A stretch of DNA of 64,000 nt from NCBI GenBank assembly GCA_965221325.1, contig OZ244880.1; one strand, written 5' to 3'. The notes beneath the pieces were generated by a model. The model was not told the origin of the DNA and searched no databases. It was given only the letters and a program-made list of their open reading frames with translations. This DNA comes from Candidatus Foliamicus sp. (GTDB taxonomy: Bacteria; Pseudomonadota; Gammaproteobacteria; Steroidobacterales; Foliamicaceae). Shown here in pieces: positions 1 through 64,000 of the stretch. Position 1 is the stretch's first letter. Every line of letters begins with the position of its first letter. The position numbers and the translations under genes are program-made.

Positions 1-1
1 T

Positions 2-439
2 CTGGAGCAGACCCGGGAACGCACCGGCCAGATGTTCGGCGAAAGCGTGGTCGAACAGATTCCCGTTCAGATCCGGGTGGCGGAATCGTACGAGGAGCTA
101 CGGGTTGCGGACCTGATCATCGACAACCTGATGGAGTTCCTGCACGAAGCCGGCAGCGCGGGCAAGACGATCAGAGGCATTGACCGTTTGCGCATCCGCC
201 GTGAGCCAGCCATGGCGGCCAAGCTTTGCCTGAGTTCCATAACGCGGCTCGCCAACATGATGGGGGTTACCGCGCAAACCGGGCACAATCCCGTGCAGCG
301 CCACTTCCGCGACATGCGCACGATTTCGACGCACGGCGGAGTGCATTGGGACAATGGCCTGACGCCCACCGGCAAGCTGCTCCTCGGCCTCCCCACCGGC
401 GACCCGCAAACCGATGTGGACCTGGAAAAAGGCCAGTAG
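2..439 (+). CDS. acyl-CoA dehydrogenase-fold flavin-dependent oxidoreductase/monooxygenase, C-terminal fragment (5' end outside window)
   Basis: Frame is open from the window edge (LEQTRERTGQMFG...), stop TAG 437-439. Tail with NPVQRHFRDMRTISTHGG resembles the C-terminal helical domain of ACAD-fold flavin monooxygenases. Family-level call only. Confidence 0.55.
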   Translation: MEQTRERTGQMFGESVVEQIPVQIRVAESYEELRVADLIIDNLMEFLHEAGSAGKTIRGIDRLRIRREPAMAAKLCLSSITRLANMMGVTAQTGHNPVQRHFRDMRTISTHGGVHWDNGLTPTGKLLLGLPTGDPQTDVDLEKGQ

Positions 440-569
440 CCCACCTGCGGCTCCAGGCGGCGCCGTAACGCAGCGCCAGACGTGCCGCATCGCGCGCTGA
501 GGACCAACGCGGCGAGGCTATCTCGCCCCTTGTGAGGGTGGCCTGCCCCGACTCCCTGGCGCTGTACGC

Positions 570-1895
570 GTGAACATGAATTCCGGCCGTCCGTCCCCGC
601 TCGTGGCCTGGTACGCCGTGGGCGTGCTGATGATCGCGTTCATCTTCTCGTTTCTGGACCGCCTCATACTGTCGCTGCTGGTGCCGCCGATCATGCGCGA
701 CCTGGAAGTTTCCAATTTCGCCATCGGGCTGTTGGGAGGACTCTACTTCGCGATCTTTTATGCGCTGATGGGCCTGCCGATAGGCCGGCTGGCCGACCGC
801 AGCAGCCGCAAGCTGATCGTGAGCGCCGGAATTTTTCTCTGGAGCGCAATGACCGTGGCCTGCGGTCTGGCCCGCAACTTCTGGCACCTGGCGCTGGCCC
901 GAGTGGGCGTGGGCGTGGGCGAAGCCACCTTGTCGCCCTGCGCCTACTCGCTCATCAGCGACTACTTCCCCAGGGAACGTCTCGGCACGGCGCTGGGCGT
1001 GTTCCAGTGCGCCGCGTTTATCGGCGCGGGGGTCGCGTTTCTGGTCGGTGCGCAGGTAATCGAACTGGTCGCCGCCATTCCGTTCGAACGCCTGCCCCCG
1101 GGATTGGCCGCCTTCCTGACTCAGTTCAGGCCATGGCAACTGGCGTTCATGATCGTGGGCCTGCCCGGTGTGCTGGTGGCGTTGCTGGCGCTGACCATAC
1201 GCGAACCGGTCCGGCAGGGCCTGATGCAGGGCGTGGATCAGAAGATACCCTGGCCGGAAGTTGCGCGGTTTTTTTCGGAGCGCTGGCGCATGTTCCTGGC
1301 CCACTTTTTCGGGTTTGCCATTCTGGCCGCGCCGATCGCCAATATCCTGCTGTGGGGCCCGACGCACATGATTCGCAACTTGGGCTACAGCGCTTCCGAG
1401 GCAGGCCGGCTGATGGGCTGGATTCTCTTGCTTTGCTCGCCGGCCGCAGTGCTTGCCGGCGGTTGGTTTACCGATTTCCTGCGCCGCAGGGGGCGCGTGG
1501 ACGCGCCGTTTCTGGTAGGTATTGTGGCGGCCGCGGCGCTCACTCCACTGTGCTTGATCACGACGCAGCTCGAGAGTGGTTTCTGGACGCTGGCTCTAAT
1601 GGTTCCCTACGCATTTTTCGGCTGCTTCGCCGTGGCCAGCGGCCCGGCGGCGCTGCAGTTGGTCGCGCCGAACCAGTTGCGGGCCACGGTATCGGCGGTC
1701 TGGATGCTTGCTCTGAACATACTGTCCGCCGCGGCTGGACCCACAGCGGTGGGCCTGGTGATAGACGGTGTGTTCGGATACGACGAAGCAGTGGGGCGCT
1801 CGATCGCACTGGTCGGTGCTCTGGCAGCACCGGTGGCGGGCATCTTCCTGCTCTACGGCCTCAAGCATTTCCGCAACGCGGCGCAGGGGGAATAG
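570..1895 (+). CDS. MFS transporter
   Basis: 441-aa ORF, hydrophobic throughout with about 12 helix-length segments. MFS loop motif GRLADRSSRK follows the second helix. Start is GTG 570 or ATG 576. Confidence 0.85.
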   Translation: MNMNSGRPSPLVAWYAVGVLMIAFIFSFLDRLILSLLVPPIMRDLEVSNFAIGLLGGLYFAIFYALMGLPIGRLADRSSRKLIVSAGIFLWSAMTVACGLARNFWHLALARVGVGVGEATLSPCAYSLISDYFPRERLGTALGVFQCAAFIGAGVAFLVGAQVIELVAAIPFERLPPGLAAFLTQFRPWQLAFMIVGLPGVLVALLALTIREPVRQGLMQGVDQKIPWPEVARFFSERWRMFLAHFFGFAILAAPIANILLWGPTHMIRNLGYSASEAGRLMGWILLLCSPAAVLAGGWFTDFLRRRGRVDAPFLVGIVAAAALTPLCLITTQLESGFWTLALMVPYAFFGCFAVASGPAALQLVAPNQLRATVSAVWMLALNILSAAAGPTAVGLVIDGVFGYDEAVGRSIALVGALAAPVAGIFLLYGLKHFRNAAQGE

Positions 1896-1919
1896 CACGG
1901 CCAGCGCGCCGATGTCGGA

Positions 1920-3176
1920 TCAGAGGGAATAGCAGTCCACGGGCGCGCCCGCTTCGTAACGACCTCCCTCCACGCACAGCCAGCAATCCGCGGCCGCCAG
2001 TGCACTGGCCTGCGCGGGGCGCTGAGGCTGTACAAGCGTGACCTCGCCGGAGCGTCCCGTGCGCCGAGCCAGCAGGAAGTGCGTGTGGCCGGCGCGCAAT
2101 TCGCAAGGAGCGGCAAGGGTGGCTTGGCGCGGTTCCTCCGCGCGCATTCCCATGCAGGCACGCATGCCGGGCCAGGCCAGGAAGCGCATCCCGGCGGCGG
2201 TAGCCAGGGGATTGCCGGGCAGCCCGAAAACCGGAACTTGGCCATCAAGCAGCGCCAACAGGGCCGGCTTGCCGGGGCGCATGGCAACACCATGAAACAC
2301 GACATTGGCGTCAAGACATTGCAGCGCTTGACGAAGAACATCGCGCTTCCCGACCGATGCGGAGCCGCTGGAAACCAGTGCCCGGGCGCCGGAATCCAGC
2401 GCGTCTCGAAATGCCTGCGCCAGTTTTGCGGGATCATCGGCCACGTGGCGGGTCAGCGTGACAGGCAGTCTCCGCTCGGCGCACCAGGCGGCAAGCCAGG
2501 CAGCGTTGACATTGGGGATTTCGCCACTAGCCAGAGGCGCGCCGGGAGGGCGCACCTCGCCTCCGGTGGTAAACAGGGCCAACGACGCCGGCATGCGGAC
2601 ATGCAAGGCGTCCACTCCAGCCGCCGACAGCAGGGCCATGTGGCCGGCGTGAAGGCGTTGGCCAACAAAGTCAAACGTCGCGCCGGAAGCATATTCTTCG
2701 CCCATACGCCGCAGGTTGCGTCCTGCTTCCACCGGTTGCCGCAAGCGCAACAGCCTCGCGCTGTCGCGATCGATTACGTCGGCTTGCTCCAAGGGCAGCA
2801 CTGCGTCCAGCGGCGGCGGTGTATGCGCGCCCGTCGCCACCCGCAGTGCGCAGCGCGCTTCCGGCGGTGGCGCTTCTGCATAAGCTCCCGCCTTGAGTTC
2901 GCCCGCAATCGCAAGCGTCACTGGCGATTGCAGCGTGGCACCTTCCGTATCGTGCGAACACAGCGCGTAGCCGTCCATCGCAGCGTTGTTGAAGGCCGGC
3001 GAAGCCAGCGTGCCGATAACGGGCCGGGACGCCACAGCACCCAAGGCCTGCGCGACCGGAATCCGTTCCTCCGGTCCCGGCTTGCAGGCATCGGCAATGG
3101 CGGAGCGCGCGTCGCTGTAGGGCAGGCGCTTCACTAAGCGGCCCGTACTTGCTCGGGCGCAGTAATACAAGCCCAT
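1920..3176 (-). CDS. moeA: molybdopterin molybdotransferase MoeA
   Basis: Motifs NAAMDGYAL, SSGSASVGKRD and GLPGNPLA are typical of MoeA. The longest ORF begins at TTG 3215; ATG 3176 or GTG 3134 fit normal MoeA length better, so the start is uncertain. Confidence 0.85.
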   Translation of the reverse strand: MGLYYCARASTGRLVKRLPYSDARSAIADACKPGPEERIPVAQALGAVASRPVIGTLASPAFNNAAMDGYALCSHDTEGATLQSPVTLAIAGELKAGAYAEAPPPEARCALRVATGAHTPPPLDAVLPLEQADVIDRDSARLLRLRQPVEAGRNLRRMGEEYASGATFDFVGQRLHAGHMALLSAAGVDALHVRMPASLALFTTGGEVRPPGAPLASGEIPNVNAAWLAAWCAERRLPVTLTRHVADDPAKLAQAFRDALDSGARALVSSGSASVGKRDVLRQALQCLDANVVFHGVAMRPGKPALLALLDGQVPVFGLPGNPLATAAGMRFLAWPGMRACMGMRAEEPRQATLAAPCELRAGHTHFLLARRTGRSGEVTLVQPQRPAQASALAAADCWLCVEGGRYEAGAPVDCYSL

Positions 3177-3250
3177 GCCCGGACGGCTCGACCGATTCCA
3201 AGCCTGCGCTCGCAAGAAAACTGCGCAATGCGCCTAAAATACGCGCCGCT

Positions 3251-3628
3251 GTGAGTTACCCCTTCGCTCTGTGGGTGCATCTCCTCGCGGCGGCCGCAAG
3301 CCTGAGCGGTTTCGTGCTGCGCGGCGTGTGGATGTGGCGCCGTTCGCCCTTGCTGCGTCATCGCGTCACGCGTGTAGCACCGCATATTAACGACACGATT
3401 CTGTTCGGCAGCGCGCTCTGGCTGGCCGTCAACCTGGGATTGTGGCCCTTGCCTGTGTGGCTGATCTGCAAGCTCGCCGCCGTTACGCTCTACATCGTGA
3501 GCGGAGCCCTGGGCTTGCACTATGCCGCCACCACGGGCCAGAGAAAGCTGTTCTTCTGCCTGGCGCTGGCTCTGTTTTCTTACGTGGTGGCGGTTGCCTA
3601 TCTGAAGCATCCCCTGCTGCTTATCTGA
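3251..3628 (+). CDS. SirB2-family small membrane protein
   Basis: The track ORF starts at TTG 3149 and would overlap moeA. In-frame GTG 3251 gives about 125 aa with four hydrophobic helices and the pattern LSGFVLRG...APHINDTILF recalled from the SirB2 family. Start uncertain. Confidence 0.6.
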   Translation: MSYPFALWVHLLAAAASLSGFVLRGVWMWRRSPLLRHRVTRVAPHINDTILFGSALWLAVNLGLWPLPVWLICKLAAVTLYIVSGALGLHYAATTGQRKLFFCLALALFSYVVAVAYLKHPLLLI

Positions 3629-3676
3629 TCGGCCGGGGCTGCGACTAGGGCCGAGCGAATAATGATGGCTGGATCG

Positions 3677-3715
3677 TCGCGGGAGGGACGCGGCGTCTGC
3701 CGCTCCCTCCCGCGA
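3677..3715. terminator. GC-rich hairpin between convergent genes (bidirectional terminator candidate)
   Basis: tcgcgggaggga(c)gcgg ... ccgctccctcccgcga forms a 12-bp perfect stem plus 4 more bp across a 1-nt bulge. It lies between the sirB2-like stop and the TBDR stop. Confidence 0.5.
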
Positions 3716-3722
3716 GATTACT

Positions 3723-6185
3723 CTAGAACCTGTAGTTCAGCGTCACACCCACTTGGCGCCCACGCGGCAGCGTAACCGCGAATCCGCGCGGCGTGCTGGA
3801 CGGATTGCCCAATTCGCCGGTGACAGCGCCCGGGATGGTTGCGGGGCTGGGCAGTCCGCCGTCGCGCCGGTCGATGTAGCGCAGAATGTCGAGCGGGGTA
3901 TCGTCGTCGAACAGGTTCTTGGCCCACAGCGAGATTTCCAGCGCGTCGCGGTTGACGCCCAGGCGCAAGCCGACCCGCGTAATGGCGCCGGTTTCTATCA
4001 GGTTGTGTACCTGGCTGAACCGCGAGCCTTCATAGACCACGTCCCCCACCAGGAACCAGGAAAATCCCGAGGCCATCTGCGCGCCGTCGTAGCGGGCCAC
4101 CAGCGCGGCGGTATGCTCGGGTATCCGCGGCACTGTCTTGCCGGCCACGGAGCCCAAGCGGTCCAGGTCAAACAACGACCCGTTGGCGCCCAGCAAGTCG
4201 GCCTGGTCGGAGTTGATCCACTGGGTGATCTCCGCCTGGGTCCAGGAATACCCGACGTTAAGCGTAAGCGCGTCCGTCAGCAGGGTTTCGACCTCCACTT
4301 CCAGTCCGTTGATCTCGGTTTCGCCGACATTGTCGATCAGCGAGGCGCTGGTGCCGGTAGCGGTCTCGATGACGGTGGTGAACTGCTGGTCGGTGACTTC
4401 GGTACGGTAGGCGGCCACTGTAAGGGCCATGCGCCCGTCCAAGAGCCGGCTCTTGTAGCCCATTTCGTAGTTCCAGGCCTCTTCCTCCTCCACGGCGCGG
4501 AATGACTCATCGGGCTGTCCATCGGGGCCTATGGGCACCTGATCGTTGAACGTGCCCGGCTTGGAGCCTTTGGAGATGTTGAGGTAGAGATTCGCGTCCT
4601 CGTTCGGTCGGTAGCTCAGCGTAACGCGGGGATTGAACGAATCGAACTTGTCGCTGTTTTCGCTCGTGAGGTCGCTGGCGTCTCTGGCGTTATAGACTCG
4701 CACCGTCACGTCGTCCTGGGCCCAGCGCGCCTCCGCGGTGGCCGACCACTTCTCGTTGATGTCCCACTCGAGACCGCCGAACACCGCCGTGTTGGTGACG
4801 TCGTCAAGATCGAAAGTGGAGTTGGGCAACACCGTCCCGGCCACCAGGCCATAACCGAGCGATGCCGCAGATTCGGTGACAACTTTGGAGTCGAGCAGTT
4901 CGTGACTCTTGCCTTTGTAGTAATAGAGCCCTACTGTCGCCCGCAGCGATCTGTCGGACGGTGAGACCAAGCGCAGTTCCTGGGAAAAATCGGACTGATC
5001 GTAGCGCAACATGCGCTGGAAGTTTCCGCAGAAACCGATGATTACGCAGAAGGTTCGTCCCAGAGTGGGACGCAGGAACGGCGGAAGTCCCTGCACCCAG
5101 GCCACGCCAAAGTCATAGCCGCCGTAGCTTCCGTCAAGAAAGTTGTCGGCTTCGTCGTCGATATTGCCTGTGAGGCTGGACAGCCGCCAATCGTTGCCGA
5201 AATCGTAGTGCATGGTTAACGATGTCTGCAGGCGCTCCAGGCGATTGCCCGCGCCACCGGCGGCATCCAGTTCTTCGGTCAACAAGGCCACCGGAAGGTT
5301 GCGTTGCGCCTCACCCTGGTAGTACTCCCGAGCACGCGGACCGGTCACGCCGCTGATGTCGGGACTGCCGGAAGGCGCACCCCGGAAGCAGCAGTTGTTG
5401 AAGTCGCGGCCCTGCAGCGCGACGGCGAAGTGACCGTCATCCACTTCCTGGTAGGCGACCGCCAGGGTGGCCTCGAAATTCTCGCTGGGTGTGAAGATCA
5501 GCTTGGCCGCCACGTTCATGGTTTCCTCGTCGCCGACTTCCTCGCCGGTAACGGTATTGACGTGCTCGCCTCCGTATTGCGTGTAGCCCGCGGAAAGCCG
5601 GAAATACGCGCGGTCCGCAACCAGCGGTCCGCTGACCCAGGCATTGACGTTGTACGATTCGTGCTGCGCGCCACCGACGGAGATTTCGCCTGCCAGCTCT
5701 TCGGTGGGCCGGCGGGTGACGTAGTTGATGGCGCCGGCATAGGTGCCCCGGCCATACTGCGCGGACTGCGGACCCTTGATGATTTCCACGCGTTCGATAT
5801 TGGCCAGGTCAACCGAAGACACCAGTCCGCCTACGTAGACGCCATCTACGAAAGTGGACACCGCCTTAACGCCGGCAATGCCGTTAAGTATGGTGGTTTG
5901 ACCGCGCACTGCCGGGCGATCCAAGGCTGCATTGCGCCCGAAGCCGGAGTGAAACGAAAAGCCTGGGATGTAAAGGGCGAGGTCGTCCATGGACCCCAGT
6001 CCCAATTCTCGGATATCGTCGGAGGTAAACGCGCTTACTGCGATCGGAATGTCCTGCACGGACTCCTCGCGCTTACGGGCGGTTACGATAATTTCTTCCA
6101 ATGCGCCTACCTGGGCAGGCAGAGGGCGCGGCGCAACAATCACGCCCACGGCAAGCGCGCAAAACGCGGCGAATCTGAATCTCAT
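3723..6185 (-). CDS. TonB-dependent receptor
   Basis: Signal peptide MRFRFAAFCALAVGVIVA, plug start EEIIVTARKREESVQD, long barrel region, and C-terminal TLNYRF aromatic terminus. ATG 6185 is preceded by GAGAGGAAA; the track start at 6200 is TTG. Confidence 0.9.
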   Translation of the reverse strand: MRFRFAAFCALAVGVIVAPRPLPAQVGALEEIIVTARKREESVQDIPIAVSAFTSDDIRELGLGSMDDLALYIPGFSFHSGFGRNAALDRPAVRGQTTILNGIAGVKAVSTFVDGVYVGGLVSSVDLANIERVEIIKGPQSAQYGRGTYAGAINYVTRRPTEELAGEISVGGAQHESYNVNAWVSGPLVADRAYFRLSAGYTQYGGEHVNTVTGEEVGDEETMNVAAKLIFTPSENFEATLAVAYQEVDDGHFAVALQGRDFNNCCFRGAPSGSPDISGVTGPRAREYYQGEAQRNLPVALLTEELDAAGGAGNRLERLQTSLTMHYDFGNDWRLSSLTGNIDDEADNFLDGSYGGYDFGVAWVQGLPPFLRPTLGRTFCVIIGFCGNFQRMLRYDQSDFSQELRLVSPSDRSLRATVGLYYYKGKSHELLDSKVVTESAASLGYGLVAGTVLPNSTFDLDDVTNTAVFGGLEWDINEKWSATAEARWAQDDVTVRVYNARDASDLTSENSDKFDSFNPRVTLSYRPNEDANLYLNISKGSKPGTFNDQVPIGPDGQPDESFRAVEEEEAWNYEMGYKSRLLDGRMALTVAAYRTEVTDQQFTTVIETATGTSASLIDNVGETEINGLEVEVETLLTDALTLNVGYSWTQAEITQWINSDQADLLGANGSLFDLDRLGSVAGKTVPRIPEHTAALVARYDGAQMASGFSWFLVGDVVYEGSRFSQVHNLIETGAITRVGLRLGVNRDALEISLWAKNLFDDDTPLDILRYIDRRDGGLPSPATIPGAVTGELGNPSSTPRGFAVTLPRGRQVGVTLNYRF

Positions 6186-6238
6186 TAGATTTCCTCTCAA
6201 GCGGGGGATAACCAGCCACTAGGGCAGGCCGGCTCGGA

Positions 6239-6266
6239 ATTATGCAATATTTTGCAGCACCTTCAA
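6239..6266 (-). promoter_or_regulatory. candidate sigma70 promoter for the TBDR gene
   Basis: The minus strand reads TTGAAG-N16-CATAAT about 55 bp upstream of ATG 6185. Sequence match only. Confidence 0.3.
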
Positions 6267-6335
6267 ACTACCGCCAGCGGGCGCGAACGTGCCCAGGCGG
6301 CCAGGGAGATTCGCTTCCTTGCACGCTACGCGTCT

Positions 6336-7379
6336 TCAGCTCGGCGCCACACCCGGAATGCGAACAGTTATGCAGGCGCCGCTACCCGGCGGACTCGCTA
6401 CCTCGACACCGCCGCCGTGGGCCTCCGCGATCAGACGGCACAAGTAGAGCCCCAACCCGTGGCGCCCCGTGCCTGCTCCGCGCGACGGGTCGGCGCGGTA
6501 GAAGGCATGGGTGACCTGCTCAAGGTGTTGCGGCTCGATACCCGGCCCGTGGTCCTTGACCCGGATAATCGCCACGTTTTCCTCCATGGCGAGGCTTACT
6601 TCCACCGGCAGGGCATCCGCCGGGTTGTAGCGCAGAGCATTCTCCACCAGATTGCGCACCAGCATGCGCAGGCGCGGAGGGTTTACGCTCAAAACCGCAG
6701 GCGCCGGCGGCAGGGTCAGGGTCACGCGGTGGCGGTCATTGGGGAAATCGCCCCGCATCACATCCGCCATCAGCTTGCTGAGGTCCACGCGCGAGCGGGA
6801 CAATTCGCGACTGCGGGTATTGAGGCGCTCGCCTTCCAGCAGTTCGGCGATCATGCGTTCCATGTTGGAAAGGTCGTACTCCAGGTGCGCACGCACCTCC
6901 TTGTCGTGAATGAACTCCAGCGCCAGCCGCGCGCGCGTAAGCGGCGTACGCAGTTCGTGGCTCAATGACAGCAACAGTTCGCGCTGTCCGCCCAGCATGC
7001 GCTGGACTTCGTCTGCCAACTGGTTGATCCGTTGCGAAAGCCTCCCCAACTCGTCCTGCCGGCGAATCGGAATCCGATAGTCGAGCTGTCCTTCCCGGAT
7101 TCGCCGCGCCCCGATGCGGATGTCCTCCAGCGGATAGAACAGCCGCCGCACCGCCAGGTAGCAGCCGCCCACCACCGCCACGCAAACGCCATAGATGAAG
7201 ACGCGCATCATCACCGGATTGCGCTCGCGCGGAAAAATCTCCGTGCCGATGAAGGCACCCAATGACATCAAAAAGAGCGTGGCAAAAAATATCAGAATCA
7301 AGCGCACGGGCAGCGAGCGCCAGGCGGCAATCGGCCTGCGGGCAAGCCAGGCAAGCGCGCTTACGAAGCGGCCGCTCAT
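6336..7379 (-). CDS. two-component sensor histidine kinase
   Basis: Two N-terminal TM helices, a HAMP-like linker, H-box SHELRTPLT, and ATPase boxes RNLVENALRY, DHGPGI and GTGRHGLGL. Confidence 0.9.
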   Translation of the reverse strand: MSGRFVSALAWLARRPIAAWRSLPVRLILIFFATLFLMSLGAFIGTEIFPRERNPVMMRVFIYGVCVAVVGGCYLAVRRLFYPLEDIRIGARRIREGQLDYRIPIRRQDELGRLSQRINQLADEVQRMLGGQRELLLSLSHELRTPLTRARLALEFIHDKEVRAHLEYDLSNMERMIAELLEGERLNTRSRELSRSRVDLSKLMADVMRGDFPNDRHRVTLTLPPAPAVLSVNPPRLRMLVRNLVENALRYNPADALPVEVSLAMEENVAIIRVKDHGPGIEPQHLEQVTHAFYRADPSRGAGTGRHGLGLYLCRLIAEAHGGGVEVASPPGSGACITVRIPGVAPS

Positions 7380-8071
7380 GTCTCGTCCTGCGTCCTGAGA
7401 AACACGTAGCCAACCCCGCGTATGGTGCGAATGAAACGCGGATTGGAGGGGTCGTCATCCAGCTTCTGACGCAGCCGGCTGATATTGATGTCCACCGAGC
7501 GCGAAAAGATGTTCGGCTCGATGCCGCGCAGTTCCGCGAGTATTTCGTCGCGCGTGAACACCCGGCCTGGTTCGGCCGCCAGCAGTTGCAGGAGATTGAA
7601 CTCCATGGACGTGAGCTCGAGCGGCGCACCCTGCAGAAGCGCCTCGCGCCGATCGAAGTCGAGCCTGAGTGGGCCATGAACAGCCCCGCCGGACGGGGTG
7701 CCAGCACGCTGAACCCGGCGCAGGATGGTCTGGATGCGGGCCACAAGCTCGCGCGGCTCGAAGGGCTTGGCCACGTAGTCGTCGGCGCCCACCTCCAGTC
7801 CCACCACGCGGTCGGTAACATCGCCGCGGGCCGTGAGCATGATGATGGGCACGCTGCTGGACTTGCGTATTGCGCGGCATAGCTCGAAGCCATCGCGCCC
7901 GGGAAGCATCACGTCCAGTATCACGAGATCCGGCGAGAACGACGCCAGTTTGCGCATTCCCGCGTCTCCTTCAAGAGCCGATTCAAGCTCCAGGTCGAAT
8001 CGGCTGAAGTAGGCCCGCAGCAGCATTCCAAGCTTGGCGTCGTCGTCGATAAGCAGGATGCGCGCCGGCAT
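7376..8071 (-). CDS. OmpR/PhoB-family response regulator
   Basis: Receiver domain (LLIDDD, ILDVMLPGRDG, VAKPF) plus a winged-helix C-terminus (IRTIRGVGYVF). Its stop overlaps the kinase start (ATGA at 7376-7379). Confidence 0.9.
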   Translation of the reverse strand: MPARILLIDDDAKLGMLLRAYFSRFDLELESALEGDAGMRKLASFSPDLVILDVMLPGRDGFELCRAIRKSSSVPIIMLTARGDVTDRVVGLEVGADDYVAKPFEPRELVARIQTILRRVQRAGTPSGGAVHGPLRLDFDRREALLQGAPLELTSMEFNLLQLLAAEPGRVFTRDEILAELRGIEPNIFSRSVDINISRLRQKLDDDPSNPRFIRTIRGVGYVFLRTQDET

Positions 8072-8124
8072 GACGGATGAATTTTATGGCCGGATTCGCC
8101 GATCTGGGATCGATCGGCCGGCCC

Positions 8125-8149
8125 GTTACAAAATGTTACGAAACGTTAC
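8125..8149. promoter_or_regulatory. three GTTAC direct repeats at 10-bp spacing (candidate response-regulator binding site)
   Basis: cGTTACaaaatGTTACgaaacGTTACc, about 50 bp upstream of the response-regulator start (8071, minus) and about 75 bp upstream of small ORF 8226 (plus). Confidence 0.45.
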
Positions 8150-8225
8150 CTCGGAGAGAAGAAAAAAACGTCTGCGCCCGTATCTTTATCCCTGCATCAA
8201 GAAGCGATGCAAAGGAGCAAGACCC

Positions 8226-8342
8226 ATGACACTGATTTCGAAAGCTGGCGCCGGCAACTTGGGCGTCATCGGTGAGGCCGTTCTGTTCGCAGTGGCCTTT
8301 GTCGCCCCGCTGGCAGCCATGTCATCCATTTTAGGCATCTAG
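8226..8342 (+). CDS. candidate 38-aa hydrophobic small protein
   Basis: ATG 8226 is preceded by AAGGAG with an 8-nt spacer. Product MTLISKAGAGNLGVIGEAVLFAVAFVAPLAAMSSILGI has one helix-length hydrophobic stretch. A GC hairpin follows at 8424-8461. No homology claimed. Confidence 0.3.
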   Translation: MTLISKAGAGNLGVIGEAVLFAVAFVAPLAAMSSILGI

Positions 8343-8423
8343 CCGAATAATCCTAGCAGCGGCAACCTTGTTCCCGGTTCTCCCCTCCCGAGAGACCTCC
8401 CCCAAATCCCGGGAACAGGGTCT

Positions 8424-8461
8424 GGCCGCCCCCGGTATCTTTCCTCCCCCCGGGGGCGGCC
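8424..8461. terminator. GC-rich hairpin between convergent units
   Basis: ggccgcccccgg (8424-8435) pairs with ccgggggcggcc (8450-8461): a 12-bp perfect stem with a 14-nt loop, abutting the stop of the 8461-9000 gene. Confidence 0.45.
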
Positions 8462-9000
8462 TAGCCGCCCTTTCTCTTGAGCGCGCCGCCCATTTCCACA
8501 AGTAGCGGCGTTACGGCGGCATAAAACACACCCACCGCGATATAGAACGCCAGTGTGGCGTCCGATCCGGCGCCCAGAGTGATCCCACCGAAATAGGCAA
8601 AAGGAGCGCCTAAGGCGCCCAGCGCTGCCGCAAGCAGACGTCTTCCGCGCAGCCAGGCAAGGCCATCTATGCTCATCAACGAGAACGATCCCCACAGCGC
8701 AAGAATCCATGCCGGCGCGATAACAGGATGTGGCCAGCCCGGCGCGTAGAGTATCCACCCGGCTTTGTGAACAATGGTTTCCAGAATCAAGCCGAGCGCC
8801 AGTCCGGTTCCCAGCACCGCCAATTCGCAGTTGCGTGCGCGGGAAAAGGCAATCTGCACCACCGCAAACGCCAGCAGGGCCGCAAGACCCAGCCAGTAGG
8901 CGCCATTGGCAGCCCCCAAGACGGTGCTGAGCCAAACCACTTTGAAGCCCACCACACTGCGCAGGAGACCCGCGATCCGCCCCAACTGCAAAGCGGTCAT
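8461..9000 (-). CDS. small multi-pass membrane protein (DUF2878-like)
   Basis: 179 aa from ATG 9000, which forms an ATGA overlap with the stop of the upstream GNAT gene. Several hydrophobic helices. The DUF2878 assignment is from memory of the family pattern and is unverified. Confidence 0.6.
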   Translation of the reverse strand: MTALQLGRIAGLLRSVVGFKVVWLSTVLGAANGAYWLGLAALLAFAVVQIAFSRARNCELAVLGTGLALGLILETIVHKAGWILYAPGWPHPVIAPAWILALWGSFSLMSIDGLAWLRGRRLLAAALGALGAPFAYFGGITLGAGSDATLAFYIAVGVFYAAVTPLLVEMGGALKRKGG

Positions 9001-9455
9001 GCGACGTCTCCGCATTCCATCACTGCGTAGCCGCTGGGCCGAAACCCCAGCGCCCGATAAGCCGCAATCGCCTTGGCATTCTCGCGCTCCACGTAGAGCC
9101 GCAGCAGGCAACCATTGTGGCCGGCCTCTTCAAGCACGTGCTTGCAAAGCCTGCGGAATACGCCGCGCCCGCGGTGGCCTGGCGCAGTATATACACTCTG
9201 AAGCCACCAGATCATGCAGTTGCGCCAATCGCTCCATTCGGTGGTGATCATCAACTGTCCTATCGCCAGACCCTCGGCGGATACTGCGAGGAAATAGCGC
9301 CCCAAGGCGGGATCGGCGAAGATCCTGGAGACCCCCGCCGCCACCGTGCGGGCATCAAGCCGCAAGCCTTCCGATTCCCGGGCAAGCGCGATGTTGAACT
9401 CGACTATGGTGGGCGCATCTTGCGAGTGCGCCGGGCGCACGATGATCGCGCTCAT
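8997..9455 (-). CDS. GNAT-family N-acetyltransferase
   Basis: 152 aa from ATG 9455 (ATGA overlap with the MBL stop). GNAT core with an acetyl-CoA-binding-like segment APGHRGRGVFRRL. Confidence 0.8.
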   Translation of the reverse strand: MSAIIVRPAHSQDAPTIVEFNIALARESEGLRLDARTVAAGVSRIFADPALGRYFLAVSAEGLAIGQLMITTEWSDWRNCMIWWLQSVYTAPGHRGRGVFRRLCKHVLEEAGHNGCLLRLYVERENAKAIAAYRALGFRPSGYAVMECGDVA

Positions 9456-10309
9456 GGTAGATGCTGAGCGCTGGCTCGCCACCGACCTGTGCGGCAACGA
9501 GCCTTGCCTTCGGCCTCAAGTTTGTGCAGATGCGCCTCCAGGGACAGGGCAGCCACGGAATGTAGCCGCTCGGCAACATCATCGTAAACGCGCGGGACAA
9601 GTTCGCCCAAGGCCACGGGCCCGATTCTATCCAGCACAGCCATCACCTTGGCCTCGCGCGCCTCGCGGTGAGCGATGAGCGCCGCAATTTCAGCACGCGG
9701 TCGGTCGATCCAATGGCCATGACCGGGCGCCAGCGCTTCGAGCGGAAGTTTGAGCACACGGCGCAGGGATCGCATGTAGTCCGTCATGTTGCCGTCAGGC
9801 GGAGCAATCACTACGGTAGAGCCCTGCATTACGTGGTCGCCCGTGAACAGAACACCGTGCGCGGCAAACCACCAGCAGAAGTGATTGGAGGCATGGCCAG
9901 GTGTGTGGACGGCCTTGAGAACTACTCCTCCGAGTTCCACCTGCTCGCCGTGTCCGGGCTGCTGCGAGGGCCGGAAGCTGCGGTCCTGCCGCCCGGCCGG
10001 CGGCGGCGCGGGGCCAATGACGGTCGCTCCGGTGCGTTCAGCCAGCAAGGCGGCGGCAGGCGAATGATCGGCGTGGGTGTGCGTTACCAACACCCATCGA
10101 ATGCGTCCGGGCGCCTTGGCAAGCAGGTTGTCAACATGCTTGCGCGATGCGGGGCCCGGGTCCAGCACTGCCAGGTCGCGCTCACCCAGTATCCAGGTGT
10201 TGGTGCCGGGGCCGGTCATCATGCCCGCATTGAAAGCGGTTATGCGGTGGATGTCGGGCGCCAGCCGCACGATTTCGCCAGGGCGAATGGGCTTGCGCGG
10301 AACAGGCAT
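9452..10309 (-). CDS. MBL-fold metallo-hydrolase
   Basis: HTHADH (HxHxDH) zinc motif and downstream His/Asp ligand positions (TPGHASNH, FTGDHV). ATG 10309 follows GAGAGG. Confidence 0.85.
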   Translation of the reverse strand: MPVPRKPIRPGEIVRLAPDIHRITAFNAGMMTGPGTNTWILGERDLAVLDPGPASRKHVDNLLAKAPGRIRWVLVTHTHADHSPAAALLAERTGATVIGPAPPPAGRQDRSFRPSQQPGHGEQVELGGVVLKAVHTPGHASNHFCWWFAAHGVLFTGDHVMQGSTVVIAPPDGNMTDYMRSLRRVLKLPLEALAPGHGHWIDRPRAEIAALIAHREAREAKVMAVLDRIGPVALGELVPRVYDDVAERLHSVAALSLEAHLHKLEAEGKARCRTGRWRASAQHLP

Positions 10310-10318
10310 GGTCGCCTC

Positions 10319-11242
10319 TCAGCCGTCCTTGGCGCTGCGCCGGCCAGCTTGGGCGCCACTGCCGACTGCGCTGGAACCGGAAGCTTGCAGCGGCTCGGGG
10401 GGCGCAGGCGGCTGGAACGTGGGCGGCGCCTTGGAGCGTAGCGACGCCGGGGAGCGCTCCATCGTGAACGGTCCCAGCACCTCTCCCGTGGGCAGGCAGG
10501 ACATCAGCTTGCCGTTTATTCGCCGAACCTCAGGGCACATCGCCGTAACGGAGCGGCTGCCAACCCTGCGGGCCCAGTCCAGCGCTTGATCAAGGTTGTT
10601 CATTCCGGCCAGCGCGCGCAGCAAGTGGCGGGTCGGAGGCGCCAGCGCACTATCCCCTTGCAGAGCCAGCGCAGGACTGAACCACCGCACCCGCAAAGCC
10701 TCTTGCCCGTCGGCGCGGGCTGTGGCGCCGGGCGGGGCGGCGGCAACGAAAAACCGCGTCGAGAACCGGCGCTGCGCCAATCGGGGCGTTATCCAGTGGG
10801 CGACGTAATGCAGGCGCCTTGCCGGGAAACGCCAGTTACCTCGGCGGCAGAGATCGGCGAACCCGGCATGTCCCGCAGTGAGGGCCCGGCGCGCGCCCGG
10901 TGCGGCGCGCAGAGCTTGGCCGGAACAGTTCACCGCGATGAGCATGCCCGTCTCTTCGAAGGTCTCGCGGATCGCCGCTATCCAGTACGCCAGCCCATCG
11001 CGGTGCACCGATAGCACGCGGCTGGCTGCCGCGTTTTCCATGGCCAGACAGCGGCGGTAGAGTGCCGGATTGCGGTCCTGCGCGTCCAGCACACCTCCGG
11101 GAAACACCCAGGCGCCGCCGAACGTTGCGCGCGCCGGCCGTTTCAGCATAAGCGCCTCGATGCCGCCGCGTGCGCCGCGCAGCAGCATGAGTGTCGTGGA
11201 GGGTAGCGGCGGGCTGGACGCGCGTGGTGGCGGGGCGGACAT
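10319..11242 (-). CDS. NUDIX-family hydrolase
   Basis: Nudix-box-like region WVFPGGVLD ... IRETFEETGMLI. It is the first gene of a four-gene minus-strand operon. Confidence 0.75.
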   Translation of the reverse strand: MSAPPPRASSPPLPSTTLMLLRGARGGIEALMLKRPARATFGGAWVFPGGVLDAQDRNPALYRRCLAMENAAASRVLSVHRDGLAYWIAAIRETFEETGMLIAVNCSGQALRAAPGARRALTAGHAGFADLCRRGNWRFPARRLHYVAHWITPRLAQRRFSTRFFVAAAPPGATARADGQEALRVRWFSPALALQGDSALAPPTRHLLRALAGMNNLDQALDWARRVGSRSVTAMCPEVRRINGKLMSCLPTGEVLGPFTMERSPASLRSKAPPTFQPPAPPEPLQASGSSAVGSGAQAGRRSAKDG

Positions 11243-11295
11243 GAGCGGAAAATGCTAGCATCGCAAGTCGATTTGTGGGAGTTGAGGATGCTTGA

Positions 11296-12054
11296 ATGCG
11301 ATTCGATGATCAATCCGTCGTAATCACGGGGGCGGCCGGTGGGCTTGGCCAGGCGTATGCGGTGGAATTCGCGCGGCGCGGCGCCCGCCTGATGCTCTGC
11401 GATCTCAAGGATTGCTCCGAAACGGCCGAACTGGTTAAGGAAGCCGGCGGCAAGGCACTCACGGCCAAGGTCGATGTCACCTCGCTTTCGGACCTTGAAG
11501 CCATGGCCACCAGAGCGGCGGAAGCCCAGGGCCGCATCGACGTGCTGGTCAACAACGCCGCATTGTGGGGCAATCTCAAGCTGCAGCGATTCGACCAGGT
11601 TGCCGAAGAGCTATGGGACGCAACCATGGCGGTAAACGTCAAGGGCGTGTGGTTGGCCTGCCGTGCCGCAGCGCCGCACATGCAATCCGGGCAAGGCGGC
11701 TCGATCATCAATATCGCATCGCTGGCGGCCACCTACGGCATGGCTAACGTGATTCATTACACGACCTCCAAAGCCGCCGTGATCGGGCTGACGCGCGGAC
11801 TGGCGAGAGAGATGGGCCGTTACAACGTGCGCGTAAACGCAGTGGCCCCTAATATCGTATCGACGCCGGCATCGGCGGACTTCTTTGGCGACAAGCTCGA
11901 AAGAGCGGTCGGAGCCACGACATCGCAACAGGCCATACGCAAGCCGCTTGAGACCGGCGACGTGGTGGGCGCGGTACTCTGGCTGGCCAGCGACTTGAGT
12001 GGCATGACAACCGGCCAGACGCTGATGGTGGACGGCGGCGTAACCTTCCTCTGA
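11296..12054 (+). CDS. SDR-family oxidoreductase
   Basis: TGAAGGLG Rossmann motif, NNAA, catalytic YTTSK (YxxxK). GAGGA lies upstream of ATG 11296. Confidence 0.9.
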   Translation: MRFDDQSVVITGAAGGLGQAYAVEFARRGARLMLCDLKDCSETAELVKEAGGKALTAKVDVTSLSDLEAMATRAAEAQGRIDVLVNNAALWGNLKLQRFDQVAEELWDATMAVNVKGVWLACRAAAPHMQSGQGGSIINIASLAATYGMANVIHYTTSKAAVIGLTRGLAREMGRYNVRVNAVAPNIVSTPASADFFGDKLERAVGATTSQQAIRKPLETGDVVGAVLWLASDLSGMTTGQTLMVDGGVTFL

Positions 12055-12088
12055 TCCGCCGGGCCGGATCGACTAGCCGGCGGCTAAA

Positions 12089-12319
12089 TCAGGCCGGCTT
12101 GGGCTTTGGCGGCGGGTCCTGTGTTTGGGGCGACAGTAGGCCCTCGATATGGCTTACGCGACCGTTGAGGGTGAAGAGTTCCCCGCGCAGCCCGCTGACC
12201 TCGCGCCGAACGTCCCCGATTTCGCGCCGGATATCCCCGACTTCACGGCGCAGATCAAACCATGCGCCCAAAATCGCCGCTGCGATGATTGCGGCGGGAA
12301 CATATTCCTCGAAATTCAT
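12089..12319 (-). CDS. small membrane-anchored coiled-coil protein (hypothetical)
   Basis: Strong SD (AAGGAGGAAGGCT-ATG). N-terminal hydrophobic helix AAIIAAAILGAWF, then heptad repeats RREVGDI/RREIGDV/RREVSGL, and a Pro/Lys tail. Confidence 0.55.
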   Translation of the reverse strand: MNFEEYVPAAIIAAAILGAWFDLRREVGDIRREIGDVRREVSGLRGELFTLNGRVSHIEGLLSPQTQDPPPKPKPA

Positions 12320-12412
12320 AGCCTTCCTCCTTGGGCCAAGCCCTTGGCAAGCAACGGATTATAGCCGCAACCCCTCCCATGGGGGGACAGTGCAGCCGGC
12401 ATCCGGAGCCGG

Positions 12413-13207
12413 CTAGAAAGGCTGAGGTTCGCCGTTGTAGCGGATGAAGCTGCCGGAGTCTTCGGGCTTAAGGCCGTCGATCACCTCGATCATTCCGGCA
12501 ATGCTCTCGGCGGGCTCCAGAAAGCCCTTCATTCCCATCCGGTCAACCATTTCGGCCACTTTCTCGACCTTGACGGTGCCGGGAGAAAGCAAGGCCACCG
12601 TAATGCCCTTGCGCTTGGAATCGGCGGCCACGCCCACCATCATCATGTTAAGCGCCGCCTTGCTTGACCGGTACCAATAGATTCCGCCCTTGCCTCCCGA
12701 TTCGCCTTCAAACGAACCGGCCAGCGAACTGATCGCCACGATTTTCTTCTGATCGCTGGCCGCCACATTGTCCTGGAATGCCTCGCTGACCTTCAGCGCG
12801 CCCAGCGCGTTGGTGCGAAAGAAATGCACCGCCATGTCGTAGTCGAGCGTACCCAGAGATTGCGGCTTGGGTTTGGTGAAATCTCCGGTAATGCCCGCGT
12901 TGTTGATCAGCACGTCGATCGGCGCACCATCCAGCTTTGCCGCCAGCGCATCTATGCTGGCATGGTCGGTCACGTCCAGTTTTTCGGCGCGCACGTTCTC
13001 GTGCTGCGATTCGAGTTCGGCCAGAGTGTCGGGCGTAATGTCGCGGCGATGGGTGGCGATTACCGTCCAGCCTTTGTCGGCGTATTGCTTGGCGAATTCC
13101 AGCCCGATCCCGCGATTCGAGCCGGTAATCAGCACGGTTTGCGCCTCGGCCGCGGACATCAGGATGAGACCGGCCAGGATACCGGCCATGAAGTTGAACT
13201 TGCGCAT
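12413..13207 (-). CDS. SDR-family oxidoreductase with N-terminal signal peptide
   Basis: From ATG 13207: MRKFNFMAGILAGLILMSAAEA signal-like segment, then ITGSNRGIG, NNAG and YRSSK (YxxxK). Confidence 0.85.
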   Translation of the reverse strand: MRKFNFMAGILAGLILMSAAEAQTVLITGSNRGIGLEFAKQYADKGWTVIATHRRDITPDTLAELESQHENVRAEKLDVTDHASIDALAAKLDGAPIDVLINNAGITGDFTKPKPQSLGTLDYDMAVHFFRTNALGALKVSEAFQDNVAASDQKKIVAISSLAGSFEGESGGKGGIYWYRSSKAALNMMMVGVAADSKRKGITVALLSPGTVKVEKVAEMVDRMGMKGFLEPAESIAGMIEVIDGLKPEDSGSFIRYNGEPQPF

Positions 13208-13396
13208 GAGAAATTCCCGCGAAACACCACACGCGCATTCTATCCTGCGACGCAACGCGGGCCTTCAGCTTCGGCGTTGCAGGATGTTCTCTTGAAGGGC
13301 CGGACGACCTGGTCTCGGAAGTCGGCCGTGTAATACGCGGCGGCATAGAATAGCTGGCGAGAAAGCTGTTTTGCGTGCCCGAATTGCCGCAAAGCG

Positions 13397-14575
13397 ATGT
13401 GGAATATGGATGAGCGTCCAGTAATACTGATCGGGGCCGGAATCGGCGGCTTGACTTGCGCCTTGGCGCTGCAGCGCGCCGGCATTCCGGTGCGGGTGTA
13501 CGAGCAGGCCCCGGAACTGGGCGAAGTCGGAGCAGGGCTGACCCTGAGCCCAAACGGCAGCAGGGGAATCGGCGGCCTGGGGTTGGAAGAAAGCTTGGCG
13601 AACGCCGCCGACATACCGAGCTATCAGGCCGTGCATCACTACAAGACGGGGCGTGTGCTGGTGCGCATAGAGCGCGGCGATCTGCCTCGCCAGGAATACG
13701 GCTCGCCCTATTACCAAATCCATCGCGCCGATCTACACGAAATGCTTTCTGACGCAGTGCTCGCCAACGACCCGGAATGCATACGACTCGGACACGAATT
13801 CGAAAGCTTTACGCAAGACGAGAGCGAGGCGCGCGCCTACTTCCGCAACGGCGCCAGCGCCACCGGCCGCTTGCTGGTGGGTTGCGACGGCGTCAAGTCC
13901 CCCGTGCGCTCGGCATTGCACGACAGCGAATCGCCCGAGTTCACCGGCTATGTCGCATGGCGCGGGCTGGCACCTGCCACGGCGGTGCCGCCCGAAGCCG
14001 TCGATCCACCCTCGGGTATCTACATCGGCCCCGGCCACCTGTTTGTTCGTTACCTCATTCGCGGCGCAGAAACGGTCAACTACGTGGCGTTTGTGCGGCG
14101 CGACGACTGGCAGACAGAGAGCTGGTCGCAGCGTTCCGAGGTGTCGGAGGTGCTAGGCGAATTTGGCGAATTCCATCTTCTGGTGCGGTCGATAATCGGC
14201 GCAACTCCGCCGGAGCTCTGCTACAAGTGGGGCCTATTTTCCCGGCGGCCGCTGGAATTCTGGAGCGTGAACCGCGTGTCTTTGCTCGGCGACGCTGCCC
14301 ATCCCACGCTGCCGTTCATGGGCCAGGGCGCAGTCATGGCGATCGAGGACGGGGTCGTGCTGGCGCGCTGTCTGGCTGCCTCGGCGGATGTGGCCGAGGC
14401 CTTGCGGCGCTACGAGGCGGCGCGGGTGGAGCGCACCACGCTGGTAATGGACGAGTCGGCGGAAATCATCCACCGCTTCTTCGCCGCGGATACCGATCGT
14501 TTCGCCCAGGGCAACAACCGCAACGAAGAATCGCTGGGACTGTTCCGATACGATCCGTGGACAGTTCCGATATAA
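13397..14575 (+). CDS. FAD-dependent aromatic hydroxylase-type monooxygenase (salicylate/3-hydroxybenzoate hydroxylase-like)
   Basis: GAGIGGL dinucleotide fingerprint at the N-terminus and LLGDAAHPTLPFMGQGAVMAIEDG near the C-terminus, as in group A flavoprotein monooxygenases. Confidence 0.85.
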   Translation: MWNMDERPVILIGAGIGGLTCALALQRAGIPVRVYEQAPELGEVGAGLTLSPNGSRGIGGLGLEESLANAADIPSYQAVHHYKTGRVLVRIERGDLPRQEYGSPYYQIHRADLHEMLSDAVLANDPECIRLGHEFESFTQDESEARAYFRNGASATGRLLVGCDGVKSPVRSALHDSESPEFTGYVAWRGLAPATAVPPEAVDPPSGIYIGPGHLFVRYLIRGAETVNYVAFVRRDDWQTESWSQRSEVSEVLGEFGEFHLLVRSIIGATPPELCYKWGLFSRRPLEFWSVNRVSLLGDAAHPTLPFMGQGAVMAIEDGVVLARCLAASADVAEALRRYEAARVERTTLVMDESAEIIHRFFAADTDRFAQGNNRNEESLGLFRYDPWTVPI

Positions 14576-14606
14576 ACTGATCTCACTATAGTCCGGGAGA
14601 ATCGGC

Positions 14607-15752
14607 ATGTTCATCAACTTCTGGTATCCGGCGGTACAGTCCGCCAAGCTTGAAAACGAGCCCGTCAAGAGACGCATACTAGGGCAGGACTTTGTTCTAT
14701 GGCGCGACGAGAAAGGCAAGGCCCATTGCCTGAGCAATACCTGCTGCCATCGCGGCGGTTCGCTGGCCGATGGACTGGTGGCCGACAGTTGCGTGCAATG
14801 TCCTTATCACGGCTGGCGCTTCAACGGCGCAGGCCAGTGTGTGCGCGTGCCGTCGATCGGGATGAAAGCCAAGCCTCCGGGCCGCGCAAGGGTGGACTCC
14901 TACCCCGTCACGGAGCGCTACGGCCTGGTTTACTGCTTCCTTGGTGACCTCGAAGAAGACGAGCGCCCCCCCATCCTGGAGGTAAACGAGTGGGGCCAGG
15001 AGGGCTGGACATCCACCATCCAGGAATTCGAATGGAACATCAATTACAAGCGCTCCATCGAGAACGGTATCGACCCGGCGCATAACGAATTCGTGCACCC
15101 CACCCACGGCATGAAAGGGCTGGACGAGAACTACCATGTGCGCGAGTTGGACATGCGCGAAACCGACTGGGGCACGGGCTTCTTCAACGAGGTGTATGCG
15201 CCGCCCTTGGCCGAAAAGAAGATGCGCGAAGCTTCCGGCGAGACCGAAAACCGCGTCGTGCGGGTGGGCACGGGCCACCACGGCCCTGCCAGCGTGTGGA
15301 CTTTCATCAATCCCACGCCGGTCATGCACATCTACCAGTATCTCTACGAAGCGCCTATCGACGAAGACAGCACGCGGCTGTTCCTCATCAACATGCGCAA
15401 CTTCATGCTGGAGGAGATGTTCGACGAAACCATCATGGAGCGGAACCAGTATGTTGCGTTTCAGGACCGCGACGTGCTGAAGACCCTACACCCGAAAATC
15501 ACGCCGCGGGTCAACACCAAGGAGCTGTTCACGCCCTCGGACTACCCGATCGGGCGCTATCGGGAACGGCTGAAGGAATGGGAAGCGCGCGGCTGGCGGA
15601 TCGATACCGACAAGGTTCGCGCGCTGGAGCAGCACACGGCCTTCGCCATACCGAGCCCGGCGCGGCGCGACACCAAGGGTTGGGTCATTGACCCCATCCC
15701 GCTGATGCCGGCCACCCCGGCGCGCGCCGTCGAGACCAGCCAGGCCGCCTAG
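14607..15752 (+). CDS. Rieske [2Fe-2S] non-heme iron oxygenase, alpha/oxygenase subunit
   Basis: Rieske motif CCHRGGS...CPYHGWRF and iron-ligand region IDPAHNEFVHPTH. GGGAGA lies upstream of ATG 14607. Confidence 0.85.
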   Translation: MFINFWYPAVQSAKLENEPVKRRILGQDFVLWRDEKGKAHCLSNTCCHRGGSLADGLVADSCVQCPYHGWRFNGAGQCVRVPSIGMKAKPPGRARVDSYPVTERYGLVYCFLGDLEEDERPPILEVNEWGQEGWTSTIQEFEWNINYKRSIENGIDPAHNEFVHPTHGMKGLDENYHVRELDMRETDWGTGFFNEVYAPPLAEKKMREASGETENRVVRVGTGHHGPASVWTFINPTPVMHIYQYLYEAPIDEDSTRLFLINMRNFMLEEMFDETIMERNQYVAFQDRDVLKTLHPKITPRVNTKELFTPSDYPIGRYRERLKEWEARGWRIDTDKVRALEQHTAFAIPSPARRDTKGWVIDPIPLMPATPARAVETSQAA

Positions 15753-15773
15753 GCCGCGCGGGAATCCGCTTTC

Positions 15774-15794
15774 CGCCGGCGCGCCTTGCGCCGG
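15774..15794. terminator. hairpin between convergent genes
   Basis: gccggcgc-gcctt-gcgccggc: an 8-bp stem with a 5-nt loop, between the Rieske stop (15752) and the GPH transporter stop (15798). Confidence 0.4.
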
Positions 15795-15797
15795 CGG

Positions 15798-17180
15798 TCA
15801 GGTGGCCGCGCGTTTGGCGCGGAGCTCCTCCAGATATTCGCGGGTCAGTGTCCAGCGCATCAGGATGATGCCGGCAAACAGGTTGCATACTGCCGGAATG
15901 GCGGCGATTGACACGCGGATACCGGTTAGGGCACGTGGATCCTGATCCACGGCTATATCATCCACCGTGGACTCGTAGCCCAGCCACTGCAGGACAAGCC
16001 CCACCACCAGCGGCGCTGCGATAAAAGCCGTTTTCTCCACCATGTTATAGGCTCCGGCGAACACGCCCTCGCGGCGCAGCCCGGTCTTCAGATAATCGTA
16101 TTCCTGGACATCGGGCAACAGTGACATACCCAGCAGCAGCTTGCCCATGGCGAAAAATGACAACACCATGGACCGCAGGATAAGCAGCTCGACGGGCTCG
16201 CCCGGGTCCGCAATCCACCACCACATGACGAATACCATGAACCCGAAAGTCGCAATGATTAGTGCGGTATGCTTGCCTGTCATGCGCGACAATTTCGCCC
16301 AGACCGGTGCCGCAACCAGCGAGACCGATGCGTACCCCAAGCCGTAAAAGAGCATGACTCCCTGGGAGTGACCGAGGATTTCGGTCACAAAAAACAATAC
16401 GCTTCCTTGTGCAATTCCGGTGGCCAACAGTGTAAGCATCTTGAAGACCGCAAGCTTTCCGAAGTGAACATTGCGGATCGCGGTGCGGAACTGGCCCCTG
16501 ACACCTTGGCGTGCCTTGACATGCTTGGTGGCTCGCGCCCGAGCCGTGCCCGCGAAGCAGGCCACCATCGCTACGGTGGCTGTTATCCCCAAGGTCCATC
16601 CGACGATCGCGTAGCCCTGTATGCCGCCACCGAACTGCTGCGCCAGACGTGGTGCGAAGCCTCCCACCGCAAACGTGCCCAAGACAATGGCGATGGCCCG
16701 AAATGACATGATCGCGGTGCGTTCGTCATAGTTATCGGACATTTCCGCCGGCATGGAAAGATGTGGCACGTTAAACAGCGTGTAGCCGGTGTTGAAGAGC
16801 AATAGGGCGCCCAACACATAAACCGCCTTGACAGTGTCGGACACGTCCGTCGGCGTCGAGAAAAGCATTACGAATGCGGGTCCGCATACAAAAGCGCCTA
16901 CAAGCAACCATGGCCTACGCCGACCGAAACGGCTGCGCGTACGATCGCTGACAATGCCCATTGGCACGTCGGTAGCCCAGTCATAACCTTTGGCGATTGC
17001 CAGAAGCAGGCCCGCCACACCTGCCGCTACACCTGCAATGTTCGTCAGATAAAACAGTAACAGAGTGGAGTAAGTGTTGAACAACAACGCCACTCCAAGT
17101 GCGCCAATGCCCCACCCAGCGCGCAGGGAAAGCGGGACGGAACCCTCAACCCGGGTCAACCGGTCAAGCATGGTTTGCAT
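15798..17180 (-). CDS. GPH-family (MelB-like) MFS cation symporter
   Basis: About 12 TM segments. The loop motif DRTRSRFGRRRPW is characteristic of glycoside-pentoside-hexuronide transporters. Confidence 0.85.
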   Translation of the reverse strand: MQTMLDRLTRVEGSVPLSLRAGWGIGALGVALLFNTYSTLLLFYLTNIAGVAAGVAGLLLAIAKGYDWATDVPMGIVSDRTRSRFGRRRPWLLVGAFVCGPAFVMLFSTPTDVSDTVKAVYVLGALLLFNTGYTLFNVPHLSMPAEMSDNYDERTAIMSFRAIAIVLGTFAVGGFAPRLAQQFGGGIQGYAIVGWTLGITATVAMVACFAGTARARATKHVKARQGVRGQFRTAIRNVHFGKLAVFKMLTLLATGIAQGSVLFFVTEILGHSQGVMLFYGLGYASVSLVAAPVWAKLSRMTGKHTALIIATFGFMVFVMWWWIADPGEPVELLILRSMVLSFFAMGKLLLGMSLLPDVQEYDYLKTGLRREGVFAGAYNMVEKTAFIAAPLVVGLVLQWLGYESTVDDIAVDQDPRALTGIRVSIAAIPAVCNLFAGIILMRWTLTREYLEELRAKRAAT

Positions 17181-17283
17181 TTTGGAGGCGCCTCGAAGCA
17201 GCGAATAGCGCGGCAGGATAGCACGGGGCGCGGCAGCGGTGTATCCTCCAATCCGTTACCGATACGAAAGGAGCCGAGGGGCG

Positions 17284-18723
17284 ATGGCACAGTACGAGTA
17301 TCGCAAATTCTTCATCGGCGGCGAGTGGGTCGATGCCAGCGAGACGCGGGAGTTGACCGTAATCAACCCGGCCACCGAGGAACCCGCCGGCGTGATTTCA
17401 ATCGGAAGCGCTGTGGATGTCGATCGCGCCGTGGCAGCGGCGCGCAAGGCGTTCCTGAGCTATTCGCAAACCGGCAAACAGGAACGCCTCGACTTGATCG
17501 ACGCGTTTATCGACGCCTACAAGGCGCGCTACGACGATATGGCGGACGCCATTACCGCGGAAATGGGCGCGCCCAAGCGTCTTTCCACCAAGGCGCAGGC
17601 GGCGATGGGCGTAGTGATCGCCAAGGCCGTCCGGCGGCTGTTGGAGAACTTCGCTTTCGAGGAGCAGCGCGGCGGCACGCTGATTCGCCGCGAGCCGATA
17701 GGCGTGTGCGGTTTCATTACGCCCTGGAACTGGCCGGTCAACCAGATCGCGCTCAAGGTGCTGCCAGCGCTGGCCGCCGGCTGCACGATGGTGCTGAAGC
17801 CGAGCGAGATAGCCCCCTTCAGCGGCGCGATCTTCGCCGAGATAGTCGCCGCCGCCGGAGTGCCGGCCGGTGTCTTTAACGTGGTCAACGGAGACGGGCC
17901 GGGGGTGGGTCAAGCCATCGCCGCTCATCCCGGCATCGACATGGTTTCGTTCACCGGCTCCACCCGCGGAGGAATCGCGGTGGCCGCCACTGCGGCTGGA
18001 ACGGTCAAGCGGGTCAGCCAGGAATTGGGCGGCAAATCACCCAGCCTGATCCTTGACGAGGCCTCGCTGGAACATGGCGTGGTCAGCAGCATGCGCAGTG
18101 TGTGCATGAACACCGGTCAGTCGTGCAACGCTCCAACCCGTCTCTTGGTGCCAGCCAGCCTCCATGACAAAGCCGTGGCGCTGTCAGTGGCCTCCGCGTC
18201 CAAGGCGCGAATCGGCGACCCCAAATCCGAAAGCACCACCTTAGGGCCGCTGGTCAGCGAAGCCCAGTTCGAAAAGGTCCAGGCGCTGATCCGCAAGGGT
18301 GTCGAGGAAGGCGCATCGCTGGCGACCGGAGGCCCGGGCAAGCCCGATGGCATCGAAAAGGGATACTTCGTCAAACCGACGGTGTTCGGAAACGTGAGCA
18401 ATGACATGACAATCGCCCGCGAGGAGATTTTCGGCCCCGTGCTATGCGTGATTCCCTACCAGGACCTGGCCGAAGCAATCGCCATCGCCAACGATACCGA
18501 TTACGGCCTGGCCGCCTACGTATGGGGCGGAGACCTCGAACAGGCCCGCAACGTTGCCGCGCAACTGCGCGCCGGTCAGGTCTGCCTGAACGGCCAATCG
18601 GGCGACAGCAGCGCCCCGTTCGGCGGCTACAAGCAATCCGGCAACGGCCGCGAATCCGGCCCGGAAGGCCTCGAGGAATTCCTCGAAACCAAAGCAGTGC
18701 TCGGCTACGAGCAGGCCGCCTGA
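17284..18723 (+). CDS. NAD(P)-dependent aldehyde dehydrogenase
   Basis: ELGGKSP, catalytic Cys in NTGQSCNAPTR, EEIFGPV. ATG 17284 is preceded by AAAGGAG; the track start at 17239 is probably too far upstream. Confidence 0.9.
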   Translation: MAQYEYRKFFIGGEWVDASETRELTVINPATEEPAGVISIGSAVDVDRAVAAARKAFLSYSQTGKQERLDLIDAFIDAYKARYDDMADAITAEMGAPKRLSTKAQAAMGVVIAKAVRRLLENFAFEEQRGGTLIRREPIGVCGFITPWNWPVNQIALKVLPALAAGCTMVLKPSEIAPFSGAIFAEIVAAAGVPAGVFNVVNGDGPGVGQAIAAHPGIDMVSFTGSTRGGIAVAATAAGTVKRVSQELGGKSPSLILDEASLEHGVVSSMRSVCMNTGQSCNAPTRLLVPASLHDKAVALSVASASKARIGDPKSESTTLGPLVSEAQFEKVQALIRKGVEEGASLATGGPGKPDGIEKGYFVKPTVFGNVSNDMTIAREEIFGPVLCVIPYQDLAEAIAIANDTDYGLAAYVWGGDLEQARNVAAQLRAGQVCLNGQSGDSSAPFGGYKQSGNGRESGPEGLEEFLETKAVLGYEQAA

Positions 18724-18808
18724 CCTCGGTGATCTCAATAGGAGTCACTACGTTAGCTCGGATCGGCTCTGGAAGTTTCGTCTAGAGCGCTTTATCCGAC
18801 ACGCCAAT

Positions 18809-19567
18809 ATGAGCGATTTCCAGCTGCTCATGAGCCTCCACCGGCATGCGGAACGGCAAGGGCCGGGAGGGGAGGAGGAAACAAGGCGGGCGTTTGAACT
18901 GACCGGACTCGATCGGTCGCGCCCGCTGAAGATCGCGGATATAGGCTGCGGCACAGGCGCATCGGCGATCCTCCTTGCCAGGGAGACGAACGCTGTAATC
19001 ACCGGCGTGGACTTACTGCCGGAATTTCTCCACGAGCTTGAATCCAGAGCGAAAACCCATGGGGTGGCGGACAGGGTCACCACGCTGAACTGTTCAATGG
19101 ATGCCCTGCCGTTCGCGGAGGGGGAATACGACGTGATATGGTCCGAGGGGGCCATTTGCAACATGGGCTTCGAGGCCGGCGTGTCGACCTGGAAGCGATT
19201 CCTGAAGCCCGGAGGAAGCCTCGTTGTTTCAGAGATTACCTGGCTCGGCGCCACGCGGCCGCGGGAGATCCAGTCCTACTGGGAAGCGGAATACCCGGAG
19301 ATTGACGTTGCTTCCGCGAAGCTCGGAACCCTTGAGCGGCATGGCTACAACCCAGTGGCTTACTTCGTCTTGCCGCCGCATTGCTGGCTTGAGAATTACT
19401 ATTGCCCCATGCAGGGCCGCTTTGCCGCGTTCCTCAAACGTCACGGCCAAAGTGATCGGGCGAAGGCCATCGTCGAAATGGAAAGACGCGAAATCGCCCT
19501 TTATCAAAAGTACCGTGACTACTACGGTTACGGAGTCTATCTGGCGAAAAGACGGGCGGACGGCTGA
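18809..19567 (+). CDS. class I SAM-dependent methyltransferase
   Basis: Motif I IADIGCGTGA and a downstream acidic-loop pattern. 252 aa. Confidence 0.8.
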   Translation: MSDFQLLMSLHRHAERQGPGGEEETRRAFELTGLDRSRPLKIADIGCGTGASAILLARETNAVITGVDLLPEFLHELESRAKTHGVADRVTTLNCSMDALPFAEGEYDVIWSEGAICNMGFEAGVSTWKRFLKPGGSLVVSEITWLGATRPREIQSYWEAEYPEIDVASAKLGTLERHGYNPVAYFVLPPHCWLENYYCPMQGRFAAFLKRHGQSDRAKAIVEMERREIALYQKYRDYYGYGVYLAKRRADG

Positions 19568-19575
19568 TAGCCTGA

Positions 19576-21147
19576 TTAATCGCTGCTGTTCACACTTGGG
19601 AAGCGCTTGGACTCGCCCCATTCAACCTGGGTTTCTTTCCCCGGCATAGCGAGACGCACCCCTTTGGCTGCTGCGGTTGCCTCGTTTTCAAAAGCATTGC
19701 AGGTTGTCAATTCTGCGACCGTATCCTCCAACGTAGTCCAGCGCACCGCTGCCGTCCACCGCCAAGCGAAATCCAACGCACGCACCAAAGGCACCGCAGC
19801 GCCTCCGGCGGAGTGAGCCCGTTGGGCAGAAATATAGTTCTCGCGATAGACCGTCGGAATGACAATACGCTCTTCGTTCACAGCCGCGAACTCCGCATTC
19901 ATCATGATCCGCGCCAGCCGTCCGTTCCCGTCAGCGAACGGATGGACCTCGGAAATCAGAAAATGCATGAACACAGCCCGATGAAATCCCGCATCCAGCC
20001 CGCAATGTATATCAAAGCCGCGCATTAGCGTCCCGAGAACCGCGTCGGGCGCCACGAAGACGGTGCCCCCGACTCGGTTCGTCGCGGTCTTGAAGCTACC
20101 GGGAAATGCTTCGGGGCGTCCGCCAAGCACCAGGGCATGACGGCTGCGTAGGAGATCAATCAACTCGTCAGCAGTCTTCGGCACGCGCCGGATCTCGGAG
20201 GCATCCGACACGATTTGCCAAACGCCCAAGATGTCGTGCGCATCAGCGGGGCGCTGTCGCGGGATTTGCCCGCGGAACACAATATTCGCGGCTTCCTCAA
20301 CTTCGAACTGAGTTCCTTCAATGTAGTTGGAAAAGTAGGCTTCGAAGAATGCCAGCGTGGCGCTACCTACCCCGTCGCGGGCGGGCGGGCGGATTGTCGG
20401 CGCCGACGTTTGCTGCAAGGTCGAGAACAATTCTTCGAACATTACAATCCGCTCGGCATCGTACGCCTGCCCGCGAGCACGGGCACGGGCACGGCGACCC
20501 GTCAGGCGCGCTTCCTGAGTTCCGGACAACGCCCCAATAATGCGGTTTAGTTCCTCGTGTTGCCGGGTTCTGTCGAGCGCGGCAGCGACTCGGCGGGCAT
20601 CATCGCGCAACCGGCTGAGCGCCTCATTTCCGGCTGAAGCAAGCAATTTCTCCAATTGCTCTTCAATTTCACTGCGTGGAATCGTTCGCGGCAGCCGGTT
20701 GCCGCGACCCCGCGAAGGAACCAGATTATCGAGGTAGGCACGGGCCGTTGAACTCAAGAACAAGTGCTGACCCATGAAGGGGCGATCATTGTCTTGAGGC
20801 GGCGCGCCGCGGCGGGGACGCAAGATCACGCCTGGCAGCTTGACATCCCTGCCACGCGGCGCAACTAAGCACAACGAGCCGTCGACCGCCGGCTGCAGTT
20901 CAACAGCGGTCCGGTCCGCCACTAGTGCGCCTGGGAAATAGCCCGCGACGATGGCCCATAGATTGCGCAGCACGATGCGTTCAGGCACGTCCTCGAAGTT
21001 GCGCGTGTAAAGGCGCGTTGCCAGCTTACGCAGGCGCCCGCCCCGGACACGCCGCGAGACTTCGTTGCTGATGCGGGCACTCGAAACAAACGCTTCCGGC
21101 ATCGAATCTACGACCTGTTTGGGTGAAAGTATTGAGTTATCGACCAT
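19576..21147 (-). CDS. Fic-family protein (class II type) with AbiEi-like N-terminal domain
   Basis: Fic core HPFADGNGRLARIMMN (HxFx[DE]GNGRxxR) and an upstream inhibitory-helix motif SNYIEG ([ST]xxxE[GN]). The N-terminal segments RRVRGGRLRKLATRLYTRN and FLSSTARAYLDNL resemble AbiEi antitoxin/wHTH domains. Confidence 0.85.
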   Translation of the reverse strand: MVDNSILSPKQVVDSMPEAFVSSARISNEVSRRVRGGRLRKLATRLYTRNFEDVPERIVLRNLWAIVAGYFPGALVADRTAVELQPAVDGSLCLVAPRGRDVKLPGVILRPRRGAPPQDNDRPFMGQHLFLSSTARAYLDNLVPSRGRGNRLPRTIPRSEIEEQLEKLLASAGNEALSRLRDDARRVAAALDRTRQHEELNRIIGALSGTQEARLTGRRARARARGQAYDAERIVMFEELFSTLQQTSAPTIRPPARDGVGSATLAFFEAYFSNYIEGTQFEVEEAANIVFRGQIPRQRPADAHDILGVWQIVSDASEIRRVPKTADELIDLLRSRHALVLGGRPEAFPGSFKTATNRVGGTVFVAPDAVLGTLMRGFDIHCGLDAGFHRAVFMHFLISEVHPFADGNGRLARIMMNAEFAAVNEERIVIPTVYRENYISAQRAHSAGGAAVPLVRALDFAWRWTAAVRWTTLEDTVAELTTCNAFENEATAAAKGVRLAMPGKETQVEWGESKRFPSVNSSD

Positions 21148-21382
21148 GATTCAACGCGAAAAGATAATAAACCGCAGTTAACGGCTGGAAAATGATGATA
21201 AATGCGATTTTACCCCGGATATCTCATCAGATTCCGGGGGCCTTAGGCGAAGGCTGCCGCGAATCTGCACATGCTCACGAGTGAAGGCATGGCCGGACCT
21301 GTAAACTGAGTCCTATACTTCCTCGCATTGGCGCCTGGTTTGCGCCTGGGGTACGCAAGAAGAAAAGGCTACGCCGGAGTGG

Positions 21383-22303
21383 CTAATCTTCCGTGGCGGT
21401 GAGGGAGCGGGCGACGCGGAAGCCGAAGAAACTGTAGCGGATTTCTTCGGGGTCGCGGCCGCGGAAGGTCAGCCGCTGGCGGTCGGGGCGTGTAATCCAG
21501 CTACCGCCTCGCACGCTTCGGCGATCACACTGGCCAGGCGGCGTCGCAACCGCCGAACCGTCCGTGGGTAGTTCGGACGTATAGGGCTCTACGTAGCAGT
21601 CCTCAACCCACTCCCACACATTGCCGGCCACATCGTGGAGGCCAAAGGCGTTGGGCTGGAACATCCCCACCGGCGCCAGTGTCGGAAAGCCGTCGTCGCA
21701 ATCCGCTGCCTGCCAGTCGAAAGCGTGTACGGGTACCGCGCTTGCGTCATATACGTTGGCGTATGCGCAGGCCTGGTGCGGACCCTCTCCCCAGGTGAAT
21801 CGGCCTACTGCTCCGGCCCGCGCGGCGTATTCCCATTCGGCTTCCGTAGGCAGGCGGTAGGGCTGGCCGCTGGTCCGAGCGAGCCAATCGACATAAGCCC
21901 GCGCAGCCAGCCAACTCACGCAGGTTACGGGATGATCGGGTTCCGGGTTCTGGCCCAGCCTCAGGTCCGCCCAATGCGACTCCGGATGAATCTGCCACTC
22001 GCCTTCGAATTTGCCGCGACAACCCTTGCCGGCCTCGTAGCCGGTAGCGGAGACGAAGGCGGCAAACTGTCCATTCGTTACCTCGAACTTGCCCATTGCA
22101 AAGTCGCGAACGATACGGACTTCCCGAGGCGGGCCTTCCGGCCGGCCCTCTTCACCGCCCTCCGCGCCCATGACGAACTCGCCGCCAGGCACCACGATCA
22201 TCTCCGGGCAACCGCCGCAGTCGAGAAATGCCGCTTGCGAGCCGCTGCCCTCCGCCTGGACTGCTGCAGCCAAGCCGAGGGAGAAGAGCAGAAATGGCGC
22301 CAT
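21383..22303 (-). CDS. secreted FGE-sulfatase-fold (SUMF1/EgtB/PvdO family) protein, paralogue 1
   Basis: Signal peptide MAPFLLFSLGLAAAVQA, CGGCPEMIVVPGGEFVMG, HPVTCVSW, YRLPTEAEWEYAARAG, HDVAGNVWEWVEDCY, RGGSW. GTG 22351 is an alternative start. Confidence 0.85.
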   Translation of the reverse strand: MAPFLLFSLGLAAAVQAEGSGSQAAFLDCGGCPEMIVVPGGEFVMGAEGGEEGRPEGPPREVRIVRDFAMGKFEVTNGQFAAFVSATGYEAGKGCRGKFEGEWQIHPESHWADLRLGQNPEPDHPVTCVSWLAARAYVDWLARTSGQPYRLPTEAEWEYAARAGAVGRFTWGEGPHQACAYANVYDASAVPVHAFDWQAADCDDGFPTLAPVGMFQPNAFGLHDVAGNVWEWVEDCYVEPYTSELPTDGSAVATPPGQCDRRSVRGGSWITRPDRQRLTFRGRDPEEIRYSFFGFRVARSLTATED

Positions 22304-22385
22304 TCGATGCAGACGCGTTGTGGCGAAAATTGGACCCAGCCCTCCCAACACGTTCGTCAGTACGGTCTTGCGCGGTTAGCGAATC

Positions 22386-23327
22386 TCACTCCTGTTCGCT
22401 TTCGGCGAGCGAACGGGCGACGCGGAAGCCGAAGAAACTGTAGCGCACTGTTTCGGGGTCGCGGCCGCGGAACGTTACGCGCTGCCAGGGATAATTCGTC
22501 AGCCAGCTTCCGCCGCGTACGCTGCGGTTATCGCACTGGCCGGGCGGCGGTCCGTACGCCGAACCATCCACCGGCATGGCGTCCGAATAGAGCACTTCGT
22601 AGCAGTCCTCCACCCATTCCCAGAGGTTGCCGGTAACGTCGTGAAGTCCGAAGCCGTTAGCCTGGAACCGGCCCACCGGCGCCAGCGTCGAAAAGCCATC
22701 GTCGCAATTCACTCGCGGCCAGCCGAAGTTATGCACGGCGTCGGTGCTGATGTCGTACATATTCGCGTAGGTACAGCCCTGGTGGGGATCTTCGCCCCAG
22801 GGATAGAACTCACCCGAACCGGCGCGCGCCGCGTATTCCCACTCGGCTTCGCTGGGTAGCCGGTAGGTTTGGCCGCTGGTTTCCGATAGCCAGGCCACGT
22901 AGGCGCGCGCGTCGAGCCAGCTCACGCAGGCTACGGGATGCTCCGGCTGCCACTCTTGACCCAGGCGCAGATCGGTCCAATGCGCCTCCGGGTCCATTGC
23001 CCATTCGTCGCCGATGTAGCCACGGCAGCCGGGTTCCATCTCGTAACCGGTGGCAGACGTGAAGGCCTGGTATTGCGCATTGGTGATCTCGTACTTGCCC
23101 AGCGCAAAGGGTTGGGCGATGCGGACTGCGCGCGGCGGTCCCATGGGGCGTTCGTCCACTGCGTCCTCGCTGCCCATGACGAACGCGCCAGGCGGCACCA
23201 CTACCATCTCCGGGCAGTGATCGCAGTCCTGGAACGTTTCCGGAGCCGCTTCTTGCGCCAAAGCAACTTGGATGGCAAGCCCCGCGATGAGGACCGAAAG
23301 CAGTATGAATCGATTGTTGGTTGTCAT
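22386..23327 (-). CDS. secreted FGE-sulfatase-fold protein, paralogue 2
   Basis: Same motif set (CDHCPEMVVVPPGAFVMG, YRLPSEAEWEYAARAG, HDVTGNLWEWVEDCY, RGGSW). ATG 23327 lies 1 nt after the upstream paralogue's stop (TAGcATG). Confidence 0.85.
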   Translation of the reverse strand: MTTNNRFILLSVLIAGLAIQVALAQEAAPETFQDCDHCPEMVVVPPGAFVMGSEDAVDERPMGPPRAVRIAQPFALGKYEITNAQYQAFTSATGYEMEPGCRGYIGDEWAMDPEAHWTDLRLGQEWQPEHPVACVSWLDARAYVAWLSETSGQTYRLPSEAEWEYAARAGSGEFYPWGEDPHQGCTYANMYDISTDAVHNFGWPRVNCDDGFSTLAPVGRFQANGFGLHDVTGNLWEWVEDCYEVLYSDAMPVDGSAYGPPPGQCDNRSVRGGSWLTNYPWQRVTFRGRDPETVRYSFFGFRVARSLAESEQE

Positions 23328-23328
23328 G

Positions 23329-24288
23329 CTATTGCTCCGAATCGTGTGGCTCTTCAAGTGAACGGGCCACGCGAAACCCGAAGATCGAGTAGCGACGATC
23401 TTCGGGGTCGCGCCCCCGGAAATAGAGACTCTGGCGGCTTATGCGGCTTGTCCAGCTCCCGCCGCGCACACTGCGGTTCTCGCACTGGCCCGGCAGCGGA
23501 CTGTAGGCCGACCCATCGGCGGGAATATGGGCGGGATACGGCGCCTCGTAACAATCCTCCACCCACTCCCAGAGATTACCCGCCACGTCGTGCAGCCCGA
23601 AGCCGTTCGCCTGCAGCCGGCCCACCGGCGCCAGCTTTGCAAACCCGTCGTCGCAATCGGCAGCCTGCCAGCTATAGCCGTGCGCGGCTTGCGCGCTGAT
23701 GTCATAGACATTGGCGTATGCGCAGGCTGCTAGCGGATCGTCGCCCCATGCGAATCGTCCGCTGGCGTCGCCGCGCGCCGCATACTCCCATTCGGCCTCG
23801 CTGGGCAGCCGGTAGGGCTGGCCGGTTTTCTCGGCCAGCCAAGCGACGTAGGCGCGCGCGTCCAGCCAATTCACGCAGGCCACCGGATGCTCCGGCTGAT
23901 ACGCCTGCCCGGTGCGCAGGTCGGTCCAGTGCGCTTCGGAATGCAGCAGCCACCCGTCGCCATCGCGCACCGCGCAAGGCGGAGTCGTCTCGTATCCGGA
24001 GTCGGCAACAAACGCGGCGAATTCCCGGTTGGTGACCTCGAACTTGCCGATGGCGAACGGTCGGGCAATACGCACCAGGTGCGGCGGCCCATCCGGCCTG
24101 CCTACCTCGCCGCCTTCCGTTCCCATCACGAACTCGCCGGGTGGCACCACCAGCATACGCGGGCAATGCTCGCATTCCTGAAATTCGTCACCGGGCAGTG
24201 CTTCCTGTACTTGTGTCCCCGCCGCCGCCAACGCCTCAGGTGGCGCGAGCGAAGCCAGGAGCGCTGCCACTACAATTGCCAAAGCCAT
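23329..24288 (-). CDS. secreted FGE-sulfatase-fold protein, paralogue 3
   Basis: Signal peptide MALAIVVAALLASLAPPEALAA and the same motif set (CEHCPRMLVVPPGEFVMG, YRLPSEAEWEYAARG, HDVAGNLWEWVEDCY, RGGSW). Confidence 0.85.
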   Translation of the reverse strand: MALAIVVAALLASLAPPEALAAAGTQVQEALPGDEFQECEHCPRMLVVPPGEFVMGTEGGEVGRPDGPPHLVRIARPFAIGKFEVTNREFAAFVADSGYETTPPCAVRDGDGWLLHSEAHWTDLRTGQAYQPEHPVACVNWLDARAYVAWLAEKTGQPYRLPSEAEWEYAARGDASGRFAWGDDPLAACAYANVYDISAQAAHGYSWQAADCDDGFAKLAPVGRLQANGFGLHDVAGNLWEWVEDCYEAPYPAHIPADGSAYSPLPGQCENRSVRGGSWTSRISRQSLYFRGRDPEDRRYSIFGFRVARSLEEPHDSEQ

Positions 24289-24394
24289 CTATGCGATTCC
24301 CCAATTCGCGGTAGGACGCCATTACGGCCTCCGCATCGCAGCATAGCATGGCGATTAACCCAGCACGGCGGGGGAGCGCCCGGACTAGCGAGCG

Positions 24395-25975
24395 GTGAGA
24401 AAGGCACTATTGACCGGCGCGGCGGGCGGGCTTTTGTGGGCGACTGCCTATAGCGTCTATGCAGCGTGGCCAGTGCTGCGCTGGCTGGCCGGCATAGCCG
24501 CGCTGACCCTGCTCCTGTCGCTGTGGACGGACGCGCAGGCCCGGCAATCTCCCAAGGCCGCAGCCGCGGGCAGTTTTGCGTTCGGCCTGATCGCTTTCTC
24601 GGGCGCTTGTCACTGGATCTACCACAGCGTTCGCATCGTTAATGAAGGCCCTATTGCGCTGGCGGTGGCGCTGGTCGTGCTGCTCGCCTCGGTCATGGCC
24701 TGCTGGTACGCAATAGGCGGCTATTGGGCTGCGCGGATTGCTCCACATCGAAGCTGGCTGGCGCCGCTTGTGATTCTGCCCTCGGTGCTGACGCTGACGG
24801 AATGGCTGCGAGGCTGGGCGTTCACGGGATTTCCATGGCTCAGCGCCGGCTACCTCACCGGTCCCGTGTTCGCCGGCAAGTGGCCGGCGACCCTGGCTTC
24901 GCTGGGCGGCGTTTACCTGGTCGGGTGGCTTACGGCCGCGTTGGCAGGGGCTTGCCTCATTGTCCTGCGCTCGCACTCTGGCGTGTTGTTCAGGGCCGCG
25001 ATGCTGCTTGTTCTGCTGGGCGGCGTCGCCGGCTTGGGACAACTGCCGGCCCCGGCGGCGGACATAAGCGCCATCGGCGATTTGCGGGTGCGCCTGGTGC
25101 AGGGCGGCATTCCGCAGGAACGCAAGTGGCTCCCGGAAGAATTCGAACCTACCCTGCTGACCTACGAGACGCTGAGCTTCGCCCGCCCATGGCGGGACGT
25201 GCCGGCAGTGCGCCCGGAGCTGATAATCTGGCCTGAAGTCGCAATTCCGTCCACCCGCGAGACGATGGCGGACTACCTTGAAGAGATGGACCGCCTGACG
25301 CGCGAACGCGATATCGCGCTGGCGCTGGGTATTCTCACCGACACGGGCAACGGCAGATTCAATTCCCTGATTGTGCTGGGCAAGGGCGAGGGCGTGTATC
25401 ACAAGTCGCACCTTGTGCCCTTCGGGGAGTTCTTTCCGGTTCCCGATGCGGTGCGGGATTGGCTGCTGCGTATGCGCCTGCCGGCCAGCGATCTGCTCGC
25501 CGGCCCGCCCACACAAGCGCCGCTGCGGGCAGGCGAGGCGATTTGCGGCGCCAGCATCTGCTACGAAGCGGCCTTCGGCAACCAGCAACGCGCCTGGACG
25601 CCTTGGGCGGAAGTGCTGATTAACGTGAGCAACGATGGCTGGTTCGGCGACACGATAGCCCTCGAACAACACCTGGACATGGCGCGCATGCGAGCAATGG
25701 AGGCAGGGCGATATTTGTTGCGGACAACCGGCACCGGAATCACCGCGGTCATAGATCCAACAGGGAACATAAGGGCGCGCCTGCCGAAATACGAAGCGGC
25801 TTACCTCGATGCGCTCGTACCCCGGCTATCGGGATCAACCTTCTACGCGCGCTATGGCGACGCACCCATCGTTATACTGTGCCTGCTTGCGGGCATGGCC
25901 TTGCCGGCGGCGAAGCGGCTGCTGAGTCGGGGCGTCCCGGCAAGTGGCCGGAAGCGGGACGGAGGGCAGCGATGA
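24395..25975 (+). CDS. lnt: apolipoprotein N-acyltransferase
   Basis: N-terminal multi-TM domain plus a C-terminal nitrilase-like domain with IIWPE, YHKSHLVPFGEF and catalytic Cys in ASICYEAAF. GTG start. Confidence 0.9.
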   Translation: MRKALLTGAAGGLLWATAYSVYAAWPVLRWLAGIAALTLLLSLWTDAQARQSPKAAAAGSFAFGLIAFSGACHWIYHSVRIVNEGPIALAVALVVLLASVMACWYAIGGYWAARIAPHRSWLAPLVILPSVLTLTEWLRGWAFTGFPWLSAGYLTGPVFAGKWPATLASLGGVYLVGWLTAALAGACLIVLRSHSGVLFRAAMLLVLLGGVAGLGQLPAPAADISAIGDLRVRLVQGGIPQERKWLPEEFEPTLLTYETLSFARPWRDVPAVRPELIIWPEVAIPSTRETMADYLEEMDRLTRERDIALALGILTDTGNGRFNSLIVLGKGEGVYHKSHLVPFGEFFPVPDAVRDWLLRMRLPASDLLAGPPTQAPLRAGEAICGASICYEAAFGNQQRAWTPWAEVLINVSNDGWFGDTIALEQHLDMARMRAMEAGRYLLRTTGTGITAVIDPTGNIRARLPKYEAAYLDALVPRLSGSTFYARYGDAPIVILCLLAGMALPAAKRLLSRGVPASGRKRDGGQR

Positions 25976-27453
25976 AAACAAGGCGACGGGAAGTCCTGAA
26001 GGGCGTGCTGTCCCTTCCCGCGCTTGCACTGCCTTATCCGCTACGTGCCAGCGGCGCGCCAACGGCCGAGAAAACCTCGGCGATCGTGATTGGCGGCGGG
26101 TTGTCGGGGCTCTATTGCGCACTATCGCTGGCCGATTTCGGCGTCGACGTGCTGCTGCTGGAGGGCTCCCGGCGAATCGGTGGGCGGGCATTCACAGCCG
26201 ATGGGGTGGAAACGCGCCCGGAGTATGGGGCGAGCGAGGTCGGTCCTTCGTATGCCAGAGCCCTCTATCTGTGCTCGCGCCTGAACGTGAAGCTGATTCC
26301 CGACCGCCGGTCGCTGCTACCCATGTCGAACTACGTGCATGGCACATGGGTGTCCTCCAGCGATTGGCCCGCCTCCGATGTCAACAAGATGCCGGAAAGC
26401 GAAAGGCGCACTCCTCCGCTAATGGTGGGGACGCGATTCATTACAGAATTGAACCCGCTCGAAAACCTGACCGACTGGTTATCCGGCAACTTCAATGCCT
26501 ACGATGTTTCGGTGCGAGAGCTGTTCCGGAAAAACGGAGTGTCGGCGGAGGCCTTGCGGCTGGCCAGCAAGACCATGGACATCCTGCAATCATCCAGCCT
26601 GGCGCTCATGCAGGAACGCAAGCGCACCGAGTTCGACGCCAGCTACGCGGGAACCGTCGCCGCCGAAGCGGACTCGCCTTTCGGTCTGATCGGTGGCCAG
26701 GATGAAGACGAAAGCGTGCCTGCGGTGCGCACCATCGAGGGCGGCACATCGCGCCTTCCCGAGGCCATCGCCGCGGAGTTGGGCGACCGGGTGCGTACGC
26801 AGAAAGTCGTGGCGGAAATCGCGATGTCGAAGTCCGGCGCCGATGTGCGCTGCCTGGACGGTAGCCGCTACCGGGCCGATTTCGTGGTCTCGGCGGTCCC
26901 GTTTTCAACCCTGCGCAACATTTCCGTTACGCCGCGGTTCGAAGGCGCACAGGCCGAGGCGGTGTTCCGGCTGCGCAACCGCGGAACCACCCGCGCCTTC
27001 GGAGTGGTCGAGGAGCCCTATTGGGAGGCGGACGGCCTGGAACCCTCGTTCTTCACCGACGAAACGATTCAGACTCTGGCCGTGGTCAAAAAGCCCGGGA
27101 TCGACAAACACACATTCTCGGTGATCTTTACCGGGCCTTCGGCGGCGCGCATCGACCAACTGCCTAATGCCGAAGCCCTGGCGTTGATCGAATCGGAGAT
27201 TGCCCGAATCCGACCATCCACACGGGGCAAGTTGCGTTTTCTGTCGCTGTACGGATGGCGCAACAACCGTCTGGTGCAGGGCTGCCGACACATGTTCGCT
27301 CCAGGGCAGATCACGCAATTCGCGCAGGAGATGATCGTCCCGCACCATCGCCTGCATTTCGCTGGCGAACACGCCCGGCGCGTGGACTTCGGCATGGAAG
27401 CCGCGCTGGAGAGCGGCGAGCGCGCCGCCCAGGAGATACTGGCCAGGGCATAG
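25972..27453 (+). CDS. flavin-containing amine oxidase with Tat-type signal
   Basis: ATG 25972 overlaps the lnt stop (ATGA). MKTRRREVLKGVLSLPALAL twin-arginine signal; FAD fingerprint VIGGGLSGLYCA...LLEGSRRIGGR. Confidence 0.85.
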   Translation: MKTRRREVLKGVLSLPALALPYPLRASGAPTAEKTSAIVIGGGLSGLYCALSLADFGVDVLLLEGSRRIGGRAFTADGVETRPEYGASEVGPSYARALYLCSRLNVKLIPDRRSLLPMSNYVHGTWVSSSDWPASDVNKMPESERRTPPLMVGTRFITELNPLENLTDWLSGNFNAYDVSVRELFRKNGVSAEALRLASKTMDILQSSSLALMQERKRTEFDASYAGTVAAEADSPFGLIGGQDEDESVPAVRTIEGGTSRLPEAIAAELGDRVRTQKVVAEIAMSKSGADVRCLDGSRYRADFVVSAVPFSTLRNISVTPRFEGAQAEAVFRLRNRGTTRAFGVVEEPYWEADGLEPSFFTDETIQTLAVVKKPGIDKHTFSVIFTGPSAARIDQLPNAEALALIESEIARIRPSTRGKLRFLSLYGWRNNRLVQGCRHMFAPGQITQFAQEMIVPHHRLHFAGEHARRVDFGMEAALESGERAAQEILARA

Positions 27454-27467
27454 CCCGAGGCATTGCA

Positions 27468-31851
<4,384 letters not shown>

Positions 31852-31862
31852 CACAGATCTCC

Positions 31863-33125
31863 TCAACTATTCGGCCGCGGCATTATCGCGCCCGTCAACC
31901 GTTCGATTTCCATTTGTTGGCGGCGGGCATCTATCGCCGCCTGCACCAATTCGGAGCGCGTGGACAATATTTCCGATTCAAGTTGTTGCAGTTCCAGGAG
32001 GCTGAAGCGGCCCGCCTCGTAGCCCTCTCGCGCCTGCTCGGCGACCACGCGCAGGGCGGGCAGCACTTCGTCGCGCAGCGCCTCGGCGCGCATCAGACTG
32101 TGCTTCATCTCGTGATGGATGGCGAACAACTTCGCCTCGACCTGCACTCGCGTTGCGGCCTGTTCGGCAGTCAGTTGCGCCAGGTTGGCTTGCGCTTCGC
32201 GTACTTGTCCTTGATTGCGTTGCCCGGCCATGAACGGAATCGTCAGGCCGAAGGTGAACGCGTAATCGTCCTGCGCCTCAAGACGCCGGATGCCGGCGCT
32301 GGCGCGCCAATCGGGCCTCGCGCGCAGTTCGGCAAGCCGCAGTTCCGCCTCGCGCAGCCGCCGCTGACTCACGTAGGCAGCCAAATCCGGCGAGCGGTCG
32401 AGCTGCTCCACCAGCGCCTCGAAGCCGGGCAGCGGCGGCAATTCCCGCCAGTTGCCGAGCACGCCCGAAAAGTCCGGCTGCAACTGTCCCCACTGGGCGG
32501 CCAGCAAATGCCGGGCATTCGTGAGGTCGTGCTCCATGTCCGCCCAATACAACCGTGCCCTGGCCAGATTCGCCTTCGCTCTGGCCAGATCCGCAGTCGC
32601 ATCGGCGCCCGACGCGACACGCTGCTCCAGCACGGCCACGGTCTGTTCCGCCACCTCGATAGCTTGCTGCGAAAGCGCGTAGCGCTCCTGAAATTCGAGG
32701 TTGTCCAGGTACAGCAGCGCCGCCAGGGTGGCCGCATCAAGCCGCCGGATCTCCGCCTCGGCCTCAAGCACCGAAATGCCGGCGCGGGCGGCCGCAATGT
32801 AGCTTTGCCGTTTGCCGCGCTCCAGCGCCCAGCCCAAGCTCAAGGTTGTTTCCGCGCCGCCGACGCCGCTCACGCCGCCGGTGCCGAGAAAGTCCTGCGC
32901 TTCCAATTCCAGTTGCGGGGCGGGCGGGATGCGCGATTGCGTCAAGCGCCCCTGCGAAGCTTCGATCTGGTAGCCGAATGCCACCAACTCCGGATTGTGA
33001 GCCAAGGTTCGCTCGATCGCCTGTTGCAATCCAAGTTCTTCGGCCGCGTCCGCGGCGCCCAGCCAGGTAACGGCCAACAGGCCGGCAACAAGCGTGAACG
33101 CCGGGCTGCTACGCGTATCCCTCAT
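31863..33125 (-). CDS. czcC: outer-membrane efflux protein (CzcC/TolC family)
   Basis: Signal peptide and two tandem OEP-type coiled-coil repeats. It is the first gene of the three-gene efflux operon. Confidence 0.85.
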   Translation of the reverse strand: MRDTRSSPAFTLVAGLLAVTWLGAADAAEELGLQQAIERTLAHNPELVAFGYQIEASQGRLTQSRIPPAPQLELEAQDFLGTGGVSGVGGAETTLSLGWALERGKRQSYIAAARAGISVLEAEAEIRRLDAATLAALLYLDNLEFQERYALSQQAIEVAEQTVAVLEQRVASGADATADLARAKANLARARLYWADMEHDLTNARHLLAAQWGQLQPDFSGVLGNWRELPPLPGFEALVEQLDRSPDLAAYVSQRRLREAELRLAELRARPDWRASAGIRRLEAQDDYAFTFGLTIPFMAGQRNQGQVREAQANLAQLTAEQAATRVQVEAKLFAIHHEMKHSLMRAEALRDEVLPALRVVAEQAREGYEAGRFSLLELQQLESEILSTRSELVQAAIDARRQQMEIERLTGAIMPRPNS

Positions 33126-33185
33126 GCCGGATTTCTCCCAGCGCCCGAAGGCGCGGTTGCTTGCTTCACATTGCGTGCGTCCAGA

Positions 33186-33992
33186 TCAGGCACGGCTGAC
33201 CTTCAGGCGTTTGACGCGGCGGCGATCGGCTGCGACAACTTCGATGCGCCAGCCGCCGGCATCCACTCTTTCGCCGACCCTGGGCAGACGGCCAAGCCGA
33301 TGCATGACGAGACCGCCAACGGTGTCGAAATCCCCTGTATCGAGTTGCGTTCCCACCTGTTCGTCGAAATCCCCAATGCGCATCTGGGCGCTTACCCGAT
33401 AGCTGCCGTCTTCCTGGCTCACGAGCTCCGGGGCTTGTTCCGGGTCGTGCTCGTCACCGATTTCGCCGACTATCTGCTCAAGTACATCTTCGATGGTCAG
33501 GAGACCGGCGGTGCCGCCGTACTCGTCCACTACCACTGCCAAATGATTGCGCCCGCGCCGAAATTCGTCAAGCACGGCGTCCAGCCGCTTGGACTCGGGA
33601 ATCAGCGTGGCGGGTCGCAGCAGTGGCTTGATTTCCAAACGGCTGCCAGGCGCCTCGGTCATTGCCCGCAGGAGGTCCTTGGCCAGAATTATGCCCACCA
33701 CCTGATCCGGGTCGTCACCGATCACCGGAAAGCGCGAGTGTCCAGAGTCAATGATGGTGGAAAGCATCTGTTCGCGGCTGTCGTCCAGGCGCAGAACCAC
33801 CATGCTCGAACGCTGCACCATGACCTCGTGTACCTCGCGGCGGGAAACTTCAAGCACGCCCTCGATCATGGTCTTTTCGCCGGCATTGATCTCGCCCTCG
33901 TCGCGCAACTCGCCGAGCAGCGCCGGAATGCCGGCGCGGGTAGGCCGCCCGCGTCCGCGCAGCCGGCCCAGGAGGCTGCGCGCGCCGCTCAC
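33186..33992 (-). CDS. corC: CBS-pair/CorC_HlyC-domain magnesium-cobalt efflux-associated protein
   Basis: CBS pair followed by a transporter-associated C-terminal domain. The GTG start overlaps the ybeY stop (GTGA). Conserved position downstream of ybeY. Confidence 0.85.
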   Translation of the reverse strand: MSGARSLLGRLRGRGRPTRAGIPALLGELRDEGEINAGEKTMIEGVLEVSRREVHEVMVQRSSMVVLRLDDSREQMLSTIIDSGHSRFPVIGDDPDQVVGIILAKDLLRAMTEAPGSRLEIKPLLRPATLIPESKRLDAVLDEFRRGRNHLAVVVDEYGGTAGLLTIEDVLEQIVGEIGDEHDPEQAPELVSQEDGSYRVSAQMRIGDFDEQVGTQLDTGDFDTVGGLVMHRLGRLPRVGERVDAGGWRIEVVAADRRRVKRLKVSRA

Positions 33993-34447
33993 GCCGGGAC
34001 CTCCGCCCAGGGATCGGGCCAGCCTGCCCGTTCCAGCAGGCTGGACTCAAGCGACTCCATGGCCTGAGCCTGCTGGGGTTCCTTATGGTCGTGCCCGGCC
34101 AGGTGCAGGCAGCCATGCACGACCATGTGAGCGAGATGTGCGGCCGGCGCGCACCCGCGCTCCGCTGCCTCCGAATGAACCACCGGCAGACAGATCACGA
34201 TATCGCCGATCTGTCCCACGGAACGATCCGCCGGAAAAGCCAGCACATTCGTGGCCCGGTCAATGCCGCGCCAGGTTCGGTTGAGCGCGCGGCTCTCGGC
34301 TTCGTGCACCAGTCGCACGGTCACCTCTCCTTCGCCGGCATACTCCGCCAGGCTGGCTCTTGCCAAGGCGCGAATGGTGGCTCCGGAGAGCTGCGCCGCG
34401 GGATCAGGGGCACAATTTGCGGCGTATTGCACGGCAACCCTGATCAC
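33989..34447 (-). CDS. ybeY: rRNA maturation endoribonuclease YbeY
   Basis: Zinc motif HGCLHLAGHDH. 152 aa. The GTG start overlaps the phoH stop. Confidence 0.9.
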   Translation of the reverse strand: MIRVAVQYAANCAPDPAAQLSGATIRALARASLAEYAGEGEVTVRLVHEAESRALNRTWRGIDRATNVLAFPADRSVGQIGDIVICLPVVHSEAAERGCAPAAHLAHMVVHGCLHLAGHDHKEPQQAQAMESLESSLLERAGWPDPWAEVPA

Positions 34448-35442
34448 GTCTGCTGTGCGCCTTCGTAGGCTTCCAGAATGCGGCGCACCAGGGCATGCCG
34501 AACCACGTCGCGGGAGGAGAAATGCACGGCAGCGATGCCGGTAACGGAGTGCAATATCTTCAAGGCGTGCCGCAGACCGCTCTCGCTGGCGCGCGGCAAG
34601 TCCACCTGGGTGATATCACCCGTGACCACGGCGCGAGAGTCGGCGCCGAAACGGGTCAGAAACATTTTCATTTGCTCCGGCGTGGTGTTCTGACCTTCAT
34701 CGAGAATCACGAAGCTGCCGTTCAGTGAGCGGCCGCGCATATAGGCCAGCGGCGCCACTTCGATGATTCCCCGCTCCACCCACTGCGCCACCCGCTCCGC
34801 GCCCAGCATCGCGTAGAGCGCGTCATATACCGGCCGCAAATAGGGATCGACCTTGCTGGCGAGATCGCCGGGCAGGAAACCCAGGCGTTCGCCGGCCTCG
34901 ACCGCAGGGCGCACCAGCACGATGCGCTGAACCTGACCCGCCCGATGCGCCTCCAGCGCACAGGCTACGGCCAGCCAGGTCTTTCCGGTGCCCGCCGGGC
35001 CGATCCCGAAAGTGAGGTCCCGGGCGCGAATCTCCTTCACGTAGCGCCGCTGGTTGGCGCCTCGCGGCCGCACGCGCAGACGCGGAGTATCCACGATCAG
35101 GCGCATGTCCTCATCAGTTTCCTTTGCCGCAATCACACCCTTGTCATCGGCTACTTCGCTGCGTCCGTTGGCCTTGACGCCATCAGCCACTTGCGCACAT
35201 TCGCTAAGGCAGGCCTGAATGCGAGCCGCGTCCAGCGATTCGTCCGCAGCCATGCGATACAACTCGTTCAGCGCCGCGACGCCGGCCCGGGCGGCGTCTT
35301 CCACGCCCCGCACCCGAAAACGGTTGCCCTTGCTGGAAATGCGCACACCAAGCCCCTGCTCGATTTGCCTGAGGTGCTTGTCGAGTTCGCCGCACAGGTT
35401 GGCCAGCGCGCCGTTATTCGCGGGCAGGAGGACAACCTCCAT
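34444..35442 (-). CDS. ybeZ: PhoH-family ATPase (YbeZ)
   Basis: Walker A GPAGTGKT and the PhoH C-terminal region. ATG 35442 (MEVVLLPANN...) aligns with typical YbeZ N-termini; the track start at 35481 is TTG. Confidence 0.9.
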   Translation of the reverse strand: MEVVLLPANNGALANLCGELDKHLRQIEQGLGVRISSKGNRFRVRGVEDAARAGVAALNELYRMAADESLDAARIQACLSECAQVADGVKANGRSEVADDKGVIAAKETDEDMRLIVDTPRLRVRPRGANQRRYVKEIRARDLTFGIGPAGTGKTWLAVACALEAHRAGQVQRIVLVRPAVEAGERLGFLPGDLASKVDPYLRPVYDALYAMLGAERVAQWVERGIIEVAPLAYMRGRSLNGSFVILDEGQNTTPEQMKMFLTRFGADSRAVVTGDITQVDLPRASESGLRHALKILHSVTGIAAVHFSSRDVVRHALVRRILEAYEGAQQT

Positions 35443-35477
35443 GGTGTGCGTTTCGCTGTTCAGGACGCGCGAAAGCC

Positions 35478-36818
35478 TCAAGCGGCCAGGGATTCCGGCA
35501 GCAGCCGGCCGCGCAGCGAATTGGGAAGCGCTTCTGTAATCACCACGTCAACAAACTGTCCGATCAATGCTGTCGGAGCATCAAAGTTTACCCATCGATT
35601 ATTGCCGGTGCGGCCGGCGATCAGTCCCTCGCCGCGCCGAGCCTTGCGTTCCACCAGAACGCGTTGCCGTGTATGCACCATGCTGCGCGAGATACGGCGT
35701 GCCTGCTCGGACACCAGTGCCTGCAGGCGCTTGAGCCTGGCGAGCTTTACCTGCTCGGGCACCGGATCGGCCATGCGTGCTGCGGGCGTACCGGGCCTTG
35801 CGCTGTACACGAAGCTGAACGACTGATCGAACCCGACTTCCTCGATCAAGGCCAGAGTTTCAGCAAACTCTTCCTCAGTCTCGCCCGGGAATCCCACGAT
35901 GAAGTCGGAGGCAACGCTGATCCCTGGCCGGGCGCGGCGCAGGCGCTCGATCTTGTCGCGGTATTCGGCCGCCGTATAGCCCCGCTTCATTCGGGCCAGC
36001 ACTGCATCCGAACCGCTTTGCACAGGCAGGTGCAAGTAGGACGGCAGTTTGTCGAAGCGGGCATAGGCTTCGATCAGCCGGCCATCGAACTCCATCGGAT
36101 GCGAGGTGGTGAAGCGAATCCGGCCGATGCCTTCAAGCCGTGAAATGTAACGGATCAGCCCCGCAAGATCCTCAAGGCCGCCGGCCGGGGCCGGTCCGCG
36201 GTAGCCGTTCACGTTCTGGCCTAGCAGGTTGATTTCGCGTACGCCCTGCCGTTCGAGTTGAATCGCTTCGGCCAGCACGTCGGCCACTGGCCGGCTGATT
36301 TCCTCGCCGCGGGTGTACGGGACCACGCAGAACGAACAGTACTTGCTGCACCCTTCCATAACCGACAAGTGGGCGACCGGAGAGGCGGCCCTTGGCGAAG
36401 GCAAAGAAGCGAATTTTTCTTCGGCGGGAAAAGCCACATCGACTACCGGTTCGCCGCCGGCCGACGAATACTTGAGGAGTTTGGGAAGCCGATGCAGAGT
36501 TTGCGGGCCGAAGATCACGTCCACATAAGGCGCCCGATCGCCGATGGCCGCGCCTTCCTGGCTCGCCACGCAGCCGCCTACGCCGATCTTGAGTCCGGGA
36601 CGCTTGCGCTTGAGGGCCTTGTAGCGCCCCAGCTCTGAAAACAGTTTCTCCTGCGGCTTCTCGCGCACCGAGCAGGTGTTTATGAGCACCACGTCGGCTT
36701 CTTCGGGATTCTCGGTGAGCGTGAATCCATCGCTTTCGCGCAGCACGTCCGCCATGCGGGCGGAATCGTACTCGTTCATCTGGCAGCCGAAAGTGCGAAT
36801 GTAGAGCTTGCCGCTCAT
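35478..36818 (-). CDS. miaB: tRNA-i6A37 methylthiotransferase MiaB
   Basis: N-terminal FGCQMN cluster region, radical-SAM CSKYCSFC, and a TRAM-like C-terminus. Confidence 0.92.
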
Positions 36819-36938
36819 GTCTGAAGCACCCCTATCAATCCCATGCGGCGATACCGCCGCTCACACTTTCGAAGACTCTGCGCAAGCTGCAAATGAATCT
36901 CTAAAACCTGGTGTCCTGTCCCGCTGCGCGAAAGAACC

Positions 36939-37415
36939 CTAGAAGGGAACCTCGTCATCCATGTCGCTGTCGCCCAGATTGCCATTGCTATTGCCATTGC
37001 TATTGCCATTGCCATAGCCGCCACGCTGCCCGCCGCCGGCTCCCCCGCCCGCGCGGCGCTGCTCGAAATCGCCGCCTTCGCCGCGGCGATCCAGAAACTG
37101 CATGTCGTCGGCCACGACCTCCGTGCTGCGCCGCTCGTTTCCGTCGCGGTCCTGCCAGGAACGTGTGCGCAAGCGGCCTTCCACGTATATACGCGAGCCT
37201 TTCTGCAGGTATTGCTGCGCCAGCTCGGCGCGCCGTCCGAACAACACTACGTTGTGCCACTCCGTGTGTTCCTGCACCTGGCCGGTGTCCCGGCGGGTCC
37301 ACCGCTCGTTGGTGGCGATGCGGATATTCGCCACCGGATTACCGTTCGTCATTTGCCGAACTTCCACGTCATGCCCCAGGTTGCCGACCAGAATTACCTT
37401 GTTTACTCCACGCAT
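36939..37415 (-). CDS. ssb: single-stranded DNA-binding protein
   Basis: OB-fold N-terminus [20 protein letters not shown], Gly/Asn-rich linker, and acidic tip DDEVPF. Confidence 0.92.
36978..37013. repeat. 3 x 12-bp tandem repeat inside the ssb linker
   Basis: attgccattgct / attgccattgct / attgccattgcc on the plus strand encodes the (GNSN)n part of the SSB disordered linker. Confidence 0.85.
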
Positions 37416-37731
37416 TCCTCACTCTCCCAAACGTTCCCTCTCCGCTCGGGAAAGGGTGGCGGACTATTTTGCCATCACTTGTCCTCGCGGTCGTGGCCGT
37501 CGCGGCAAGAATTCCGGTGCGTTTCGCCCATATTGGGCGCAGTACGCAAAATTGCATGTGGCCGTACCGATTGCCGCAGGGAATTCCACCGCTCGCCCTG
37601 CGTAGGCGCAAGTGGACAGTGCTTGGCGCCTGCGCAACCGCAAGGCTCGCATTGCAGCGCGACCCTTGAAAAGGGCGGCCGAGGGGCGGGTTTCGCCGCG
37701 TGGGGCCGCGAGGGTATATTGGCAGGCTGCC

Positions 37732-40587
37732 ATGAGTGAAATCCGCATCCGCTCGGCGCGCACCCATAATCTCAAGGGCGTCAGCCTGTCGCTGCCGCGC
37801 GACCGGCTTATCGTGATTACCGGGCTATCGGGTTCGGGCAAGTCGTCGCTGGCGTTCGACACGATCTACGCGGAGGGTCAAAGGCGCTATGTAGAGTCGC
37901 TTTCGGCCTATGCCCGCCAGTTCCTGAGCGTGATGAGCAAGCCGGATGTGGACCACATCGAAGGGCTTTCGCCGGCAATCGCCATCGAACAACGCTCGGC
38001 TTCGCACAACCCGCGCTCCACGGTGGCGACGGTAACGGAAATCTACGACTACATGCGCCTGTTGTTCGCGCGTGCCGGCGTACCCCGTTGTCCACGGCAC
38101 CAGCGCGAACTGAGTGCGCAAACCATCAGCGAAATGGTCGATGAGGTACTGAAGCTTCCCGAGGGCACGGCCATCAACCTGATGGCGCCGGTAGTGCGCA
38201 ACCGCAAGGGCGAGCACCGCAAGTTGTTCGCCGACCTCGTGGCGCGTGGCTTTGTGCGGGCTCGGGTGGACGGCGAAGTGTGCGAAATGGACAACCCGCC
38301 GGAGTTGGACCTGCGCCGCAACCACAGTATCGAGGTGGTGGTGGACCGACTGCGGGTGCGCGAGGAATTGCGCCAGCGCCTGGCCGAGTCCTTCGAGGCC
38401 GCGCTAACGCTTGCCGACGGCGTGGCGTTGATTGGGTTCATTGACGAACCGGACAAGGCAGACCTGTTGTTCTCCAGCCGCTTTGCCTGTCCCATGTGCG
38501 ATTTCGCCATCCCGGAACTGGAGCCGAGACTCTTTTCGTTCAACAATCCCGCCGGCGCCTGCGAGTCCTGCGCCGGACTGGGCTCAAAGCGATTCTTCGA
38601 TCCCGAACGCGTGGTGCGTCCGCACCTGAGCCTGGCGGGCGGTGCCGTGCGCGGCTGGGACCGGCGCAACGCCTGGTACTACAGCACCCTGGAGAGCCTC
38701 GCCCGCCACTATGGCTTCGATCCCGAGATTCCTTTCGAGACCCTGCCCGCGAAAATTCGCCAAGTCGTGCTGTACGGCAGCGGCCGAACGCGTATCAAGT
38801 TCACCTACCGCTTCGCCACGGGCCGAAAGTTCACGCGTACGCGCACCTTCGAAGGAGTTCTACCCAACATGGAAAGGCGCTACCGCGAAACGGAATCTCA
38901 CCGTGTACGCGAGGAACTGTCGCGCTACCTCGGCTCCACGCCCTGCCCGGACTGCGACGGCGCCCGCCTCAACGAAGCGGCGCGCAACGTGATGGTAACG
39001 GACCGCTCGATCTCGGAGTTGAGCGGCATGAGCGTGGACGCTGCCCTGAACTTTTTCGCTTCGCTCAAGCTCAAGGGATGGCGGCAGGAAATCGCCCAAC
39101 GCATCATTCGCGAGCTGGGCGAGCGGCTCCGCTTCATGGCCGATGTGGGGCTGGGTTACCTGAATCTTGACCGGCGGGCCGAGACGCTGTCGGGCGGCGA
39201 GGCGCAACGAATCCGATTGGCCAGTCAGATCGGCTCGGGACTGGTGGGCGTGATGTATGTGCTCGATGAACCCAGCATCGGCCTGCATCAGCGGGATAAC
39301 CAACGCTTGCTGAACACGCTCAAGCGACTGCGGGATCTCGGCAATACGGTGCTGATGGTGGAGCACGACGAGGAGGCGATCTGCAGCGCCGACCATATCG
39401 TCGATCTGGGGCCCGGAGCAGGGGCGCATGGCGGCCAGGTGGTGGCGCAGGGGTCACCCGAAGAGATCAAACGCGAGACGGCCTCCCTGACCGGGCAATA
39501 CCTGAGCGGCGCGCGCGGCATCGCTGTGCCGACAGTGCGGCACGCGCCCCAACCCGACCGCGTACTCGCCATCGAAGGCGCCAGCATGAACAACCTCAAG
39601 GCGCTTAACGTGACACTGCCGCTCGGATTGATGACCTGCGTGACCGGCGTGTCCGGTTCCGGAAAGTCGTCGCTCGTGAACGAAACGTTGCTTCCCGCGG
39701 TGGCGGCCGCAATTGACCGCAAGCCTCATGCCGGCGCCAAGTTGCGGTCGCTGCGGGGTTGCGAGCGCATCGACCGTGTGATCGAGATCAGCCAGGATCC
39801 GATCGGGCGGACGCCGCGCTCCAATCCGGCCACCTACACCGGGTTGTTCACGCCTATCCGCGAGTTGTTCGCCCTCGTCCCGGAGGCGCGGGCGCGCGGC
39901 TACAAGCCCGGGCGCTTCAGCTTCAACGTGCGCGGCGGCCGCTGCGAGGCGTGCCAAGGCGGTGGTCTGATCAAGGTGGAAATGCACTTTCTTCCCGACA
40001 TCTACGTGCCCTGCGACGTATGCGAGGGGCGGCGCTACGGGCGCGAGGCGCTGGAAATCCGCTACCGGGGGCTGAACATTCATGAAGTCCTGGAGTTGAG
40101 CGTGGAGCAGGCGGCTAAAGTGTTCGCCAACGTGCCAAAGGTGGCGCAAAGGCTGGCGACGCTACTCGATGTGGGCCTGGGCTACATCCGCCTGGGCCAA
40201 AGCGCGACGACGCTTTCCGGCGGAGAGGCGCAGCGCGTGAAATTGTCGCGGGAGCTGGCCAAGCGCTCCACCGGACGCACTCTCTACGTGCTGGACGAGC
40301 CCACCACCGGCCTGCATTTCCACGACGTGGCGCAACTCCTGGCGGTGCTTCACCGGCTGCGCGACGGCGGCAACACGGTGGTCGTGATCGAGCACAACCT
40401 GGACGTGATCAAGACCGCCGACTGGGTTATCGACCTAGGGCCGGAGGGCGGCGAATCCGGCGGCGAACTGCTGGCGGCGGGTACGCCGGAGGATGTTGCC
40501 CGCGTTCGGCGCTCGCACACCGGACGCTACCTTGCCAAGCTGCTGCGCAGCTCCAGTACCCACACCAGCCAACGAAGCGCTGCCTGA
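37732..40587 (+). CDS. uvrA: excinuclease ABC subunit A
   Basis: [19 protein letters not shown], two ABC modules ([25 protein letters not shown] signatures) and Zn-finger Cys pairs. ATG 37732; the track start at 37612 is too far upstream. Confidence 0.95.
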
Positions 40588-40624
40588 ACTGCTGATTCAA
40601 CAGCCGGCGGTCAACGCTTACAAG

Positions 40625-41659
40625 TCAGACCCATTGCGCTGCTGAAGGCTGGTCTCCACCGCGCACCACGAAGGCTAACGCGGAATCACCGCCGGGATTG
40701 TCGATTTCCCGCGCAAGACCGATGGGCACAGTAAGCACGTCACCCGCACCGAGCATCAACGCCTGGCCGCCCCAGCGAATGCGCAAGCGGCCCGCGAGCA
40801 GCGTCCATACTTCCTCCTCCAGGCGTGCGTGAAGCGGCAGGCGGACTCCAGGCTCGAATACCAAACGCCTGAGGTGAAAGCCATGGCGCCAAGCAAGCGG
40901 CGCCTGCGCAACACCTTCCGCTTCGTCGGCGCCGCCAATGATCGGCATTTCTTCAACACGGCCGCCTTCTGCTGCCAGCGCGAGCGCCGACCCGGCCTGG
41001 CCGGCGCCCACGGAATAGCGGACCACGCAGTTCTCCAGCGCAGCGCTGTCCAGGCGATCCAGCGATGCCGCCTGCTGCGCGGTAGTGGCGGGCATTACGG
41101 GCGCTTCCGCGGGAATCGACTCGCCGGCCTGCGTATCGATCAGCCGGCCGCTCTCCAGCAGAACCAGGCCATGCTTGCGCGCCTCGTCGAACACGTAGGG
41201 CGCCCAGGTTACGCGGCCGGGGTCGTCGCCGCCCAGCGCGGCGAACATGAATCCCACGTTATCGCCGATGTTCTCGAATCCCCTGAACACGCGAGTCGGA
41301 ATTGAAATGACATCGCCGCGCTCCAGCACCACCGAGCCATCCTCTCCGTGCTCGCCGGTCATGAAGCGCCAGCGGCCGGCATGAATCCAGAACACTTCCG
41401 CCGTCTCGTGGCTGTGCTGGGAGTTCACGCAGCCGGGCGGCTGCCGCGCGGCGCCGATATTGAAGCCATGCGGCTCGCGGATATGCACGTGCTGATCCGG
41501 GTTCTCCGCCACTCCCGGACCGATGATGGTGAAATTCTCCTTGAACTCGCTGCCCGGCGTGCGCGTGTCGATGAACGCGGTGCGGCAGGGTACCAACTCC
41601 GCATAACGGACCAGGCGGGCGCGCATCTCCCCCGGCATCACTCCGTCCGAAGCCCGCAT
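40625..41659 (-). CDS. bicupin-domain protein
   Basis: Cupin motif SQHSHETAEVFWIHAGRWRF in the N-terminal half and a second cupin-like barrel in the C-terminal half. GGAGGA lies upstream of ATG 41659. Confidence 0.75.
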   Translation of the reverse strand: MRASDGVMPGEMRARLVRYAELVPCRTAFIDTRTPGSEFKENFTIIGPGVAENPDQHVHIREPHGFNIGAARQPPGCVNSQHSHETAEVFWIHAGRWRFMTGEHGEDGSVVLERGDVISIPTRVFRGFENIGDNVGFMFAALGGDDPGRVTWAPYVFDEARKHGLVLLESGRLIDTQAGESIPAEAPVMPATTAQQAASLDRLDSAALENCVVRYSVGAGQAGSALALAAEGGRVEEMPIIGGADEAEGVAQAPLAWRHGFHLRRLVFEPGVRLPLHARLEEEVWTLLAGRLRIRWGGQALMLGAGDVLTVPIGLAREIDNPGGDSALAFVVRGGDQPSAAQWV

Positions 41660-42036
41660 CTATCCTCCGCTACGCACAGCCGATTTGCCAAGGAATGTCC
41701 AATTGACGCCGTCAGGCCCGCCACCATGCCGCCGCTTTCAAAATGGCAGAAGCACCCCTTCTCTCGGGCGGCATACCAGACTTGATCGGGAGGGTAACAT
41801 GTCCATTATTTTGCTTCGTTCCTCGTCATTTCTCGCTTGGATTATCTAAAGCTTGATGTAACGCCATCCGCCGAGCGCATGAGGGCACAAAAACTGTCTG
41901 CTATTATTGATTTCTGACAATCAATGCTTCGGGGCGGCCCTCGCCGGGCTGCCCGCCGAATGCAAAAGCCCGGTATTGATGGCGGCGGCTGATCCCCGCT
42001 GCCTGGCGAATAGGCGGGGCTTCGTAAACCCTCGAA

Positions 42037-42085
42037 GTGTTGATTGTCATGGCCCGGCATCTTGCCGGCAAAAGACAATCAACAC
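42037..42085. promoter_or_regulatory. nested palindrome/hairpin 22 nt upstream of orphan gene 42108
   Basis: gtgttgattgtc (42037-42048) pairs with gacaatcaacac (42074-42085), a 12-bp perfect repeat, with an inner ccggca-tct-tgccgg stem. A related ATTGAT-N8-ATCAAT palindrome lies at 41906-41925. Confidence 0.35.
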
Positions 42086-42107
42086 GGGCGCAAGTCGAGA
42101 GGGCAAT

Positions 42108-42608
42108 ATGAAGAAAATCAAGAAGAATCGCTATGGGAAAGCGCTTTTCGCCATGGCAGTTTTGGGAATGGCTGCACTGGCGTTTCCAGAAGAGTCACAT
42201 GCTTACGGTCAAGGAGTAGCCGATTGGCTCGCGGAACGTACCGGATATAACGGCTACCGGGGGCAAAATTGTCAAGGATATCCGATAGTAACTCTTGGTA
42301 GTGCCAGGGAGGTGTACAGCCGGGTCGGTGCCTTCGGCAGTTACCGGCTCGGTAGTTACGGCGAGTGTCAAAACGATGTGTTATTTCTAAAAAAGGAAGC
42401 CTATAGGGAGTGGCAAGCTTGCAATCGCCACGTTAGAGCGGCCACGTTTATTGGGTTAGCGGGTGCGGCTATCCCCGCCGTAGTGGCTGCCGGCCCCGCT
42501 ACCACCGCCGCCGCCGCAGCCGCGAGAACTGTTATTATGACAGGATCGTACCGAGGTTTTGCCATCACAATGGCTACGTATGCCTCTGCAGAGGCTGTAA
42601 CGCGGTGA
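42108..42608 (+). CDS. hypothetical secreted/membrane-anchored protein (orphan, AT-richer)
   Basis: GAGAGGG SD then ATG 42108. Signal peptide MKKIKKNRYGKALFAMAVLGMAALA, Gly/Tyr-rich mature region with 3 Cys, and an Ala-rich hydrophobic C-terminal segment. No family recognised. Confidence 0.5.
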   Translation: MKKIKKNRYGKALFAMAVLGMAALAFPEESHAYGQGVADWLAERTGYNGYRGQNCQGYPIVTLGSAREVYSRVGAFGSYRLGSYGECQNDVLFLKKEAYREWQACNRHVRAATFIGLAGAAIPAVVAAGPATTAAAAAARTVIMTGSYRGFAITMATYASAEAVTR

Positions 42609-42889
42609 TCGCTACTCGACAGTATGGTACGAGGGATATGTGGGAGAATGCCATGAACACTACTTCCAAATTGATATCAGGTCTGGTGTTGACCATGTGG
42701 TTGTGGGTTCCCTTGCTGAATACCATTAGGTGGGCGCTTGCGCGTATGGAAGACCCGATGGCCAACTGGGTTCCCGACGATTACTTCATCTTGCTGGCTT
42801 TAGTGGGCCTGTCTGTCGCCGGATGTTGTTGGGTAGCATTGAGCCATCTGCTACACACGGACACAGGATCCGGCACACGGAGCGAGTAG
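42605..42889 (+). CDS. hypothetical two-TM small membrane protein (orphan)
   Basis: GTG 42605 overlaps the upstream stop (GTGA); internal ATGs are alternative starts. Two hydrophobic helices (LISGLVLTMWLWVPLL, FILLALVGLSVAGCCWVAL). Confidence 0.4.
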   Translation: MIATRQYGTRDMWENAMNTTSKLISGLVLTMWLWVPLLNTIRWALARMEDPMANWVPDDYFILLALVGLSVAGCCWVALSHLLHTDTGSGTRSE

Positions 42890-43014
42890 GTCGCCAGAAC
42901 CAATTCTCGCGCCGCCCGCCGTTCGGGCGGCGCGGTCCTTGCGGGCTGGGTGGAGACTATTGTTCTCCAGATAGCCTAAAGCGCTTCATTTCCGGAAATC
43001 ATGCGAGGCAGGAA

Positions 43015-43995
43015 GTGACCAGAAGCGCAGGCGCCGCCGAAGTAACCGACTACATACTCCGCATCACCCGTGAGATCTGGGAGGATGGCAACCCCGACAA
43101 GGTGCTGCGCTACTACGCCCCGGAAGCGCGGATTCATGCCTTGGGCGGAATCATGCGCGGCGCGGCGGAAGTGACCGCCAATACACGCGCCATGCAAGCC
43201 GCTTTCCCCGACCGGTTGGTTATTGGCGAAGAAGTCGTGTGCAGTCCGCTGGACGGAGGTACATGGCTGTCCTCGCACCGCATCCGCAGCCCGATGACCA
43301 GCCTCGGCGCGAATGCGTACGGGCCGGCCACGGGCGGGCGGCTCACCACGCATGTTTTCGCCGATTGCGTGGTGCGCGACGGGATGATCCACAAGGAATG
43401 GCTGACACGGGACAACCTCGACCTGGTGCGGCAGCTCGACCTGGACCCGCTCGCGGTAGCGCGGCGGGAGGCCGTCAAAACTCACCCGGATGAACACCTG
43501 GAGTGGCTTGCCGGCGAAAGACGGCGGGTAATCGCCGGCCCGAAAATCAAAGCGCGCCACGACGCTCCCGCTCTGCAAGCTGACCCCACCAAATATGCCG
43601 AAGCGGTTCTCTCCGGAACCTTGCAGGACGTTTCCGCCGTTCCCGCCGCAGTGTATGCGCCCTACGCCGTCTTGAGCGACTCGCGAACAGACATTGGCGG
43701 CAGGCAAGCGATACTGGCGCACTACGCCGCACTGCGGCAAGCGTTGCGCGTGTTGCGTTTAAGCGTCGATCACGCCGCAGTCGAAGCGCGCGGCGCCGAT
43801 GGGTTCACGCTGGCGGCGCGCTGGACGGCGGCAGCCGAGCATTGCGGTACATTCGAGCGCCTGCCGGCAAGCGGTGCGCCGCTGTTCGTGATGGGTATAA
43901 CGCACTGGTGGCTTACGGGTTCCCGCATAGCGCGCGAGTGGACAGTATTCGACCGGCTGTCGCTGATGGAGCAAATCCTGCGCCATGGCGGTTAA
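43015..43995 (+). CDS. double SnoaL-like/NTF2-fold (predicted ester cyclase type) protein, group A
   Basis: Paralogue of 48699-49892: YILRITREIWEDG, AFPDRL, GPATGGRL...KEW, and a second half ending GITHWWLTGSRIAREWTVFD. GTG 43015 is the only canonical start after the upstream gene; start uncertain. Confidence 0.7.
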   Translation: MTRSAGAAEVTDYILRITREIWEDGNPDKVLRYYAPEARIHALGGIMRGAAEVTANTRAMQAAFPDRLVIGEEVVCSPLDGGTWLSSHRIRSPMTSLGANAYGPATGGRLTTHVFADCVVRDGMIHKEWLTRDNLDLVRQLDLDPLAVARREAVKTHPDEHLEWLAGERRRVIAGPKIKARHDAPALQADPTKYAEAVLSGTLQDVSAVPAAVYAPYAVLSDSRTDIGGRQAILAHYAALRQALRVLRLSVDHAAVEARGADGFTLAARWTAAAEHCGTFERLPASGAPLFVMGITHWWLTGSRIAREWTVFDRLSLMEQILRHGG

Positions 43996-44078
43996 GCGTT
44001 TGCGCTTTCCGGTTGCCGGAAACTGATGCGAAAGGTGAGTTGGCTTCGGCCAGGCGATATATACAAACGGAGGTTTCG

Positions 44079-45050
44079 ATGCGCGGATTCAAAGTTGACA
44101 CGTTCGGCGGCACCGACGTTATGCAGTGGCGCGAACTCGGCGCCTTGCAGCCGGGGCCAAGGCAAGTGCTTGTGCATGTGAAGGCATCCGGGGTGAATTT
44201 CGCGGAAACCCGAATGCGCGCCGGAACCTACTCGGGACAGGAACTGCCTTTCATCATGGGAATGGAAGGCGCCGGTGTAGTTGCCGAATGCGGTGAGCAA
44301 GTTACGGAATTCAATCCCGGCGACCGGGTATTCGGCCGCGCCCGGGGGTCGCACGCGGAGGCGGTCCTGTTCGACGCCGATCACCTCATGCCATTGCCGC
44401 AAAACTTGTCGTTCGTGGAGGGGGCCGCAATCCCGGTGAGCTGGCTCACCGCATGGCACGCGCTGGACGCGGTGGCCGGGATTCGGGAAGGGCAGCGGGT
44501 GCTCATAGAAGCCGTTGCCTCCGGGGTAGGAAGCGCGGCGTTGCAGATTGCGAAATGGGCCGGCTGCTGGGTGGCAGGCACTGCCAGCCGCGACCCCAAG
44601 CTGGAAATCGCTCGTCAATGGGGCGCCGACGCGGTCTACAACTACAAGCGCGACAACATTCCGGTGCGGGTCGGGCGTGACACCGATGGCCGCGGCGTGG
44701 ACATCGGTCTGATGACGATAGGCGAGGAAACAGCGGAGGCGCTGCTGGACGCCATGGGGATGGACGGCAAGATAGTCATGTACGGCAGCACCGGCGGGCG
44801 TCAGGTCTGCTTCAATCTGAATATCGGGGTGAGAAACCTGGCGCTGCTTAGCATGAGCATCTCCACCAGCGAGCGTTTCCTGAGCTACACCATGCCCCGC
44901 TTTCGTGAAGTGGCTCTGCCCTTGTTCGCGAGCGGCGTCTTCAAGGCCCCGGTCGGGACGGTGCTGCCGTTGCAGGAACTAGCGAGAGCCCATCAACTCA
45001 TCGACGAGCGCAACCATTTCGGCAAGATCGTTCTCACGGTGGACGGTTAG
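44079..45050 (+). CDS. NADPH:quinone oxidoreductase / zinc-type alcohol dehydrogenase family
   Basis: GGAGG then ATG 44079. MRGFKVDTFGG...VLVHVKASGVNFAETRMRAGTY, and cofactor loop AVASGVGSAALQIAK. MDR superfamily. Confidence 0.88.
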   Translation: MRGFKVDTFGGTDVMQWRELGALQPGPRQVLVHVKASGVNFAETRMRAGTYSGQELPFIMGMEGAGVVAECGEQVTEFNPGDRVFGRARGSHAEAVLFDADHLMPLPQNLSFVEGAAIPVSWLTAWHALDAVAGIREGQRVLIEAVASGVGSAALQIAKWAGCWVAGTASRDPKLEIARQWGADAVYNYKRDNIPVRVGRDTDGRGVDIGLMTIGEETAEALLDAMGMDGKIVMYGSTGGRQVCFNLNIGVRNLALLSMSISTSERFLSYTMPRFREVALPLFASGVFKAPVGTVLPLQELARAHQLIDERNHFGKIVLTVDG

Positions 45051-45152
45051 CCGGGAGCGCTGAACCCGTGAGTTGCATTATTCCGAGTTAGTGCCAGTGA
45101 AGCGTATGCGGCGGCGCCGCATCGCATCCGCCGGCCCCATGAGAGACCGCGC

Positions 45153-46304
45153 TCAGACGGCGGGCCAAAGGCGTTTGCTGGCAATGGCGGCGCCGGCGGC
45201 CATGGCAGCCAGCTTTGCATAGGCGATGTCCGGGTCCACCGCGCCAAAGCCCGCGAAGGTCGAGAATCCGCAGTCCGTGCCGGCCATTACCCGTTCGCGT
45301 CCGACGATATCGGCAAAGCGACAGATGCGCTCGGCCACCAATTCGGGATGCTCGACAAAATTGGTGGTGGAATCGAGCACCCCGGGAACCAGGATTTTGT
45401 CGCCAGGCAGATCGGCCTCGGCGAACACGCGCCATTCGTGGGCATGGCGCGGATTGGAGGCCTCGAACAAAAGCGCCTGAGGCTTTGCCTTGAGCGCAAT
45501 CGGCAGCACCATTTCCATGGGCGCGTCGTGGTGATGCGGACCTTCGTAGTTTCCCCAGCACACGTGCAACCGCATCCGTTCAGCGGGCAGGTTCCGCAAA
45601 GCATGGTTCAGCGCTTCCACGTGCAGTTCGGCCTGGCGCACATACACATCGTCCGGCTGGCCCTTGAACATCATGTGGCGTCCCAGCCCAAGATCGGGCG
45701 AGTCGAGCTGCAGCAGGAAACCCGCGGCAACGATGGCCTCGTATTCCGGACGCATGGCGTCGGCCAGAGCGTATAGGTAAGCCTCGTGGTTCGGGTAGTG
45801 CCGGTTTGGCTGAAACAGGGCGATGACGCCCGGAGAGGCCGAGTTCATGAACGCGCCCGCGGGGCGGTGACGATCGATGGCGGCGCGGAAGTTGGCGAGA
45901 TCCTGTCGCAGCGGGTCCATGTCCTTGACGCGAATCTCGCCTACGCATTCGGGGCGCCGGTAGCTGGGCGTCCCACCGCTGGCGGCCTGGCGCTGTAGAA
46001 AACCGGGAAATTCCTCAAGGTCGGCGGGTGGGCGCCTGGGACTGTCGCCGGCAAAGCCCGTAATGCGGTCCTTGATGTAGGTAGCGTAGCTGATCTTGCT
46101 CATTTCGCCGTCGGAAACGACATCCACGCCGGCTTCGCACTGGCGCGCCACCACGCTGTCCACCGCTTCGGACAAAAGGGCGTGGCGCGCCGACGGCTCC
46201 ATCCGCTCGCCTTTTTCTTCGCCGAACACCATATCGGTTACTGCCTCGGAGCGAGGCAGGCTGCCTACATGCGTGGTGAGAATGCGTTCCGTGGAGTGCG
46301 GCAT
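45153..46304 (-). CDS. cobalamin-independent methionine synthase (MetE C-terminal)-like Zn protein
   Basis: From ATG 46304: MPHSTERILTTHVGSLPRS. Putative zinc-ligand positions LHVCWGN (His-x-Cys) and AGTDCGF (Cys). About 383 aa, as in the MetE-like II family. Confidence 0.8.
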   Translation of the reverse strand: MPHSTERILTTHVGSLPRSEAVTDMVFGEEKGERMEPSARHALLSEAVDSVVARQCEAGVDVVSDGEMSKISYATYIKDRITGFAGDSPRRPPADLEEFPGFLQRQAASGGTPSYRRPECVGEIRVKDMDPLRQDLANFRAAIDRHRPAGAFMNSASPGVIALFQPNRHYPNHEAYLYALADAMRPEYEAIVAAGFLLQLDSPDLGLGRHMMFKGQPDDVYVRQAELHVEALNHALRNLPAERMRLHVCWGNYEGPHHHDAPMEMVLPIALKAKPQALLFEASNPRHAHEWRVFAEADLPGDKILVPGVLDSTTNFVEHPELVAERICRFADIVGRERVMAGTDCGFSTFAGFGAVDPDIAYAKLAAMAAGAAIASKRLWPAV

Positions 46305-46338
46305 GTTTGGGTCTCCGCGCGAGCCGGGGGTTCGCAGT

Positions 46339-47619
46339 TTAGTCCTGGCCGGCGTAGCGGCGCAGGCGGATGTCGGCCTGTTCCTTGTGTCCGGCAAACC
46401 CCTCCAGCGCGCACAAACGCGAACAGTACTCGCCGATTTCCACGGAAGCCTGCTCGGTAATGCGCTGGTAGGTGCAGGTCTTGATGAACTTGCCCACCCA
46501 CAGCCCGCCGGTATAGCGCGAGGCACGGCGCGTGGGCAAGGTATGGTTGGTGCCGATTACCTTGTCACCATAGGACACATTGGTTTCCGGCCCCAGGAAC
46601 AGAGCGCCGTAGTTGCGCAAGTTGTCGAGAAAATACTGCGGGTCGCGGGTCATGACCTGCACGTGCTCGGAGCCTATCTCGTCGGCCTTGGCCAACATTT
46701 CCTCGTAGTCACTGCACAAGATGACCTGGCCGTAGTCGCGCCAGGCGCGCCCCGCAATATCCGCCGTGGGCAGAACGCCGAGCTGGCGTTCGACTTCCGT
46801 CATGGTGGCTTGCGCCAGCTCCTCGGAATTCGTAAGCAGAATTGCCGGCGAATCGGGGCCGTGCTCGGCCTGTCCGAGCAGGTCCGCCGCGCATAATTCA
46901 CCGTCCACGGAATCGTCCGCGATCACCAGCGTTTCCGTGGGTCCGGCCAATAGATCAATGCCCACGCGCCCGAACAATTGCCGCTTGGCCTCGGCCACGA
47001 AAGCATTGCCCGGCCCCACGATCATGTCCACCGCGGGTATCGCTGCGGTTCCCAGCGCCATGGCGCCAATGGCTTGCACGCCGCCCAGGCAATAGATTTC
47101 ATCAGCGCCGGCCAAGTCCAGGGCCACCACCACCGCCGGGTTGGGCGCTCCTTGAAACGGCGGGGATGCCGCGGCCACGCGCTCGACCCCGGCGACTCGG
47201 GCGGTAACCACGCTCATGTGTGCGGAAGCCACCAGCGGATACTTGCCGCCCGGCACGTAACAGCCGACGCTCTCGACCGGAATGTTGCGGTGACCCAGCA
47301 CAACGCCTGGGCGTGTTTCCACCTCCACATCTGCGAGCGCCTCGCGCTGAATGCGGGCGAAGTTGCGAATTTGCTCCTGGGCGAAACGGATGTCGGCGAT
47401 GGCTTGCGGGTCGAGCCGTGCATGACAGCTATCGATCTCCTGCCGGCTCAGACGGAAGGAGTCCGGCGCCCAGTCGTCAAACTGGCGGGAATAGCGCCGC
47501 ACGGCATCGTCGCCATGCTCGCTGATAGCGTCGAGTATGGTTTCTACAGCCGACTGAACGCGCGCGTCGCGCTCGCTCTGCTGGTCGGCTTCCATGCCTT
47601 TTTTCAGATAGCGAATCAT
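46339..47619 (-). CDS. histidinol dehydrogenase-family (HisD-like) dehydrogenase
   Basis: MIRYLKKG N-terminus, [12 protein letters not shown] (HisD QAEHD-type motif). 426 aa. GAGAGGA lies upstream of ATG 47619. The context is catabolic, not a his operon. Confidence 0.85.
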
Positions 47620-47629
47620 CTCGTCCTCT

Positions 47630-48655
47630 CTAGCCGCTGCCCGGCGGCGTGCGGCTGGCGCGCTGCAGTCGCAGACGCTCGAAAAGATCGTAGCCTAGCT
47701 GCAGGCAGTATTCGATGGTGTCGATCAACACCCAGTTTTCGCGCAGCAGATTGTCCTCGCGGCGCCAGAAGTCCATGACCCGCATGCCCACTTTACGGCC
47801 GGTTGGCGCCAGACCATAGAGAAGGCTGCCCGTGTGCGTGGCCGAAAGACTGTACCAGCCGGTGGAAGCCGCATAGCAGCCGTCGGCGAATCGTGCCACG
47901 TGGGTGCCGCCCTTGCGGTCCGGCAAGGCGTCCAGAAACGGCGTCTGGTGCCAATCCTTGAAACCACGGATGCCGCGGGTGGTTCCGATTCCGGCCGGCC
48001 CGTACCACATGAAGTCCGGGTGCCAGTGCAGGTGATGTCGCATTGTGTCGAGGTCCTGACCATCGTACTGATGCAGTCCTTCGAAGATCATGTCGTCCAC
48101 CAGCTTCAGCGTCGCTTGCGTCTGCGCCTGGTTCTGCTCCTCAAGCACTACGCCGTCGCGCGTGGCGGGGCCCGGCACGATACCGCCGTCAACGGCAATC
48201 GAGGGTGGCAGCAGGGAGACGCCGGCCTGGTGCATGAGGTCGAGCAGGTCGAGCAGCACGTAGCTGGCGGCAATCCGCCCTCGCTCCATGCGAACGAACT
48301 CGCCGTAGCGCAAGTAAGCAAGATTGCCGGTGGCGGGTATTCCCAGCCAGTCGGCGTCGAAGGTGCCTACGTAGTAGCCGGTAGTGCATATCCAGCGGGC
48401 GCCGTCGCAGGCGCCACCGAACAGCAGGTCAACGCGTCGCTCCAGGTCCGGGAAAGAGGCCATGAGCGGATGCAGGAAGCCCTTGAGGTAAGCATCGCGT
48501 CCATCGAGCAGGTTGATCGGATGCGGGCCTTGCCAGGCCGCTTCCGGGGTCATGCGCTGACCGAGTTCCCGTTCGTAGGCGCGCACGCCGTGCCTGCGCC
48601 AGGTCTCGATCAATTCATGCACGGCGCGCTTGTCGCCGCTCAAGCTAGTGCTCAT
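47630..48655 (-). CDS. double SnoaL-like/NTF2-fold protein, group B
   Basis: First half SFPDLERR...[18 protein letters not shown]...[12 protein letters not shown]. Second half ends [31 protein letters not shown]. Confidence 0.8.
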
Positions 48656-48698
48656 GCGTAGTCACGCTCCGTTTGCGGGTCAGTTCTGTGCCGGTAGA

Positions 48699-49892
48699 TT
48701 AGGGCCCTTCGTCTTCCAGCTCCGTCTGCTCCGCGGCGGGTGCGCCGAGCAATTGCATCATCACGTCAAGCTCGTTGAACAGCATCCACTCCTCCGTGAT
48801 GCGCCCATCCTCTATGCGATGCTGGGTGATTCCCCGAATGCGGACTTCGCGGCCGGTCGGCGGGCCGAACACCCCATGACCCCGATGAGCGCCGTAGGCA
48901 TTCCAGCGGGTTGACGCCAGGTAGCCTTCTTCGGGATTGCCCATCCAATAGACCTCGTCCACGTTGAGCGCCAGATCGGGAAACTGCGCCAATAGCGACA
49001 GTACGAACGCCTGGTACGGCCCCAGACCGCTGAACGAGCGATCCGTGGGGCCATTGAACTCGATATTGTCGGCATAGCGCCCTTGCAGTGTGCCCAGCAT
49101 GCGCCGGTTCCAGACGCACTGATACAAACTGCGAATAAAGTCCTCGACATCCAGTTCGCCCGCGATTGACGGCACGGACGGATAGGCGGGCTTGTCCTGA
49201 CCGCGTTGCCGGGCCGCTTCGGCAACGGTGTAGTCGTCGGGCAGCGCCGACGCGCCGCCCTCGGCCATCTGACGCGCCACGTCGCTCAACTCCAGACCCA
49301 TCTGGCGCAGCATGGCCGAGGTGTTGTAGAGCACATGCTCCAGGAAAATCTCGTTTTCCCGCGACACGCAATTGGCGATACACCAGAGCGAAACGCGCTT
49401 CCCCGTCGGCGGACCGTAGCGGCTGTAGCCGGTGTTGTCGCCCTGGATGATCGTGCGGTGCGAGGTATGAAACCCGACTTCCTCGTTGCCGGCCCAGATG
49501 ATTTCGTCGGCCACCAGGCGAATGTTGGGGAAGGCGTTGATCGTGTGCGTGGTGTCGGCGACGATCTTGTCGCGCCCGTATTGCAGGCCGTAGTCGTCAT
49601 AGACGCGGCTGTTGTGGGCGTAGGTGTCGTAGATGTAGCCGATGTCCTTTTCTTCCCAGATGCGGTGCGTGATGCGAACGATGTAATCGATGATGTTGCG
49701 GTATTGCGGTTCGAAACCGTGCATCGACTGGGCCGGCATGTCATCGCGCCCAGCGGCCAGAAAACGATCCGTGCCGCCCCGCGTGTATTGCGCCAGGGAA
49801 ATGGAATAATCGGCCGGCATGTGCGCTTTCGTGAGCCGCGGCAGTCCGGTTTCCGCGTCCTTAGTCTTCTGCAAAGCCTTCTCTTTCGGCAT
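48699..49892 (-). CDS. double SnoaL-like/NTF2-fold protein, group A
   Basis: YIVRITHRIWEEKD, AFPNIRL, GPPTGKRVSLWCI...EHV in the first half. QFPDLAL, GPPTGREVRIRGITQHRIEDGRITEEW in the second half. Confidence 0.8.
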   Translation of the reverse strand: MPKEKALQKTKDAETGLPRLTKAHMPADYSISLAQYTRGGTDRFLAAGRDDMPAQSMHGFEPQYRNIIDYIVRITHRIWEEKDIGYIYDTYAHNSRVYDDYGLQYGRDKIVADTTHTINAFPNIRLVADEIIWAGNEEVGFHTSHRTIIQGDNTGYSRYGPPTGKRVSLWCIANCVSRENEIFLEHVLYNTSAMLRQMGLELSDVARQMAEGGASALPDDYTVAEAARQRGQDKPAYPSVPSIAGELDVEDFIRSLYQCVWNRRMLGTLQGRYADNIEFNGPTDRSFSGLGPYQAFVLSLLAQFPDLALNVDEVYWMGNPEEGYLASTRWNAYGAHRGHGVFGPPTGREVRIRGITQHRIEDGRITEEWMLFNELDVMMQLLGAPAAEQTELEDEGP

Positions 49893-49931
49893 GTTTTGCT
49901 GGCCTGAGGCCGTAAATCAGGGCCGCTTATT

Positions 49932-49959
49932 TTGCATGTTTGCTGTCGGTGTGTATAGT
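49932..49959 (+). promoter_or_regulatory. candidate sigma70 promoter for TBDR 49993
   Basis: TTGCAT-N16-TATAGT, ending 34 nt upstream of ATG 49993, in the 100-bp divergent intergenic region. Confidence 0.35.
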
Positions 49960-49992
49960 AAGTCCCCTTTTTTGGACTCCCGGGAAAAACCT

Positions 49993-52332
49993 ATGAATTC
50001 CAAGGCCAAGTTTTTGCCGACAACCAGCCCGATTGCGCTGATTGCTGCATTATTCGCCGTCAACGCGGCGCAGGCGCAGGGCGCGCTGGAGGAAATCGTG
50101 GTCACCGCGCAAAAGCGCGATCAGAGCCTGCAGGACGTATCGGTGGCGGTTACCGCCGTGTCCGGCGACGAATTGAAGGCCTTGGGCATCACCGATTCGT
50201 TCCGGCTGGAAATACTGGCGCCGGGATTGCAGTTAGGCATGTCCGGCGCGGACCCGCGGCCCGCATTGCGCGGCGCCCGCACCCAGCAGGTGGAAGCCAA
50301 CGATGTCGCCATTTCCTTCTATACCGACGGCCTTTACCGTCCGCGCCACGGGCAGGCCCTGGCAGGCTTTGTGGATGTGGACCGCGTCGAAGTGTTGCGC
50401 GGACCGCAGGGCACGCTGTTCGGGCGCAACTCCTTCGGCGGGCTGATTCACGTCATCAGCAACCGGCCTGATCCTTCCGCCACGGATTACGGCTTCGCTC
50501 TGTCCGGCGGCGACTATTCGCTGGCCGGCTTCGACGGTTTTTTCAATGCGCCCTTGAGCGACAACTCCGCGGTGCGCCTGGCGCTGAAGACGGAAACGCG
50601 CGACCCGTTCGTGCAGAACATCACGATCGGCGACGACGGCGGCCTCAAGGACGCCGATATGACCTACTTTCGCGGCCAGCTTTCGTTTGCGCCCAGCGAC
50701 GCCATGGACCTGCTGTTCCGCGTTGAGAGCTGGCAGGACGATTCCAACGGCAATGGTCATTTCGGCTACTATCCGGAGGGCGTTCCGGTAAATTTGAACA
50801 CCGGTCTGACCAATGGCGTGTCCGGCACCATGCGGCCGCGCATCGGGCGCTCCGACGAATGCGCGGGCACCTGTGGACGCTATGGCGCCGGATTTGATTT
50901 CGTCGCGACGCCTGGGCTTGATACGGCCGCGCCGGTGACCGGTGACCCCTACAGGATTGCCGACGACACGCCGCCGGAGCGAGACCTTTCCGAACTTACA
51001 CTGGCGGGCGATCTGAACTGGGCGCTGGATTTCGCCGACCTGAAGGTAACGGTCGCCTACATGGACTACGAGGAATATCGCTGGGCCGATTGTGACATGT
51101 CCGCCTATCAGACCACGGCCTGCGGCAACGACATCACGTCCGAAACCAACATGCAGGAATTCCAGCTCACCTCCAACTCCGATGGCGCCCTGGAATGGGT
51201 CGTTGGCGTGTTCCTGCTGCAGGAAGACATGACCAACGCATTTCTCTGGGAAGACTTCGCTTCCGTCGTGGACAACACGCCGGTAAGCCCGCCGGACATC
51301 AACGCGCACGCCACATGGACCAACCAGATCCGGGTCGATACTTCATCCGCCGCGGGATACGGACAGGCTTCGTATGCCGTCACCGACGCCACGCGCGTGC
51401 TGGCCGGAGTGCGCTACACGAGCGATGAGCGCGACTGGCAGATTTACGGCCAGGACCCGAACAACACTTCGACCTACTCGTTTACCGTGCTGGAAGTGCC
51501 CGACGGCGAGGGTGACTGGAGCGAGGTCACCTGGAAGGCCGGCGTGGAGCTTGATACGAGCGAAGACACGATGCTCTATTTCACCGTGTCCACGGGCTTT
51601 CTGGCCGGTAACCAGCAGGGCGCTTTCCAGGGCACGAACTCGTACGACGAGCAGACGGTCACCGCCTACGAAGCCGGCGCCAAGAGCTTGCTGGCGGACG
51701 GTCGAGTGCGGCTCAACGCCTCGCTTTACATGAACCAGTTCGAAGACCTGCTCTCGACGCGCTTCGTCGATACCGGCGTGACCACGCTGGCCTTCACCGA
51801 CAACTCCGGCGCTATCGACGCTGTAGGCCTGGAAGTGGAAATGGACTGGGCCGTTACCGACCAGTTGCAGTTGGGCGCAAGGATGGCTGTCCAGCAAGCC
51901 GAGTATGGCGACTTCGTTTTGCCCAATGTGTACCAGGAGGGTGGTCAAACGATAAGAGGCACGGACAATCACTTCCAACTGGACGGTCTTCAGGTGCAGA
52001 ACTCGCCCGACTTCACGGCCACGCTGCTGGGCAGCTACACGGCGGACCTGGCGGGAGCCGGCACGTTGATTCCGGCTATTACCCTCTACTATTCGTCTGA
52101 CTACCGGGTGGACGACTCGAACTGGTTCTACGGCAATCAGGAAGCGTTCACCAAGACGGACTTGAGCCTGACCTGGGTTTCCATCAGTCAGGACTGGACC
52201 GCCCGCTTGTGGGTCAACAACATCGAAGACGAAGCCACCCTTCTCAAGGCGACGCGCTTCGGCGGCGACCTCGCGGTAACGGATTACGCCAACCCGCGGA
52301 TGTGGGGCCTTACTGTGGGCTACCGCTACTAG
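49993..52332 (+). CDS. TonB-dependent receptor
   Basis: Signal peptide MNSKAKFLPTTSPIALIAALFAVNAAQA, plug start LEEIVVTAQKRDQSLQD, barrel region, and terminal VGYRY. The track start at 49819 is too far upstream. Confidence 0.9.
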   Translation: MNSKAKFLPTTSPIALIAALFAVNAAQAQGALEEIVVTAQKRDQSLQDVSVAVTAVSGDELKALGITDSFRLEILAPGLQLGMSGADPRPALRGARTQQVEANDVAISFYTDGLYRPRHGQALAGFVDVDRVEVLRGPQGTLFGRNSFGGLIHVISNRPDPSATDYGFALSGGDYSLAGFDGFFNAPLSDNSAVRLALKTETRDPFVQNITIGDDGGLKDADMTYFRGQLSFAPSDAMDLLFRVESWQDDSNGNGHFGYYPEGVPVNLNTGLTNGVSGTMRPRIGRSDECAGTCGRYGAGFDFVATPGLDTAAPVTGDPYRIADDTPPERDLSELTLAGDLNWALDFADLKVTVAYMDYEEYRWADCDMSAYQTTACGNDITSETNMQEFQLTSNSDGALEWVVGVFLLQEDMTNAFLWEDFASVVDNTPVSPPDINAHATWTNQIRVDTSSAAGYGQASYAVTDATRVLAGVRYTSDERDWQIYGQDPNNTSTYSFTVLEVPDGEGDWSEVTWKAGVELDTSEDTMLYFTVSTGFLAGNQQGAFQGTNSYDEQTVTAYEAGAKSLLADGRVRLNASLYMNQFEDLLSTRFVDTGVTTLAFTDNSGAIDAVGLEVEMDWAVTDQLQLGARMAVQQAEYGDFVLPNVYQEGGQTIRGTDNHFQLDGLQVQNSPDFTATLLGSYTADLAGAGTLIPAITLYYSSDYRVDDSNWFYGNQEAFTKTDLSLTWVSISQDWTARLWVNNIEDEATLLKATRFGGDLAVTDYANPRMWGLTVGYRY

Positions 52333-52352
52333 TCCGCTTTGCCGTTTTCGAA

Positions 52353-52390
52353 AGACCGGGTTCTGCCATGGCGGAGCCCGGTCTTTTTTT
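52353..52390 (+). terminator. rho-independent terminator
   Basis: agaccggg (52353-52360) pairs with cccggtct (52377-52384), followed by a run of T to 52390, 20 nt after the TBDR stop. Confidence 0.7.
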
Positions 52391-52442
52391 GCGCCCAAGC
52401 GCAGACTTGCATGTCTGGCCAGACCGGAACGCGGGCTAGCGG

Positions 52443-54053
52443 ATGATCGAATTCGGCGCGCTCAACTGGACGATTGTCGGCGCTTACCTGGCCGGCACGC
52501 TGGTGCTCGGCGCCTTCCTGAGCAAGCGCGTTCAAACCGCCCAGCACTACTACCTGGGACAGCGCACAACCCCCTGGTGGGTTATCGGCGTGTCCGTGGT
52601 GGCTACCTATTTCGGCGCCATCACGTTCCTGGGCGGGCCGGCCTGGTCGTACAAGGACGGCTTCGCGGTGATCTTCATCCACATCAACTACCCGATCGTT
52701 ATCTTCATCGTCAACGCGCTATTCCTGCCATTCTTCTACAACACCGGCGTCGCCTCGATCTTCGACTACCTGGAGCGCCGTTTCGGACTGGCCTCGCGGA
52801 CGCTCATGTCGGCCGTATTCCTGTTCGGCAACATCGCCTACTCCGGAATCATGCTCTACACCACCGCGCTGGTGCTGCAGCTCATCACCGGCATGGATGT
52901 GGTCAACGCCATTCTCGTTATCGCGGTGGTTGCCGTTACCTACACGATGCTCGGCGGGATTTCTGCCGTGATATGGACCGACCTGATCCAGAGCGCCGTG
53001 CTGTTCATTGGGGCGGCGGTTGTCATGGTCATGCTGGTCGGCGGGCTGCCCGACGGTTTCCTGGGCTCGTTGCAGGGGCTGAAGGAAATGGGCAGGGCCA
53101 ATCCGTTCGAATACAGCTTCGATCCATCGGTAGTCGCCACCATCTGGACCGGCGTCATCGCCATGTCGGTGTATCACGTCGTGGTTTACGGAGTGAACCA
53201 GATGATGATCCAGCGCACGCTGGCAGCCAGGACGTTGGGCGACGCAAAGAAAGCCTATGCCTTCATGGGCTATGCAGCGTTTCTCGTTTACGTCGTTTTC
53301 TTTCTGATCGGGATTCTTCTTTACAGCTACTACGGCGGCAGGGATTTCGATAACGACAACCGCATTGTCCTGGACTTCGTAAACACCATAGGCCTGCCGG
53401 GCCTGATGGGCGTGATTACGGCGGCCATCGTGGCGGCGGCGATGTCCAGTCTGGATTCGAGCCTCAACTCGATGGCCACCGTCACCACGCTCGACTTCTA
53501 CGAGAAATTTTTCAGGAAAGGCGCATCGCCAGAACACTACCTGCGGGCATCGCGCTGGTTCACGCTGATGTGGGGCGTCCTGACGGTGGCGCCGGCCATT
53601 ATCGTGGCGCAGCGGGCCGACATATCGGTTCTGGAGATCCTGAGCAAGGTCGGCGTGTTCCTGGTGGGCTCGAAGCTGGCCATGTTCGGGCTGGGCTTCT
53701 ACTCCAAGCACGCGACGCAAAAGGGCGTAATTGCGGGCGTGGTGGCGGGATTCGCCGCGCTTTGGTATGTCGAAACCTTCCTGGACGTGGCCTGGCCCTG
53801 GTATGCCGTGCTGGGAGGCGTCGTCAGCATTGGCGTCTCGCTGTTGGCAAGCCTGCTCCTGGATGGCCGCCAGAAGCAATACTCGCTCTGGACGGTGCAG
53901 GGTCAGAAGGCCGAGTTCGCACGCAAGGGCTTGCCCGAGAAGAAAGACGGCTGGTACGTGATTCCCGGCAAGATCGACCGATCGAGCTGGTTCCTGCTGG
54001 TCTATTTCGCCTTCTGCGTGGTGGCGCTGGCGGTGGTTTACGGGTTGATCTGA
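52443..54053 (+). CDS. sodium:solute symporter (SSS) family transporter
   Basis: 536 aa, about 13-14 TM segments. N-terminal pattern NWTIVGAYLAGTLVLGAFLSKR...YYLGQR...WWVIGVSVVATYFGAITFLG is typical of SSS. Confidence 0.9.
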   Translation: MIEFGALNWTIVGAYLAGTLVLGAFLSKRVQTAQHYYLGQRTTPWWVIGVSVVATYFGAITFLGGPAWSYKDGFAVIFIHINYPIVIFIVNALFLPFFYNTGVASIFDYLERRFGLASRTLMSAVFLFGNIAYSGIMLYTTALVLQLITGMDVVNAILVIAVVAVTYTMLGGISAVIWTDLIQSAVLFIGAAVVMVMLVGGLPDGFLGSLQGLKEMGRANPFEYSFDPSVVATIWTGVIAMSVYHVVVYGVNQMMIQRTLAARTLGDAKKAYAFMGYAAFLVYVVFFLIGILLYSYYGGRDFDNDNRIVLDFVNTIGLPGLMGVITAAIVAAAMSSLDSSLNSMATVTTLDFYEKFFRKGASPEHYLRASRWFTLMWGVLTVAPAIIVAQRADISVLEILSKVGVFLVGSKLAMFGLGFYSKHATQKGVIAGVVAGFAALWYVETFLDVAWPWYAVLGGVVSIGVSLLASLLLDGRQKQYSLWTVQGQKAEFARKGLPEKKDGWYVIPGKIDRSSWFLLVYFAFCVVALAVVYGLI

Positions 54054-54059
54054 CCCGCT

Positions 54060-55094
54060 TCAGGGTAGCCTGAGCGCGATTCCGGCTTCCCGAAATACAT
54101 CGAATTCCAGTTGCAGGAGCATATCCACGAGGTCGATGAGAACCCAGTTTTCGGCCAGGACGTCCCCACTCCGCCGCCAGATGTCACAGAGGCGAACGGT
54201 GAACATCTGCCCCTTGCCCTCCACACCCAGCCACGGGCGCACCAGGAAGCCGCCGTGCGATGGCCACCCTCCACAGGCCACGTACGCGCCATCCGCAAAG
54301 CGGGCGTAATGCCCCTTTACGCGCTCGTCGAGTTGCGCATCGCCGGATTTGCGAAACGCGCTGGAGAACCTGCCGGGCGCGAAGACTCCTTCGTAAGGCA
54401 ATTGAAACCGGCAAAAGCCCTCCATGCCGAAATAGCTGCCGTATCCCGACGGCCCGTACCAGCACATATTGGGGCTCCAGTAGGGCCTCCAGCCCTCCTC
54501 TTCCGTCCATAGTTCCGCAAGCATGTCCTCGACTGTCTTGAGGCTCGTCCGCGATTGGTTCGGATCCTGCTCCGAACGGAGCATTCCATCGCCGGTGGCC
54601 GGCCCCGGAACGAATCCCTCGTGCCCCATGCTGGGCGGCAGCGGCCAACTCCCGAGCTGCCGCAAGAGATCCAGCATGTCCCAATAGAGGTAGCTCTCTA
54701 CCGAACGGCCCGCCTCCATGCGATGGAATTCCGCATAGTGCAGCCAGGTGGCTTGGCCGTGCGCCGGGATGCCCATCCAGTCTTCAACGAATTCGCCCAT
54801 GTAGTGGCCGTGACTGACCACCCACTCGGACCCTTGGCGTTCGCCCCCGAAAAGCATGTCGCTGCGCCGATGCAGGTAGCGAAAGGAATGCGAAAGGGGT
54901 TTCACCACGCGCTCGATAAACTGTTCGGCGCCATCCACCCGGTTGATGGGTTGCACCACGTTGACCGTTGCTTGCGGGTGCAGGAATGTGCGCAGCGCGG
55001 ATCGCACGCGCACTGGATCGCCGTACGCATAGTCGGCAACAAGCTCGGCGTAGCGCTGCTTGTTGCGCAGCGTGGTCCCGGTGGCGATGCCCAT
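54060..55094 (-). CDS. double SnoaL-like/NTF2-fold protein, group B
   Basis: WMGIPAHGQATWLHYAEF...MLDLLRQLG in the first half. The second half ends MFTVRLCDIWRRSGDVLAENWVLID. Its ATG abuts the upstream gene's stop (TGAATG). Confidence 0.8.
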   Translation of the reverse strand: MGIATGTTLRNKQRYAELVADYAYGDPVRVRSALRTFLHPQATVNVVQPINRVDGAEQFIERVVKPLSHSFRYLHRRSDMLFGGERQGSEWVVSHGHYMGEFVEDWMGIPAHGQATWLHYAEFHRMEAGRSVESYLYWDMLDLLRQLGSWPLPPSMGHEGFVPGPATGDGMLRSEQDPNQSRTSLKTVEDMLAELWTEEEGWRPYWSPNMCWYGPSGYGSYFGMEGFCRFQLPYEGVFAPGRFSSAFRKSGDAQLDERVKGHYARFADGAYVACGGWPSHGGFLVRPWLGVEGKGQMFTVRLCDIWRRSGDVLAENWVLIDLVDMLLQLEFDVFREAGIALRLP

Positions 55095-56138
55095 TCAGGT
55101 GCGGGTGATTGAGCGGACGCGGCCCAGCAAGTCCACGCCCAGCGGCAGAAGGTAGTGCAGCATGTCGATGAATACCCAGTTCTCGGCCAGCTTGTCACCG
55201 TCGCGCCGGTAGATGTCCACCACACGCATCTCGGTGGGACGATCCGAGGCCGGCAGGCCCATGAAGCCAGCGCCCTGCTTGAGCTCCAGATTGGGCCAGC
55301 CGAACCAGCCGCCATAGCAGCCCTCGGCGTGCTCCAGGACATGACCATTGAACACGATGTCGTTCAAACCCTCGCGGAAGGGCCCTTGGTGCTGAACCTG
55401 GTAGCGCGCAATGGTGTAGGTGGAACCTATGCCGGCCGGGCCGAACCAGATCATGTCCTCATGCCACGTGGAAGCAAGCGAGGCATTGGGCGACTGGAAG
55501 CCGTCCTTGTCCACGAGATCGTCGCACATACGCAGTATGAGTTGCAGGGTTTTTCTGGAATCCGCCTCGTCTTGAGGCTCCAGCAGGATGCCGTCCTGGG
55601 TGCGGGGTGGCGGATGCAGGACGGGGGAGCCGGTCTGCATCGGCAGGGGATTGAGCCCGGCCTGCTGCATCAAGCTGACGATGTCGCAAAACAGCGCAGT
55701 TTCGGCGATCTTGCCCCCCTCGATGCGAAAGAACTCGCAGTAGGGCAGCATGGCGACCTTGCCGGTGGAAGGGATGCCCAGCCAGTGATTGTCGAACAAG
55801 CCGAAGAACTTGCCCATGCTGGTGACCCAAAGAGTTCCGTCGAGCCCGTTGGGGCCCGCCATGAATATCTCCTGGCGCCGCTGCATGCGCGGAAACGCTG
55901 CCCGCAAGGGCTCCCACACCGTCTCGGAAATTGCCGACGCACCCTCGATTTCATTGAACGGATGCACGCCGCGGAAAGTCAGCCCGTCGTGGGCATACTT
56001 GGTGATTACGTCACCAATCCGGCCCGGGCGGGCACTCTCGAACGCGTGGAAGTAGTCCAGAACGCAAGCTTTCGCCCGCGCAATGTCGCTTCGGCGCACT
56101 CCCTTGCGATCCCCCGCCCGATTCGCGACGCCGGCCAT
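55095..56138 (-). CDS. double SnoaL-like/NTF2-fold protein, group B
   Basis: AFPRMQRR...WLGIPSTGKVAMLPYCEF...IVSLMQQAG in the first half. The second half ends PTEMRVVDIYRRDGDKLAENWVFID. Confidence 0.8.
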   Translation of the reverse strand: MAGVANRAGDRKGVRRSDIARAKACVLDYFHAFESARPGRIGDVITKYAHDGLTFRGVHPFNEIEGASAISETVWEPLRAAFPRMQRRQEIFMAGPNGLDGTLWVTSMGKFFGLFDNHWLGIPSTGKVAMLPYCEFFRIEGGKIAETALFCDIVSLMQQAGLNPLPMQTGSPVLHPPPRTQDGILLEPQDEADSRKTLQLILRMCDDLVDKDGFQSPNASLASTWHEDMIWFGPAGIGSTYTIARYQVQHQGPFREGLNDIVFNGHVLEHAEGCYGGWFGWPNLELKQGAGFMGLPASDRPTEMRVVDIYRRDGDKLAENWVFIDMLHYLLPLGVDLLGRVRSITRT

Positions 56139-56159
56139 CCACTCGACGCCGCTTGCCGG

Positions 56160-58505
56160 TCAGAAGCTGTAACTCAGGTTTACGCCAAAGTGCCGCCCGC
56201 GGTTAAGGTTGGCCAACTGGGCATACGGGAATGTGAAGTCGCCCGTGGTCAGATCAAAGCGCGCGAAGCGGCGCAGATCGCGGAAACGGAACGACCCGGC
56301 CAGAGTGCGGTCATCCAGGATGTTGTTGACGTAGGCCGTGAGCTTCCAGTTGTCGCTCTGCAGCCCGGTGCGCAAGTTCCACTTGTATTCCCAGCCGAGG
56401 TAGGACAGGTTGTAGATTTCCGACCAGCGCTTTCCGATCATGTTCAGATCGGTGCGCGCGAAGAAATCCCAGCCGCTGAATGCGCCCGGCCTGTTGTAGT
56501 CGGCCGAGAGCTGAATCTGCCAGTCCGGATAGCGATAGGGCTCGTTGCCGGCAAGGTCGGGATCTACACCTAGCTGCGGCGCGAAGGTTTCTTCCACGAA
56601 GAACTTGTACTCCGGAGCCGCGTAACCGATAGACCCGGAGAAAAGCCAGTTCTCCGTTGCCAGAAAGCTGGTTTCCAGCTCCACTCCATAGACCTCCGTC
56701 TCGCCCGCATTGGTGGTAATGGTCGAATCCTGTCCCTGGGCGTCCAGGAACGTCTGGCGGATCTGCTGATTCGACCAGTCCAGGTAGTAAACCGCCGCAT
56801 TGAGCAGCACCCTGCCGTCCATCCACAGCGTCTTGGCGCCCAACTCGTAGTTCCAGATGGTTTCTTCCTTCACGGTGGGTTCCACGCCGAGGTTCCCCGC
56901 CACCGCGCGGTTGTTGAAGAAGCCGGGCTTGTTCCCCTGCGAAATTACGCCGTAGAGCGTCATGTCCTCGTCGGGTTTGTAATCCACGATGAAACGCGGC
57001 AGCACCCGTTCGAAACTCGCCGTGTCGAACCGGAACGCATCCACATCCTCGTTCGAGCCCAGCCCCGGAACCTCGGGCGGCGTCTGCGGGTCGAACTCCG
57101 CAGTGGATTCCCGCACATCGTCCTCCTGCCAGCGTACGTCCAGACCCATGGAAAGCTGGTCGTTCAGGTCGTAAGTCACACTGCCGAATACGGACACGTT
57201 CTCGATGTGGCGAGAGCTCTCGGCCCGCCCAAACGGGCGCGAGGGAGACAGCCGCAGGTTGCGGCCCAGGATATCGTGCTCGTAGTACGACACACCCGCG
57301 AAAGCCGTCAGGCGATCCGACCCGGGTGCCCTGACCTTGAACTCCAGGCTCATGTCCTGGAAACCCTGATAGGACCTGTTGGCCTCCACAAGTCCGACAC
57401 TTCCGAACACCAATCCGCCCGTGCCGCCAAGGCCGTTGGGCACGCCGATGCTGTCATCGTAACTTGCGTCCAGGATCGTATCTACGGTTTGCTGATTAGA
57501 GCCGGCACGCAGCTCGAACGTCCAGTCGTTGCGGGTTACGTAATCCAACTGCGCGGTGTAGCGGCGCGTAGTCTGGAGCTGGCCCACAGGCTCCCCGAAA
57601 CGCTCGGCCACCCGTTTGTTGTTCTGCTCGACGGTGTCCAGATCGGACGGCAGCTCGCCGCATATGTAGCCCAGGGGTATGCTGGAGTTGTAGAACAGGC
57701 AGTTGTCCAGCGACTCCGGCAGGCTGAGCGTTGGCGGTGCGCCGTCATCGTCTTCCGCCCACGAGCCGAACAGCGTGACGGTGAGTTGGTCGTTGGGCTC
57801 CCAAAGCAACTTGCCCGATATGGCTTGGGTCCTCTCGTCGCCGACCGTGGCGTTGTCCTCCAGAGCGGCGACATTGGTCCACTCGCCGCCGAACTCGTAG
57901 TAGCGGGCGCTCACCAGGGCCTTCAAGGTGTCGGTGCCGAACAGCGGACCGGAAACTGTCACAGCCGTATCGGAGCGGCTGTGCTCGCCCAGATCGAAAA
58001 TGGCGTCGAATTCCAGCTCGTCGCCCGGCGACTTGGTGATGTAATTGACGGCGCCGCCGAAGGTGGCGCGGCCGAACAGGGCCGACTGCGGGCCCTTGAT
58101 CACTTCGACCCGTTCAATGTTGTTGAAGCCGAAGGTGGCCGCCGTGCCGAGAACGAAAAACCCGTCCACGAACACCGAGGAGTTTTGGCGGTCAACCACC
58201 GACGTGTTCACGACCAGGCCGCGGAAATAAGGATTGGCGTCGCGCCCGCCCACCGTTTCGGTGTAGAACCCGGGCGTATAGTCCGCCAAGTCGAGAATGT
58301 CATTGACGCCGCGGTCGTAAATGTTTTCATTGGTGAGCGCGGTGACCGTCAGCGGCAGAGATTGCAGGTTCTCTTCGCGCTTGCGCGCGGTGACGATGAT
58401 CTCTTCCAGGGCAAGCTCCTGGGCAAATGAAGGCGGAGAGTCGTATGCGATGGCAATCAATGCCGCGATTCCCGCAGACGCGAATAGTCTGATGCTTCTG
58501 GTCAT
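56160..58505 (-). CDS. TonB-dependent receptor
   Basis: ATG 58505 is preceded by GGGAGGAGG. Signal peptide MTRSIRLFASAGIAALIAIA, plug start LEEIIVTARKREENLQS, terminal NLSYSF. The track ORF extension to 58778 runs into the 5S rRNA and is spurious. Confidence 0.9.
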   Translation of the reverse strand: MTRSIRLFASAGIAALIAIAYDSPPSFAQELALEEIIVTARKREENLQSLPLTVTALTNENIYDRGVNDILDLADYTPGFYTETVGGRDANPYFRGLVVNTSVVDRQNSSVFVDGFFVLGTAATFGFNNIERVEVIKGPQSALFGRATFGGAVNYITKSPGDELEFDAIFDLGEHSRSDTAVTVSGPLFGTDTLKALVSARYYEFGGEWTNVAALEDNATVGDERTQAISGKLLWEPNDQLTVTLFGSWAEDDDGAPPTLSLPESLDNCLFYNSSIPLGYICGELPSDLDTVEQNNKRVAERFGEPVGQLQTTRRYTAQLDYVTRNDWTFELRAGSNQQTVDTILDASYDDSIGVPNGLGGTGGLVFGSVGLVEANRSYQGFQDMSLEFKVRAPGSDRLTAFAGVSYYEHDILGRNLRLSPSRPFGRAESSRHIENVSVFGSVTYDLNDQLSMGLDVRWQEDDVRESTAEFDPQTPPEVPGLGSNEDVDAFRFDTASFERVLPRFIVDYKPDEDMTLYGVISQGNKPGFFNNRAVAGNLGVEPTVKEETIWNYELGAKTLWMDGRVLLNAAVYYLDWSNQQIRQTFLDAQGQDSTITTNAGETEVYGVELETSFLATENWLFSGSIGYAAPEYKFFVEETFAPQLGVDPDLAGNEPYRYPDWQIQLSADYNRPGAFSGWDFFARTDLNMIGKRWSEIYNLSYLGWEYKWNLRTGLQSDNWKLTAYVNNILDDRTLAGSFRFRDLRRFARFDLTTGDFTFPYAQLANLNRGRHFGVNLSYSF

Positions 58506-58530
58506 TGGCTGAAGCCTCCTCCCGTGGTTG

Positions 58531-58554
58531 CGCCAAGGAGCCATCTCCTTGGCG
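58531..58554 (-). terminator. hairpin downstream of 5S rRNA (weak terminator candidate, no U tract)
   Basis: cgccaaggag-ccat-ctccttggcg: a 10-bp perfect stem with a 4-nt loop, located between the 5S 3' end and the TBDR ribosome-binding site. Confidence 0.4.
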
Positions 58555-58604
58555 GTGCGCTGCGCGAGAGCGCTATGCCCCCGCTTCGCGCAGCCTTGAA
58601 TAGA

Positions 58605-58721
58605 TGCCTGGCGGTGACCTACTCTCGCGCGGGGAAACCCCGAACTACCATCGGCGCTGGACGTTTTCACTTCCGAGTTCGGAATGGAATCGGGTGGGAC
58701 CCGTCCGCTATCGCCACCAGG
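58605..58721 (-). rRNA. rrf: 5S ribosomal RNA
   Basis: The reverse complement reads gcctggtggcgatagcgg...ccgaactcggaagtgaaa...gccgatggtag...gagagtaggtcaccgccaggcat, colinear with bacterial 5S. Ends are approximate to a few nt. Confidence 0.9.
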
Positions 58722-58876
58722 CGGAAAAAGTGGCGCGTCCCGGTTTGCCGGGACGCGCCCAGGAATTGTTCCATGCATCGTTGAGCCAACCCGAACTCGC
58801 CGCTAGGGGCAAACCGCCCCTGCGCTCGCCGGGCCGCAATGTTTGCGTGTTGAACGCGGGAATGCTTCGGTGTGAC

Positions 58877-61792
<2,916 letters not shown>

Positions 61793-61980
61793 ACGTCACC
61801 CGAAACATTCCCGTTGAAGAAACGATCGGGGCGTGTGAAATAACCACGCGAATGCAGTTCCCACAAGTTCAACAATGCCCGGCAAGCGCTTGGCCCTGAG
61901 CGGGCCTGGCTTGCCGTATGCAATGGAACAATCCTGTTTGTAAACGAGCTGCATGGCCGTTTCGGCCATGCAAGAAAATC

Positions 61981-62056
61981 TGGTGGAGCTGATCGGGTTC
62001 GAACCGACGACCTTCTGCTTGCAAAGCAGACGCTCTCCCGGCTGAGCTACAGCCCC
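61981..62056 (-). tRNA. tRNA-Ala (anticodon UGC)
   Basis: Reverse complement GGGGCTGTAGCTCAGCCGGGAGAGCGTCTGCTTTGCAAGCAGAAGGTCGTCGGTTCGAACCCGATCAGCTCCACCA: cloverleaf, G3:U70 pair, encoded CCA. Confidence 0.97.
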
Positions 62057-62119
62057 GGGGGCCGGCGGAAAGGCCGTTTGAAGGTTCGGCCGCTCCTTCG
62101 CTGGCGGTCTGCACTCGAT

Positions 62120-62196
<77 letters not shown>

Positions 62197-62295
62197 GCGC
62201 TCAATACACACACAACGGCTGCCGTCAGCTATGGGCCGGGCACGGCTTTTCAGCCGGCGTCTTGGCGAAGCGGACGCGCGCAATTTTGTGTGCCG

Positions 62296-62308
62296 TTGTG
62301 AAAGAACA
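62296..62308 (-). promoter_or_regulatory. boxA-like antitermination element in rRNA leader
   Basis: The minus strand reads TGTTCTTTCACAA, matching 11 of 13 positions of the boxA consensus TGCTCTTTAACAA. It lies between the promoter and tRNA-Ile. Confidence 0.5.
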
Positions 62309-62344
62309 AAATCGCTGACGCGCCCATGCGCCAGCGGATTGCCA

Positions 62345-62372
62345 ATTGTAGGGGAATTCTGCTGCTCGTCAA
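62345..62372 (-). promoter_or_regulatory. strong sigma70-type promoter of the tRNA-23S-5S operon
   Basis: The minus strand reads TTGACG-N16-TACAAT with a moderately AT-rich upstream flank (atctagta). The predicted start near 62337 is about 140 nt upstream of tRNA-Ile. Confidence 0.6.
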
Positions 62373-62545
62373 TACTAGATTGAGGGCCTTATGAAGTTTC
62401 GGGCCGACATTAGTTGTAGCAAACCGCCAAGGCGCGCGCAGTCTCCCCCTTAGCCCGAACTCGAATACTGATTGCGTAGCGCTGGGCAAGGCCCAATGAC
62501 CTATTCTGTGGCATTCTTGAGCGGGCAAGAACCAGGGAGCAAGAA

Positions 62546-63412
62546 ATGGCCAGACCCCACATCGAGTTCATTCAATCGCAGGCGCTGCCCTGGCGGGGCG
62601 GCGTGTTCAACGGACGGTTCGACGGCGTGGCCGTGAAGGTTTTGAGCAAGGACGATGAGACCGGAGCCACCAGCAATATGGTCCGCTATCCCGCCGGCTG
62701 GTCGCGCAGCGGACCCGAGCACTTGAATGCGGATGAGGAATTGCTGGTCCTGGAAGGCGATCTTGAGATCAACGGCGTGAGCTACACCGACTTGTGTTAC
62801 GCGCACCTCCCCGCCGGCCACACGCGCCGAAGCGCTTCCAGCAAGGGTGGTGCGGTGGCACTGACCTTTCTTTCCCGGACGCCCGAGACCCTGACCGGAG
62901 AGGGTCCCGACGACGACAGCGAGCGACTGGTAACGAAAGTGGATACCTTGGGCACAAAACTGGACACCAGCTTGCGCGAGCTGGGCGTGGATGTCGATGA
63001 GGGCGACGGCATGCTCGACGGATTCCGCAAGTTCTCGCGCATCATCTGCCGCGAGGACCCGCACACGCACGACCAGACCTGGATATTGTCCGCGCCGCCG
63101 CTGTGGCGCAACGATGTCATCGAGATTCATCCGGTGGTGGAGGAGATGTACCTGCTGACCGGCGACCTGACCGGCGACACTGGGCTGATGAAACCGGGCG
63201 CCTATTTCTGGCGGCCGCCGGGCATGCCGCACGGGCCATTCGGCTCCAAGACCGGCAATCTGCTTTTCTTCCGCACTCAGGGGGGGCCACTTTCGACCGA
63301 TTTTCAGCCTGGTGCCCACCTGTTTAGTTGGGACGCAAAGCTCAAACCGGTGCTGCCGCCGGAACTGGCTGAATACGCACCTAAGGTCGAAGCCGAAGCG
63401 GGATATTGCTGA
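62546..63412 (+). CDS. bicupin protein (ChrR-like cupin / DUF4437-type)
   Basis: GGGAG then ATG 62546. Two cupin barrels: HLNADEELLVLEGDLEINGVSY...LPAGH and HPVVEEMYLLTGDLTGD...WRPPGMPHGPF. Confidence 0.75.
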   Translation: MARPHIEFIQSQALPWRGGVFNGRFDGVAVKVLSKDDETGATSNMVRYPAGWSRSGPEHLNADEELLVLEGDLEINGVSYTDLCYAHLPAGHTRRSASSKGGAVALTFLSRTPETLTGEGPDDDSERLVTKVDTLGTKLDTSLRELGVDVDEGDGMLDGFRKFSRIICREDPHTHDQTWILSAPPLWRNDVIEIHPVVEEMYLLTGDLTGDTGLMKPGAYFWRPPGMPHGPFGSKTGNLLFFRTQGGPLSTDFQPGAHLFSWDAKLKPVLPPELAEYAPKVEAEAGYC

Positions 63413-63444
63413 GGTCGGGGAGGCAAGGCGTACTGCCGACCGGC

Positions 63445-63552
63445 GGTTCATTCGCGTCCTCTTTCCGGAACACGCCGGCAAGCACCTCCCTGTGGGCTCG
63501 CATTCGCCATCCCTGGCTCATGATGGTTCCGGAAAGAGGACGCGAATGAACC
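63445..63552. repeat. perfect 27-bp inverted repeat with 54-nt spacer
   Basis: ggttcattcgcgtcctctttccggaac (63445-63471) is the exact reverse complement of gttccggaaagaggacgcgaatgaacc (63526-63552). It lies in the intergenic region between the bicupin and LLM genes. Confidence 0.9.
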
Positions 63553-63644
63553 TTTGGCTGCTGCGGGTACCCATAATTTGCGACCACTACCACTGCGGCG
63601 GGAGGCAGCGCGGCCTGTTGCAATGTGCGGGCTGGCGGTAAGTC

Positions 63645-64000
63645 ATGCGTTTTGGTCTGCGGCTGATCGAGTATCTGGGGGCCGTGCCGGAAATGGTGCG
63701 GCTGGCCGTGGCGGGGGAGAGGGCCGGCTTCGACAGCGTTTGGTTCCCGCATGACACCTTCATGCGCCACACCTGGGTGACGACGTCCGCGGTGGCCACG
63801 GCCACCCGGCGGATCCAGATCGGCTCGGTGGGTACCAACCCGTACACGACGCACCCGGTGGAATTGGCCACCTACGCCGCCACACTCGATGAACTGTCGG
63901 GTGGTCGCTTCATTCTGGGCATGGGCCTGCACACGCTGGACATGATCGGCTGGGCCGGAGTCGATGCGTCCGACTACCTGCAGCGCCACCGCGAGGCCGT
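63645..64000 (+). CDS. luciferase-like (LLM class) flavin-dependent oxidoreductase, N-terminal part (3' end outside window)
   Basis: Not in the ORF track because it has no stop within the window. ATG 63645 translates to MRFGLRLIEYLGAVPEMVRLAVAGERAGFDSVWFPHDTFMRH...GRFILGMGLH, a typical LLM/TIM-barrel N-terminus. Confidence 0.8.
   Translation, partial: MRFGLRLIEYLGAVPEMVRLAVAGERAGFDSVWFPHDTFMRHTWVTTSAVATATRRIQIGSVGTNPYTTHPVELATYAATLDELSGGRFILGMGLHTLDMIGWAGVDASDYLQRHREA

Follow-up and report, generated by a model that had tools for sequence, protein, structure and literature searches.

Single-domain SnoaL-like proteins such as SnoaL, AknH, IdmH, AclR/SnoaL2 and ChaU comprise about 140 residues, form homodimers or tetramers and belong to aromatic polyketide pathways. 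Lsd19 and MonBI-MonBII (3rga, 4rzm, 9kw6), which are cofactor-free acid/base catalysts, combine two NTF2/LEH-like domains in a single chain or complex; in Lsd19, which is encoded in a PKS cluster, both domains are catalytic. Here, we analyze a locus of Candidatus Foliamicus sp. that contains five tandem SnoaL/NTF2 proteins (A1, A2, B1, B2 and B3; Table 1) and occupies positions 40625–58505 of the window, i.e., the whole analyzed stretch of 64,000 nucleotides, bounded by uvrA and an rRNA operon. This island is the outer-membrane-receptor version, with two TonB-dependent receptors (TBDRs) and a Na+ symporter, of a widespread and usually LacI-controlled module whose core combines a transporter with one tandem-NTF2 protein each of the A2 and the B3 type, and it constitutes a real, uncharacterised and testable pathway.

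Table 1. Features of the locus, with coordinates in the window.
Feature	Coordinates	Strand	Basis and remarks
Bicupin, 344 aa	40625..41659	-	Pfam Cupin_2 in two stretches
Small protein, predicted signal peptide	42105..42608	+	ORF 41907-42608; internal Met followed by hydrophobic leader
A1, tandem SnoaL/NTF2, 326 aa	43015..43995	+	SnoaL match; start codon uncertain
Quinone oxidoreductase, MDR/PIG3 type	44076..45050	+	ADH_N + ADH_zinc_N; TIGR02824 217 bits, below cutoff
MetE-like Zn alkyl-transferase fold protein, 383 aa	45153..46304	-	PF01717 49 bits; catalytic barrel only
HisD-family four-electron alcohol dehydrogenase	46339..47619	-	Histidinol_dh 472 bits; closest to HpsN
B1, tandem SnoaL/NTF2, 341 aa	47630..48655	-	SnoaL match
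A2, tandem SnoaL/NTF2, 397 aa	48699..49892	-	SnoaL match; AF2 pLDDT 88
TonB-dependent receptor 1 (TBDR1)	49993..52332	+	Plug + TonB_dep_Rec_b-barrel
Sodium:solute symporter (SSS), carboxylate-carrier branch	52443..54053	+	SSF 161 bits
B2, tandem SnoaL/NTF2, 344 aa	54060..55094	-	SnoaL match; 31-39% identical to B1, B3
B3, tandem SnoaL/NTF2	55095..56138	-	SnoaL match; AF2 pLDDT 90.6
TonB-dependent receptor 2 (TBDR2)	56160..58505	-	Plug + barrel

The first-pass annotation had let the locus begin only at 43015: The five tandem ORFs do lie where it placed them, but the locus reaches further left to the bicupin gene. The same gene qualifies the earlier statement that neither a hydrolase nor an oxygenase is present, which overlooked this adjoining metal-binding protein. 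All other neighbors had been named correctly, as Pfam matches support the two TBDRs, the SSF symporter, the Histidinol_dh and Meth_synt_2 proteins and the PIG3-type quinone oxidoreductase. It is uncertain whether the small protein next to the bicupin is part of the locus; it has no Pfam match and no family was found for it. The NCBI record starts B3 at a GTG at 56099, which yields 334 residues. For TBDR2 we consider 58505 the right start because the longer ORF (to 58778) would overlap the 5S rRNA at 58606–58721, and a promoter-like site lies near TBDR1 at 49931–49959.

Profile searches of the halves confirmed that each of the five proteins carries two SnoaL/NTF2 domains: PF07366 matches all of them above the gathering score (E 2e-15 to 8e-27), with a separate stretch in each half, and PF12680 exceeds its cutoff in four of the five. 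Pairwise comparison likewise bears out two sequence groups, with 26% identity between A1 and A2 over 327 residues (E 2e-28), 31–39% among B1, B2 and B3 (E 1e-53 to 1e-69) and merely marginal matches between the groups. The motifs quoted earlier are present, except that the group B motif reads W[LM]GIP..G......Y.EF, with six instead of four residues before the tyrosine. Confident AF2 models of A2 and B3 (pLDDT 88 and 91, pTM 0.87 and 0.91, respectively) fold as two NTF2 domains, and each half superposes on single-domain SnoaL-like structures with a TM-score of about 0.75–0.84; A2-type and B3-type proteins are thus covalent pseudo-dimers of two SnoaL-like domains. Conservation is distributed unevenly over these domains: In A2, 47% of the positions of the N-domain are at least 97% conserved versus 22% in the C-domain, while in B3 the C-domain leads with 50% versus 28% in the N-domain. 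As strong conservation is confined to one domain, the N-domain in A and the C-domain in B, each protein presumably possesses one active site. Since A2 and B3 have neither a signal peptide nor a cofactor-binding domain, they are probably cytoplasmic acid/base catalysts of the hydrolase, lyase or isomerase type with a carbonyl-conjugated substrate.

The co-occurrence of the paralogues with transporters, which the first-pass annotation had proposed to test across genomes, is found in related genomes and in distant ones as well. Orthologues of A2 and B3 (45–70% identity) exist in Alpha- and Gammaproteobacteria, Chloroflexota, Actinomycetota and Deinococcus, and almost always have as neighbors a LacI regulator gene and a transporter of the sugar-type ABC, TBDR, MFS or TRAP class; frequent companions are further tandem-NTF2 paralogues, HisD-like genes, SDR, bicupin, MetE-like, alpha/beta hydrolase, RraA or HpcH aldolase and amidase genes. 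Consequently, the module spans phyla and is not a local paralogue expansion. Within 10 kb of A2 in 89 loci seeded on this protein we counted 55 loci with a B-type gene, 51 with LacI, 43 with a sugar-type SBP, 24 with an orthologue of the HisD-like dehydrogenase (62–74% identity, mostly beside an SDR), 18 with a TBDR, 16 with an SDR, 14 with a cupin, 12 with a MetE-like and 11 with an SSS gene. The reported lack of a regulator hence holds for the window but is lineage-specific. Annotated full sets are found in the cultured strains Octadecabacter arcticus 238, Pantoea dispersa, Deinococcus, Novosphingobium, Roseibium, where a TRAP transporter serves a second sub-module, and Alloyangia. The closest relatives of the window organism are MAGs with isolate names that suggest an origin from sponge metagenomes.

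The paralogues of the window are orthologous to distinct positions in the gene sets of the cultured strains. A2, which carries a conserved 65-residue N-terminal extension and invariant arginines among its orthologues, has 2231 homologues with 55–62% identity across phyla; it is the transporter-linked core enzyme of the module. Its partner is B3, with 3159 homologues and 65–70% identity in other families. The orthologues of B1 include an Octadecabacter ‘ester cyclase’ between hisD and an SDR gene (39%) and L091_d (48%); the best distant orthologue of A1 is L091_c (42%), and A1 is 31% identical to a cupin-adjoining NTF2 gene of Octadecabacter. Close orthologues of B2 were seen in near relatives only. 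TBDR1 has orthologues that adjoin A2 in Halieaceae (55%) and sphingomonads (30–33%), and the symporter has orthologues of 65–72% identity in loci L015 and L091. The bicupin belongs to the conserved module, as orthologues with 42–58% identity lie inside it in Octadecabacter, Roseibium, Novosphingobium, S. medicae, Paraburkholderia and L091. By our reading of its sequence, a G-x5-HxH-x3-E metal motif is present in the N-terminal cupin and degenerate in the C-terminal one; no close solved structure was found. The quinone oxidoreductase, which occurs near the module in five of the 89 loci, all from close relatives, is confined to this lineage. Searches of the PDB by sequence and fold, of NCBIfam and of the full-text literature found neither a characterized pathway for the gene set nor a module member or homologue with known function.

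The presence of the same gene set in many phyla probably reflects an undescribed pathway for the breakdown of a small, sugar-like compound bearing amino acids. From gene content, folds, conservation and co-occurrence, which can be read directly from the genomes and models, we infer every catalytic role and the substrate: We consider the locus an uptake and catabolism island in which A2 and B3 would cleave an amino-acid conjugate, a reading that we hold at slightly less than an even chance. That the conjugate may be anionic and sugar-like is suggested by threonine-catabolic neighbors together with the carboxylate-carrier-like symporter, whose best solved relatives are the sialic-acid symporter SiaT (5nv9, 180 bits) and then SMVT, SMCT1 and NIS, with vSGLT behind all of them. 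The TRAP transporter of Roseibium, the invariant arginines of A2 and the retained Asp-Lys of the dehydrogenase also support an anionic substrate. Release of amino acids is supported by tdh and kbl, both above the NCBIfam equivalog cutoffs, which are immediate neighbors of the module in Ensifer and in one MAG each of Paracoccaceae and Sphingobium. About 5 kb beyond the module of a Halieaceae MAG, and separated from it by transposase genes, lie tdh (above cutoffs) and a kbl fragment at the contig end (below); an Anaerolineae contig breaks off within tdh, which is present without kbl and was detected by tblastn only. A threonine dehydratase is above cutoff in one Paracoccaceae MAG and adjoins B and LacI in another two loci, the Sphingomonadaceae counterpart being matched by ORF clustering only; in Roseomonas, a solA-type amine oxidase adjoins an A-type gene. 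However, threonine-catabolic genes accompany the module in just seven of the 89 loci, from five lineages, and this low count weighs against the reading as a whole, as does the finding that the window itself contains no threonine, LacI, aldolase or hydrolase genes.

Mechanistically, A2 and B3 would cleave a small, hydrophilic, carboxylate-bearing conjugate to amino acids, threonine among them, and the remaining sugar- or cyclitol-like core would be degraded by B1, A1, the HpsN-like dehydrogenase, which may turn a CH2OH with a neighboring hydroxyl into COOH, the MetE-like Zn protein and the bicupin, elsewhere possibly also by SDR, alpha/beta hydrolase and RraA/HpcH aldolase. Mycosporine-like amino acids (MAAs) such as porphyra-334 and shinorine are the leading candidate substrates and in our judgment the best fit to every part, although we regard them as a possibility on the doubtful side. 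A2 and B3 would strip MAAs of their N-linked amino acids, oxidation of the ring CH2OH would be the task of the dehydrogenase, and loss of the O-methyl group that of the MetE-like protein or an esterase. Opening of the reductone ring by the cupin would yield a citrate-like or 4-carboxy-4-hydroxy-2-oxoadipate-like acid, which the aldolase could use. [quoted passage not shown] Literature searches retrieved no gene or enzyme of MAA catabolism, which points neither way. Arguing against MAAs, neither the bicupin nor the RraA-like protein has a close relative among characterized dioxygenases or CHA aldolases, and the lysine that the dehydrogenase retains points to an anionic group in the vicinity of the diol, where 4-deoxygadusol offers an enolate only.

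LacI and CUT1 ABC systems, both common in the module, usually indicate sugars, and GH42 (in sphingomonad loci), PL22-like, DHDPS, MR_MLE or Gfo/Idh/MocA genes point to glycosides or sugar acids in some loci. An unlikely alternative is catabolism of a uronate, unsaturated uronate, 2-keto-3-deoxy acid or nonulosonic/ulosonic acid (a sialic-acid relative, Kdo), in which the tandem-NTF2 proteins would be cofactor-free isomerases, hydratases or anhydro-ring openers and the HpsN-like enzyme would oxidize a terminal glycol to an aldaric-type acid prior to cleavage by an HpcH, RraA or DHDPS aldolase. The proximity of the symporter to SiaT is in line with this, and the HpcH aldolase, SDR and cupin recall GarL, KduD and KduI; yet the cupin lacks a KduI family match, neither a sugar kinase nor an Eda-type aldolase recurs, the upstream genes of the Chloroflexota loci (DHDPS, Gfo/Idh/MocA, PL22-like and MR_MLE) may be synteny inherited within one order, and threonine dehydrogenase with Kbl, threonine dehydratase, amidases and amine oxidase would stay unexplained. 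Sugar-type transport and regulation beside amino-acid-catabolic genes would also suit Amadori- or opine-type sugar–amino-acid conjugates (fructosyl-amino acids and relatives), with NTF2 proteins catalyzing enolization and beta-elimination of the amine and the cupin cleaving the resulting reductone. In Bacillus, fructosamines are taken up by a CUT1 ABC system, and the oxidase of Roseomonas belongs to the solA/amadoriase family. We nevertheless deem this reading quite improbable: Nothing known to us singles out threonine for release, the module contains neither a kinase nor a deglycase of the known Frl type, the HpsN-like, MetE-like and aldolase genes would have no obvious role, and the module abounds in sponge-type and marine lineages.

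Threonine release would also fit salvage of modified nucleosides, e.g., N6-threonylcarbamoyl-adenosine, by NTF2 proteins acting as ureido- or amido-hydrolases, for which the NTF2-fold AtzH sets a precedent. An ADP-ribosylglycohydrolase homologue stands beside the module in 29 of the 89 loci, a nucleoside hydrolase, PfkB kinase and Bmp-type ABC system alongside it in Chloroflexota, and a PfkB kinase and nucleoside permease in Pantoea; but these genes are either transcribed from the other strand or governed by a GntR regulator of their own, and they are missing from the window and most proteobacterial loci, and the HisD-like, cupin, MetE-like and aldolase genes and the sugar-type uptake would find no explanation; we deem this reading very improbable. 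Least credible is secondary-metabolite biosynthesis by SnoaL-type cyclases or Lsd19-type epoxide hydrolases, or degradation of hydrophobic steroids or aromatics. The PGAP name ‘ester cyclase’ and weak matches to TIGR02096, a ketosteroid-isomerase-related family, hint at it, and in full-length Foldseek comparisons the tandem epoxide hydrolases Lsd19 and MonBI-MonBII rank first (E about 1e-9 to 1e-11, about 10–12% identity). However, their full-length TM-scores of only 0.27–0.40 and rmsd of 16–17 Å indicate a different domain arrangement, PKS, NRPS, oxygenase and tailoring genes are absent from the window locus and the roughly dozen annotated loci inspected, the context is always uptake and LacI, and hydrophobic substrates are ill suited to sugar-type ABC and SSS carriers.

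Set against the known systems, the locus differs from Lsd19 in having one strongly conserved domain per protein and an uptake locus in place of a PKS cluster, and from single-domain SnoaL-like enzymes in that the dimer is fused in one chain with diverged halves and a catabolic context. Like HpsN, the (R)-DHPS 3-dehydrogenase, the window dehydrogenase keeps the catalytic Glu-His and the Asp-Lys (GDK motif), and it scores higher against CpHpsN (8v35; 396 bits, 49% identity) than against true HisD (281 bits). The SDR that usually lies beside its orthologues parallels HpsO and HpsP beside HpsN (PMC11382572). In place of the HpsN signature GRY[AS]H, which contains the sulfonate-binding His126, however, it has GKYPL, and the HisD signature GSAPL is absent as well, so that the enzyme belongs to a third subgroup. 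The MetE-like protein shares with MetE and other Zn alkyl-transferases the catalytic-barrel Pfam domain and the His-x-Cys…Glu…Cys set (H247-x-C249, E281 and C345, invariant in orthologues of 60–74% identity from four classes); unlike MetE, it has no N-terminal folate-binding barrel, lies in a catabolic operon and scores below the cutoff of all NCBIfam methionine-synthase equivalogs. The locus as a whole resembles proteobacterial TBDR utilization loci in its outer-membrane receptor, inner-membrane carrier and cytoplasmic enzymes, and LacI/CUT1 sugar operons in that other taxa place the same enzymes behind a LacI/ABC system; in contrast to both, its core is not a glycoside hydrolase, kinase or known catabolic enzyme but the tandem-NTF2 pair.

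The five ORFs (A1, A2, B1, B2 and B3) in which the first-pass annotation had recognized two SnoaL-like domains each were recovered by ORF listing and translation, and all of them match PF07366 with 57–94 bits against a gathering cutoff of 28.4, in every case with a separate stretch for either half; SnoaL_2 (PF12680) is matched by most of them too. Their division into two sequence groups is borne out by pairwise BLASTP: A1 and A2 share 26% identity (E 2e-28), B1, B2 and B3 are mutually 31–39% identical (E 1e-53 to 1e-69), and between the groups there is marginal similarity only. The motifs quoted for the groups are present as well, except that a spacing of four residues in the group B motif has to be corrected to six. 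The two halves of one protein are themselves distantly related, as exemplified by the N- and C-terminal halves of A2 (26%, E 1e-14). Pfam and NCBIfam also confirm the neighbours that had been named: two TonB receptors (TBDRs), a symporter of the SSF (SSS) type, a histidinol-dehydrogenase-family protein, a short MetE-like protein and a PIG3-type quinone oxidoreductase. Moreover, a metal-binding bicupin outside the originally described range is part of the conserved module.

Features of the locus and its surroundings (positions in the window)
Feature	Coordinates	Strand	Remark
RND-type efflux set	27468-33125	-	1036-aa ORF, HlyD-type membrane-fusion protein, outer-membrane efflux protein
uvrA	37612-40587		left boundary of the locus
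Bicupin	40625-41659	-	
ORF	41907-42608		no family match
A1	43015-43995	+	
Quinone oxidoreductase	44076-45050	+	
Palindrome	45106-45122		perfect, 17 nt
MetE-like	45153-46304	-	
HpsN-like dehydrogenase	46339-47619	-	
B1	47630-48655	-	
A2	48699-49892	-	
TBDR1	49993-52332	+	
SSS symporter	52443-54053	+	
B2	54060-55094	-	
B3	55095-56138	-	
TBDR2	56160-58505	-	longest ORF 56160-58778 (872 aa)
5S-23S-tRNAAla-tRNAIle segment	58606-62196	-	right boundary, directly beside TBDR2
5S rRNA	58606-58721	-	
23S rRNA	58878-61791	-	
tRNA-Ala	61981-62056	-	
tRNA-Ile	62120-62196	-	
ChrR-type cupin ORF	62546-63412		

The rRNA segment at the right boundary explains the GC drop at 58–62 kb. Because no 16S rRNA gene follows tRNA-Ile within the window, this genome may carry its 16S gene at a site unlinked to 23S and 5S; in its place, there are the ChrR-type cupin ORF and a luciferase-like monooxygenase. 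At its longest, the TBDR2 ORF crosses the 5S rRNA gene: The receptor truly starts at Met 58505, ahead of a signal peptide, and automatic longest-ORF calling would mis-annotate it. The convergent quinone-oxidoreductase and MetE-like genes are 102 bp apart, and the palindrome ATGCGGCGGCGCCGCAT in this gap is likely a bidirectional terminator hairpin, which a simple terminator scan misses because it has no T-run. The unassigned ORF between bicupin and A1 contains a signal-peptide-like leader, MKKIKKNRYGKALFAMAVLGMAALAFPEESHA, behind an internal Met. The RND-type efflux set upstream of the locus and the CorC, PhoH and MiaB-like radical-SAM genes that come after it look like housekeeping functions unrelated to the module.

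Confident AF2 models were obtained for A2 and B3 (pLDDT 88 and 90.6, pTM 0.87 and 0.91), each of which comprises two NTF2-type units joined by a linker of 30–50 residues, and both units display the alpha+beta cone fold with three helices on a curved sheet. Conservation is strongly asymmetric: Positions conserved to at least 97% make up 47% of the N-domain and 22% of the C-domain in A2, and 28% and 50%, respectively, in B3. For this reason, each protein looks like a fused pseudo-dimer of one catalytic and one supporting domain, the active domain being assigned by per-domain conservation. With respect to the earlier question of a pseudo-dimer with one or two pockets, the two units are thus directly visible in the models, whereas a single pocket is suggested by the conservation of one domain. 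Asp, Glu, His, Tyr and Arg abound in the conserved domains, and the invariant residues there comprise D69, Y70, R73, E80, H145, R146 and E185 in A2 and H251, Y260, R290, D293, R296, R297 and E304 in B3 (numbered from residue 16 of the 347-aa ORF). This composition would fit acid/base chemistry on an anionic, carbonyl-conjugated substrate; acid/base catalysis is known for the NTF2-fold enzymes ketosteroid isomerase, scytalone dehydratase, SnoaL and LEH.

Both families are large and widespread. A2 has 2231 detectable homologues, with orthologues of 55–62% identity in Chloroflexota, Rhizobiaceae, Paracoccaceae, Sphingomonadaceae and Paraburkholderia, and among the 3159 homologues of B3, those in other gammaproteobacterial families show 65–70% identity; within each of the two protein families, identity is 45–70% across the range from Chloroflexota to Proteobacteria. 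Their thousands of public members bear no annotation beyond "ester cyclase" or "NTF2 family protein", and B3 itself is identical to a cluster containing WP_446830809.1. NCBIfam yielded no specific family for the five tandem proteins or the bicupin, and a PDB sequence search with A2 and B1 gave weak single-domain matches only, with no close solved structure.

Gene neighbourhoods were surveyed in 80 genomic loci around A2 orthologues and in annotated plasmid records, with tblastn scoring; neighbours were counted within 10 kb in 89 loci. Several ORF clusters of high-GC loci (c16, c21, c23, c44) were spurious antisense ORFs and were discarded, and tblastn with known queries and annotated records was used. 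The expected co-occurrence of double-SnoaL genes with transporters, HisD-like and MetE-like genes was found across genomes: A B-type gene is present in 55 of the 89 loci and a sugar-type (CUT1) binding protein in 43, followed by a HisD-like orthologue (24), TBDR (18), SDR (16), bicupin (14), MetE-like gene (12), SSS symporter (11), HpcH aldolase (8), amidase (8) and alpha/beta hydrolase (6). The claim that a regulator gene is missing holds for the 64-kb window, in which tblastn detected no LacI-type regulator and the five intergenic regions contain no shared LacI-type palindromic operator, but not for the module at large, as LacI accompanies 51 of the 89 loci. These include the nearest, more distant TBDR/SSS versions, namely a Halieaceae MAG (L015) and a 5.9-Mb genome (L091) with the order TBDR, A, B, SSS, LacI, MetE-like, A, B, bicupin. 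The synteny of the window is shared with its ten closest relatives (85–91% identity).

The number of tandem-NTF2 genes per locus ranges from one to seven, which places the five of the window near the upper end. The fullest set in a cultured strain resides on plasmid pOA238_160 of Octadecabacter arcticus 238, where a first part (SBP-permease-permease-A-B) is complemented by a second (ATPase-hisD-"ester cyclase"-SDR-LacI-"NTF2 family"-cupin-"methionine synthase II family"-alpha/beta hydrolase-RraA). A2 corresponds to the A gene beside the transporter (49–62% identity), B3 to the B partner of this A gene (45–67%), B1 to the Octadecabacter gene between hisD and SDR (39%; 48% to the L091 orthologue) and A1 to the Octadecabacter gene beside the cupin (31%; 42% to the L091 orthologue). 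Because the window paralogues map onto separate positions of orthologous sets, the five genes are old, functionally distinct paralogues and did not arise by recent expansion. The module resolves into two sub-modules: The unit of uptake genes, A2 and B3 stands alone in Ensifer and Phaeobacter, and the downstream set consists of the HisD-like gene, SDR, cupin, MetE-like gene or hydrolase, and aldolase, with its own TRAP transporter in Roseibium. Cultured carriers include Octadecabacter arcticus 238, Phaeobacter piscinae, Ruegeria conchae, Ensifer adhaerens, Pantoea dispersa and Deinococcus.

Close relatives differ in gene content; the module is being remodelled within the family. In six loci (L005-L010) B1 is missing and A2 is directly followed by the HisD-like gene, with the quinone oxidoreductase kept in L005-L008 and L010; in three Ca. 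Foliamicus loci (L011-L013), B1, A1 and the cupin are present and the quinone oxidoreductase was not detected. In the Halieaceae MAG (L015, 762-19524), the module is broken up by four transposase genes (DDE_3 twice, DDE_Tnp_1, IS1595), and LacI is apparently split into two ORFs (11159-11824 and 11893-12210), which suggests that this locus is decaying or was recently rearranged. Additionally, an ADP-ribosylglycohydrolase homologue adjoins the module in 29 of the 89 loci, including L003 (11491-20700) and Pantoea dispersa (L088, 16522-19803). It is accompanied by a PfkB kinase, nucleoside hydrolase, YjbQ and Bmp-type ABC transporter in Chloroflexota and by a PfkB kinase and nucleoside permease in Pantoea; these genes are possibly a separate uncharacterised nucleoside-type utilisation unit, or functionally linked to the module.

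Among the accessory proteins, the dehydrogenase exceeds the HisD-family cutoffs (TIGR00069, 464 bits against 243.8; PF00815, 472 bits) and is 49% identical to HpsN, the DHPS 3-dehydrogenase, with 396 bits to HpsN versus 281 to true HisD. The HpsN-specific loop motif G-R-Y-A/S-H holds the sulfonate-binding His126 (PMC11382572). Both this motif and its HisD equivalent GSAPL are replaced by GKYPL in the window enzyme, which for this reason constitutes a third subgroup beside HpsN and HisD; the catalytic Glu318-His319 and Asp352-Lys353 of HpsN are kept (SEH and GDK aligned, identical). The enzyme probably oxidises a CH2OH adjoining a hydroxyl or amine to the carboxylate. DHPS/sulfonate catabolism was rejected since His126 is absent, and histidine biosynthesis was rejected on context and motif: HisD serves histidine biosynthesis, whereas the window enzyme sits in a catabolic operon. 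The MetE-like protein is a single barrel of 383 aa, in contrast to full-length MetE with its N-terminal folate-binding domain, and stays below every methionine-synthase cutoff (best NCBIfam match PRK04326, 103 bits versus 406). Its H247, C249, E281 and C345 are invariant in five orthologues and, by motif resemblance (His-x-Cys, Glu, Cys), match the Zn ligands of MetE. The nearest solved relatives of the symporter are the carboxylate/anion carriers SiaT, SMVT, SMCT1 and NIS, ahead of the neutral-sugar carrier vSGLT. PDB sequence searches yielded no useful match for the bicupin and only an uncharacterised entry for the RraA-like protein of orthologous loci, neither being close to any characterised dioxygenase or CHA aldolase; the alpha/beta hydrolase and ABC binding protein of orthologous loci matched only generic esterases and MCP hydrolases, and distant sugar-binding proteins, respectively.

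As to the substrate, uptake and regulation are of sugar type (CUT1 ABC, LacI; in sphingomonads GH42 and an MFS sugar carrier), and a carboxylate is suggested by the branch to which the SSS symporter belongs, by the TRAP transporter, by invariant Arg residues and by the Lys that the dehydrogenase retains. Threonine-catabolic genes beside the module genes give a more specific hint than any other feature. In Ensifer adhaerens, the genes for L-threonine 3-dehydrogenase (tdh) and glycine C-acetyltransferase (kbl), both above NCBIfam equivalog cutoffs, are placed with B on one side and LacI on the other. According to tblastn, two MAGs, one of Paracoccaceae and one of Sphingobium, have a tdh-kbl pair next to module genes, and tdh alone, cut by the contig end, is found on an Anaerolineae contig. 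The Halieaceae MAG has a tdh above cutoffs and then a contig-end kbl fragment below cutoffs, about 5 kb past the module with transposase genes between. Another Paracoccaceae MAG has a threonine dehydratase, above cutoff, after the B gene, and in a Sphingomonadaceae MAG an ORF clustering with this dehydratase precedes LacI. This amounts to seven loci in five lineages by two non-homologous routes; for tdh alone, a rough Poisson estimate with 0.2–0.5 chance adjacencies as the expectation, under crude assumptions and with loci that are not all independent, gives p between 2e-6 and 2e-4. Furthermore, a solA-type secondary-amine oxidase precedes an A-type gene in Roseomonas, and amidases and a second HisD paralogue stand beside A-type genes in Pantoea, Deinococcus, Novosphingobium, Roseibium and Alloyangia. 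The window itself is devoid of threonine, hydrolase and aldolase genes. From sugar-type uptake, carboxylate features, threonine-catabolic neighbours, amine oxidase and amidases combined, we infer that the substrate is a sugar-like conjugate from which amino acids, including threonine, are set free.

[quoted passage not shown] The MAA ring is C7 cyclitol-derived, which fits sugar-like transport, and the N-linked amino acids, glycine and threonine in porphyra-334 or glycine and serine in shinorine, would supply the carboxylates and explain the release of Thr, Ser and Gly. The tandem-NTF2 proteins would represent a new class of cofactor-free hydrolases, in which A2- and B3-type enzymes free the cyclohexenimine or cyclohexenone ring of its N-linked amino acids and the paralogues serve other substituents. 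The resulting 4-deoxygadusol could then be converted to central metabolites by the HpsN-like dehydrogenase, a MetE-like demethylase or esterase, a bicupin dioxygenase and an RraA/HpcH aldolase: The tertiary alcohol bearing CH2OH suits HpsN-like oxidation, either the MetE-like protein or, once the ring is open, an esterase may take off the O-methyl group, and the reductone/beta-diketone core is a suitable target for a cupin dioxygenase. If the ring is opened after the oxidation, the outcome on paper would be 4-carboxy-4-hydroxy-2-oxoadipate (or its methyl ester) or citrate, products that suit an RraA/HpcH aldolase. Amino alcohols such as glutaminol and serinol occur in fungal and cyanobacterial mycosporines, and handling these in soil and leaf strains would give a role to the amidase and the second HisD paralogue; glycosylated MAAs would explain GH42. 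Sponges contain MAAs, and bacterial release of amino acids from MAAs is cited in a 2011 review with the enzyme unnamed (PMC3083659); our literature search likewise found no enzyme for this hydrolysing activity.

The sugar-acid-type neighbours in the Chloroflexota loci count against MAAs as the substrate, and so do the absence of threonine, hydrolase and aldolase genes from the window and the distance of the bicupin and the RraA-like protein from characterised dioxygenases and CHA aldolases. Catabolism of a sugar acid or nonulosonic acid, which would explain transport and several neighbours, leaves the amino-acid genes unexplained and is in our estimation unlikely, and that the module degrades an Amadori or opine-type conjugate appears quite improbable. 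Salvage of a modified nucleoside, a reading prompted by the nucleoside-catabolic genes adjoining the module in Chloroflexota and Pantoea, is very improbable, and a biosynthetic or hydrophobic-substrate role, which the gene context contradicts, is barely conceivable; a role in polyketide biosynthesis was rejected because there is no PKS.

Irrespective of the substrate, the locus is a real instance of a widespread, uncharacterised catabolic module with fused NTF2 pseudo-dimers as core enzymes. Since the A2 and B3 families form the constant core of a transporter-linked, regulator-controlled module, they are a defined target, and the proposition that so far unassayed enzymes degrade a common environmental compound after its uptake is directly testable in the cultured carriers. 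Should MAAs prove to be the substrate, the module would supply the enzymes for the bacterial activity cited in 2011 and account for the recycling of a major nitrogen-containing sunscreen pool by symbionts of sponges and algae; another substrate would still mean a new catabolic route and a new enzyme architecture, the fused NTF2 pseudo-dimer with one active domain.

In agreement with the earlier statement that no characterised system matches, we found no description of this gene set in full-text literature, PDB sequence or NCBIfam searches; a "two SnoaL" match in the Sinorhizobium literature concerns unrelated single-domain proteins. Single domains of the A2 and B3 models superpose on IdmH, 3kkg and AclR at TM 0.75–0.84 (Foldseek). 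The first Foldseek matches are Lsd19 and MonBI-BII, and the Lsd19-type tandem polyether epoxide hydrolase likewise unites two NTF2/LEH domains in one polypeptide; however, because the full-length TM is only 0.27–0.40 (rmsd 16–17 Å, 10–12% identity, no PDB sequence match), the domain arrangement of A2 and B3 differs. SnoaL polyketide cyclases have a catalytic Asp/His/Gln set, with Asp121, His107 and His119 in SnoaL. They belong to a polyketide biosynthetic context, whereas the tandem-NTF2 loci always contain uptake genes and lack PKS and tailoring genes. The core enzymology is undescribed, while the locus that houses it, a substrate-utilisation locus, is of a known kind.
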